A DNA stretch of 35,941 nt. Origin: Smithella sp. GTDB taxonomy: Bacteria; Desulfobacterota; Syntrophia; Syntrophales; Smithellaceae. The translations under genes were made by a program, and so were the position numbers. Every line of letters begins with the position of its first letter. Within the stretch, counting starts at the first letter, position 1. Positions 1 to 35,941 of the stretch are shown here, piece after piece. The stretch covers positions 1-35,941 of the forward strand of contig JBDKVD010000292.1 in assembly GCA_039679325.1 (NCBI GenBank). The letters are read 5' to 3'. The notes under the pieces are model-generated. The model searched no databases. It was not told the origin of the DNA and saw only the letters and a program-made list of their open reading frames with translations.

Positions 1-57
1 CGGTGGCTGTTTCCGTAATCCGTGACCCTTGCCGACAAAGTTGAAGTTCCTGCCTTA

Positions 58-179
58 TTCCAATTCCAAATCAAGCGCTACCTTTGTTGGCGTCGTCGTC
101 GGCTTCCTCAACGTATGTATAATACGCCTCGTCGCCTCCTCCTAGCCGCCGCGGTATCATCTATGATTTGGAAATGGAA
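58..179. mobile_element. MITE-like element with ~16-bp terminal inverted repeats and TTA direct repeats
   Basis: ATTCCAATTCCAAATCA (57-73) matches the reverse complement of TGATTTGGAAATGGAAT (164-180) at 16/17 positions. TTA lies on both sides (55-57, 180-182). No ORF. The left end recurs at 32752-32789. Confidence 0.6.
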
Positions 180-245
180 TTAGTTTGTTTTTAGCCCTGC
201 GGGTTAATTTAAATAATTATTGTTTTTCCGCCCCAAGTTTTTTAA

Positions 246-274
246 TTGACTCGGCGACCGTTTTCTTATACGTT
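246..274 (+). promoter_or_regulatory. Possible sigma70 promoter of the FabH-like gene
   Basis: TTGACT-17 bp-TACGTT, ending 46 bp upstream of ATG 321. Confidence 0.3.
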
Positions 275-320
275 CCCGTCCCAAAATATTTTTTTCGAGT
301 ATTTGAAAGGTAATTTAGAT

Positions 321-1460
321 ATGTCAGGAAATTCTTCGCCTAAGGTCGTCATCAGTGGTTCGGGACTCTGGACACCGTCGTATTTCATTACAAATGAAGA
401 ACTGGTTGCAAGCTACAACGCCTATGCGGAAAAGTTCAATGCCGGGCATGCAGCCCAGATAGCGGCGGGGGAAATCGAGGAGATGCCGTCTTCTTCGGAA
501 AGGTTTATCGAAAAATCTTCCGGAATAAAATCCCGGTATGTATACACCAGAGAAGGAATTCTCGACATAGAACGCATGCGGCCGAAGTTTCCCGATAGAA
601 GCGAGGATGAACTAAGCATTCAGGCGGAAATAGCCGTTCATTCAGCACGTGAAGCAATGAGTGAGGCCGGGAAGACGGCCGCCGATATTGATGCCGTTAT
701 AGTTTCCTGTGGTCATACTCAGCGGTCTCATCCGGCCATTGCCATTGAAGTACAGAATGCACTGGGGATTGAGAAGGGTTTTGGATTTGACATGCTTGTA
801 GCCTGTTCGGCGGCGACCTTTGGTCTTCACCGGGCCTATGACGCCCTGATGTCCGGTTCGGCAAGCTGCGTTTTGGCCATCAATCCGGAGTTGATGACTC
901 CCCAGATAAATTATTGCGACCGGAATTTTCACTTTATCTTTGGTGACGTAAGTACGGCGGTTATTATGGAGCGGCAGGAAACGTGTACCGCTGCCAACAA
1001 TTACGAGGTGTTAAGCACAAGAGCGCTGACTCGGTATTCCACCAATATACGTTCGAATTTCGGGCATCTGTCGCGTGCTACAGACGATGACCCCTTCGGG
1101 AGTAGCAATCTGTTTCATCAGGCAGGAAAAAAGGCTTTTGCCGAAGTAGGCCCGATAGCCATCAAACATATTAATGAACATCTGGCAAGTCTCGGTTTAA
1201 CGTCTAAAGATGTCAAACGGTACTGGCTGCACCAGGCGAATATCAACATGAACAAAATAGTTATAAAGAACGTCCTTGGTGAAAACTACAATGAGGAAGA
1301 TGTGCCGACAATACTCGACCGGTACGGCAATACCGCATCGGCCGGGTTAATCATCGCTTTTCACCTGCACAATAAGGATCTGAAAAAAGATGATATCGGT
1401 ATGATCTGCTCCTTTGGCTCAGGGTATTCCGTGGGAAGTTTAGTGTTGCGCAAACGGTAA
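321..1460 (+). CDS. Beta-ketoacyl-ACP synthase III (long FabH/PA3286-like)
   Basis: Catalytic triad motifs VACSAATFG, YWLHQAN and YGNTASAG, plus C-terminal CSFGSGYSVG. ATG 321 is preferred over TTG 246, which is in the promoter region. Confidence 0.88.
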   Translation: MSGNSSPKVVISGSGLWTPSYFITNEELVASYNAYAEKFNAGHAAQIAAGEIEEMPSSSERFIEKSSGIKSRYVYTREGILDIERMRPKFPDRSEDELSIQAEIAVHSAREAMSEAGKTAADIDAVIVSCGHTQRSHPAIAIEVQNALGIEKGFGFDMLVACSAATFGLHRAYDALMSGSASCVLAINPELMTPQINYCDRNFHFIFGDVSTAVIMERQETCTAANNYEVLSTRALTRYSTNIRSNFGHLSRATDDDPFGSSNLFHQAGKKAFAEVGPIAIKHINEHLASLGLTSKDVKRYWLHQANINMNKIVIKNVLGENYNEEDVPTILDRYGNTASAGLIIAFHLHNKDLKKDDIGMICSFGSGYSVGSLVLRKR

Positions 1461-1576
1461 CAGGGAGAATCCAGCTCGAAAATTCTTTGGCTTTTCCAGC
1501 TCGTATTTGAAGATTTCATTGTTTTTATAAAACTTTTGACAGTTCCAACTGGTGCAGCCGGGAGTGCTGCTTAATG

Positions 1577-2035
1577 TTATTGTGCATCCGGTACCGGTTC
1601 GTCTTTAACTAAGAAGATTGAGCAGGGCATCTTCCGGATGATGGCATCATTGCTTCCGCTGATCATAAAATGTTCTATACGGCCTTCTTCCTGGGCACGC
1701 AAAACAACCAGATCAATTTTTTCATTTTCAATAGTTTTCAGGATTTCTTCAACCGGATTTCCTTCTTTAATAATCTCTCTAATATTCATGCCCTTCTTTT
1801 TTTCGCTGTTAATAATTTCGTCCAGTTCCTGCTTTTCTCTCTCCAAATCTCTCTTTCGCTCTTCGATCATTGATATCATAGGCACGCTCCATCCCTGAAG
1901 CCAGAATGTATTCACTATATGAATCACGGAAAGTTCAGCTCGATATTTCGCCGCCAGTGAAACTCCATAATGGACCGTCTTTTGACAAGATTGGGTTATC
2001 CAGCTTACAACAAGAATACGATTAATATCTTTCAT
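1577..2035 (-). CDS. Universal stress protein (USP)
   Basis: MKDINRILV... with GNPVEEIL, IDLVVL and AIIRKMPCSIFLV. Strong RBS (GGAGG) before ATG 2035. The ORF-track extension to 2194 overlaps another gene. Confidence 0.88.
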   Translation of the reverse strand: MKDINRILVVSWITQSCQKTVHYGVSLAAKYRAELSVIHIVNTFWLQGWSVPMISMIEERKRDLEREKQELDEIINSEKKKGMNIREIIKEGNPVEEILKTIENEKIDLVVLRAQEEGRIEHFMISGSNDAIIRKMPCSIFLVKDEPVPDAQ

Positions 2036-2049
2036 GTTCTTCCTCCTTT

Positions 2050-2199
2050 CTAAACGGGTTTCCTTCCCTGAATTACTCTGATCAGCACAACGATGACGGC
2101 AATGACCAGCAGGACATGAATAAAATAACCCATTGTATAGCCGGTCAGCAGCCCCAGCAGCCACAAAATTATCAGTACCACGGCAATTGTCCACAACAT
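2050..2199 (-). CDS. lmo0937-family (DUF5670-like) small membrane protein, 49 aa
   Basis: Manually translated MLWTIAVVLIILWLLGLLTGYTMGYFIHVLLVIAVIVVLIRVIQGRKPV. Two hydrophobic segments. Paralogs at 31197 and 31910. Confidence 0.85.
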   Translation of the reverse strand: MLWTIAVVLIILWLLGLLTGYTMGYFIHVLLVIAVIVVLIRVIQGRKPV

Positions 2200-2226
2200 A
2201 TGATCATTCTTTCCGATTGATACTTT

Positions 2227-2268
2227 TCACTGCCGGCTGATGCATTCTGCTGTGCCAGCCGGCAGTGA
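2227..2268. other. Perfect 13-bp stem-loop downstream of triple-BON gene 1
   Basis: TCACTGCCGGCTG-16 nt-CAGCCGGCAGTGA. No U-tract on the coding strand. Confidence 0.6.
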
Positions 2269-2295
2269 TCATATCTTCTCTTTGGGTTTGGTCGA

Positions 2296-3054
2296 CTACT
2301 CGATGGTCATCCGGTTCTTTACACTCTTTACACCGTTTACATCGATGGCGAATTTAGTGGCCAGATCCTTTTCGGCTGCATTTTTCGCTTTGCCGCTCAA
2401 TGTAACCACACCCCTCTTCGTGGTGACCGAGGTATTGAGGGCGCTGGTTGAGCGGTGATAAAGCAGCGTCATCTTGACTTGGGCGGTGATCGAAGCGTCA
2501 TCAATCCTGGAGCTTGCCGTTTGCTTCTTTTTCGGAGCCTTTCCTATGGTCATTTCATTATTCACATCTTTAACACCTTCGACATCCCTGGCGTATTCAG
2601 TCGTCAAGTCCTTTTGGGCCTGATTAGCCGCTTCGCCTCGTAGAGTCACAATGCCGTCTTTGACGTTAACCTCTGTTGTGCCGACGCTTACGCTGCGATG
2701 AAACAAGAGGGTGTATTTCACTTTGTCACGGAGCAATGCATCCGAGTCTGCGGTGGGGGGAGTCCCTTTGATTTCCAGTCTGTTGTCCACACTTTTAACA
2801 CCGGGGAGACTTGCTACCGTTTCCTGGGCCAACGACTTGTTGAAGTTGTCGGCAACCGTCCCCGTCAAAGTGACGGCGCCATCATTGGACTCTATTTTGA
2901 TATCATCGCCCTTGAGGAAGGTCTTGAATACGTATGAATGCCTGGCTGTCGATTCGATGCGGTTATCCGTCCTGGAAGCATATACAGGCATGCTGAGCGC
3001 CAGCAGAGCAAACGCCGCAGCCATCATTACTACTAGTCTATACATTGTTTTCAT
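2296..3054 (-). CDS. Secreted triple-BON-domain (OsmY-like) protein
   Basis: Signal peptide followed by three repeats of GxVTLxG...VxGVKxVxNx(L/M), and DDASITAQVK. Confidence 0.9.
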   Translation of the reverse strand: MKTMYRLVVMMAAAFALLALSMPVYASRTDNRIESTARHSYVFKTFLKGDDIKIESNDGAVTLTGTVADNFNKSLAQETVASLPGVKSVDNRLEIKGTPPTADSDALLRDKVKYTLLFHRSVSVGTTEVNVKDGIVTLRGEAANQAQKDLTTEYARDVEGVKDVNNEMTIGKAPKKKQTASSRIDDASITAQVKMTLLYHRSTSALNTSVTTKRGVVTLSGKAKNAAEKDLATKFAIDVNGVKSVKNRMTIE

Positions 3055-3123
3055 TTATCCCTCTGTGCCAATATAATTGAGACACTTTCTCCTGTTATTG
3101 TTGCTACTGTTGTTTAATAAACT

Positions 3124-3303
3124 CTATTTTTCCAGAACCTTCTTGACCTGACCGATCTTTTCCTGAACTTCGCCGGCTATCTTTTCAACGGTGCCTTCGG
3201 TTTCCAATTCAGGGTTATCGCTTAGATCCCCCGCTACTTCTTTGATCTTGCCCTTAATTTGGTGGAACTTTCCTTCCACCTGATCCTGCGTACCTGATTT
3301 CAT
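3124..3303 (-). CDS. CsbD-family general stress protein, 59 aa
   Basis: Manually translated MKSGTQDQVEGKFHQIKGKIKEVAGDLSDNPELETEGTVEKIAGEVQEKIGQVKKVLEK. RBS GGGAG. Below the ORF-track cutoff. Confidence 0.88.
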   Translation of the reverse strand: MKSGTQDQVEGKFHQIKGKIKEVAGDLSDNPELETEGTVEKIAGEVQEKIGQVKKVLEK

Positions 3304-3340
3304 GATATTCTCCCTTCGTATTATTTATTAACAGGTAATA

Positions 3341-3487
3341 GCAAATAGTCGGCCAATACCCGAAAGATAATCAGAAGTTTTGATTCATCTTTTATAACAG
3401 TAGATTAGATTGGCAGGGGAGAGCGGCAGAAATAGATGAAATGATTTGTTTGGCCTCAATATTTGGTGGAGCCTCAGTATATCGAGG
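3341..3487 (-). promoter_or_regulatory. Sigma54 promoter cassette copy 1
   Basis: Minus-strand TTGGCCGACTATTTGC (3356-3341, GG-N10-GC). IHF-like TAACAGtagaTTA at 3395-3407. Boxes CCTCAATATTTGGTGG (3454-3469) and CCTCAGTATATCGAGG (3472-3487). Confidence 0.85.
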
Positions 3488-3584
3488 GATGGTTGAAATA
3501 TTCGGGAGTCAGTATTGATAAGATTTTTCATTCTGAGCTCTGTCTTCTGAATTCGCAATGCCGTCGGGTTTCAGAAATATTGCT

Positions 3585-4706
3585 TCATGTCATTGTCCCT
3601 ATGGTTTTGCGAAAGCGTGCCAGGGACAGGGAAAACAGGGAGGCCCCGATCACGACAAGGGCGATAAATTGCGGCCAGACGACTGAAAGTCCTGCACCAC
3701 GATACAGGATGGCTTGAGCAAGAATGACGAAATGAGTATTCGGTGCTGCCTGCATCAGGAATTGTATGAATTGGGGCATGCTCTCCCGCGGCGTCATGCC
3801 ACCCGAAAGCATCTGTAACGGCAACAACACCAGCATCAGCAGCAATCCGAATTGAGGCATCGAACGGGCAATCGTACCAAGAAAGATGCCGAGGGACGCG
3901 GTGGCAAACAGGTGCAGAGTGGTGCCGAAAAGAAACAGACCGATTGAACCTTCGATGGGTACCGAAAGCAGCCCCCGGACGACGAAGATCAGCGAAAAGG
4001 TGGTAGCCGCCAGCACAACCAGAGCCATGGCCCAGACCTTGCTCGTCACGATCTCGAAAGGAGTAACCGGCATCGCCAGAAGGTGCTCCACCGTGCCATG
4101 TTCCCGTTCGCGGATCAGCGCTGCTCCGGCAAGGATAATCGACAACATGGTGACGCTGTTGATGACCTGCATTATTGCGCCGAACCACGATTGGTTCAAC
4201 TCGGGATTGAAGCGCGCCCGCAAGGCCAGATCCACCGGAGGTATTGTGTTTGACCGGTAGCCCTGCAGGAAGGTGCTCACCTCACCGCCGATGATGGCCT
4301 GGATGTAACCGCTGCCGGTAAAAGCCTGGCCCATGCGGGTGGCATCGACATTGAGCTGTATCACAGGATTGCGGCCTGCCAGGACATCGCGCTGGAAACC
4401 GGAGGGGATAGTGAGTGCAAAGGTATCGCGGCCGGCGTCCATCCGGGCATCCGCCTCGGACTGGGCGATCAACGCCGGGGGCATGAAATGAGGCGGGTAG
4501 AAGGCGTCGGTAATACGTGTGGAGAGGGGTGATTGATCCTCGTCAATAATGGCGATGGGGGCTTTGTGCAATGTCTCCGGCGTAGCCGTTGCAGCGGTGT
4601 AAACCGAAAACGTAAAAGAATATACAACCAGTACAATCATAATCGGTTCGCGCAGCAGGCTGCGCAATTCTTTAACACCAAGGTGGAGAATATTTGCCGT
4701 GCGCAT
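3585..4706 (-). CDS. yhhJ: ABC-2 type permease (YhhJ-like)
   Basis: LGVKELRSL..., REREHGTVEHLL, ARSMPQFGLL, GGMTPRESMP; multiple TM helices; directly follows rbbA. Confidence 0.88.
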   Translation of the reverse strand: MRTANILHLGVKELRSLLREPIMIVLVVYSFTFSVYTAATATPETLHKAPIAIIDEDQSPLSTRITDAFYPPHFMPPALIAQSEADARMDAGRDTFALTIPSGFQRDVLAGRNPVIQLNVDATRMGQAFTGSGYIQAIIGGEVSTFLQGYRSNTIPPVDLALRARFNPELNQSWFGAIMQVINSVTMLSIILAGAALIREREHGTVEHLLAMPVTPFEIVTSKVWAMALVVLAATTFSLIFVVRGLLSVPIEGSIGLFLFGTTLHLFATASLGIFLGTIARSMPQFGLLLMLVLLPLQMLSGGMTPRESMPQFIQFLMQAAPNTHFVILAQAILYRGAGLSVVWPQFIALVVIGASLFSLSLARFRKTIGTMT

Positions 4707-4708
4707 GT

Positions 4709-7507
4709 TCAGTGCTCCTGTTTTTTGAGCAAGACAGTTCCCAGAGCGATAAGTACGGGTATGGCAATCAATAACGGTACGAAGGAAGAGTAAAGATCAG
4801 ATATGCCGAGCGACTTGGAGAAAGTGCCGCGGGCAATGGTCAGAAAATGGCTTGTCGGATAGTACCTGCCAATCACTGCGCCTGCTCCTTCCAGAGAAGA
4901 AACCGGGTTGATCATTCCGGAAAACTGTACGGCGGGCAGAATGGTCAATAGCACTGTGCCAAACAAAGCGGCGATCTGGCTCTTCATAAAGGTTGAAATC
5001 ACCAAACCGATGGCGGTGGCGGCGATTACATACAGCAAAGCCGCAGCAGCAAGAGTGAGGAAACTGCCTTTGAGCGGTACATCAAACATGAATACCGCTA
5101 ACGCAGTGAGCAGCAGGAAGTTGAGCATTGCCAATGCGATGTAGGGAAGCTGCTTGCCCAACAAAAATTCCAGCCTCGTGACCGGAGTCACATAGAGATT
5201 GACAATAGAACCCAGCTCTTTCTCCCGCACGACCGACAGCGCGGTCAACATGGCCGGGATCAGCATCAGGAGCAGCGGAATCACAGCCGGCACCATGGAC
5301 ACAAGACTCTTGACGTCCGGATTATAACGAAAACGGGTCTCAATGGTCGCCGGGACTGTTAGTGCGGCAGAGCCGATTGTTTGACGCGCCGCGGTTGCCA
5401 GCCACTGTGCGTGTATTCCCTGCGCATAGCCGCGCACCGTTTCTGCCCGCTGTGGCATGGCGCCGTCGATCCAGGCGCCAACGGCAACCGGCGTGCCGCG
5501 TTTCAGGTCTCGGGCGAACCCGGACGGGATTTCGATGGCTAAACTGATCTCGCCTGAACGCATGCGACGATCCATTTCCGCGTAATCGGCAATCGGCGGG
5601 TGCTCGATAAAGTAGCGCGAACCGGAAAGGTTGAGCACATAGTCGCTACTGGTAGTCGTTTGATCGCGGTCGAGCACCGCGAAGGTGAGATTCTCCACAT
5701 CCATGCTGATGCCGTAACCCATCACAAACATCAGTATAGCGCTGCCCAGCATCGCCAGGGTCAGGCGGATCGGATCGCGAAGCAGTTCCAGCGTTTCGCG
5801 CCGGGTATAACTGAATAAGCGGCGTAAACTGAACCAGGCGGTTCGCGCCTCTGGGATCGCGGCGTGTTGTTCGGGAGGCGGTGGGGGGGTGGCAACCGTT
5901 TCGGCGGTTACTGTCGAGGCTCCGGCTGTTTCTTTGGCCAGAGCCTCTTCCAGGTAGCTGATAAAAGCTTCCTCAAGTGAACTGACGCCACGAGCTGCAA
6001 TCAGCGCGGCAGGCGAGTCACTAACCAGCACCCGGCCTGCATGCATGAGTGAGATCCGGTCACATCGTTCCGCCTCGTTCATAAAGTGGGTGGAGATGAA
6101 AATAGTGACCTTATCCTTGCGCGCCAGATCGATCATGATCTGCCAGAAGGCATCGCGCGCCATCGGGTCTACCCCCGATGTCGGCTCGTCGAGAATCAGC
6201 ATTTCCGGACCGTGGATCATCGCCACCGCGAGCGACAATCGCTGACGCTGACCAAGCGGCAGGGCGTCAGGCAGGCTATCCATAACCTCGCTTAAGTAGA
6301 AACGCTGCGCCATCTCTTCCAGACGCGACTCGATGCTCTCTTCCGGCATCTTGAACAAACGTGCGTGCAATACCAGATTCTGCCTGACCGTCAACTCACT
6401 GTAAAGTGAAAACGACTGCGACATATAGCCGACACGCCGGCGCGTATCAAGATCATGCGGATCAACAGGATGACCGAACAGCAGTGCCTGCCCTTCAGTG
6501 GGTGGCAGCAGGCCGGTCAGCATCTTCATGGTGGTGGTCTTGCCACACCCGTTGGATCCCAAAAAACCGAAAATCTCACCTTGCCCGATGCTGAAGCTTA
6601 CATGATCAACGGCGGTGAAATCGCCAAAGCGCATTGTAAGATCATGAGCCTCAATCGCTGTTTCCCCGACGGAGTCAGTCTCGCGGGGGAGGATAACGAC
6701 CGGTTGGTAACCGTCACGCTGAGTCTGCGGCAGCAGGGCGATAAATGCCTCCTCCAGCGTTTCGGCGCCGGTGAGAGTCAGGATCTCCTGCGGGGTGCCC
6801 GTGGCGAGTATGTGTCCGGCATTCATAGCCACGATCCAGTCGAAGCGCGCAGCTTCTTCCATGTAAGCGGTGGCGATGAGCACACTCATGCCGGTTCGCT
6901 CGGAACGAATGTGGTCAATCAGTTCCCAGAACTGCCGCCGCGAGAGCGGATCGACGCCGGTGGTCGGTTCGTCCAGAATCAGCATGTCGGGATCGTGAAT
7001 GAGTGCACAGCACAGGCCGAGTTTCTGCTTCATACCGCCGGAGAGCTTTCCTGCCGGCCTGTCGGTAAAGGGAGCCAGTCCCGTGGCTGTAAGTAACTCA
7101 TTAATACGGCGCTCGCGCTCGTTGCGGCTGTGGCCGAAGAGACTGGCGAAGAAATCAAGATTTTCGGTTACCGACAGCGTTGCGTAGAGATTTTTGCCCA
7201 GCCCCTGCGGCATGTAGGCCACCTGCGGGCAAACAATCCTGCGATGGCGACGGTCGGCGATATTGCCGCCCAAAACTTCGATCCTCCCTGTCTGGATAGC
7301 TCTGGCGCCTGCCAGCAGTGAGAATAGAGTGGACTTGCCCACACCATCCGGGCCGATAAAGCCGACCATGCAGCCTGCGGGCACATCAAGACTAACACCA
7401 TCCAGCGCCAGGGTCTTCCTGCCATAGCGTTGACTGACATCATGCAGCCGGGCCACAGACTGCAACACAGGCAGTGCAAGACCGGTTGCGGAATTATGTT
7501 CACTCAT
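4709..7507 (-). CDS. rbbA: Dual ABC ATPase-permease fusion (RbbA/YhiH)
   Basis: Two Walker A motifs ([16 protein letters not shown]), LSGGMKQK, two LDEPT motifs and a C-terminal ABC-2 membrane domain. ATG 7507 overlaps the upstream stop (ATGA). Confidence 0.9.
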
Positions 7508-8628
7508 AGTTGTGGTTTCACCTGCAGATGGGCCGGCCACTCTACTTTGGAATTCAGCCTTATATAGGCCACGCCGGGCAGTCCGGTTTTGACCTGAGTG
7601 ATATGCCTTTTGAGCAAATCCGGAGGAATCTGCGCCCGGACGCGGAACATTAACTTTTGGCGTTCACTGGCCGTCTCCACTGTTTTCGGAGTGAACTGGG
7701 CTACATCGGACACAAACGACACCTTCGCCGGAATCACATATTCAGGAGCCGCGTCCAGCACCATACGTACCTCAGTGCCTAATGCAACCCTTCCGACCAC
7801 GGCTGTAGGCAGGAAAAAGGTCATATAGACATCGCTCAGATCAACCAGACTCAACACCCGGCCACCGGCGCCGACCACTTCGCCGGGCTGAACGACCCGG
7901 TACTGCACCCGCCCTTCACGAGGTGACGTAAGCGAGCTGTCTTTTATATTGGCCCCAATACGTTCGATAGTTGCCTGCACGGCTTCAACAGCCGACTGCG
8001 CGCCGGCAATACCGGCACGCGCCGTCACGACGGCCGCGGCGGAGGCGGCAAGCTGGGCGCGAGCCGCACTGACGGCGGCAACGGCACTATGGACCCTCGC
8101 GCTGTCATCATCAGCCTCCTGTTGCGACGTCGCCGCTTCAGCCGCCAGGGTTAAGGAGCGAAACGCGCGCTTCCGGGCAACACCCAGTTCGGCCTCGCGT
8201 TGCCCGACTACCGCCTGCGTTGCTGTTTTTTCGCTTTCGCGCTGAACCAATTGACTGCGCGCCGTTTCAACCCCGCTCTGCGCTTGTTTCAATTGCGCTT
8301 CGGCCTGCCGGCGCTCGGCTTCCAGGACTTCGGTATCCAGCAAGGCTACTACTTGTCCGGCGGAAACCAACTCCCCTTCACGGACCAGAATATCCTTTAC
8401 CCGACCGGGTGTCCTGGCGGCGATGTCAATCTCCACTGCTTCAATGCGTCCATTGCCGCTTACAAGACCTTTGTTTTTGTCAGCACTGCCCAATATTTGC
8501 CAGGCCGTTATACCCAGGCCGGCAAGAATCAGCACCACTGCGGCCGCAATCACCCATTTCTTCTTCAGTTGTTTGATGATGGTTTTTTCAGGCCCGGATG
8601 TGGCTTCAGGCTCAGGCTCGTTGGTCAT
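7504..8628 (-). CDS. HlyD-family periplasmic adaptor (YhiI-like)
   Basis: N-terminal TM helix, SGNGRIEA, Ala-rich coiled coil, [20 protein letters not shown]. Confidence 0.9.
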
Positions 8629-8672
8629 CGTCCTCTCTCCATAGCTTCATGGCGCATGCAACGCCCTTTGAG

Positions 8673-10088
8673 TTATTGTGCCCTATGTGCAACACTACCA
8701 CCGCCCAGCGCAGCATAGAGGTTTACGCTACTTGCCAGTAGCGCCCTTCGTAACTGGACCAATGCTTGTTCGGTGACAAACCGGTCGCGCTCGGCATCGA
8801 GTACCTCCAGGTAAGGCACCGCACCGTTTTGATAACGCAACCCGGCCAGACGTGTACGTTCTATTTGTGCAGCAAGGGTTGCCTGCTGAGCGGCAACCTG
8901 CAAAGTGAGCCAGCGACGCTCGGCCAGCGCATCGGCAACTTCGCGGAAAGCCCCCTGAATTGTTCGTTCATAGTCGGCTACAGCCAGATTGCGACGTGCT
9001 TCCGAAACATCAAGATTAGCGAGATTGCGGCCGCCATCAAAAATCGGCAGGGTCACACTCGGCGCAAAACGCCAGATGCCGCTGTCTGCACCAAACAGAC
9101 CGCTGAGCGCGACGCTGGCAGTGCCCAGGTCGCCGGTCAACATGATGCGCGGTAAAAAGGCTGCACGGGCGGCGCCGATGTTGGCATTGGCTGCCTTCAA
9201 CTGATGCTCGGCAGCGAGAATATCCGGACGGTTAATCAGCAAATCCGAGGGCAGTCCTGCAGAAATTTCCTGCACAAAGCCCCGTTCGATCATAGACAGC
9301 GGCTGGTTCTCAGAAGCAACGATGGGAGCGCCGACCAGAAGTGTAAGCGCATTGTGGTTTTGATCCCGCTGGCGCATTAAGGCCGCCCGGTCGGCACTCG
9401 CCTGATTCAAGAGCGTTTCAGCCTGAACTGCATCCAGCTTGGATGAATATCCTACCTCGTATCGCCGGCGCGCAATGCGATAAGAGTCCTCACGACCGGT
9501 AAGGGTCATCTGTGCAATGATTATTCGCTCGTCGAGTTCCCGTTCCAGAAGATAAATATTGGCAACGTGTGCTACCAGGCTGATGACTATTGCACGCTGT
9601 GCTTCTTCAGTTGCCAGGTACTTCTCCAGCGCTGCCGCCGTGAGGTTGCGCACCCGGCCCCAGAAATCCAGTTCCCACAAACTGAGATTCAGGGTAACCT
9701 GGTATTGCTCTGAAGTGATAGAGCTCCCGGTTGGTGAGAGATCGGCCGGCACCCGCGACCGGCTTCCCCTTGCGTCAACACTGATGTTGGGTAACAGGTC
9801 AGCGCGCTGGATACCATAGAGGCCACGGACCTCTTCCACTCGCTGTACCGCAATTCGCAGATCGCGGTTGTTCTCGAGCGCCTGAGCGATCAGTTCCTGG
9901 AGCCTGGCATCTGTGAAGAATTCGCGCCAGCCAAGTTGCAAAGCATCCTGCGTGGTCTTCTTTTGTGCTAAGTTCACTCCCGGATAAGCCGCCGCTGTGG
10001 GCAGTGAAGGCCGCTCATAGGAAGGGGCCAGCGAACATCCGGCTAAAATGGTAATAAGTGCTCCCAACAACATGTTTCGCAGGTTCAT
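8673..10088 (-). CDS. NodT/OprM-family outer-membrane efflux lipoprotein
   Basis: Lipobox LAGC-SLAP, ALENNRDLR, WELDFWGR, RPDILAAE, LYAALGGG. Confidence 0.9.
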   Translation of the reverse strand: MNLRNMLLGALITILAGCSLAPSYERPSLPTAAAYPGVNLAQKKTTQDALQLGWREFFTDARLQELIAQALENNRDLRIAVQRVEEVRGLYGIQRADLLPNISVDARGSRSRVPADLSPTGSSITSEQYQVTLNLSLWELDFWGRVRNLTAAALEKYLATEEAQRAIVISLVAHVANIYLLERELDERIIIAQMTLTGREDSYRIARRRYEVGYSSKLDAVQAETLLNQASADRAALMRQRDQNHNALTLLVGAPIVASENQPLSMIERGFVQEISAGLPSDLLINRPDILAAEHQLKAANANIGAARAAFLPRIMLTGDLGTASVALSGLFGADSGIWRFAPSVTLPIFDGGRNLANLDVSEARRNLAVADYERTIQGAFREVADALAERRWLTLQVAAQQATLAAQIERTRLAGLRYQNGAVPYLEVLDAERDRFVTEQALVQLRRALLASSVNLYAALGGGSVAHRAQ

Positions 10089-10118
10089 TCTTTATGTCTC
10101 AAGTGCTCGATGTAATTG

Positions 10119-10130
10119 CAAAACGTTTTG
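10119..10130. promoter_or_regulatory. Perfect palindrome, possible operator of the efflux operon
   Basis: CAAAACGTTTTG, about 30 bp upstream of ATG 10088. Confidence 0.35.
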
Positions 10131-10177
10131 TCATGCTCGAATGCTATTGTCGGGCATCCATTCCTGTTTGTCGAAGA

Positions 10178-10214
10178 GCCCGGAAGTGTGGCATACCCCG
10201 CCACTCTCCCGGGC
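10178..10214. other. GC-rich stem-loop between the OmpA gene and the efflux operon
   Basis: GCCCGGAAGTGTGGC-7 nt-GCCACTCTCCCGGGC (13/15 paired). No U-tract. Confidence 0.4.
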
Positions 10215-10294
10215 CCCGCCCCGGGTCTGTCCGGAATTATTAAAACTGAAACATGTCGAGCTTAGCTTCTTGTTTGCCGGCTTAATGCCTGCAA

Positions 10295-11185
10295 TTAACG
10301 TTCGATGACGATCTCAACGCGGCGGTTGTTGGCGCGCCCCTCGGCTGATGCGTTGTCGGCAATCGGGCTGCCTTCGCCCTTTCCTCGTGCCTGGATGCGG
10401 TCGGCAGGATAGCCTTTACGCACGATGTAATCGCGGACAGATTCGGCCCGGCGTTGCGAAAGAGCCTGGTTATATGAATCGGAGCCACGGGAATCGGTGT
10501 GCCCCTCCACAATTATGTTGCGCTCGCGGATCGTCAGCAACGCATCGGTTACCTGGTCAAGCTTTACCCTGGCCGAGGGCAACAAGGTCGACTGGGCAGA
10601 CCGAAACAGAATGCTCCCGGAGAGTGTGACGACTAATCCTCGTTTCTCCTCCTTGACTGCGGCAAGCGCGGCAAGTGCGGCCATAGCATCGGCTTCCGCT
10701 TTTTCCTTGCTTTCCCTGACCGCAGCGAGCTCAGCAGCAGATTTTTTCTCGCTTGCTTTAACTGCGTCAAGCTTGTCAATTTCGGCCTGCGCGGCGGTTG
10801 TCCGCTTTTCGGAGTCTCTTAAGTCCTGCTTCCCCTTCTTCACGATCTGGGTTTGTTTCTTCTGAAAATCGGCTTCCGCTTTTTCCTTGCTGCCCTTGTC
10901 GGCAATCATAGCGCCACGCGCTCCCGCCAGTTCAGCCTTGCGCTGGGCGGCATAAGCGAGATCTTTTGTTTTATACGAGTCAGGGTCATTCCGGAATGAT
11001 TCTTCTGCCAGAAGGAGCGCCTCATTCGCCTTGTGTAATTCCGCAGGCGCGAGTTGCTCCGCCGGTCCCTCGCTCGCAATCCGGTAAGCAGAACGAGCGT
11101 CGACGAGTTCCTTTGGCGGCACGCTTGCGCAGCCGGTGAAGAACGCAACCATTGTGAGTAGAATAAAGAATTGCTTCGTTTTCAT
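10295..11185 (-). CDS. DUF4398 + OmpA-like peptidoglycan-binding lipoprotein
   Basis: Lipobox FTGC, helical Ala/Glu/Lys region, VEGHTDSRG...NQALSQRRAESV...GRANNRRVEI. RBS GGAGG before ATG 11185. Confidence 0.88.
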   Translation of the reverse strand: MKTKQFFILLTMVAFFTGCASVPPKELVDARSAYRIASEGPAEQLAPAELHKANEALLLAEESFRNDPDSYKTKDLAYAAQRKAELAGARGAMIADKGSKEKAEADFQKKQTQIVKKGKQDLRDSEKRTTAAQAEIDKLDAVKASEKKSAAELAAVRESKEKAEADAMAALAALAAVKEEKRGLVVTLSGSILFRSAQSTLLPSARVKLDQVTDALLTIRERNIIVEGHTDSRGSDSYNQALSQRRAESVRDYIVRKGYPADRIQARGKGEGSPIADNASAEGRANNRRVEIVIER

Positions 11186-11224
11186 GAAATCCTCCTTGGG
11201 TGTCACGATTGAGTTATAGTCAGG

Positions 11225-11593
11225 TTATGGGTTGTCTTGCCGAAGTTGGCGCACACGCTCTATTGCTGCCAGGGCTTCCGCCTTTTCTGCATCCCCGCGG
11301 GATAGAGCGACAGCCAGCTCGGCGTCGGCTTCAGCCCGCAACAGCATTGATGCGGCCTTTTCCTTATCGCCTTTTGCGGCCAGTTCCTTGGCTAGTTCCA
11401 GTTCCTCCCTGGCTAATTGTAAATGAAGCGAGGCTTGCGGAACTTTGGCCGCCCCGGCCTCCTCTGCGGCGCGGATTCCCGACGTAGTTGCCTCTGTTGT
11501 GCGCAGCGGGGCGCTCGCGCATCCCGCGATAATTGCTGTGGCCACGACAGCTCCGGCACAAACCATAAATCTGATCTTGGATAAGTGTCTCAT
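11225..11593 (-). CDS. DUF4398-type lipoprotein
   Basis: Lipobox IAGC, IRAAEEAGA...LQLAREEL...RAEADAELA; the usual partner upstream of OmpA. Confidence 0.8.
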   Translation of the reverse strand: MRHLSKIRFMVCAGAVVATAIIAGCASAPLRTTEATTSGIRAAEEAGAAKVPQASLHLQLAREELELAKELAAKGDKEKAASMLLRAEADAELAVALSRGDAEKAEALAAIERVRQLRQDNP

Positions 11594-11738
11594 TTAGTCC
11601 TCCTTTTATATTTGGATAAGTGGTTGCCTCATTGGATCTTCCTTTTTTCTTTCAACCATGTCGCTTCACCTCTTGTTATCTCGCAACTTCTTGATAATAC
11701 TTAATATAGGCAGTATCATGCTTCTGCCTACCGCCTTA

Positions 11739-11933
11739 TTAACTCTTTGTTCTTCGGACGTTGATGCTCTGACCTGATCTCATCAATTGACGGTTCGTCA
11801 GAATCACCGGGTCAACAATCTCCCCGCAGATCAGGCATTTCCATCCCCAAAACTGTTCATGGGAACCGTAAAAATTGACATAGGCTAAGGTACCCCCGCA
11901 ACGAGGACATTTACTGAAAAGCGATTTATCCAT
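11739..11933 (-). CDS. Small CxxC...CxxC (Zn-ribbon-like) protein, 64 aa
   Basis: CPRCGG...GWKCLICGEIVDPVILTNR. The start overlaps the ABM stop (TAATG) and has RBS AGGAG. Confidence 0.78.
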   Translation of the reverse strand: MDKSLFSKCPRCGGTLAYVNFYGSHEQFWGWKCLICGEIVDPVILTNRQLMRSGQSINVRRTKS

Positions 11934-12238
11934 TAAATCTCCTTTATTCCCACCGGGTGGGAAACGTTATAGAATGTTTTTTCGTAAGGCTCTTTAAGCA
12001 GGTTCATCGCACCTCTGATGACCTTATAATGCTTCGACTTCAGGTGGGCATTAAGGTTTTCCTCAATATCCCATTCTTCAAGAAGAAAAAGTTGGTTTTC
12101 ATCTTCCATGCTCTGACAGAAGTCGTAGCGCAGACATCCTTTCGCCATCCTTGTGATACCGGACAGAGAATCAATCGTCTGTGACAACTCCCTGCGCTTC
12201 TCAGAAATGACATTCATTCGTGTGATTACAAGAATCAT
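11933..12238 (-). CDS. ABM-domain protein (putative quinol monooxygenase)
   Basis: GCLRYDF...LFLLEEW...LNAHLKSKHY. Start moved to ATG 12238 because the ORF-track extension runs through the sigma54 promoter. Confidence 0.82.
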   Translation of the reverse strand: MILVITRMNVISEKRRELSQTIDSLSGITRMAKGCLRYDFCQSMEDENQLFLLEEWDIEENLNAHLKSKHYKVIRGAMNLLKEPYEKTFYNVSHPVGIKEI

Positions 12239-12286
12239 ATAGATGGCCCTCATTTGAATGATTAAAATTATTATATCAATATAACA

Positions 12287-12434
12287 GCAAGTAATCGGCC
12301 AAAAGCCGAAGGAGCGCCAGAATATTGGATTTATCATTTAACAACAGGTGCTTAGGTTAACAGGAGAGATAAGAAGTGCCATATAAAATAATTCATTCGG
12401 CCTCAATATTTAGTGGAGCCACAATATTTAGTGG
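12287..12434 (-). promoter_or_regulatory. Sigma54 promoter cassette copy 2
   Basis: TTGGCCGATTACTTGC (12302-12287). IHF-like CAACAGgtgcTTA at 12342-12354. Boxes CCTCAATATTTAGTGG (12401-12416) and CCACAATATTTAGTGG (12419-12434). Confidence 0.85.
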
Positions 12435-12549
12435 GATTAGTTGAAAGGTCTGCCGAGGGCCGAGGGGCAGGGGTGGCTTGGGCAAGCGCCGGGAACGCTA
12501 TTATCACATGGAGTATCTTCGTTAGTTCATTCCGCGCTTTTGACAGCCT

Positions 12550-12987
12550 TCACGAGGTTTTCTCTTTGTCAACAGCTGCTTTCTTGGGGAGATTGTCATC
12601 GACAAGTTTATAAAATAGTTCGACGTAATGTTTATCTCCGAATGTAGGGATACTGGTGATGACGGTAGTGACGCTCTTTTTGAGTCGTATGATATCGATG
12701 TGCATAGGAATATTTCCCTTTGTCTCCAGAGAATATTTTTTCTTTGGTACGGAGTTTGTTAACGTTGCTTCAATTTTCAGCTGGTCGGAAGCTTGCATCA
12801 CTGCCTTGTAGGTCGTTTCGAGATCAAAGGCATAATATTTTGTCGCTTTGCCGCTTTTCCAGAAAACATAACCTTCATAGGCGGATCCCATAGTGGGAAG
12901 AAAAGGTATAAGCGGAATTATAGCGCATCCTGATAACAAAGAGGCTACTAAAAACAGAGCAAGACGTGTTAATATTTTATTTCTCAT
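12550..12987 (-). CDS. Hypothetical lipoprotein (DUF3568-like)
   Basis: Lipobox LSGC, RBS AGGA; FGD...ELF near the C-terminus resembles DUF3568. Confidence 0.6.
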   Translation of the reverse strand: MRNKILTRLALFLVASLLSGCAIIPLIPFLPTMGSAYEGYVFWKSGKATKYYAFDLETTYKAVMQASDQLKIEATLTNSVPKKKYSLETKGNIPMHIDIIRLKKSVTTVITSIPTFGDKHYVELFYKLVDDNLPKKAAVDKEKTS

Positions 12988-13004
12988 GACTTTTCCTTTT
13001 TTGC

Positions 13005-13325
13005 TCAGAGGCTGTCAGCGCCACGCCACTCGACAGCGCCGAACCCGGCTTCGCCAAGGAATGTGTAAACGAGGCTGACGGTTCCCGTCGTCTGGTGGGA
13101 GTCGGCCCGGTCGGGATAGTGCGCATCCCGGAGAGACGCGATATATTGGATTCCGAGGGCGTGACGGCCGAAAATACGATAGGTGAATCCCATGTTCATA
13201 CGGTCGATATTCTCCATTCCCCCCGGATCATCGCCACCCACGCCAGTCAGATAATACGCGCGTCCTGTTAAGTGGAACATGGCCCTGTCGCCCAGGATGA
13301 GGCGGAGCGCGAGGAGCCCCTGCAT
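13005..13325 (-). pseudogene. C-terminal fragment of an outer-membrane beta-strand protein (DUF3943-protein-like)
   Basis: No signal peptide; amphipathic beta pattern. QGLLALRLILGDRAM...HALGIQY...SLVYTFLG...FGAVEWR resembles, from memory, the C-terminus of longer DUF3943-containing proteins. Confidence 0.5.
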
Positions 13326-13332
13326 CCTTGTT

Positions 13333-13674
13333 TCAGTTGTCTTGTTTCATGCACGATTTCAATTTACCGTCGAGGTAGAAAGAAATTAGACCATCTGCCT
13401 TGCAGTTATTATTTCCTATGGTAACTGACTCATAGAGCACACAAGATTCTAATTTATTGTTGCTATAAAAACTAACAAAACCACCATTTTTACAGCGGAT
13501 GTTATTTGCATCGTAATCATTTTTGAGTTGGCAAGATTTCAGTGATCCATTGTTATGAAGAACAACATTTGTGCCTGAGTTACAAATTGACTGGTCAGCG
13601 GCGAATACATTATGACTCACGAATATTGATGCTAGTGCTATGCTCCAGAAAAAACCAATCTTTAGGATTTTCAT
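13333..13674 (-). CDS. Secreted Cys-repeat hypothetical protein
   Basis: Signal peptide (VFA-A), three ~30-aa repeats C..G...(F/L)(Y/H)..GxLKSC, RBS AGGAG, visibly AT-rich. Confidence 0.75.
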   Translation of the reverse strand: MKILKIGFFWSIALASIFVSHNVFAADQSICNSGTNVVLHNNGSLKSCQLKNDYDANNIRCKNGGFVSFYSNNKLESCVLYESVTIGNNNCKADGLISFYLDGKLKSCMKQDN

Positions 13675-13748
13675 AATATATTGTCTCCTTTATTTTCTGA
13701 TTTTCGATCATCCGGACTCAGTTATTAAGTTTTGAGCCGATTGAGATG

Positions 13749-14321
13749 TCAAAAAGATTCTTCCCCAGACACTACCTTCTTCTCTATCAAGTCACCCAGT
13801 AGCTTTAGCTGCTCCTTCTGGATTACCAATAGTTCTTCCCACTGGCCTTCTCTCAATAAGTCCATTTTCTCGTGCAGCAGCATGATTTCGAGTTCGGCTT
13901 TCAGATTGACCTCATAATCATGTTCGGCATGAAGTCGGTCTTTTTCCGACTGCCTGTTTTGCGACATCAAGATTATGGGCGCCTGAACGGCGGCCAGCAT
14001 TGAAAGGAACAGATTGAGTAAAATATAAGGGTAAGGATCAAAAGTTTTGTCGTAATTAAGAAGGATGAACGAATTCAAACCAACCCAGATGACCAGGGTA
14101 GCGGTAAAGATAGCTATGAATGTCCAGGAACCACCGAAAGTCGCAACCGCATCCGCTGCTCGCTGTCCAAAAGTTGTCTTTGCATCAAATTCCTTTGAGG
14201 TGTCTCTGGAAATATGCTTTCGCCCTGCAATATGACGGGCGACATTCTTGTTGCGCTCGTCCAATTTTTCAAAGGGCATGCCAAAATATTTCTTTGCAAT
14301 GTCATCAGGTTTTTGCATCAT
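13749..14321 (-). CDS. DUF1003 membrane protein
   Basis: TFGQRAADAVATFGGSWTF, FDPYPYILLNL, QAPIILMSQNRQ, DYEVNLKAELEI. Confidence 0.9.
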   Translation of the reverse strand: MMQKPDDIAKKYFGMPFEKLDERNKNVARHIAGRKHISRDTSKEFDAKTTFGQRAADAVATFGGSWTFIAIFTATLVIWVGLNSFILLNYDKTFDPYPYILLNLFLSMLAAVQAPIILMSQNRQSEKDRLHAEHDYEVNLKAELEIMLLHEKMDLLREGQWEELLVIQKEQLKLLGDLIEKKVVSGEESF

Positions 14322-14377
14322 GTCTCCAGATGATCACACTTTTTTTGATGGCATACACTGCAAGCTACATTTTTCAT
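14318..14377 (-). CDS. 19-aa Cys-rich ORF coupled to DUF1003 (leader peptide or gene remnant)
   Basis: MKNVACSVCHQKKCDHLET* with RBS CAGGAG. The stop overlaps the DUF1003 start (ATGA). First ORF after promoter copy 3. Confidence 0.4.
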   Translation of the reverse strand: MKNVACSVCHQKKCDHLET

Positions 14378-14437
14378 TGTTTTTCTCCTGTTTAAAATAA
14401 TCGTTTATATTATGACCGTGATGATAGCCATAACATA

Positions 14438-14584
14438 GCAAAGTGTCTGCCAACAGCCGAAGAAAAATAAACAGTTTGGATTAATCCTTTAATAACGGAA
14501 GTTTAAATTAACAGGAGAGGGAGCGGAAAAATATATAATGATTTTTTTGGCCTCCATATTTGGTGAACCATCAGGATATGGAGG
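14438..14584 (-). promoter_or_regulatory. Sigma54 promoter cassette copy 3
   Basis: TTGGCAGACACTTTGC (14453-14438). IHF-like TAACGGaagtTTA at 14493-14505. Boxes CCTCCATATTTGGTGA (14551-14566) and CATCAGGATATGGAGG (14569-14584). Confidence 0.8.
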
Positions 14585-14855
14585 GGCGAAAAGAAATCTT
14601 TGATTTTGGGGACGAGCCGGCATATGGGAAGTTATTGAAATCTAACAAGTAGCCGCATAACCCAAATCACAATAAGGAAAATAACCAACCTCTAACTGCG
14701 GATCAAAATTCGTTGAATTTTTCCTGGACATTGGTATATCTACCGAAGCCATTAATATTTTTTTTCTTCAGGTCCTTTTATAACTCCCATCGCCACCACC
14801 TCCACCGCTAATCCATGTAATTATTATTCTTCTTATGAATGACATTAAAACTTCT

Positions 14856-15572
14856 CTACCCTACAGAAACGCCCAGGATTTTACCAATTACCGCGGTTAC
14901 GGACATCGCAAGAGCGCCTCCGAAGGTGACTCGCAACGAAGCACGGCCGAGCGGCGCACCGCCGAGATAACCGCCTAACGCACCGAGAGCCGCGAGACAT
15001 ACCAGTGAGAGCACTGCGATAACGAGAATACGTAGATCCGCCGGCGCTATAAGAAGGGCCATAATTGGAACCAGGGAAAAGGCCGCAAAGCTAGCGGCTG
15101 ATATCCACGCAGCTTGCAAAGGACGTGCGAGGGATGTTTGGTCGATCCTGAGCTCATCCAGCATGTGTGCGCCGAGCCGATCATGCGCGCTGAGTTGCTC
15201 CGCGACTTTCATCGCGAGATCATTATCGAGGCCTCGCTTCACATAGATCCGTGCGAGTTCCTGTAGTTCAGCTTGCGGCTGCCCGGTAAGCCCTCGCATT
15301 TCACGCTCGACATCCGCCTGTTCCGCGTCGCGTTGCGAACTAACCGAGACATATTCACCCACGGCCATCGACATCGATCCAGCAACAAGACCCGCCGCGC
15401 CGGCGACCAGGATGGCTCCCATTGGCGCGGAGGATGCTGCGACACCAATCATGAGGCTTGCTGTCGATACGATTGCGTCGTCCGAACCGAGCACGGCGGC
15501 ACGCAACCAGCCTGCTCGCCCGCTTCGGTGCATTTCCCCTTGCTCCGTATGAATGGCAGTTTTCGTCTTCAT
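14856..15572 (-). CDS. VIT1/CCC1 family Fe/Mn transporter
   Basis: GWLRAAVLGSDDAIVS, GSMSMAVGEYVSVSSQRD, ELARIYVKRGL, ARPLQAA. Confidence 0.9.
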   Translation of the reverse strand: MKTKTAIHTEQGEMHRSGRAGWLRAAVLGSDDAIVSTASLMIGVAASSAPMGAILVAGAAGLVAGSMSMAVGEYVSVSSQRDAEQADVEREMRGLTGQPQAELQELARIYVKRGLDNDLAMKVAEQLSAHDRLGAHMLDELRIDQTSLARPLQAAWISAASFAAFSLVPIMALLIAPADLRILVIAVLSLVCLAALGALGGYLGGAPLGRASLRVTFGGALAMSVTAVIGKILGVSVG

Positions 15573-15685
15573 GTACCAAAGCACTCAGGCACCCTTCTCC
15601 ATCCGCAAGAAACCGGACAGTGATGTAATCGTCTGTAACAACTCCATGCCATGAATTCCATGTCTTTCCGATGACCTGGATCCCT

Positions 15686-15865
15686 TCATTTGTTCACTTC
15701 CGGGCGTTCGTTCTGATCACGATCGGGCGTCATCTCCAGCAACTGGATGATGAATTTAGGCTTGTATTCGATTCTCTGCACATCATTCCTCAGCGCCTGA
15801 CCAAAAAATCCCTCTAAGTGAGCCTGAAGCTGTTGCCATCCCTTATCCCATGTTTGTTGATTCAT
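15686..15865 (-). CDS. Small hypothetical protein (59 aa), paralog of 32263-32439; distantly YjbJ/CsbD-like
   Basis: Manually translated MNQQTWDKGWQQLQAHLEGFFGQALRNDVQRIEYKPKFIIQLLEMTPDRDQNERPEVNK. Confidence 0.65.
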   Translation of the reverse strand: MNQQTWDKGWQQLQAHLEGFFGQALRNDVQRIEYKPKFIIQLLEMTPDRDQNERPEVNK

Positions 15866-16125
15866 AGTAATTGTCTCTCTTTCTTAAACGAAGATGATGG
15901 ACACTTTATACGAAACAAAGCTCCCTCTTATGTAAGGTAAGCCCAGGTAAGTTAAGTTGCCAATATTCCGCTATGGCCGAAACCTGAGGTTAGTTATTAT
16001 CCAAAGTTGCTATCTTTCCATTATACAAAATTAACTCCGGTACGCTATTCGAGAGCTTCTCGCCTTACTGACCCTGAAAAAGGCAACCCGAAATCCGGCA
16101 TATTTATTTTCCATTCAGCTCGTCG

Positions 16126-16740
16126 TCAGCCAAGGTTCTTTGCCGCAAAATCCCAATTAATCAGTTTATCCAGTACTGCATTGACATAGTCCGCGCGGCG
16201 GTTCTGGTAATCCAGATAGTAGGCGTGTTCCCACACGTCGATGGTCAATAACGGTTTCATTGTCAAAGGGACATCGGCATTAGCCGTCTTGACCACCTTG
16301 AGCATATCGCCATCAAGAACTAGCCATACCCAGCCGCTGCCGAACTGGGCCATTGCCGCAGTCGACAATTCCTTCTTGCATGCGTCCACGCTGCTGAAGG
16401 ATGCTGCTATTTTCTGCTTCAGTGCGGCGGGCGGTTCGCCTCCACCCTTTAATCTCATACTTTTCCAGTAGAACGTATGATTCCAGACCTGCGCTGCGTT
16501 ATTAAAGATCGCGGTCTTGTCGGCTTTGTCTGCTGTCCTGGTGATGATTTTCTCCAACGGCAGGACAGCAAACTCCGTTCCTGCCGTTAGTTTGTTCAGG
16601 TTATCGACATATCCCCGGTGATGCTTGCCATAGTGGAAACCAATCGTGCTGGCAGAGATTACTGGTTCCAACGCGTTATCCGCATAGGGGAGAGGGGGTA
16701 GGACATGCGGTGCTGAACTTTCAATCTTGTCATTACTCAT
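16126..16740 (-). CDS. sodB: Fe superoxide dismutase
   Basis: [26 protein letters not shown] (Fe-type Gln), [21 protein letters not shown] before ATG 16740. Confidence 0.9.
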
Positions 16741-16961
16741 TTTTTTACCTCCAATGAAGTTATTTAAAAGCCTTACGGCTAGTGTTTGAGCAGCGCCGAG
16801 CCGAACAGAGCGAGGCGAAGTCATCCGCTGAAAGTGTGTATTGGAAGTCCGACTGGTTCGACCCTCAGTAACGGCGCCACCAGCCCGGTTGGACCGGCAA
16901 CGCTGTCTTAAATCTTAATGAATGCCGGCAGGTCAGAGTTAAATCGTTTATTCACATCAGT

Positions 16962-17645
16962 TCAAAGAGAGCGAAGCAGCTTCAGCAACGCTTCCGCTGC
17001 TGTTTGCGATGAGGCCGGGTTCTGACCGGTCACAAGCTTGCCGTCCACTTGGACGCAGGGAGCCCAGTCGGCACCCTTGCTGTATATGCCACCTCGTTCC
17101 TTTAGCCTGTTTTCCAACAGGAAAGGCACTGCCGCGGTCAAACCTGCGGCTTCTTCTTCTGCATTTGAGAACCCGGTCACGCGTTTGCTTTTAACCAGGT
17201 ACTCGCCGTCCTTTCCGCGCACATTGACTAACGCAGCCGGCGCATGACACACCGCACCGACTGGTTTGTCGGCCTTCACAAACGCTTCGATCAGTGCGAT
17301 GGATGTCCTGTTGTCGGGCATGTCCCACATAGGGCCATGTCCGCCAGGGTAAAAGACTGCATCGAAATCGTCCGCGGAAACGTCGGCCAGCTTTTTCGTG
17401 TTGGCAAGTTCAGCCTGGGCAGCGGCATCTGTGCGAAAGCGCTTCGTTAATGCGGTCAGATTTTCGGGAAGATCGCTTTTGGGATCAAGCGGCGGTCGGC
17501 CGCCTTTTGGCGAGGCCAAAGTGATCGTCGCTCCGGCATCCTTTAGCACGTAATAGGGCGCCACGAACTCTTCCAGCCAAAAACCAGTCTTCTTTCCGGT
17601 ATCGCCGAGTTGGTCATGCGAAGTAAGAACAATAAGAATTTTCAT
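16962..17645 (-). CDS. DJ-1/PfpI (type 1 glutamine amidotransferase-like) protein
   Basis: TGFWLEE, FYPGGHGPMWD, AVCHAP, LVTGQNPAS. Confidence 0.9.
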   Translation of the reverse strand: MKILIVLTSHDQLGDTGKKTGFWLEEFVAPYYVLKDAGATITLASPKGGRPPLDPKSDLPENLTALTKRFRTDAAAQAELANTKKLADVSADDFDAVFYPGGHGPMWDMPDNRTSIALIEAFVKADKPVGAVCHAPAALVNVRGKDGEYLVKSKRVTGFSNAEEEAAGLTAAVPFLLENRLKERGGIYSKGADWAPCVQVDGKLVTGQNPASSQTAAEALLKLLRSL

Positions 17646-17798
17646 CGTTAACCTCCCTGCTTGAATTAGCTCTGAGCGTGTTCCTCTTTAGCTTTGCGCT
17701 CCATCTTTTCTAAACGGGTGTAGTAATCGGAAAACTCATTGAGATGAGCGAGCGCGATTTTGCCGGTGATTATAATAATGATTTTTGAGCCGGTTCAC

Positions 17799-19136
17799 TC
17801 AAATGATGAGCAGAGGCTCCACTTCATCGCGGATTTTTTGCAGACTGCCTGCCGATGAAGCTTCAAAACGTAAAACTATAACCGGCTGAGTATTTGATGA
17901 TCGAACAAGAGCCCAACCATCCTCGAAAGGAATGCGTACTCCATCAATTTCGATTAAACCGGGGTTGTTCCGAAAATGTTTTTTTATTCTTTCCACGACT
18001 TTCACTTTTTTATCGTCGGCGCAATCAATGCGTATTTCCGGCGTAGCAAAAGTTTGCGGGACATCCGCAAGCAACGCACTTACTTTTTGTCCCCTTTGAG
18101 ATAGAATTTCCAATAATCTGACTGCCGCATAGATGGCATCATCATAGCCGAAATAGCGGTCGGCAAAAAACAAATGTCCGCTCATTTCTCCGCCCAATAA
18201 GGCCTTTTCCTCTTTCATCTTGGCTTTAATCAGAGAATGTCCTGCTTTCCACATAATTGCCCGGCCGGAATGTTTTTTAATATCATCATATAAAACCTGC
18301 GAACACTTTACTTCGGCGATGATGGTCGAATTGGGCTTTTCCTTGAGGATCTCGCGGGCAAAAAGAAGCAGCAGTTTATCCCCCTCAATTATTTCGCCCT
18401 TATCGCTGACAACGCCCAGGCGATCTGCATCGCCGTCAAATGCTATTCCTAAATCCGCTTTTTGCTCACGAACTATTTTAATCAATTCAGTTAAATTATC
18501 TTCTACGGTGGGATCAGGGAAATGATTGGGGAAATTCCCGTCCGGCTCACAGTATAAGGGTATCACTTCACAGCCGCAACGCTGTAAAATCGGCAGGGCA
18601 AAATGACCTCCCACACCGTTGCCCCCATCAACGGCAACTTTGATTTTCCCGGTAATTTTTACATTGTCAAAAATGTAGTTTTGGTATGCAGCAGTAATAT
18701 CCTGGAGCGCCGAAGATGCAATACCTGTCGAATATTGTCCACATTCCATTATTTTTCTTAATTCCTGAATTTGTTCGCCGTAAATTGTGTCATTACCGAT
18801 ACAAATTTTGAAGCCGTTGAATTCGGGAGGATTATGGCTGCCGGTAATCATAACTCCTCCTTCAACATTCAGGTAGCGTATGGAAAAGTATAGTATGGGA
18901 GTGGCGCAAAGACCGATATCAATTGTTTCAATACCGGAGGAGTTAAGACCTTTGATTAAGAAATGGTGATAATCATCAGAGCTTAAACGGCAATCCCTTC
19001 CGATGGTCATCTTCTTTATTTCATACTTTGCAGCATAAGTGCCGATAGCTCGACCCAGGTTGAATACAAATTCTTCATTTAAATCATTACCCACAACGCC
19101 TCTTACATCATATTCTCTAAATACATTGGGATTCAT
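17799..19136 (-). CDS. Phosphomannomutase/phosphoglucomutase (AlgC-type)
   Basis: FREYDVRG, ITGSHNP, FDGDADR, GEMSGH, VRSSNT. Confidence 0.93.
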   Translation of the reverse strand: MNPNVFREYDVRGVVGNDLNEEFVFNLGRAIGTYAAKYEIKKMTIGRDCRLSSDDYHHFLIKGLNSSGIETIDIGLCATPILYFSIRYLNVEGGVMITGSHNPPEFNGFKICIGNDTIYGEQIQELRKIMECGQYSTGIASSALQDITAAYQNYIFDNVKITGKIKVAVDGGNGVGGHFALPILQRCGCEVIPLYCEPDGNFPNHFPDPTVEDNLTELIKIVREQKADLGIAFDGDADRLGVVSDKGEIIEGDKLLLLFAREILKEKPNSTIIAEVKCSQVLYDDIKKHSGRAIMWKAGHSLIKAKMKEEKALLGGEMSGHLFFADRYFGYDDAIYAAVRLLEILSQRGQKVSALLADVPQTFATPEIRIDCADDKKVKVVERIKKHFRNNPGLIEIDGVRIPFEDGWALVRSSNTQPVIVLRFEASSAGSLQKIRDEVEPLLII

Positions 19137-19207
19137 AAATTACACACATCTCCTCGGGAAATTAATTTTGACTGCCTGCTTTTTGAAGTAGCGTCAAATA
19201 ACAATAA

Positions 19208-22200
19208 TCACTCGATCATCCTGATCTCGCCATGCTTTTTTCCCCTGCCCACGGGCGGTATTATCACCTCGACTAAATGTACCTGATGATCATTCACCAG
19301 TTGGATCATCCTGTCCGGTCTTACGAAACCATCCAGGGTAACACTGGCCTCTTCTTCTTTGTTTTTCGTTTGCCGCACAGTAATCCGGTAGACGGTTTCT
19401 CGAAACAAATAAAGAATTTTGAACTCTTCCCAGCCTACAGGAAGGCACGGATCAAAGCTCATTTTGTTCATGCTAATTGACATTCCCAGAAGTGATTCCA
19501 GGATAAGCCGGTACATCCAGGCAGCAGAACCGGTAAGCCATGTCCAGCCGCCGCGGCCGACATGCGGATAGAGGGCATAGACGTCGGAAGTAATAACATA
19601 GGGTTCGACTTTGTATATTTCCGCCTCTTCGGGAGACCTCGCGTGATTTATCGGATTTATCATAGACAATAGATCCCCGAGGCGCTGATTGTCGCGTAAA
19701 ACTGCAAAAGCCATGGCCGCCCAGATCGCCGCATGAGTGTATTGACCGCCATTTTCTCTCACACCGGGGACATAACCTTTAATATAGCCTGGCTCCATCG
19801 CAGACTTATCAAAGGGCGGGTCAAGCAGTTGGATCAGTTTTTGCTTCCGGTGAACAAGGAGTGAATCGACTGCTTCCATAGCTTCCCGCATCCTTTCAGG
19901 AGCACCGGCTCCTGATAGAACAGACCAGCTTTGCGCAATCGAATCAATCCGGCATTCCGTGTTTGTTGCTGATCCCAATAATGATCCGTCATCGAAATAT
20001 GCACGGCGGTACCACTGGCCATCCCAGCCGTCGCGCTCAATGTTTTGCTGTAACCCCGCCGCCTCTTTTCTGCATAACTCGGCAAAAGGCATGTCGCTGT
20101 TCATCCGGGCAATTTCGGCGAACTTTATCAGCACTTCATAAAGGAAAAAGCCCATCCAGACACTTTCGCCTTTACCTGACTCTCCCACCTTATTCATACC
20201 ATCATTCCAGTCGCCTGAGCCCATAAGCGGCAGACCATGACTGCCGAATCTTAGACCCCTCTTAATAGCCCGCACACAGTGATCATATAAACTGGTTGCT
20301 TCTTCAGTTACACCCGGCAGGGCGTAATAGGAATCCTCCTCGGCTCTGACGGGGCGACCCTCAACAAATCTGACGATTTCACTCAAAATACTCAAATCGG
20401 AGGTTGTGAGGATATAGCGACTTACGGATAAAGGCAGCCACAGATAATCATCGGAACATTGTGTGCGCACACCCCTTCCTGAAGGCGGATGCCACCAATG
20501 CTGGGCATCTCCTTCCTGAAATTGACGGCTCGCACATAGAAGCAAGTGTTGACGGACAAGAGCAGGTTGGGTATAAACAAGCGCCATTGTATCCTGTAAC
20601 TGATCACGGAAGCCAAAGGCTCCACCCGACTGGTAATAACCGTTACGAGCCCAAAGACGGCATACCTGCGTTTGGTATAACAGCCAGCCATTGGCAAGGA
20701 CATTAAGAGACGGGTCCGGAGTTTCCACCCGTATAGTACCCAGCGTTTTATGCCAGTATTTCTGCACTGCATCAAGAAAGCTTTGTGCTATTGTTGATCC
20801 TTTAAAGCTTCTGACCGTGTTACTGGCATCGTCTGCGCCTCTTCTTCCGGTAACACCAAGCCTGAAGATTACTTCCCGTTCCTGTCCATCATCCAATTCC
20901 AGGTTCACCTGGATGGCGCCGCAGGGATCCAGGGATGCACCGACTTTGCCGGAGAGCTGTGTTCGCGTCATCGCTGCCGGATTCGAAAGTTCGCCATTAC
21001 GCCCTATAAACTCGGTTCTATTTCCGGTAATGCTTCGATTGTTATCGTCTACATCGAAGAAAGCCACCCGACCGGCAAATTCCGTATTGTATAAATTCCG
21101 TGCAAAAAGCGCCCCGCTTCCTATATCGACTTCGGTTGTAACATGCATCATCGTTTTTGACCGCAAATCACCCAGCACCCATTCCACGTAACCGGTCACA
21201 GACAGGCTGCGGGAACGACCTGATTCATTGCTTAACTTTAATACCGTAAACTTGACCGGCGCGTCTATTGCCACATAAATCCACACCTCTGATCTTATTC
21301 CTTCTTCCACATGTTCAAAAACACTATAACCAAATCCGTGCCGGCTAATGTATGGTGTGGCTCCGCGACAGGGCAGGGGCATTGGAGACCAGAAATGACC
21401 GGTTTCTTCATCACGAATATAGAAGGCTTCTCCGCTTATATCGCTTATGGGATCGTTGTACCAGGGTGTAAGTCGATACTCATGGGCATTCTCGCTCCAG
21501 GTTGAAGCAGAACCGCTTTCTGAAATTACTGATCCGAAGTTGGGATTAGCCAATACATTAACCCAGGGAGCCGGCGTTACACTTCCCGGTTTTGTGGTTA
21601 TGACATATTCGCGTCCGTCAGGTGTAAATCCGCCGAGTCCGTTTTCGAAGATCAGATCGGGGTAGGCGAGTTCCTTTATCTTCCGTATTTCGGCAGGTTG
21701 TGTCCGGGTTGGTCTGAAACGTGGAACAACCGCTTCTATAAGAGAACGGCGGTTGATTTGTTCCACCAGAGTTCCCCAGGTATCTTTAATTACGATATGC
21801 GCAACAGTTTGCAGCAGAATTCTGTCCTCATTTGATATCTGGTCACCAGTCCTGACAAATATGCCGCCCGGTTTATCAATAATTTTTGTTTCCGTTCCTG
21901 CCGTAATCATGCCCTTTATCTGGTCGTGGAGAAATTGTCTGTAGGTTGCATTATCTTCATTCCAGATCATCAGATCAACCCTCAGGCCCTTTAAGCGCCA
22001 GTACGCGTGTGCTTGTTCGAGTTGACGCACCAGTTCGATATTTGCATAGTCACCGATCCTGAGTAATACGATGGGCAAATCTCCGGAAATGGCGTAACCC
22101 CATAAACTCGATTGTCCGCGGCAGTTTTTGATAATGATCTTCGGCTGAGCGCGCAATGATGAATTGCTGTAAATTACGGAACCTGCCAGACGTCCATAAA

Positions 22201-25200
22201 GTTGGGCATCTGCTTCTGAAGCATTGATTTGCCTTAAAACGACCTGACTATGTGTCCAGGCCAGATTAAAAACACGATCAGCCAGACTGTGATCGTGATA
22301 CTTTTCGGCAAGACTCAGCGTTTTGCTCCTTGTTTCACTGATACCGGAAACAATGTCAATTGTTACATCTTCCCCTGCATCCAGTTTAACGCGGCAACGT
22401 ATAGCCACAATGGGGTCCAGAACGGAACCTGCAGTATTCGAAAGTGCTTCTGCAGACCAATTCATCGCCTGCGGATTGGCTGATGTATTTCCCCGACCGA
22501 TAAACTTTAAACGATCTGTTTCATAGGAAACTTCCTCACTATCCGCTCCGTGCAATGCCATCAGGTGAAACATCCAGTGAGCAGGTTCACCTTTGGAACG
22601 GGGCCTCCTTGTACAGAGAATCGTCTGGCGCTCACGGATAATTTCCGTCTGAACAAAAAGATTGGAAAATGCGGGATGCAGCTCATCGGCCGCCGGAACC
22701 GCAAGAACAATTTCCGCGTAACTGGTTATCTCTATCTCTCTTAGCCTTCGTGAACGGTTTGAGATCCGTATACGCCGCAGCTCAATATCATCCTCGGGAG
22801 ATACTGCTATCTCCGTATGAGTGCTGATTCCATTATCGCGGCGTCGAAACTCTACCTTAGCGTCGGAGAAAATAGCTTCATATCTTTCCGGCTGTTTCAG
22901 CGTTGGTTGATAAGCTGTTGACCAAAAGTTTCCACTTATCACGTCACGAATGTAACAGAATGTTCCCCAATTGTCGCGGGTAGAGTCTTCGCGCCATCGT
23001 GTAACGGCCAGCTCCTGAAAGCGACTATAGCCACCCCCCGCATTGGTGATCATCATATGATATCTTCCATTGGATAATAATTGCACCTCCGGCACGGGGG
23101 TATTGGGGGTATTAAATACACGCGCCGGAAACTCCTGGATGAATGAATCCTTGCGCATGGTAATATCCTCGGCTATCTGGCGATAGAAGGCCACAGCTCT
23201 GGGAATGCGTTCCTGAAGCAGCAACCGCGTCGCTTGAAACATAGGATCAGACTCGAAACGTTTTTGCATCGGACGATCAAGCAGCAGATGAGCCAGCGCC
23301 AGCAAACTCATACCCTGGTGATGAGCCATAAATGATCTGACCACGACGCTCGATCGACCGCGAGGCAGACGCGAAGATGTGTAATCTATCGCTTCATAGA
23401 AACCATACGGCCCTTCCATACCGTCCCGGGAAAGTTGCTGCAGATTCAGACAGGCCTCTTCCGGTGCGACCATGAGCGCCAGCACTGAAGCATATGGCGC
23501 CACAACCAGATCATCGGAAAGCCCTCGTTTGAGACCGAGCCCAGGAACGCCAAAGGCACGGTACTGGTAGTTAAGATGGACATCTATCATACTGTAACCG
23601 GATTCTGAAATGCCCCAGGGCACTCCCCGGTTTTTCCCATAGTCAATTTGCCTGGACACAGCTGCCTTATATGTCTGATCCAACAGGGTGTTTTCATAAT
23701 TGGGCATCACCAGAAGCGGCATAAGATACTCAAACATTGAACCATCCCAGGAAAGGAGAACGGGGTGTCTTCCGGGATTCGTCAGCAGGCGTCCCAGCGC
23801 AAACCAGTTCTCCTGAGGCAACTGCCCCTGCGCTATCCCTATGAAACTGCAAAATCTGGCCTCTGAAGCCAGCAGATCATAGTAACTTGCGTCCCGACGA
23901 CTCTCAGTGGTGCTATAGCCGATAGTCAACAACTGACGTTCTTTATCATAAAGGAAGCTGTAATCCATATCAGCAAAGTCCTTTGCTTGTGCTGCCAGGT
24001 TGTTGATTGTCGCTATTCTTTCCCCGGCGCGCAGAGAGCCTTCCCTGATCATCCTGCGAAAATCAGCAAACCACTCCGCATCTTCAACAGTTGGATTAAT
24101 GCCGATTATATTTTCGACTACCGGCAGCAGCTCCACTTCGAGTATTGCCAATTTTCGCAACGTGGGAATCTCCATAGTATCAAAATAATCGGTAAGCCCG
24201 GCCGAAGGGCATTTAAGCGTCAACCAGGGACAAAGAAAGGTAATTTCATCCAGGGCATCGCCGCATTGATGCACCAGGGCTTTTACCCATCTTATAATAT
24301 CACTCTGTGTGTTTGCATCAAAGGCGCGGACAAGACCAATAGAGGACTTCGCGATATGATCGAGGCACCGCTGCAATGGCTTCAGCATCATTTTGTCGGG
24401 ATCGGACAATGAAGCCAGATATTTTTGAAAATCGGCCAGCTGTTTTGGCGCTTTTGCTCCCGCAGCTTCCATGAGGCAAGTGTTGGTGTCGCTGATACCT
24501 TTGAACAATTGAGTTTGCCAAATCTTCTGATCGGGAAGATCGATAAACCCCCATCGCAGCGTTAATAAGTGACCGCTGAGATTTCCGCTGTCCACTGTGG
24601 AGATGTAATGAGGCCGAAGGGTAGCCAGGCTTTGGGTATCGTACCAATTATAAAAGTGACCCCGATAACGCTGCATTTTCTCCATGGTATGGAAGGTATC
24701 GGCCGTGCGTTCGATTAATTCTCCAGCCGAAATGTAACCGAAATCATACGCGGATAAATTTGCCAGCAATGCCAGTCCTATGTTTGTAGGCGATGTACGA
24801 TGCGCAACAATGGTTGCCGGATGCTCCTGATAGTTATCCGGTGGCAGCCAATGATCATCCGGTCCGACGAATGTTTCGAAGAATGCCCAGGTTTTGCGGG
24901 CCATTTTTCTCAAAAATATTATTTGTTCGTCTTTAAGTTTTATACCTCTGTCAACAATAGGCCGGCTTGCCCACCAGGTAATTCCGGGAGATAGAAACCA
25001 GAGAATCAAGACGAACGAGGCCGAGCTAAGAGCGCCGGGTCTGGATATCAGCAAATAAGTAAACAGCCCGGAAGAAAGCAACGGAGCTATCCACATCGAC
25101 CGGCAGGAAGCGGCAAAACTGTTACTGTGGCCGGTCTGGTTTCCGGAAGGATTCCATTCCAGCATTCGCTTGTGTGTAACGAACATCCGCCAGAGAGTGC

Positions 25201-27967
25201 GGGCAATCGCATCCAGACTGAAAAACGCTTCGTAAGGAAGACAAACAAGCGTATACAAAGTCTGAAAAAAGATCCTTCCGGCCTGGCGCAGGGCAGTAAC
25301 AAAATGTTGCCTCCATTGCACATCTTCCGGCTTGCGGAAAAGTTCCAGAAGTATAACGCACACGGAAGGGATCAGAAGAATTCCGATCACCATTATTGTC
25401 CACAGCCAAACCGGAGACATGACGGCCCATCCCATAATTAACATTATGGTCAGAGCCGCAGGAACCAGACTGCGTCTGAGGTTGTCGAAAATCTTCCACT
25501 GGGAAAGCCAGGATAGTTTATTTTTCTGATGTCCCCCACCGAAAACCGGAACCGCCGACCTCAGCCAACCGGCAATTTGCCAATCTCCGCGAATCCAGCG
25601 ATGTCTTCGGCTCACATCCATGCTGTATTGAGACGGATATTCCTCGTATAATTGAACATCGGAGAGTAAACCAGACCGCGCATAACAACCTTCTATGAGG
25701 TCATGACTCAGTATCCTGTTTTCCGGAAAGCGGCCGGAGAGAGCCTTTTCAAACGCATCGACATCATAAATGCCTTTGCCGATATATGAACCTTCACCAA
25801 AGATATCCTGGTAGAGATTGGAAACAACGCGTGTATACGGATCAATGCCGGTTTCCCCTCCCCAGAGTCGTGCATACCATGACTTGCCTTCGCCCGCTAA
25901 GCATTCGGCGATGCGTGGCTGAAGAATACCATAACCATCGCAAATACGCTCCCGGGCTTCATCGTAAAGTGGACGATTCAGCGGATGGGCCATCGTTCCC
26001 ACAAATTTCTGCGCGGAATCGCGAGGAAGTTGAGTATCCGTATCCAGAGTAATGACGTACCTCACATTGGATAATATTTCAGTGATACCGACGATAAGAG
26101 AGAAACAATCTTTGGCGCCGCCGCGCAGAAAGGCATTCAACTCAGCTATCTTTCCACGCTTACGCTCATAACCCATCCAAAGTTGCTCCTCCGGATTAAA
26201 GCGGCGTGGACGATGAAAGAGGAAGAAAGTTCCTCCTTTTACACCTCTATACTTATCATTGAGTTCTTCAATCCGCATCTCGACCAATCGCGAAAGCGCA
26301 TCATCCGCGGAAGTCGTTTCTTCATGGGCATCACGGAAATCGGTAAGTAAGCCGAAGTGCAGGTTATTATCCCGATTTGCCAAAAATCTGATCTCCAGTG
26401 ATTCGACAAGATCTTCTACATTTTGCATGCTCGTAAGCATAGTCGGGATTACCACCAGAGTGCTCGATTCCGGTGGAATTCCCAGGGAAAAGTCCATACG
26501 CGGCAGCGGCTGCGGACGGGCCAGAAGCGTAGCCAGCCAGTTCGTCAGAGCTATTGCCGGACTGCTTGCGCCCAGAATAAAAATAAGTGCTGCAGGCAGA
26601 AGTATCCAACCGTGCAAACTATCGGTTTGAACTTTCAGCAGCAAACCCAGGACGACGATTAATGTGATCACCATGATGGTTGTAAGATAGATTAACAACG
26701 GATACTTGTTGATACTTCGACGAATGAGCTCCGTGACGGGCTTCCGCATCTGAGCCCTTTGTTCAAGTTCGGGCAATCCTTTGTCAATCAGATAAAAACC
26801 AACATGTGACTCTCGATCACTATTGTTAATCTTTGCCAAGCCTTCCCGGGATAAACTGATAGCCAGACAGGCCACTTCACCCTCGGATAAAGGGCTGTGT
26901 TTTGCTATTTTTTCCACCGCATGACGATAACGGTCTCTGGTTACAAAATCCATTCTGCTGTAGATATCACTTGGATCTTCACACAGTATCTGTTCGACAA
27001 CGCTTATTGCCTCGACAAACTCACGCCAATTCATAGCCGTTAGAAACCGGAGGCTGCCGATGCTGTTACTTACGGATACCTGGTCTGCGGCCTGTTGCTG
27101 ATTATCGGAACGGACTAATTGCTCAATCGTTAAATTAGACTCGGAAAGATGCTGCTCGATCCAGGTCAGCGGCAACGCCAAGTCCGGACTCTGCCCTTGC
27201 AAACGACGCGCAAATTCCGCGACAAATGAACTGGCCATCGTTTGATCGGAACGCGCCATATCCGCGATTACCAGAACCAGGCTTTTAGGGTCTCTCCGGG
27301 CGACATCGGCCATCTGGTCAGCCCAATAATCGGCCAGTTCCTTGTCGGCAATACAGTCAATAATCCGTGTTCCAATGCGTCGCAGATTTTCGATCAGCGC
27401 CAGACGCAGCATAATCGGAATTGCCCACAACTCCCCTAATGTAAGATTAGATACCGTTTGGTAGGCTGTAATGAAACTATTGAGACATTCCAGATCCACT
27501 CGTCCATCACCATGGGAGATTATCTCGAGTGCGATATCATATACCCGTGGGAGCCCGGATAAGGCCCCGTTTTGCAGACGCGGCAATTCCAGGCTGTAGC
27601 CTATGGTCAAGTGTCTCTTAGCCATGCGAATATGTTCGTCAATTAAATAGAAGTTATCGAGAAACCATTCTTCGGCAGGCGCTATCGGGCGGTTATCTTT
27701 GACCACGGATGTCAGCTGTTTGCACGTTTCAATCAGCACATCTTCATTGTCATTGAGCCGCGCCAGAAGCTGTTCAGAAGCTCTTTCATCCGTCAGTTTA
27801 TGCACGTTCGCCAGTGCTCTGCCGTGCTGCTTCATCTGTTCGGAACTCAGCAATTCAGATCGCAAAGGTAATTCGACGCGGGAGTACTTTCTTCCGAAAG
27901 CGCCTTTGCGGAAGTGTTTCTTCAATCTGAACAATGGCTCTAAAATTGCTTTGTCGATTAACTTCAC
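19208..27967 (-). CDS. Cyclic beta-1,2-glucan synthase (Cgs/NdvB/ChvB type) with C-terminal GH94 phosphorylase region
   Basis: 2919 aa. GT region (ERKRGK, TLDTDT, SHDLIEG, RRHRWIRGDWQ), TM block, LPPDNYQE, YDLLASEAR, SMFEYLMP, WGISES, and GH94 motifs (YQSGGAFGFRDQLQD, GDWNDG, ENGGQYTH). Confidence 0.93.
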   Translation of the reverse strand: MKLIDKAILEPLFRLKKHFRKGAFGRKYSRVELPLRSELLSSEQMKQHGRALANVHKLTDERASEQLLARLNDNEDVLIETCKQLTSVVKDNRPIAPAEEWFLDNFYLIDEHIRMAKRHLTIGYSLELPRLQNGALSGLPRVYDIALEIISHGDGRVDLECLNSFITAYQTVSNLTLGELWAIPIMLRLALIENLRRIGTRIIDCIADKELADYWADQMADVARRDPKSLVLVIADMARSDQTMASSFVAEFARRLQGQSPDLALPLTWIEQHLSESNLTIEQLVRSDNQQQAADQVSVSNSIGSLRFLTAMNWREFVEAISVVEQILCEDPSDIYSRMDFVTRDRYRHAVEKIAKHSPLSEGEVACLAISLSREGLAKINNSDRESHVGFYLIDKGLPELEQRAQMRKPVTELIRRSINKYPLLIYLTTIMVITLIVVLGLLLKVQTDSLHGWILLPAALIFILGASSPAIALTNWLATLLARPQPLPRMDFSLGIPPESSTLVVIPTMLTSMQNVEDLVESLEIRFLANRDNNLHFGLLTDFRDAHEETTSADDALSRLVEMRIEELNDKYRGVKGGTFFLFHRPRRFNPEEQLWMGYERKRGKIAELNAFLRGGAKDCFSLIVGITEILSNVRYVITLDTDTQLPRDSAQKFVGTMAHPLNRPLYDEARERICDGYGILQPRIAECLAGEGKSWYARLWGGETGIDPYTRVVSNLYQDIFGEGSYIGKGIYDVDAFEKALSGRFPENRILSHDLIEGCYARSGLLSDVQLYEEYPSQYSMDVSRRHRWIRGDWQIAGWLRSAVPVFGGGHQKNKLSWLSQWKIFDNLRRSLVPAALTIMLIMGWAVMSPVWLWTIMVIGILLIPSVCVILLELFRKPEDVQWRQHFVTALRQAGRIFFQTLYTLVCLPYEAFFSLDAIARTLWRMFVTHKRMLEWNPSGNQTGHSNSFAASCRSMWIAPLLSSGLFTYLLISRPGALSSASFVLILWFLSPGITWWASRPIVDRGIKLKDEQIIFLRKMARKTWAFFETFVGPDDHWLPPDNYQEHPATIVAHRTSPTNIGLALLANLSAYDFGYISAGELIERTADTFHTMEKMQRYRGHFYNWYDTQSLATLRPHYISTVDSGNLSGHLLTLRWGFIDLPDQKIWQTQLFKGISDTNTCLMEAAGAKAPKQLADFQKYLASLSDPDKMMLKPLQRCLDHIAKSSIGLVRAFDANTQSDIIRWVKALVHQCGDALDEITFLCPWLTLKCPSAGLTDYFDTMEIPTLRKLAILEVELLPVVENIIGINPTVEDAEWFADFRRMIREGSLRAGERIATINNLAAQAKDFADMDYSFLYDKERQLLTIGYSTTESRRDASYYDLLASEARFCSFIGIAQGQLPQENWFALGRLLTNPGRHPVLLSWDGSMFEYLMPLLVMPNYENTLLDQTYKAAVSRQIDYGKNRGVPWGISESGYSMIDVHLNYQYRAFGVPGLGLKRGLSDDLVVAPYASVLALMVAPEEACLNLQQLSRDGMEGPYGFYEAIDYTSSRLPRGRSSVVVRSFMAHHQGMSLLALAHLLLDRPMQKRFESDPMFQATRLLLQERIPRAVAFYRQIAEDITMRKDSFIQEFPARVFNTPNTPVPEVQLLSNGRYHMMITNAGGGYSRFQELAVTRWREDSTRDNWGTFCYIRDVISGNFWSTAYQPTLKQPERYEAIFSDAKVEFRRRDNGISTHTEIAVSPEDDIELRRIRISNRSRRLREIEITSYAEIVLAVPAADELHPAFSNLFVQTEIIRERQTILCTRRPRSKGEPAHWMFHLMALHGADSEEVSYETDRLKFIGRGNTSANPQAMNWSAEALSNTAGSVLDPIVAIRCRVKLDAGEDVTIDIVSGISETRSKTLSLAEKYHDHSLADRVFNLAWTHSQVVLRQINASEADAQLYGRLAGSVIYSNSSLRAQPKIIIKNCRGQSSLWGYAISGDLPIVLLRIGDYANIELVRQLEQAHAYWRLKGLRVDLMIWNEDNATYRQFLHDQIKGMITAGTETKIIDKPGGIFVRTGDQISNEDRILLQTVAHIVIKDTWGTLVEQINRRSLIEAVVPRFRPTRTQPAEIRKIKELAYPDLIFENGLGGFTPDGREYVITTKPGSVTPAPWVNVLANPNFGSVISESGSASTWSENAHEYRLTPWYNDPISDISGEAFYIRDEETGHFWSPMPLPCRGATPYISRHGFGYSVFEHVEEGIRSEVWIYVAIDAPVKFTVLKLSNESGRSRSLSVTGYVEWVLGDLRSKTMMHVTTEVDIGSGALFARNLYNTEFAGRVAFFDVDDNNRSITGNRTEFIGRNGELSNPAAMTRTQLSGKVGASLDPCGAIQVNLELDDGQEREVIFRLGVTGRRGADDASNTVRSFKGSTIAQSFLDAVQKYWHKTLGTIRVETPDPSLNVLANGWLLYQTQVCRLWARNGYYQSGGAFGFRDQLQDTMALVYTQPALVRQHLLLCASRQFQEGDAQHWWHPPSGRGVRTQCSDDYLWLPLSVSRYILTTSDLSILSEIVRFVEGRPVRAEEDSYYALPGVTEEATSLYDHCVRAIKRGLRFGSHGLPLMGSGDWNDGMNKVGESGKGESVWMGFFLYEVLIKFAEIARMNSDMPFAELCRKEAAGLQQNIERDGWDGQWYRRAYFDDGSLLGSATNTECRIDSIAQSWSVLSGAGAPERMREAMEAVDSLLVHRKQKLIQLLDPPFDKSAMEPGYIKGYVPGVRENGGQYTHAAIWAAMAFAVLRDNQRLGDLLSMINPINHARSPEEAEIYKVEPYVITSDVYALYPHVGRGGWTWLTGSAAWMYRLILESLLGMSISMNKMSFDPCLPVGWEEFKILYLFRETVYRITVRQTKNKEEEASVTLDGFVRPDRMIQLVNDHQVHLVEVIIPPVGRGKKHGEIRMIE

Positions 27968-29070
27968 TCTTCTAATTTCCGCATCATTCGTTTTGCTAAG
28001 CGAAATGCCTTCAATTTTAATTGCTCTCCACGACCAAACCAGATTGAATTCAATCGCGTGGTTTCATCTTCATTCAACATCATGTGGTCCGTGTATTCGG
28101 CGACACTGTTGAAAGCCCCCCATAACGTCCCGTGCGCCAGATGTGCTCCATGGCCGGAATCATGCAACTTAAGCACGCTGTTTCTGATCTGCTGTGTTCT
28201 TGCAGTATTCTCCGCCTCTTCGTTCTCCGGAACCAGTGCCTGCACATAATCCCGCAGTTGCACATCAGTGATTTTTCTGGCCGCCATGCTGTTGAACATA
28301 ATATCGAGTTGCCTATATAAGGAATCCGCCCACCCGAGCATTGCGACTGGTTGTTTCAAATCCCTTACCGTGTTTTGTGTATGACCGATTTGGACTTCTC
28401 CCGTTCCCTGTAATGCCGACGTTAAAGTATTATTGCAGACGACACGGATGGGCGTAAGCTTCACTCGAACATGTGAGCTGCCGTCATGACTATTTGTGAG
28501 CAGGAGATATTTGTTGACAATGTCGTTGCCATTGACATTAATGTAACCAGAAAGTCTCGCCAGAATCCAGATACATTCACCACAACCCAGTGCGCCGGCC
28601 GTTTCGTATATTGCTTCGCCGCTACCGACCAGGGTATCGAAGAATGTGAAGGCATCGATGTTCTGAACGGGTTCGTAACTCTCGTTGACGAAGCCCATAA
28701 CTTCATCGGTATCCGTTCGCACCATTGCATATGCATCCTGCTTTAACCCCGTTTTCAACTTCAACGGCTTCTTTATGACGGTATAATCCAACCCGGCCAT
28801 TTCTATGGCCTCACTCGCGGTCTTAGGGTGATTCAACTCGATTCCCACATTATGCCACGGTGCCGGTAATGATTCAGGATATGGAGAAAGAGTTTGCGGC
28901 ACCGGCATGTGCAGTCTGCGTAACGTCGCCTCACTCACTGTAGATTGATACAATGGATGATCGGGAGTAGTGATATTAAAGAGTGGAAAAATTTCTCCGG
29001 AAATTTTTTCCTGCCACCCAATGAAATTTGCGTCCGGGTCCGAACCAGTTGAATTTATGTGTTTAAACAT
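27964..29070 (-). CDS. DUF932-type (phage/plasmid-associated) protein with an extra N-terminal domain
   Basis: PWHxxG, YEPVQNxDAFxFFD, ETAGALxxG, YLLLTNSHDGS, TPIRVVCNNTL, GTLWGAFNSVAEYTDH, LKLKAF. RBS GGAGG before ATG 29070. The stop overlaps the cgs start. Confidence 0.8.
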   Translation of the reverse strand: MFKHINSTGSDPDANFIGWQEKISGEIFPLFNITTPDHPLYQSTVSEATLRRLHMPVPQTLSPYPESLPAPWHNVGIELNHPKTASEAIEMAGLDYTVIKKPLKLKTGLKQDAYAMVRTDTDEVMGFVNESYEPVQNIDAFTFFDTLVGSGEAIYETAGALGCGECIWILARLSGYINVNGNDIVNKYLLLTNSHDGSSHVRVKLTPIRVVCNNTLTSALQGTGEVQIGHTQNTVRDLKQPVAMLGWADSLYRQLDIMFNSMAARKITDVQLRDYVQALVPENEEAENTARTQQIRNSVLKLHDSGHGAHLAHGTLWGAFNSVAEYTDHMMLNEDETTRLNSIWFGRGEQLKLKAFRLAKRMMRKLEE

Positions 29071-29087
29071 ATTAGCCTCCGTCAGCA

Positions 29088-29465
29088 TCAATCCTTATAT
29101 GTTGTTATCCGCCCAGGGCAGATGTTCACAACTGCCGAACAGTTACAGCCTTGTTTATCAGGAAGAAAATATTCGGTAACTTTCTTGTAGTCATCATTAG
29201 CCTTCGCTTTAAAATCTTCCTGTTGATATTCTATATTATTTTTTCTCGTGTTTTTCTCCTTTGTCTCTTTCTCTTTACCGCCTGTCTTCCCCGGAGTGTT
29301 TACCTCATGAATCTGGCGTGGTTGAGACTGCGTCCCGGCCTCTCGCGGCTGCCCCGGTTCTGATGAAGTCCTTCGGCTGCTCTCATAGATTGTGTCCAAC
29401 TTCGGGGAGGCAGTCGCCTGAGTCCCTGAATGATCCTGATCAACATTCCAACTTATTCCGATCAA
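29088..29465 (-). CDS. Hydrophilic hypothetical ORF, possibly degraded
   Basis: Open frame filling the gap, but a TTG start without a clear RBS and low complexity. Confidence 0.3.
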   Translation of the reverse strand: MIGISWNVDQDHSGTQATASPKLDTIYESSRRTSSEPGQPREAGTQSQPRQIHEVNTPGKTGGKEKETKEKNTRKNNIEYQQEDFKAKANDDYKKVTEYFLPDKQGCNCSAVVNICPGRITTYKD

Positions 29466-29525
29466 TAGAAATTTGTTCTTTCTTAAACGGCTTCGTATAT
29501 TCGAATGACTATCAACACGTACTGC

Positions 29526-29561
29526 TCAGCCTCGCCGCCCAATGCAGAACGGCGAGGCTGA
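29526..29561. other. Perfect 12-bp stem-loop downstream of triple-BON gene 2
   Basis: TCAGCCTCGCCG-12 nt-CGGCGAGGCTGA. Confidence 0.6.
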
Positions 29562-29573
29562 AAACTTTTTGGC

Positions 29574-30347
29574 CTACTCGATGGTCATTTTGTTATTTAC
29601 GCTCTTCACACCATTTATATCATTGGCGAGTTTGGTGGTCAGATCCCTTTCGGCTGCATTACCGGCCTTGCCATATAACGTGACTACACCTTTTTCCGTT
29701 TTGACTTTGGTATTGATGGTGCTGGTGGAGCGATGGAACAGCAGCGTCATCTTAACCTGGGCGGTAATGGAAGCGTCATCAATATCTGTGCCTACGCCTG
29801 TTTTTGCGGTTTTTGCGGGCTTGGACACTACTGTCATCTCATTATTTACGTCTTTGACTCCTTCAACATCTCTGGCGTATTCAGTTGCCAATTCCTTCTG
29901 TGCCTGACTTGCAGCCACGCCTTGCAGGGTGACGATGCCTTCTTTGACTTTAACTTCAGTTTTCGTGGCGCTTACGCTCCGATGGAACAAGAGCGTGGTT
30001 GTTACTTTTGCACTGAGCCATGCATCTGAATATGGGGTGGGGGAAGCACTTTTGAGTTCCAGCCTGTTATCGACACTTTCGACACCGGGCAGGTCCATCA
30101 CGGTCTCATAAGCCAATGATTTATGGAATTCATTCAAGACTGTTCCCGTCAAGGTGACGACGCCGTCTTTGGAGTGAATTTTAATATCATCGTCACTGAG
30201 GTAAGTTTTGAATACATATGACTTCCTGGCCGATGATTCGATGCGGTCATCGGTCTTGGACGCGTAGACAGGCATACTGGTCGTAAACATAGCGACCACA
30301 GCCACCATCATAACTAGAACTGCAAAATACATTGTTTTTGTTTTCAT
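29574..30347 (-). CDS. Secreted triple-BON-domain protein, paralog of 2296-3054
   Basis: Shares RIESxARxSYVFKT, TLLFHRSVS, DDASITAQVKMTLL and the C-terminal MTIE with copy 1. Confidence 0.9.
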   Translation of the reverse strand: MKTKTMYFAVLVMMVAVVAMFTTSMPVYASKTDDRIESSARKSYVFKTYLSDDDIKIHSKDGVVTLTGTVLNEFHKSLAYETVMDLPGVESVDNRLELKSASPTPYSDAWLSAKVTTTLLFHRSVSATKTEVKVKEGIVTLQGVAASQAQKELATEYARDVEGVKDVNNEMTVVSKPAKTAKTGVGTDIDDASITAQVKMTLLFHRSTSTINTKVKTEKGVVTLYGKAGNAAERDLTTKLANDINGVKSVNNKMTIE

Positions 30348-30511
30348 TTTTATTCCTCATTATTTTATGTTGCGTTTTGGACTCTTTAAAGGAAACAGCC
30401 TGAATCCGGGTGCGAGTAGGTCATGTCGAAATATTTTCTTTGGAGATCAGAGAATCTTCAATTGCTGTTTCCACTTTACTTGCCTCAATCTTTCCCCCGT
30501 ATACAACATGC

Positions 30512-30691
30512 CTACTTTTCCAGTACCTTCTCTAATTCGCCGAGCTTTTTTTGAACACTGCCTTCTGTCTTTTCGACTTTGCCTTCAATTTCCAGTTCGG
30601 AATTGTCGCTGAGTTTCCCGGCGACTTCCTTAATTTTACCCTTCACTTCATGGAATTTGCCCTTCGCCTTATCTTTCGTACTTCGTTTCAT
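30512..30691 (-). CDS. CsbD-family protein, 59 aa
   Basis: Manually translated MKRSTKDKAKGKFHEVKGKIKEVAGKLSDNSELEIEGKVEKTEGSVQKKLGELEKVLEK. RBS AGGAGG. Confidence 0.88.
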   Translation of the reverse strand: MKRSTKDKAKGKFHEVKGKIKEVAGKLSDNSELEIEGKVEKTEGSVQKKLGELEKVLEK

Positions 30692-30736
30692 TGTCTCCTC
30701 CTTTTGAGGTTGTGATTTTCAGAGGTTAACGGTCTC

Positions 30737-31060
30737 CTATTTCACGACCAGATTATTATTAACCGATTTGACCGATTTGACGCTCCTTGCGATTTCACCA
30801 GCTTTATCAACGGCCTTTTGAGAATTAACGAAGCCGCTCAGTTGAACAACGCCCTTGTAGGTTTCAACACTGATCTCGAATGACTTGAGAAAATCATCAT
30901 CGGCCAGCAGAGATTTCACCTTGGTGGTTATGACCGAATCGTCAACATATTCACCCGTGCTTTCATGTGTGCGTGTCGCTCCGCAGGCAGCTATGGCGGC
31001 AAAGGCGGCGATCAGTATAAGAAGCACCAGATAGCGGATAATGACGCTCATTTTTTTCAT
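30737..31060 (-). CDS. Single-BON lipoprotein (OsmY-like)
   Basis: Lipobox IAAC, STGEYVDDSVITTKVK, ETYKGVVQLSGFV. RBS AGGAGG before ATG 31060. Confidence 0.9.
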   Translation of the reverse strand: MKKMSVIIRYLVLLILIAAFAAIAACGATRTHESTGEYVDDSVITTKVKSLLADDDFLKSFEISVETYKGVVQLSGFVNSQKAVDKAGEIARSVKSVKSVNNNLVVK

Positions 31061-31196
31061 GGTAGTTATTCCTCCTGTAAATTTGATTGTTAAAGGGTTC
31101 ATCACGAGATCTTTTCTGCCCCGGCAAAATAATTCTGGAATATGCCGGCTAATTCCTTTCCAAATGCTTCATGTACTTCTGCTAATGTTCCCATGG

Positions 31197-31346
31197 CTAC
31201 AATGGCTTTCGTCCCTGAATAATCCGAATCAGCACCACGACGATGGCGATGACCAGCAGCAAGTGAATGAATCCGCCAATAGTGTAGCCGCTGATCAATC
31301 CCAGAAGCCACAAAACAATGAGAATAACAAATATGGTCCAAAGCAT
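31197..31346 (-). CDS. lmo0937-family small membrane protein, 49 aa
   Basis: MLWTIFVILIVLWLLGLISGYTIGGFIHLLLVIAIVVVLIRIIQGRKPL. RBS AAGGAGG. Confidence 0.85.
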   Translation of the reverse strand: MLWTIFVILIVLWLLGLISGYTIGGFIHLLLVIAIVVVLIRIIQGRKPL

Positions 31347-31442
31347 TTCTCCTCCTTAATATGTTTATTTAATAAATATTTTTATTCCCAAAACTATTTT
31401 GGGGAACCATAAAACTTATCAATGAACATGCTGATCATAAGT

Positions 31443-31591
31443 GCAAATGGCCTGCCAACAAATGGGAAACAAACAGATGCTCAAAATTATCATTTAATAT
31501 AGTGGTTTAGATCGAGAGGAGATAATAACAGGAGAACATGGAATGACTGGTTTGCCCACAATATTTGGTGGAACCCCACCCGATATTGTGG
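31443..31591 (-). promoter_or_regulatory. Sigma54 promoter cassette copy 4
   Basis: TTGGCAGGCCATTTGC (31458-31443). IHF-like segment at 31497-31509 (weaker match). Boxes CCACAATATTTGGTGG (31556-31571) and CCACCCGATATTGTGG (31576-31591). Confidence 0.85.
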
Positions 31592-31758
31592 GGTAGCTGA
31601 GGGATGGAGACAGCTTAATATTGCTCCCATATCTCTCCCGGACTACCTATTCCGAGCTTATGCATTCTCATTTCCAATGTGCATGATAAAGGTGCTATTG
31701 CTGATTTACTTTTTTATATCTGCGGGCGCGCGGGATTTTTTTACAAGGCATTATGTAT

Positions 31759-31960
31759 GACGACCTCGTAAAAAGGCCGGATGCTGCGTTGCGCTTCATC
31801 CCTCCCCGTGTCAAGCACGGGGCAGGCTACCTGCGGCGTACGTCAGGTACGCCTCATTCCTCGGTATTCGCGCGCCTTGCCTGCGACCTCGCGTGCCCTT
31901 CAGGGTATTTTACGAGGTCGTCTGAGAATTGTTAATTTCACGACTTTTTACGAGTCCATC
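31759..31960. mobile_element. ~202-bp MITE-like element with ATGTAT target-site duplication
   Basis: GACGACCTCGTAAAAAG (31759-31775) and CTTTTTACGAGTCCATC (31944-31960) are 14/17 inverted. A second, perfect 15-bp inverted copy lies at 31908-31922. ATGTAT is at 31753-31758 and 31961-31966. Confidence 0.75.
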
Positions 31961-32107
31961 ATGTATAATAACTTCCCGTCTAATAATAATCAGCAGGAGG
32001 AAAATCACTGCTGCAATTAAAATATGGATGAATGAACCCAACGTATGGTCGATTATCAAACCTATACACCAGAAAGTAGACAGTAAAACAATAATTGTCC
32101 ACAGCAT
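31910..32107 (-). CDS. Divergent lmo0937-family protein with MITE-derived C-terminus
   Basis: MLWTII...LGSFIHILI; RBS AGGAGG. The last 16 residues (DGLVKS...) are read from the inserted element. Confidence 0.7.
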   Translation of the reverse strand: MLWTIIVLLSTFWCIGLIIDHTLGSFIHILIAAVIFLLLIIIRREVIIHDGLVKSREINNSQTTS

Positions 32108-32262
32108 ATGATCCTCCTTTACGAATTTATTTAAATCTTATCGCCGGTAGCCGTCTGGAGCGACAAAATTCTCCCTCAGATATTTTTATCAATACCATCG
32201 ACTTAAGGGCTGTAATATCAAGATAAAGAATTAGAGATAACGAGCTTGGCTTTGCCCATAGA

Positions 32263-32439
32263 TCAAGGTGTGCTTCCCGGTATTTTCTGACGATATTCCG
32301 CAGGCATTTCCAATAATTGGACTGTGCCTTGTGATTTATCCTCAATATTGCGTGAATCGTTCCGGAGATGATTGGCAAAAAAGTTTTCGATACGAGTCTG
32401 CAGTTGTTGCCATTCTTGATCTGTGTTACTTGGAGACAT
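32263..32439 (-). CDS. Small hypothetical protein (58 aa), paralog of 15686-15865
   Basis: MSPSNTDQEWQQLQTRIENFFANHLRNDSRNIEDKSQGTVQLLEMPAEYRQKIPGSTP. RBS GGGAGG. First ORF after promoter copy 5. Confidence 0.7.
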   Translation of the reverse strand: MSPSNTDQEWQQLQTRIENFFANHLRNDSRNIEDKSQGTVQLLEMPAEYRQKIPGSTP

Positions 32440-32556
32440 ATCTATTCCTCCCTAAGTGAGTTGGTACAATATCAAAGACGAAACCATGAAATAGTCCGCC
32501 ATCAGGATTAACCAGCTGCATCTAAACATAATTCCGGGTACAATTTTTTAGTATTT

Positions 32557-32702
32557 GCAAGTGACTTGCCAAATATCAAAAATAAACTAAATTCCAGATT
32601 AATCATTTAATAACAAGTAATTAGATCAATAGCAGGGAATAATGGAAAAGCATAAAGAAATTATTTGACCTTAATATTTGGTGGAGCCTCAATATGCTGA
32701 GG
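32557..32702 (-). promoter_or_regulatory. Sigma54 promoter cassette copy 5
   Basis: TTGGCAAGTCACTTGC (32572-32557). IHF-like TAACAAgtaaTTA at 32611-32623. Boxes CCTTAATATTTGGTGG (32669-32684) and CCTCAATATGCTGAGG (32687-32702). Confidence 0.85.
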
Positions 32703-32751
32703 GAGGCTTGCAGAGAAGGTGGCAGCTTAAGCTGACTCTTGCGGCTCCGGT

Positions 32752-32789
32752 CTTATTCCTATTCCAATTTAAGCGCTACCTTTATTGGC
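32752..32789 (+). repeat. Partial copy of the left end of the 58-179 element
   Basis: CTTATTCCTATTCCAATTTAAGCGCTACCTTTATTGGC is 34/38 identical to 54-91. Confidence 0.65.
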
Positions 32790-32884
32790 TGCAACTCGCC
32801 CGGCGCATGCCGGGGAGCCTCATCCATGCCGAAGCTGATGTTTTGAATGCTACTTGCTGGTTTCTTTTTGTTATATTTTCGTTG

Positions 32885-33934
32885 TCATGACGGATTACTT
32901 TTTGTAAACGTTTTCAGATTTACATTTTCCATGATCATTTTTTCCATGATTGCGATTTTCTCCGTGTCATTACTTGTAGGCAGCGGTTCAATTTTGTCGA
33001 TCTGTTTAGCGGTTTCATAGGTGTCCGTGGCAACCAGGAGCAACGGGATACCCATATTATCCGCCTTGGAGAGGATGAAGGATGAAGGCACAATATTGTT
33101 GGTCAGGACTACGGCGGCTGCATCGTTTTGTAAAGAAGTCAGAATCAGATCACTGCGGTCACCGCTGGTAATGAGGACTTGATGATGTCCTTGAAATAAA
33201 GGGCTTTTTATAGCCTTGTCGGTTCCCATCGAGCCTACCACAATGTTTCTGACTTCACGATTCAGGCCGGATTCGCCGGCCAGGACTTTTGCAAACATCC
33301 GCTCAGCAAGATATCGGGTGGAAAAGTAAGTCAACTCAGGTATGGAAGGAATGACACCCAGTACCGGAACACTCATCTGGCGAATCCTGGGCAGATAGAC
33401 ATTGTTAAAATCTTCGATATCAGCAACTTTATTGATGATAATTCCCGCGAAATTAATACCATCCAGCCTGATATATTTAGCGAGGAAGCATATGTCATCA
33501 ACAATGGTATCATCGTCACCGCTGACTACGACCAGGAGTTGTCCTTCCAGAGTCTTTGTCAGGGAGACGGCGTCAAGATAGACCGATGTACCGTAAAAGA
33601 TGTCTTTTCCCGCTTCTACAAAGATCATCTTCTTATCCTCGCTGATATTATTAATACAGGTATTCAGTTTTATCGCCGTCGTTTTTTCATCCAGTGAATA
33701 CAGAAGTTGGGAATGATGAAAACCGATGCACATATCTTCCGGATTCTCATCAAGATTAAGGATATTAGTCAGAAGGGCGGCATCATAGTCCCAGAGCCGT
33801 TTTCTCTTGTAAAGTAATCTTGCTCCAAAAGGCTTTAAATAACCTATTTTTTTGTTCAGCGCTTTGGCCAGACCAATAATCAGGCTCGTTTTGCCTGCGC
33901 TTTGCCGCATGGATGTGATGACAAATTTATCCAT
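32885..33934 (-). CDS. Phosphotransacetylase N-terminal-like protein (BioD/AAA_26 P-loop + DRTGG)
   Basis: SAGKTS, IGYLKPFG, GIIINKV, VLGVIP, ITSGDRSD, DTYETA; the usual neighbour of ADP-forming acyl-CoA ligases. Confidence 0.85.
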   Translation of the reverse strand: MDKFVITSMRQSAGKTSLIIGLAKALNKKIGYLKPFGARLLYKRKRLWDYDAALLTNILNLDENPEDMCIGFHHSQLLYSLDEKTTAIKLNTCINNISEDKKMIFVEAGKDIFYGTSVYLDAVSLTKTLEGQLLVVVSGDDDTIVDDICFLAKYIRLDGINFAGIIINKVADIEDFNNVYLPRIRQMSVPVLGVIPSIPELTYFSTRYLAERMFAKVLAGESGLNREVRNIVVGSMGTDKAIKSPLFQGHHQVLITSGDRSDLILTSLQNDAAAVVLTNNIVPSSFILSKADNMGIPLLLVATDTYETAKQIDKIEPLPTSNDTEKIAIMEKMIMENVNLKTFTKSNPS

Positions 33935-33939
33935 TGATT

Positions 33940-35941
33940 TTACCTCTCTTCACTTTTTGCAAGAATAATGCGTATATCCACCGCCTTTACTCCGTCACCC
34001 TGCTCATAAACAACCAGGGGATTAATTTCAATATCGGAAATCTCCGGACAGCGACTGATGATGGTCCCAAGAATGACAAGGGCATTTACAACGGCAGCAA
34101 TATCTTTTGTTTTTTCCCCCCGTACTCCCAGCAGCAGAGGATAAGCACGGAGTTCCTTTATCATGCTGATAATGTCCTGTGTGTAAACGGGAAGGGATCG
34201 AAAAGAAACGTCTTTCATAACTTCTACATAAATTCCTCCCAGACCGATCATAATTATGGGGCCGAAGATATTATCCCTTCTGGCGCCCACGATCAGCTCA
34301 GTTCCGGGTTTAACCATTTCTGAAATATCGACCCCTTCAATCACTGCACCGGGAACATGCTCTTTACAGTTACGCATAATGGCGCCGTAAGCGTCAATAA
34401 CCTCCAGTTCATTTTCCAGATTCAGGGCAATTCCACCGGCGTCACTCTTATGGATTATATCCTTGGAGACGACCTTCATTACCACGGGGTAACCAATGGC
34501 AGTGGCGGCTTCGACCGCACCTTTGACCGTGCGGGCCTGGATGCTTTTTGGAATGGCGACGTTGACCAGATTCATGACCTCTTGAGCTTCATGGGCGAGA
34601 AGGAAAAACCTTCCTTTCTTCTTTACATCGGAAACAATAGTTGAGATGGGGGCCATGTTCAGTGAGGCGTTGGCCGTCTTATCGGAAGTGAAATGACTTT
34701 CCAGGTAGCTCTTATAGCGATAAATGGCGCCCAGTGCGGAGGCAGTGTCATAAACGTCGTCGGAAACAGGGATCCCTTTTTTTTTTGCCGCTGTCACGTA
34801 ATTAGAAGTTGTTTGACCACCGAAAAGTGAAAAAACAATCAGCTTTCCGTTTTCTTTATATTTTTGAAAGTTCTCTTCGATGATGGTATCCAAATGGTCG
34901 GCCGGTGATAGTGCGGATTCACAGTAGATGCCGAACACTGTATCGATATTGTCATCGGCAAGAGCCGCATCGAATGCCTTTATGAAATCGGCGGCTTTTG
35001 CCTGACCGGTGATATCAATCGGATTTTTAGCAGATCCAAAGGCTGGTATAACGGGAGAAAAAACTTTTTTGAGTTCCTGGGGATCATCATAAAGATTGAC
35101 GCCGTATTTTTCGCAGGCGTCCGCCGCCATCACACCGGCGCCCCCGCCATTGGTTACGATCACGACATTATTTCCTCTGGGAAGAGGGTTGGCCATATGA
35201 AACATAGCCCAGTTAAAAGCCTCCCTGGTACTCTCTGCACGTAGCGCACCCGACTGGCGGACCACGTCGTCAAAAACCTCGTCCGAACCCGCCAGAGAAC
35301 CGGTATGAGAGGCGGCGGCCTGTGCGCCTTTGGAAGAACGACCTGATTTGATCAACAGTATGGGCTTTTTTAACGAGGCGTTTCGCACCGCTTTGATGAA
35401 TTTCTCACCATTGCGGATGCCTTCAATGTACATAAAAATAACGCGGGTGGGCGCATGATTGCATAGATAGGCCAGGAGATCGGACTCATCAATATCCGAC
35501 TTATTGCCCACGGAGACAATGGCGGAAAGTCCAATATTTTCCACGGAAGCCTGGCCGACAAGCGTCAGTCCGAGTGCGCCGCTCTGGGTGATCATGGCCA
35601 GATGACCGGACGGGATATTGCCGGAAACGAATGTAGCGTTTAAACGGGATTCGGAGGAATAAACACCGAAAACATTGGGCCCCAGAATCCGCATTCCTTT
35701 AGAACGGGCATAATTGACAATTTTTTTTTCTTCAATAATATTGCCGATTTCAGAAAAACCCGAGCTGATGAGAATGGCATTCTTGACTTTTTTGTCAGCG
35801 CACGAGACGACCGCATCATAGACCAGTTGGGCAGGGAGAATTATACAGACTGTATCAATAGTGTCCTCGATGTCAAGGATGCTGCGAAAAACCGGTATTC
35901 CCTCGATTTGGCCGCCACTCGGATTTACAGGGTAGATTTTC
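33940..35941 (-). CDS. ADP-forming acetate/acyl-CoA ligase (alpha-beta fusion), 5' end outside the window
   Basis: The frame is open to the window edge (IYPVNP...ISSGFSEIG), then LGPN, QSGALG, SHTGSLAG, NPIDITG, IGYPVVMK, HKSDAGG, EINPL. Confidence 0.9.
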   Translation of the reverse strand, partial: KIYPVNPSGGQIEGIPVFRSILDIEDTIDTVCIILPAQLVYDAVVSCADKKVKNAILISSGFSEIGNIIEEKKIVNYARSKGMRILGPNVFGVYSSESRLNATFVSGNIPSGHLAMITQSGALGLTLVGQASVENIGLSAIVSVGNKSDIDESDLLAYLCNHAPTRVIFMYIEGIRNGEKFIKAVRNASLKKPILLIKSGRSSKGAQAAASHTGSLAGSDEVFDDVVRQSGALRAESTREAFNWAMFHMANPLPRGNNVVIVTNGGGAGVMAADACEKYGVNLYDDPQELKKVFSPVIPAFGSAKNPIDITGQAKAADFIKAFDAALADDNIDTVFGIYCESALSPADHLDTIIEENFQKYKENGKLIVFSLFGGQTTSNYVTAAKKKGIPVSDDVYDTASALGAIYRYKSYLESHFTSDKTANASLNMAPISTIVSDVKKKGRFFLLAHEAQEVMNLVNVAIPKSIQARTVKGAVEAATAIGYPVVMKVVSKDIIHKSDAGGIALNLENELEVIDAYGAIMRNCKEHVPGAVIEGVDISEMVKPGTELIVGARRDNIFGPIIMIGLGGIYVEVMKDVSFRSLPVYTQDIISMIKELRAYPLLLGVRGEKTKDIAAVVNALVILGTIISRCPEISDIEINPLVVYEQGDGVKAVDIRIILAKSEER

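Follow-up and report, generated by a model that had tools for sequence, protein, structure and literature searches.

Gene content of the locus

We analyzed a stretch of 35,941 nucleotides (hereafter the window) from Smithella sp., an uncultured anaerobic syntroph with an assembly in the form of a 2.34-Mb, 295-contig, 95%-complete bin. Among the long non-overlapping ORFs picked from the window's ORF list, 31 of 32 lie on the minus strand. The sole plus-strand ORF, a FabH-like gene (246-1460), falls outside the region 1577-32702, within which every accepted gene is on the minus strand, as the original prediction had it. Pfam matches at E<=1e-3 were recovered for 24 of the 32 long ORFs, and a second pass over small ORFs added a second CsbD and three genes of the lmo0937/DUF5670 family. 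The Pfam and NCBIfam families in 1577-32702 include CsbD (2), BON (3), lmo0937 (3), USP, ABM, DUF1003 and OmpA-like proteins, along with VIT1, SOD, DJ-1 and a 2919-aa GH94 glucan synthase-like gene; the remaining Pfam matches are to DUF3568, OmpA/DUF4398, phosphoglucomutase (PGM), DUF932 and an OEP-HlyD-ABC-ABC2 exporter. These matches bear out the earlier claim that many of the genes belong to stress families.

Five sets of these genes are each preceded by a cassette of about 160 bp, in which two 16-bp palindromes are followed by an A/T-rich stretch and then by a -24/-12 element of the form TGGC-N7-TTGC. In the five window copies the palindromes (consensus CCTCAATATnnTGAGG / CCACCAAATATTGAGG) are 18 bp apart, centre to centre, and the second palindrome is followed, about 107 bp downstream, by the -24/-12 element. 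This geometry is fixed in 5/5 copies, and all five face their downstream genes. The cassettes (M1 to M5) and genes are arranged as follows:

1577..2035, minus strand: universal stress protein; Usp domain is residues 59-197 of a long ORF, with the start probably at the ATG near 2035 rather than the GTG at 2194
2050..2199, minus strand: lmo0937-family small membrane protein (49 aa), M1 unit; assigned from its translation alone, which is close to the 31197-31346 copy; matched in the related genome G001
2296..3054, minus strand: secreted three-BON protein (OsmY-like), M1 unit; Pfam PF04972, 3 stretches
3124..3303, minus strand: csbD (59 aa), first gene of the M1 unit; Pfam PF05532, 64.5 bits
3336..3498, minus strand: cassette M1; palindromes 3472-3487 and 3454-3469; 111.9 bits
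3341-3355, minus strand: M1 -24/-12 element TGGCCGACTATTTGC, 38 bp before the csbD start
3585..10088, minus strand: OEP-HlyD-ABC (ATPase x2 + permease)-ABC2 exporter, no cassette of its own
10295..12238, minus strand: M2 unit; ABM 11933-12238 (start corrected to 12238), Zn-ribbon ORF 11739-11933, DUF4398 11225-11593, OmpA-DUF4398 10295-11206
12282..12444, minus strand: cassette M2; palindromes 12419-12434 and 12401-12416; 99.6 bits
12287-12301, minus strand: M2 -24/-12 element, 49 bp before the ABM start
12550..14377, minus strand: M3 unit; leader ORF 14318-14377 (19 aa, Cys/His-rich, ATGA-coupled), DUF1003 13749-14321, secreted orf113 13333-13674, orf106 13005-13325, DUF3568 lipoprotein 12550-12987
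14434..14591, minus strand: cassette M3; palindromes 14569-14584 and 14551-14566; -24/-12 14438-14452; 99.1 bits
14856..17645, minus strand: VIT1-SOD-DJ-1 block, no cassette; VIT1 14856-15584, orf59 15686-15865 (paralog of orf58), Fe/Mn-SOD 16126-16824, DJ-1/PfpI 16962-17645
17799-19136, minus strand: phosphoglucomutase, no cassette of its own
19208-27967, minus strand: GH94/glycoamylase cyclic-glucan-synthase-like gene (2919 aa), no cassette of its own
27964-29091, minus strand: DUF932/TIGR03299, start/stop overlap with the glucan synthase, no cassette of its own
29088-29465, minus strand: orf125, no cassette of its own
29574..31346, minus strand: M4 unit; lmo0937-family 31197-31346 (NF033488, 61.3 bits vs cut-off 30), BON lipoprotein with one BON domain 30737-31105, second csbD 30512-30691, three-BON-domain protein 29574-30347
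31438..31600, minus strand: cassette M4; -24/-12 TGGCAGGCCATTTGC at 31443-31457; 92.7 bits
31910..32439, minus strand: M5 unit; 58-aa ORF with a good ribosome-binding site 32263-32439, DUF5670/lmo0937-like gene 31910-32107
32552..32713, minus strand: cassette M5; palindromes 32687-32702 and 32669-32684; -24/-12 32557-32571; 95.1 bits

Two candidate ORFs are unlikely to be genes: 'orf57' (3385-3558), which sits within a cassette, and 'orf79' (31102-31341), which overlaps an lmo0937-like gene. A third, 'orf83' (32127-32378), is a doubtful call. RNA-library contigs of one sediment metatranscriptome fall on BON, csbD, OmpA-DUF4398, DUF4398, ABM, SOD and DJ-1 genes, and one from run X20 covers 3125-3303 (csbD); we treat both as weak evidence.

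The cassette in the window and the genome

A profile made from the window's five copies recovers exactly five full cassettes in the window (92-112 bits; next best match 12 bits). Run against the 2.34-Mb genome, it retrieves 11 cassettes with E-values from 5.8e-22 to 2.2e-43, the next match having E=3.3. The plain consensus TGGCACN5TTGCW (<=2 mismatches) is not above chance in the window (29 matches vs 19.6+/-4.4 expected, with 4/100 shuffles reaching 29), and sigma-70-like sites are likewise not enriched there. In an alignment of 30 cassettes from many genomes, conservation peaks at the palindromes and at the GG/GC dinucleotides, and the spacing is invariant. All 11 cassettes of the genome point at the adjacent downstream ORF. 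The six on other contigs, four of them no more than about 1 kb from a contig end, bring in a further CsbD, a BON protein, a PRC-barrel protein and a P-type cation ATPase; one of the six heads a DUF488-ETF-ETF(Fe-S)-COX2-like-haem-copper oxidase subunit I unit.

The proposal that the island is wired to sigma-54 is thus supported for five units with a -24/-12 element and a common upstream enhancer, accounting for about 20 of the roughly 33 genes, but not for the remaining 13 or so, which have no cassette. No cassette precedes the ABC exporter, VIT1, SOD, DJ-1, PGM, the glucan synthase or DUF932 (<=12 bits in the window profile scan); among these are genes on which the original prediction relied, the 'oxidative' VIT1, SOD and DJ-1 as well as the 'osmotic' glucan synthase. 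Transcription of the cassette-less genes would come either from read-through of units upstream or from controls of their own. Against a genome GC of 46% (40.6-53.1% in 5-kb windows), the exporter (56.9%) and the VIT1-SOD-DJ-1 block (52.6%) differ in composition, and two or more of the cassette-less blocks seem to have been inserted later. In run X5, a DNA contig connects 14585 directly with 17784, omitting VIT1-SOD-DJ-1; on this weak evidence, a related strain seems to lack the block.

A Kai-linked activator adjoining the cassette

The window itself encodes no enhancer-binding protein. The genome contains rpoN and 16 matches to the sigma-54 activator domain at E<=1e-42, only one of which shares a contig with a cassette. 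This is a 919-aa PAS/sigma-54 activator on contig C141, downstream of kaiC-kaiB-kaiB, with a cassette beginning 50 bp after its stop codon. Its translation displays the GAFTGA and Walker A motifs and four PAS stretches, with no receiver domain. The adjacent KaiC is closest to PDB 8dba/8fwi/8db3 (E 6.6e-202, with the alignment extending through the C-terminal extension) and retains the Ser-Ser site altered in the 8fwi variant; KaiA was not found in the genome. The N-terminal coiled-coil/PAS domain encoded by the gene after kaiB is also that of the histidine kinases found at that position. The claim that one enhancer-binding protein drives the island is supported insofar as a single activator lineage co-occurs with and adjoins the cassette, but its gene is on C141 and not in the window. 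The genome also has four HU/IHF-family genes.

Three sigma-70-family genes were found: RpoD, assigned on its length and region 1.2, RpoH (330.3 bits vs cut-off 323.1) and FliA. RpoS, SigB and ECF factors were not found, which, in a 95%-complete bin of 295 contigs, is not to be read as absence. With only RpoD, RpoH, FliA and RpoN found, the cassette regulon probably fills the role that SigB, RpoS or EcfG regulons play elsewhere. The predicted resemblance of the gene content to such general-stress regulons is upheld.

Conservation in related genomes

Cassettes are present in 21 of 24 loci with an activator ortholog (the exceptions being L013, L014 and L018) and in 0/56 loci with non-orthologous PAS/activator genes. 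In 19 of these 21, the cassette starts 27-73 bp after the activator match, and in 17 an ABM ortholog directly follows the cassette. CsbD, BON, DUF4398-OmpA (L029) and DUF932 (G001, G033 and L029) also occur downstream of cassettes. Among 61 related genomes, 17 have cassettes, up to 16 per genome. An activator DNA-binding domain of at least 67% identity occurs in nine, all among these 17, and in 0/44 cassette-less genomes; the eight cassette-bearing genomes without such an ortholog mostly hold 1-3 cassettes, and some of these assemblies are fragmented. All seven genomes with at least eight cassettes have the activator ortholog. Cassette, activator DNA-binding domain and KaiC co-occur in relatives.

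In relatives, cassettes are conserved before orthologous genes and grouped in 30-43-kb one-strand islands headed by the activator. In G033, 10 cassettes lie in 43 kb on one strand behind KaiC-KaiB-KaiB-activator, amidst genes for CsbD, catalase, DJ-1, USP, YtxH, rubrerythrin, BON, ABM, DUF5670 and DUF932. In G001, of the same genus, a contig opens with the 3' end of the activator, followed by nine cassettes in 30 kb; this island includes orthologs of the window's ACS-DRTGG flank, DUF932, orf113, ABM and lmo0937, with the orf113 ortholog and an orf58/orf59 homolog each downstream of a cassette.

Proposed mechanism and alternative explanations

On the strength of these sequence features, we consider it likely that a sigma-54-dependent stress-protection regulon, served by the C141 activator, has its largest assembled piece in the window. 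Sigma-54 RNA polymerase would rest closed on the -24/-12 element, while oligomers of the PAS-AAA+-HTH activator would bind the palindromes and loop across the bendable A/T-rich stretch, using ATP hydrolysis to open the promoter. Expression of the five units would yield CsbD, BON/OsmY-like, lmo0937-like, USP, ABM, DUF1003, OmpA-like and unnamed small proteins.

The same machinery might instead answer one specific signal, a tentative alternative to general stress. In a strict anaerobe this would most likely be oxygen/redox exposure, with the PAS stretches sensing O2 or redox and the targets detoxifying and protecting. The receiver-less, four-PAS activator, the cassette-headed DUF488-ETF-haem-copper oxidase unit, the catalase, rubrerythrin, FMN reductase and DJ-1 in cassette-led units of G033, and the SOD and DJ-1 of the window island are all consistent with it. 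However, the window SOD and DJ-1 lack a cassette, and most cassette-proximal genes (CsbD, BON/OsmY-like, lmo0937-like, USP, OmpA-like, DUF1003 and a P-type ATPase) typify osmotic, envelope and stationary-phase regulons rather than O2 defence. Rather doubtful is the extension of control to the whole 31 kb as one co-regulated block, with cassette-less genes reached by read-through from the five sigma-54 promoters. Common orientation, several overlapping or closely spaced genes (e.g. DUF932/glucan synthase), terminator-like sites without enrichment in the window (29 vs 21.7+/-4.2; 16 vs 15.7+/-4.1) and the placement of DUF932, DJ-1 and catalase within cassette-led runs of relatives would favor it. 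Against this, the blocks are set apart by gaps of 101-260 bp, with strong hairpins in some of them, both GC-rich blocks have the look of insertions, VIT1-SOD-DJ-1 seems to be missing from a related strain, and read-through across the 12-kb glucan synthase unit is only putative.

That the palindromes are bound by another regulator, the C141 activator merely adjoining one cassette, is improbable. The 15 other activator-domain matches in the genome and the 8/17 cassette-bearing genomes without a close DNA-binding-domain ortholog could be cited in its favor, but against it stand the activator-cassette adjacency in 19/21 loci of many genomes, the restriction of that domain to cassette-bearing genomes, the ortholog in every cassette-rich genome, and the lack of a second activator-domain match on any cassette-bearing contig. 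Even less credible is a selfish or structural (MITE/REP-like) origin of the 160-bp repeats without a promoter role: they are multi-copy, and the outside copies near contig ends are repeat-like, but all 11 are oriented toward a downstream gene, conservation centers on the palindromes and GG/GC dinucleotides while the rest drifts, terminal inverted repeats are absent, and cassettes still hold the same place before orthologs whose proteins are 55-70% identical.

Comparison with known systems

Classical sigma-54 enhancer-promoter units, such as those of NtrC at glnAp2 and NifA at nif, combine tandem activator sites with a bending site. The cassette resembles them in its GG-N10-GC promoter and two adjacent dyad sites about 100 bp upstream with an A/T-rich stretch between, as does the activator in its AAA+ domain with a GAFTGA loop and Fis-type HTH; as in the nif regulon, one activator would serve many promoters. 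Unlike in those systems, the targets are small general-stress proteins rather than nitrogen metabolism genes, in the activator, PAS inputs and a Kai-adjacent N-terminal domain replace the receiver or GAF domain, and the entire 160-bp cassette is copied almost as a unit.

In gene content the regulon resembles those of SigB (Bacillus, Listeria), RpoS (E. coli), where osmY and yjbJ are under RpoS control, and EcfG/PhyR (Alphaproteobacteria), sharing CsbD, OsmY-like BON, lmo0937-like, USP and PRC-barrel proteins and, in relatives, YtxH and catalase. It departs from them in its physical clustering, in a genome where no RpoS, SigB or ECF gene was found, and in its proposed control by sigma-54 and an ATP-dependent activator rather than by an alternative sigma of the sigma-70 family that is subject to partner-switching or proteolysis. 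Listeria csbD is preceded by a SigB-dependent promoter (PMC8066629), and EcfG is the general-stress sigma (PMC7083833).

Sigma-54 with a dedicated activator on stress genes also recalls PspF/psp and the sigma-54 regulome of Desulfovibrio vulgaris, a member of the same broad group, where a table gives the DVU3305 regulon the label 'general stress response, transmembrane transport' (PMC4641369); CsbD, BON and osmotic have 0 occurrences each in the text of that paper. Those regulons comprise one or two operons, in contrast to the 11 promoters here and up to 16 in relatives. Our literature searches found no published description of the arrangement seen here.

Finally, Rhodobacter sphaeroides and Rhodopseudomonas palustris have KaiC-KaiB systems that lack KaiA and whose output is a PAS histidine kinase. 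A Pseudomonas preprint describes KaiC-like/histidine kinase pairs and reports a link between KaiC and resistance to osmotic and oxidative stress (10.1101/2022.01.26.477890). Our system is comparable in that no KaiA was found and the gene after kaiB shares the N-terminal domain of the kinases at that position. It differs in having two KaiB paralogs in this genome and, as output, a sigma-54 activator with identifiable target promoters rather than a histidine kinase with unknown targets.

Gene content and organization of the island

The window comprises contig C292 in full (35,941 bp), part of a genome bin of 2.34 Mb in 295 contigs, which is 94.9% complete with 2.15% contamination. In the window ORF list, 31 of 32 chosen long non-overlapping ORFs are on the minus strand, the sole exception being a FabH-like ORF (246-1460, plus strand) to the left of the region under study (1577-32702). 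Pfam profiles matched 24 of the 32 at E<=1e-3, recovering the USP, CsbD, ABM, VIT1, Fe/Mn-SOD, DJ-1/PfpI and phosphoglucomutase families, BON domains in two three-domain proteins and one single-domain protein, and additionally DUF1003, DUF3568, OmpA/DUF4398, DUF932 and an OEP-HlyD-ABC-ABC2 exporter. The co-orientation and the stress families named in the original prediction are borne out, as every such family was found by Pfam. A 2919-aa ORF combining two GH94 supersandwich domains with GH94 catalytic and glycoamylase domains has the size of a cyclic glucan synthase; it gave no NCBIfam match, and the N-terminal glycosyltransferase part of Cgs/NdvB was not identified in it. Cyclic beta-1,2-glucan synthases (Cgs/NdvB) are proteins of ~2900 aa that pair a GH94 phosphorylase-like C-terminal part with a glucan-cyclising middle domain. 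The DUF1003 protein and the unnamed orf58, orf59, orf106 and orf125 were likewise without NCBIfam matches, and the small unnamed window ORFs returned nothing but noise in Pfam at E<=1. Re-reading of the ORFs placed the start of ABM at 12238 and that of USP near 2035, and led us to discard 'orf57', which falls within a cassette (see below), and 'orf79', which overlaps an lmo0937-like gene. The small genes include:

30512-30691: a second CsbD, found by reading small ORFs
31197-31346: lmo0937-family peptide (NF033488, 61.3 bits against a cut-off of 30)
31910-32107: lmo0937/DUF5670-family peptide (Pfam match to DUF5670)
2050-2199: lmo0937-family peptide, assigned from its translation only

A repeated cassette with a sigma-54 signature

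Sigma-54 promoters conform to the consensus TGGCAC-N5-TTGCW, with the GG and GC exactly 10 nt apart, and their transcription, which depends on rpoN and an activator, starts ~12 nt past the GC. A search of the window with this textbook consensus was unconvincing: 29 matches with at most two mismatches against 19.6+/-4.4 expected, a count reached in 4 of 100 shuffles, and 14 at one mismatch against 9.0+/-3.0 expected. Alignment of the surroundings of five matches in minus-strand intergenic DNA revealed five copies (M1-M5) of a single cassette of ~160 bp, in which a 16-bp palindrome of the type CCTCAATATnnTGAGG is followed 18 bp on by a second palindrome, CCACCAAATATTGAGG, an A/T-rich stretch and the element TGGC-N7-TTGC. 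The last is present in all five window copies, at 3341, 12287, 14438, 31443 and 32557, and across the genome TTGC is seen in 10 of 11 copies with GTGC in the remaining one. In the four copies measured, 106-108 bp separate the GG from the centre of the second palindrome; the GC precedes the first start codon by 38-118 bp. A sequence-model search of the window with filters off retrieved exactly these five cassettes at 92-112 bits, everything else scoring <=12 bits; the best non-cassette match, at 12 bits, is a palindrome on the opposite strand, and no weak or partial cassettes were found before the cassette-less window genes. Sigma-70 promoter and terminator scans of the window gave counts in line with those in shuffles.

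An alignment of 30 cassette sequences showed the palindromes and the GGC/TTGC elements to be the most conserved parts, with the GGC and TGC columns invariant or nearly so. As these are kept at a fixed spacing while the DNA between the palindromes and the promoter drifts, the pattern argues for a conserved regulatory site rather than a mobile repeat. The right boundary of the region, 32702, coincides with the outer end of the fifth cassette's outermost palindrome. About 20 of its ~33 genes fall in five cassette-led units:

Cassette-led units of the window (cassettes on the minus strand)
M1: csbD, three-BON gene, lmo0937-like, USP
M2: ABM, Zn-ribbon ORF, DUF4398, OmpA-DUF4398
M3: leader ORF, DUF1003, orf113, orf106, DUF3568
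M4: lmo0937-like, BON, csbD, three-BON gene
M5: orf58, lmo0937-like

In the M1 unit, a hairpin with a 12-bp perfect stem (CACTGCCGGCTG...CAGCCGGCAGTG) lies at 2195-2295 between the three-BON gene and the lmo0937-like and USP genes; its loop bears a TGGCAC-like word with the wrong spacing for sigma-54, and the hairpin could serve in attenuation or mark a processing site. Directly before DUF1003, a 19-aa Cys/His-rich ORF (14318-14377, minus strand; MKNVACSVCHQKKCDHLET) is placed behind a good ribosome-binding site, its stop codon and the start of DUF1003 forming an ATGA overlap; it could act as a coupled leader or be a small peptide that binds metal. The family-less orf58 (32263-32439) and orf59 (15686-15865) are paralogs of 58 and 59 aa sharing 49% identity over 45 aa; one of them is cassette-led and a homolog sits behind a cassette in the genome G001 of the same genus, making this a small-protein family of the regulon without a name.

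The cassette regulon in the genome and its sigma factors

A profile built from the five window copies identified six more in the genome (E 1.2e-31 to 5.8e-22, the next match being at E=3.3), and all 11 cassettes face the adjacent ORF. The six outside the window precede:

CsbD, a PRC-barrel protein and an unnamed 140-aa ORF
a small ORF, a collagen-like ORF and a BON protein
DUF488, ETF-beta, ETF-alpha(Fe-S), a weak COX2-like ORF and haem-copper oxidase subunit I
a small ORF, then an acetyl-CoA hydrolase-like gene
the N-terminus of a P-type cation ATPase
an unnamed lipoprotein-like ORF

The genome encodes RpoN (PF04552 at G000:C30:7777-8253, E 1.5e-66, in a 503-aa frame). Sigma-70 family members in this 94.9%-complete bin are restricted to three PF04542 matches, namely a 595-aa RpoD-type protein, RpoH (TIGR02392, 330.3 bits against a cut-off of 323.1) and FliA; no RpoS, SigB or ECF factor was found in it.

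A single activator lineage is tied to the cassettes

Neither Pfam nor a genome search for the sigma-54 activator domain detected an enhancer-binding protein in the window. The genome has 16 matches to this domain at E<=1e-42, of which the one on C141 alone has a cassette on its contig, starting 50 bp past the activator stop codon. The C141 activator is a 919-aa protein with four PAS stretches, a AAA+ sigma-54 interaction domain (PF00158, 234.2 bits), AAA_lid_14 and a Fis-type HTH (HTH_8), with the GAFTGA loop and the Walker A motif GETGTGKE readable in its translation; this is the make-up of bacterial enhancer-binding proteins of the NtrC/NifA class. Directly upstream on the same strand are genes for KaiC, KaiB and a second KaiB.

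Scanning one genome per species yielded 80 loci, 24 of which encode an activator ortholog (60-85% identity in the best segment) in records labelled uncultured delta proteobacterium, Syntrophales, Smithella, Syntrophorhabdus and Thermodesulfobacteriota. The cassette is present in 21 of these 24 (absent from L013, L014 and L018) and in none of the 56 other loci, which hold unrelated PAS or activator genes. It lies 27-73 bp after the activator match in 19 of the 21, the exceptions being L016 (3.3 kb) and L024 (361 bp). In 17 of the 21 loci an ABM ortholog is directly behind a cassette; the cassettes of relatives also precede CsbD, CsbD with a three-BON gene, a single-BON lipoprotein, DUF4398-OmpA and the N-terminus of DUF932.

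Among 61 genomes (our own and those of the same genus, family and order), 17 bear the cassette in 1-16 copies each, including 4 of 12 other genomes of the genus and 13 of 36 in the family; an evenly spread sample of the phylum (151 genomes) contained it in seven, our own included. It is, therefore, part of an accessory trait that is patchy even within a genus. The last 150 residues of the activator, at >=67% identity, were detected in nine genomes, all among the 17 cassette-bearing ones and none among the 44 without cassettes, and all seven genomes with at least eight cassettes hold an activator DNA-binding domain of at least 67% identity. The use of this domain as query recovered the orthologs of both G001 and G008, which are cut by contig ends and were missed by the full-length query. 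From the adjacency (19 of 21 loci) and the co-occurrence (9 of 9 versus 0 of 44), we infer that the C141 activator binds the upstream sites of its targets. The wiring to sigma-54 and one enhancer-binding protein envisaged in the original prediction is upheld insofar as there are five enhancer-promoter cassettes and one activator lineage tied to them, but it concerns five promoters rather than the whole block, and the activator is encoded on C141, outside the window.

Cassette islands in better assemblies and the extent of the island

In better assemblies the cassettes are grouped and co-oriented as in the window, in agreement with the predicted physical clustering. In G033 (10 contigs), genes for KaiC, KaiB, KaiB, an activator (540 aa), a CheB/CheR/PAS protein and a further activator (664 aa) are followed by 10 cassettes in 43 kb on one strand. 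The genes of this island code for GGDEF, OmpA-like, fatty-acid cis/trans isomerase, CsbD, FMN reductase, catalase, DJ-1, YtxH, USP, rubrerythrin, PLD-type enzyme, class A PBP, DUF932, ABM, DUF5670 and three-BON proteins, as judged from a Pfam scan of 56 of 76 greedily chosen ORFs (the scan excluded 19 of the 20 minus-strand ORFs, all but two of which are <100 aa, together with a plus-strand ORF overlapping a cassette). The CheB-CheR-PAS fusion (L086:7475-10228, 917 aa) lies between two paralogous activators with the same DNA-binding domain, one with the Kai-adjacent N-terminal domain and the other without it; the single activator of our genome unites this domain with additional PAS domains.

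In G001, a contig opens with the 3' end of the activator gene and continues with nine cassettes in 30 kb. This island embeds orthologs (78-80% identity) of the ACS-ADP and DRTGG genes from the right flank of the window, together with DUF932 (70%), orf113 (67%), ABM, an lmo0937-like gene, a member of the orf58/orf59 family and the acetyl-CoA hydrolase of our contig C206. Four of the six cassettes outside the window are within ~1 kb of a contig end, and the G001 gene order suggests that C141, C206 and C292 are one island, whose assembly broke at the repeated cassettes. Just upstream of the region under study, on the same strand, 32885-35940 codes for a DRTGG/AAA_26 protein (Pta N-terminal-like) and an ADP-forming acetyl-CoA synthetase; as the G001 orthologs of these genes are inside a cassette island, our island probably extends past 32702.

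On contig C154 (L002:2-217), a cassette heads a gene for a P-type cation ATPase, of which the N-terminus is encoded before the contig ends; the first gene of C141 (L001:1-2274), located 325 bp upstream of kaiC, codes for the rest of such an ATPase. These contigs may be adjacent, placing a cassette upstream of the kai-activator operon. Autoregulation of this operon was considered and set aside, as kaiC is preceded by no cassette and no ATPase gene in the relatives L026 and L029.

The DUF932/TIGR03299 'phage/plasmid-like' protein (27964-29091) has an N-terminal extension of ~130 aa, and its stop codon and the first codon of the 2919-aa glucan synthase-like gene overlap. With homologs at L088:12159-13319 and G001:C62:16232-17341, and a cassette directly before DUF932 in G001 and L029, it belongs to the cassette neighbourhood as a conserved chromosomal gene.

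Mosaic structure of the island

A filters-off search of the window found no cassette for the ABC exporter, VIT1, orf59, SOD, DJ-1, PGM, glucan synthase, DUF932 or orf125. The GC content is 56.9% in the exporter block and 52.6% in the VIT1-SOD-DJ-1 block against a genome mean of 46%, with 95% of the genome's 5-kb windows between 40.6% and 53.1%. The exporter (3585-10088) exceeds the 97.5th percentile of these windows and has a cassette-led unit on either side, and is therefore likely to be an insertion of foreign origin. The exporter block also occurs at ~99% identity in DNA contigs of another sample (X3).

DNA contigs of the run X5 contain the joins 3489->17784 and 14585->17784 at depth 6-8 with sides of 30-41 letters; the latter (depth 7.8, shorter side 30 letters) takes the M3 cassette straight to the 3' end of PGM. 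These joins hint at a related strain with PGM followed by a cassette and no VIT1-orf59-SOD-DJ-1 block; they place a cassette directly after PGM and not upstream of DJ-1. The 'oxidative' and 'osmotic' genes were predicted to belong to the regulon; in our genome SOD, DJ-1, VIT1 and the glucan synthase lack a cassette and the VIT1-SOD-DJ-1 block is skipped in the X5 contig, and hence they are here neighbours of the regulon rather than demonstrated members. In relatives (G033, G001), DJ-1, catalase and DUF932 are found inside cassette-led runs. The island is a mosaic with probable insertions.

Among RNA libraries, the run X20 holds 10% of the sampled sequence words and X21 next to none; the DNA runs X1-X4 contain 68-98% of them. 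The X20 sediment metatranscriptome has contigs of 93-100% identity to the three-BON gene, csbD, OmpA-DUF4398, DUF4398, ABM and DJ-1, with depth also in the bin covering SOD. Being assembled contigs, the X20 and X21 data show presence in an RNA library alone, leaving starts, strand and levels unreadable; the absence of RNA contigs for the ABC exporter, the DUF1003 unit and VIT1 is, for contig data, no sign of silence.

Proposed coupling of the activator to Kai proteins

The C141 KaiC (NF006799, 734.6 bits against a cut-off of 408) is a double-domain version with a C-terminal extension, and its nearest PDB chains are 8dba, 8fwi and 8db3 (E 6.6e-202 to 4.9e-193), which we take to be the KaiA-independent KaiC of Rhodobacter sphaeroides. 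The alignment to 8dba covers residues 11-552, through the C-terminal extension, and the Ser-Ser pair of the phosphorylation site is kept where the 8fwi chain has Glu-Glu. Both KaiBs score above the Pfam cut-off and just below the NCBIfam cut-offs (105 and 100.9 versus 110); a search for KaiA found none. Ten of the 61 related genomes have a KaiC ortholog (E<=1e-60), nine of them cassette-bearing and one not (G052). In G025, G031, G033, G034, G035, G057 and our genome, the KaiC gene precedes that of the activator by a few kb on the same strand.

In all nine other readable loci, the gene after the second kaiB starts with a domain that aligns to activator residues 7-176, with 46-75% identity to its first 185 residues. 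The even sample of 151 phylum genomes gave 14 matches to this N-terminal domain: nine of the 10 strong ones (E<=1.7e-38) follow a same-strand kaiB match at a distance of 19-98 bp, and none of the four weak ones (E ~1e-16) does so. The nine Kai-adjacent proteins comprise five histidine kinases (one cut by a contig end), one HD-GYP protein, one with a LuxR-type HTH and two sigma-54 activators, these being from our genome and G195, which also has eight cassettes. A protein search with activator residues 1-185 retrieved 2323 proteins at E<=1e-5; among the best 120 most have histidine-kinase domains and some a sigma-54 domain. As the same domain follows kaiB mostly on histidine kinases, the activator appears to carry the input domain by which KaiB/KaiC are normally linked to a histidine kinase. 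The domain is also seen directly after kaiB on a LuxR-type HTH protein (L099:936-2330, G141) and a GAF-HD-GYP protein (L098:407-3052, G083), which we predict to be further, non-kinase outputs of KaiB/KaiC operons in the phylum. At G181:C95:24977-26084, three tandem kaiB-like genes precede a Kai-adjacent histidine kinase, compared to two in most loci examined.

In the accessible text of a preprint on Pseudomonas (10.1101/2022.01.26.477890), KaiC homologs are stated to 'virtually always' adjoin a histidine kinase, to bind that kinase, probably via its N-terminal PAS domain, and to contribute to osmotic and oxidative stress resistance. From sequence comparisons, we posit that the Kai proteins bind the activator N-terminal domain. 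We further propose, tentatively and with slightly less than even confidence, that a KaiA-less KaiC-KaiB-KaiB hourglass timer might speak directly to transcription: the conserved N-terminal coiled-coil/PAS domain of the activator would read the KaiC/KaiB state, and the timer would thereby gate ~11 promoters of stress-protection genes in a strict anaerobe in which no RpoS, SigB or ECF factor was found, yielding a timed or anticipatory general stress response. If true, such a response could anticipate, for example, the daily cycling of oxygen or of drying in sediment, peat or biofilm, and no Kai system before it, cyanobacteria apart, would have had target promoters that can be read off as a list.

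General stress or oxygen response

The small-protein families found behind the cassettes mark SigB, RpoS and EcfG regulons elsewhere. The island and its relatives have a gene content typical of general stress regulons, namely CsbD, OsmY/BON, USP, small membrane peptides and catalase/SOD. Because of this correspondence and as no such sigma factor was found, we favour a general-stress function for the cassette regulon. A narrower oxygen/redox response is a live alternative, given the cassette-led haem-copper oxidase unit in our genome and the catalase and rubrerythrin of the G033 island. The available text of one report places csbD under a SigB promoter in Listeria (PMC8066629).

Like the original prediction, which knew of no such arrangement, our searches of openly accessible full-text articles yielded no description of a sigma-54-driven CsbD/BON regulon or a Kai-activator operon. 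KaiC, KaiB and 'enhancer binding protein' occur in unrelated contexts in PMC12288465, and a 2026 comparative study of Smithellaceae mentions neither Kai nor sigma. In the available portion of the Desulfovibrio vulgaris sigma-54 regulome paper (PMC4641369), one small regulon, DVU3305, is labelled general stress response, and CsbD, BON or osmotic terms gave no match there.

Conclusions

On sequence and comparative evidence, the idea of a clustered stress-gene island wired to sigma-54, via one activator lineage, appears largely right. Many strict anaerobes of the syntroph guild lack RpoS, SigB or EcfG-type factors, and to our knowledge the organization of the general stress response in its strict anaerobes is poorly known. 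Our findings offer a testable answer for syntrophs in the form of one activator, one pair of 16-bp palindromes, one promoter type and a few target operons clustered in an accessory island that is gained and lost between close relatives. They provide a regulatory context for CsbD, lmo0937/DUF5670, DUF1003, DUF3568, DUF4398, the chromosomal DUF932 and the orf58/orf59 family. We know of no defined transcriptional read-out in research on non-cyanobacterial Kai systems; as the activator is encoded behind kaiC-kaiB-kaiB, the cassettes could serve as one. The components, a 160-bp cassette and one activator, are small enough for reconstruction as reporters in E. coli or Geobacter.

The mechanism that we predict, enhancer-dependent sigma-54 transcription, is familiar, and what would be new is its use for stress genes and its coupling to Kai. 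SigB, RpoS and EcfG regulons depend on a dedicated alternative sigma factor of the sigma-70 family, whereas here none was found, RpoD, RpoH and FliA being the only members. Thus, the cassette regulon would work like these regulons and yet not be a member of their kind.

Follow-up and report, generated by a model that had tools for sequence, protein, structure and literature searches.

Enhancer-dependent sigma-54 promoters that are assisted by IHF are known from Pu with XylR, nifH with NifA, glnHp2 with NtrC and pspA with PspF. The promoter module described here from Smithella sp. has in common with these promoters a GG-N10-GC core and, over 100 bp upstream of it, activator sites in tandem, as well as an A/T-rich bendable region between the two and a candidate activator of the NtrC-family AAA+ type with GAFTGA and a Fis-type HTH. 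In regulons of the Pu/nifH/glnHp2/pspA type only short binding sites are common to the promoters, whereas in the Smithella module the whole 165 bp, including the spacers, is homologous in front of unrelated genes and across orders, with a spacing fixed to about 1-2 bp over 163 copies and a role for IHF that is putative. General stress regulons, on the other hand, are known as those of sigma-B in Firmicutes, RpoS in Gammaproteobacteria and EcfG/PhyR in Alphaproteobacteria. The kinds of targets found behind the module (CsbD, YtxH, BON/OsmY-like, Usp and small membrane proteins) are the same as in these regulons, but control would be exerted by sigma-54 together with a single enhancer-binding protein and not by an alternative factor of the sigma-70 family, with the function read from family names.

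A third point of comparison is the putative mobile promoters, which are homologous upstream sequences found before non-homologous genes within and between taxa and with no known mobile element attached (Nijveen, Matus-Garcia, van Passel 2012, PMC3575422). As described there, members of a family share 80% identity or more over 50 nt or longer, and most families are pairs of unknown function. Like these, the Smithella module stands before non-homologous genes both within and between taxa. Of the 55 pairs of copies in this genome, 22 come up to 80% identity in a window of 50 columns, in every case over the upstream activator sites (UAS) only. In contrast to the mobile promoters, a mechanism can be recognised for the module family, a regulator is linked to it, and its members number in the hundreds.

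In the window, by which we mean the whole analysed stretch of 35,941 nt, the pattern TGGC-N7-TTGC has nine matches against 1.61 expected, a number reached in 0 of 100 shuffles. Five minus-strand matches (3341, 12287, 14438, 31443 and 32557) fall at the positions where a first-pass annotation had placed five sigma-54 sites, and the remaining four (4028 and 11114 and 27935 on the plus strand, 10902 on the minus strand) lie outside any module. The five sites can be aligned over approximately 165 bp upstream, and the similarity is lost right past TTGC. The modules and the genes behind them are as follows; each module was found both by nhmmer (E-value given) and by the pattern.

3336-3505, minus strand: promoter module 1 (E 3.4e-44), with UAS-A 3472-3487, UAS-B 3454-3469, A/T block 3382-3399 and -24/-12 element 3341-3355 (TGGCCGACTATTTGC)
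1577-3303, minus strand: operon behind module 1 (Pfam, ORFs; co-transcription predicted from strand and spacing), with CsbD 3124-3303, a triple-BON protein 2296-3054, DUF5670 2050-2199 and Usp 1577-2035
12282-12452, minus strand: promoter module 2 (E 2.3e-42), with UAS-A 12419-12434, UAS-B 12401-12416, A/T block 12328-12346 and -24/-12 element 12287-12301
10295-12238, minus strand: putative operon behind module 2 (Pfam), with an ABM-domain gene 11933-12238, a 64-aa zinc-ribbon-like protein 11739-11933, DUF4398 11225-11593 and DUF4398-OmpA 10295-11206
14433-14602, minus strand: promoter module 3 (E 3.1e-40), with UAS-A 14569-14584, UAS-B 14551-14566, A/T block 14479-14497 and -24/-12 element 14438-14452
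12550-14376, minus strand: genes behind module 3 (sequence reading, Pfam), with a Cys-rich upstream ORF of 19 codons 14317-14376 whose stop overlaps the DUF1003 start, DUF1003 13749-14321, a secreted 113-aa protein 13333-13674, a 106-aa ORF 13005-13325 and a DUF3568 lipoprotein 12550-12987
31438-31609, minus strand: promoter module 4 (E 2.6e-38), with UAS-A 31574-31591 (2 bp longer), UAS-B 31556-31571, A/T block 31484-31501 and -24/-12 element 31443-31457
29574-31346, minus strand: putative operon behind module 4 (Pfam), with DUF5670 31197-31346, BON 30737-31105, CsbD 30512-30691 and a triple-BON gene 29574-30347
Past the module 4 operon, minus strand: genes on the same strand (Pfam), with a 124-aa ORF, DUF932 27964-29091 and a 2918-aa GH94 glucan-synthase-like protein 19208-27967
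32552-32721, minus strand: promoter module 5 (E 6.7e-36), with UAS-A 32687-32702, UAS-B 32669-32684, A/T block 32597-32615 and -24/-12 element 32557-32571
31910-32439, minus strand: genes behind module 5 (Pfam, ORFs), with a 58-aa protein without family 32263-32439 and DUF5670 31910-32107

A paralogue of the 58-aa protein is found at 15686-15865. Between the module 4 operon and the same-strand genes downstream of it no terminator was detected, in a scan that performed no better than chance.

From the end of UAS-B to the GG we measured 101, 102, 101, 101 and 100 bp in modules 1-5, in agreement with the 100, 101, 100, 100 and 99 bp given earlier, the offset of one being a counting convention; the A/T block lies 42-43 bp from the GG in all five. 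The distance from TTGC to the start codon of the first long ORF (38, 49, 117, 97 and 118 bp) likewise agrees with the 38-118 bp previously stated for the gene clusters, and the purine-rich block of the first-pass annotation corresponds, as its reverse complement, to a pyrimidine block, TCTCTCCT, that is conserved on the promoter strand. At every site GG and GC are 10 bp apart in a TGGCAC-N5-TTGCW-like element, and the genome carries one rpoN gene (Sigma54_DBD 223.6 bits, 503-aa frame on C30) and approximately 16 genes for sigma-54 activators; the proposed sigma-54 promoter architecture is supported. Each of the five sites is likely to be a complete enhancer-dependent sigma-54 promoter, some 165 bp long, and the five to be homologous copies of a single module.

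As the earlier annotation had suggested, a profile was built from the five window copies, and in the assembly (2.34 Mb, 295 contigs, 94.9% complete) it recovered six further full-length copies with E-values from 9e-32 to 4e-22, the next match having an E-value of 1.2. The genome therefore holds 11 copies, and the family is also present in relatives. Together with relatives and public MAGs we collected 163 unique full-length copies, from sequences labelled mostly as Syntrophaceae, Smithella or Deltaproteobacteria; copy numbers in a sample of the order ranged from 1 to 16 per genome. In each module two 16-bp palindromes, 18 bp apart, are followed after 67 bp by an A/T block and after another 42-43 bp by the GG. 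The distance from UAS-A to UAS-B is 18 bp in 160/163 copies, that from the UAS-B centre to the GG is 109-110 bp in 129/163 (range 101-112), and that from the A/T block to the GG is 42-43 bp in 146/163, which means a geometry fixed to about 1-2 bp, with dyad-symmetric predicted activator sites more than 100 bp upstream in fixed phase to the core. These counts bear out the suggestion that the activator site is a tandem one and lies upstream of the promoter at a constant spacing. All 11 copies of the genome have TGGC and TGC without exception, and among all 163 conservation is highest in the two palindromes and in the GG/GC element. The similarity ends approximately 12 nt before UAS-A and, downstream, just past the -12 element, as would be expected of a promoter rather than of a transcribed element. 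No Rfam family matched in the window, and the only pairing that RNAalifold proposed was of the UAS palindromes with each other (covariation term -0.21).

The A/T block had been annotated as containing an IHF-like core. With at most one mismatch to the E. coli IHF consensus, WATCAANNNNTTR, 90/163 copies matched against 27/163 shuffled spacers. The matches are thus enriched, but they are spread over three different positions (40, 26 and 25 copies) and have no fixed place in the module, and the IHF-like core remains putative. There are four Bac_DNA_binding genes in the genome, two scoring best as IHF-beta and two as HU-beta, and all four scored below the curated cut-offs.

The Pfam families downstream of the modules in the Smithella genome are CsbD, BON, DUF5670, Usp, ABM, DUF1003, DUF4398-OmpA, PRC and DUF488, and the downstream genes are non-homologous. 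Copies elsewhere are followed by YtxH, LTXXQ, Band_7, DUF3309 and a sigma-70-family factor in addition. The first gene behind the module is ABM in 52/163 copies. We call these genes stress-like, a label taken from the Pfam family names only.

The first-pass annotation had taken the constant spacing and similar spacers as a sign that the whole promoter was duplicated as a unit. Descent from one unit is supported: matches in the genome, with scores of about 80-150 bits, span all 165 bp, and 18/163 copies, all from other genomes and none among the five window copies, are preceded by a 5'-truncated remnant of the activator C-terminal coding region, at the position of the real stop codon. Because of this homology and these remnants, one promoter unit, set before unrelated genes, appears to be the common ancestor of all copies. 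Duplication within this genome, on the other hand, finds no support, since spacer identity is 60% among its 11 copies and 61% between them and the copies of other genomes (about 31% expected from base composition), and since in a tree of copies the 11 do not cluster and there is no grouping by genome or target gene. Whole-module identity among them is 59-76%. The equal spacer identity and the lack of clustering point to an old, strongly constrained unit common to several orders, and the copying is old and lineage-wide rather than local.

The most likely single activator for the modules is a PAS-AAA+-HTH enhancer-binding protein encoded on C141. This protein of 919 aa has four PAS domains, Sigma54_activat (234 bits), AAA_lid_14 and HTH_8 (Pfam), and GAFTGA is visible in its translation, as in an NtrC-family enhancer-binding protein; it reaches no curated NCBIfam equivalog cut-off. 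Its gene is the last of a kaiC-kaiB-kaiB-activator operon, and its stop codon lies about 45 bp before one of the modules. KaiC is double-domain (Pfam KaiC in two stretches, 371.8 bits) and adjacent to two KaiB genes (91 and 89 bits), while KaiA was not found in the 94.9%-complete assembly. In this the locus resembles the KaiA-less KaiBC systems outside cyanobacteria, and the best solved relative of KaiC is chain 8dba_A (675 bits), which we take to be the extended-C-terminus KaiC of a purple bacterium. It differs from such systems in having two kaiB genes, in an operon that ends in a sigma-54 activator and not in a histidine kinase, and in a coiled-coil-plus-PAS N-terminus confined to the kaiB-linked activators. 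This conserved N-terminal module is present in 8/8 kaiB-linked activators and in 0/11 others; of the 19 complete activator genes at public loci no more than these 8 are linked to kaiB, so that the connection with KaiBC is limited to a subfamily of the activator.

Synteny was analyzed at loci found by the UAS pattern alone (139 public modules, 121 assessable). The activator DNA-binding domain is encoded directly upstream of the module in 33/139 copies, ending 22-35 bp before it in 27 of the 33, and these domains are 66-83% identical to that of C141 (one match at 41%); the sensor domains, by contrast, are variable. Among 151 evenly sampled genomes of the order, both module and domain were present in 21, the domain only in 5, the module only in 10 and neither in 115, numbers whose independence is overstated as the genomes are related; 18 of 27 domain matches at 65% identity or more are followed by a same-strand module within 54 bp. 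Adjacency places the activator gene beside one target, and binding to all copies does not follow from it.

A rival explanation is that another activator acts on these sigma-54 promoters, with the C141 PAS activator lying by chance upstream of one of its own targets or of a target of another regulator. No match to the domain was seen in ten of the 31 module-bearing genomes of the order sample, among them G159 with 13 copies and completeness 100; at E 1e-5 there was none either in G018 (3 copies, completeness 100) or in G024 (2 copies), in two more genomes, G100 and G104, the matches are no more than partial, with 62 aa in a short frame, and the Smithella genome has some 16 activators to choose from. 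Assembly breaks may account for some of the missing matches, as in G001 and G008 the activator gene is situated at the end of a contig. We consider a different activator unlikely, for the layout from stop codon to module recurs in public copies and order sample alike, the domain is absent too from 115 of 120 module-less genomes, it is the DNA-binding domain that is conserved and not the sensors, and remnants of the 3' end of exactly the C141-type gene travel with the copies.

A MITE- or REP-like selfish or structural intergenic repeat with incidental promoter-like motifs would also be multi-copy, intergenic, constant in length and patchy among genomes, and an ORF-based orientation test was uninformative about it. 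Such a repeat is hardly credible, however, given the low copy number, the lack of terminal inverted repeats (5/30 consensus end positions complementary), the recurrence of the same families behind the same end in public copies (ABM 42, BON 21, CsbD 14), the tight linkage to one activator gene, and conservation that peaks at the palindromes and the GG/GC element. Convergence of unrelated promoters under the demands of activator, bend and sigma-54 would predict the equal spacer identity within and between genomes and a tree without grouping by genome or target, as expected if selection alone sets the sequence. It is nevertheless very improbable, because full-length matches of this strength and spacers at about twice the expected identity hold too much information for an independent origin at each gene, and because the activator remnants upstream of 18 copies and the G003 locus are direct traces of copying or rearrangement.

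The best overall explanation, and in our judgment a probable one, is that homologous sigma-54 modules and the C141 PAS activator form one switch for stress genes. The two adjacent palindromes of the CCTCA-N6-TGAGG type, centred 18 bp from each other at about -152 and -134, would bind dimers of the one dedicated activator and lead to assembly of its ATPase ring. The conserved A/T-rich block centred near -67 would bend the DNA, by itself or with the help of a protein of the IHF/HU type, and the bend would let the ring touch sigma-54 RNA polymerase at the -24 GG and -12 GC and open the promoter. In this way the 11 modules would put non-homologous envelope, osmotic and general-stress genes under one switch. 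Genes would have joined when the whole promoter was copied in front of them, or when they came to be placed behind an existing copy, and not by evolving sites anew, and purifying selection would since have kept every copy near one consensus. A wider reading, which we offer tentatively and hold to be doubtful, is that a KaiA-less KaiC-KaiB-KaiB timer or energy sensor acts through the N-terminal module of the activator on a general stress response of Syntrophales and some other Desulfobacterota, whose regulon grows by copy-and-paste of the 165-bp module from a seed promoter downstream of the activator gene, with islands of 40-55 kb gained and lost between genera. In that reading the regulator and 5-16 module-driven operons often lie in one such island, and some copies still carry fragments of the activator gene.

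We found no description of such a general stress circuit in these anaerobic bacteria in the literature, and to our knowledge no general stress master regulator is known for syntrophic, metal- or sulfate-reducing Desulfobacterota. The 165-base module, reused before many unrelated stress-protection genes and probably switched on by one activator encoded beside clock-like kaiBC genes, provides a concrete candidate for stress control in Desulfobacterota, with one activator, one 16-bp site and a defined list of targets. As a natural example of an entire enhancer-dependent promoter serving as a reusable part, with end-to-end homology, the module is also unusually clear; this bears on how regulons recruit genes and makes the module family a natural experiment on the role of spacing in DNA looping. 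Through the kaiBC-activator operon, if the link is true, Kai systems outside cyanobacteria would have a direct output at the level of transcription.

A pattern search of the window recovered all five minus-strand TGGC-N7-TTGC elements that the first-pass annotation had reported, exactly at 3341, 12287, 14438, 31443 and 32557. The window holds nine matches to this pattern against 1.61 expected, a number reached in 0 of 100 shuffles, and the remaining four fall outside any copy of the module, by which we mean the predicted sigma-54 promoter unit of about 165 bp. On the minus strand the roughly 165 bp located 5' of each of the five sites can be aligned with one another, and the similarity stops just past the TTGC. 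A profile of the five copies recovers these with E values from 3e-44 to 7e-36, and the genome scan that the annotation had proposed, run on the same assembly (fragmented, with 295 contigs, 2.34 Mb and a completeness of 94.9), gave six more full-length copies with E values from 9e-32 to 4e-22. They are situated on contigs C154, C206, C67 (twice), C141 and C58, and the next match has an E value of 1.2. The anatomy of the module was determined from 163 unique full-length copies from this genome, its relatives and public MAG contigs.

Table. Parts and intervals of the module in 163 copies; the first five entries are among the best-conserved columns.
UAS-A and UAS-B (presumed activator sites): 16-bp palindromes of the CCTCA-N6-TGAGG type
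Pyrimidine block: TCTCTCCT
TCTAA
A/T block: GTTATTAAA
TGGC...TTGC element (GG/GC, the -24/-12 element)
UAS-A centre to UAS-B centre: 18 bp in 160/163 copies
UAS-B centre to A/T block: 67 bp in 123/163 copies
A/T block to GG: 42-43 bp in 146/163 copies
UAS-B centre to GG: 109-110 bp in 129/163 copies, range 101-112

The intervals of the module are rigid, and in the 11 copies of this genome they amount to 18-20 bp between UAS-A and UAS-B, 108-110 bp between UAS-B and GG, and 42-43 bp between the A/T block and GG. Nearly all spacer columns of the 163 copies carry some information, conservation 5' of UAS-A is lost within about 12 nt, and a third palindrome sought 5' of UAS-A was not found. Numbered from a presumed transcription start about 12 nt past the GC, the module would thus occupy about -165 to -5 in a predicted sigma-54 promoter; its putative activator sites fall near -152 and -134, its A/T block near -67.

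Readings of the module as a structured RNA or as a known repeat were also considered. An Rfam scan of the window returned no family, RNAalifold on the 11 copies paired nothing but the UAS palindromes with each other, and the module consensus has no terminal inverted repeats. As to the IHF-like core seen in the first-pass annotation, the A/T block stands and a bend at this position is plausible, but IHF is unproven and the consensus matches lie at three different places in the module (40, 26 and 25 copies). With at most one mismatch, the E. coli IHF consensus occurs in 90/163 spacers against 27/163 shuffled ones; the genome has four genes of the HU/IHF family, none of which scores above the curated cut-off.

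The genes behind the five modules of the window are as follows.

Module 1, element at 3341, minus strand: CsbD, three-BON protein, DUF5670, universal stress protein
Module 2, element at 12287, minus strand: ABM-domain protein, 64-aa zinc-ribbon-like protein, DUF4398, DUF4398-OmpA
Module 3, element at 14438, minus strand: 19-codon Cys-rich upstream ORF overlapping DUF1003, then genes for secreted proteins and lipoproteins
Module 4, element at 31443, minus strand: DUF5670, BON, CsbD, three-BON protein
Module 5, element at 32557, minus strand: 58-aa protein of no family, then another DUF5670

Elsewhere in the genome modules precede a CsbD and a PRC-barrel protein, a collagen-repeat lipoprotein, a DUF488 gene with ETF genes behind it, and proteins that belong to no family. 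Among the matches listed, the families recurring behind 139 full-length public modules are ABM (42 proteins, 38 of them encoded by the first gene), BON (21) and CsbD (14), with smaller groups of YtxH, LTXXQ, Band_7, DUF3309, DUF932, Ysc84, an ice-binding-like protein and a sigma-70-family factor. The "stress" label that we put on these genes derives from what the families are named after. Operon limits could not be drawn from scans of 14000-33000, where sigma-70 promoters (21 sites, 28.8 expected) and terminators (19 sites, 18.7 expected) were of no use. Raw ORFs of at least 60 aa lie downstream of 121/137 modules but also on the divergent side of 88/137, and 24 of the 137 modules sit within an open frame by chance, so that such orientation counts do not discriminate.

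Several genes of the window and of other loci deserve separate mention. The 19-codon upstream ORF (14317-14376, minus strand) has three Cys in CxxC...C spacing and its own Shine-Dalgarno sequence, and its TGA overlaps the DUF1003 ATG, an arrangement suggestive of translational coupling or of a leader peptide. The stretch 19208-29465 (minus strand, the strand of module 4) encodes a protein of 2918 residues that looks, from its two GH94 domains and its glucoamylase-like domain, like a cyclic beta-1,2-glucan synthase; its gene has a 4-bp overlap with a DUF932 gene and a 124-aa ORF of the same stretch and strand, and DUF932 is the first gene behind the module in three public loci. Between the glucan-synthase-like gene and module 3 are genes for an Fe/Mn superoxide dismutase, a DJ-1/PfpI protein and phosphoglucomutase (16126-19136, minus strand), which have no module of their own. 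Two paralogous 58-59-aa proteins (32263-32439 and 15686-15865, minus strand) belong to no Pfam or NCBIfam family, and their homologues adjoin modules in relatives (loci L038 and L050). In L075 (1535-2401, minus strand) and two other loci the first gene behind the module encodes a sigma-70-family factor with regions 1.2, 2 and 4, a hint that the sigma-54 switch may feed a sigma cascade. Wedged between the module-driven operons is an ABC-transporter/HlyD/outer-membrane-factor efflux cluster (3585-10088, minus strand) with a GC content of 0.56-0.58 against 0.46 for the genome, which may be a separate acquisition. Contigs from a sediment RNA library, at least 90% alike, cover BON (2603-2922), CsbD (3125-3303), OmpA/DUF4398 (10313-11428) and ABM (11964-12192), and leave the efflux genes at 3585-8754 almost without cover. 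Since neither start sites nor transcript levels can be read from assembled contigs, and libraries of this kind may contain DNA, this cover is a weak hint at most of expression of the module-driven genes, and parts of the window without such contigs count as no evidence.

A single rpoN is present in the genome, along with about 16 genes whose products have a sigma-54 interaction domain. One of these genes, on C141, encodes our candidate for the enhancer-binding protein of the modules; its 919 residues comprise four PAS domains, Sigma54_activat, the AAA lid and HTH_8, and include the GAFTGA motif. The gene ends with a stop codon at 7831, about 45 bp ahead of the C141 module, where the profile match starts at 7875-7879. 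A search for the UAS palindrome pair in one genome per species gave at least 117 stretches, which, having been chosen by the UAS pattern, are no unbiased sample. Among the matches listed these loci are mostly from MAGs labelled Syntrophaceae, Smithella, Syntrophus or "Deltaproteobacteria", with further labels from Geobacteraceae, Desulfuromonadales, Desulfobulbaceae, Desulfobacteraceae, Desulfatiglandales, Desulfatibacillum and Syntrophorhabdus. The profile matched in 114 of the 117 listed loci (152 matches, 139 full length): where the palindromes are present, the rest of the module is present too. Directly upstream and on the same strand, the last 74 residues of the activator were matched at 33 of the 139 public modules (121 assessable) among the matches listed; these are 66-83% identical, with one at 41%, and in 27 of the 33 the match stops 22-35 bp ahead of the module.

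In relatives, the whole 919-aa query matched only the AAA+/HTH part of paralogues and missed orthologues at contig ends, which a query with the last 89 residues did find. Among 151 genomes sampled evenly from the order of the window, the module occurs in 31/151 genomes (25/117 of high quality; 23/63 genera) with 1-16 copies, and the last 89 residues were matched at E 1e-20 or better in 26/151. Both were present in 21 genomes, the domain only in 5, the module only in 10 and neither in 115, counts in which related genomes are not independent observations. After 18 of 27 domain matches of at least 65% identity, a module follows on the same strand within 54 bp. Genome G159 has 13 modules and gave no match to the DNA-binding domain of the activator, G100 and G104 gave only 62-aa partial matches, and the domain search in G018 and G024 was without a match. 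In the congeners G001 (C62, C47) and G008 (C105, C9) the activator gene is cut by contig ends beside a module, two contigs in each genome carrying a copy of its 3' end. It seems that the gene breaks assemblies, and some absences in MAGs may therefore be assembly breaks. In a phylum-wide sample, full-length modules occurred in 6/149 other genomes. Two public loci with full-length modules (L071, L112) come from MAGs labelled Nitrososphaerota and Bacillota; their contigs, of 2.1-2.6 kb, are probably mis-binned rather than true occurrences outside Desulfobacterota. A sister group of shorter activators (L058 1434-1469, L051 1501-1756, L057, L059, L060, L063-L065) has DNA-binding domains 47-63% identical and, directly after the gene, two palindromes that are nearly identical to each other; the conserved spacer is missing there. 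In L051 a single UAS serves two divergent sigma-54-like promoters.

The homology of all copies is secure, given module matches of about 80-150 bits and a spacer identity that averages 60% (range 48-74%), where composition predicts about 31%. The annotation had suggested duplication of the whole promoter as a unit, which agrees with this homology and with activator remnants found elsewhere; the copying is not recent or local, as the copies of this genome are 61% identical to foreign copies in the spacer, equal to the within-genome value, and do not group on a tree. This FastTree tree covered 171 columns and, of 178 unique rows, the 163 full-length copies, the other 15 being excluded. Genome labels grouped weakly (124 changes against 147 shuffled); first genes did not group (ABM 41 changes against 44.4 with shuffled labels), nor did the copies of this genome (11 against 10.7). 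The tree thus gives no order of duplication.

Of the 163 modules, 18 are preceded by an activator remnant, a 5'-truncated piece (14-61 aa) of its C-terminal coding region that ends where the real stop codon would be; the others have the full domain upstream (31), are cut by the locus end (2) or have nothing there (112). Behind the 18 are ABM (7), CsbD (2), the C141 downstream gene (1) and other genes (8). We take these remnants to be direct traces of copying in these other loci, though they could also arise when a second activator copy is deleted in situ. L095 (1632-5645, minus strand) shows a tandem: a complete activator-module-ABM unit comes first, then a 97-aa ORF, and after it a 30-aa activator remnant that stands ahead of another module, with an ABM paralogue (which has a CsbD-like tail) and a zinc-ribbon protein behind it. 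This event thus copied the gene as well. The congener G003 is 91% identical to C141 from 47 bp inside the activator 3' end, through the module and into the downstream gene; its upstream neighbour looks by eye like a DnaB-type helicase.

On C141 the activator gene is preceded by a P-type ATPase gene, kaiC (with two KaiC stretches; best solved relative 8dba_A, 675 bits) and two kaiB genes, and is followed by the module. No KaiA was found in the 94.9%-complete assembly and no sigma-54 element 5' of kaiC (C141 intergenic 2275-2598); the nine one-mismatch matches to the element on C141 are at chance level. Among the matches listed, kaiB precedes 8 of 19 complete activator genes in public loci. Exactly these eight activators, and none of the other 11, have a conserved N-terminal coiled-coil-plus-PAS module, 46-54% identical to residues 1-215 of the C141 activator, which would fit a Kai-specific input domain. 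A complex prediction of KaiB, KaiB and activator residues 1-190 (10-row alignment each) scored 0.02 against a mark of 0.32 and speaks neither for nor against binding.

Our literature search found nothing tying KaiB/KaiC to a sigma-54 activator, supplementary regulon tables being outside the search, and no sigma-54 CsbD/BON stress regulon in Deltaproteobacteria, for which an earlier listing in supplements is possible. Term searches inside the sigma-54 regulon papers PMC4641369, PMC2725144 and PMC12316311, whose regulon tables sit in supplements, gave no such regulon. The nearest published concept found is that of "putative mobile promoters" (PMC3575422). The module has the layout of classical enhancer-dependent sigma-54 promoters, but here the entire promoter, beyond its sites, is one conserved homologous unit that recurs ahead of unrelated genes across orders. 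What we say about the function of module, activator and regulon is deduced from sequence. Modules are often clustered, with five in 30 kb in the window and, on single contigs, 12 profile matches in 56 kb in G078, 10 in 44 kb in G152 and 11 in 42 kb in G159; in G078 the activator DNA-binding domain was matched within the cluster, in G152 within it or no more than about 7 kb away. Together with the patchy distribution, this clustering suggests that such islands may be acquired and lost again. In its gene content the window as a whole looks like an island for stress response and osmoprotection.
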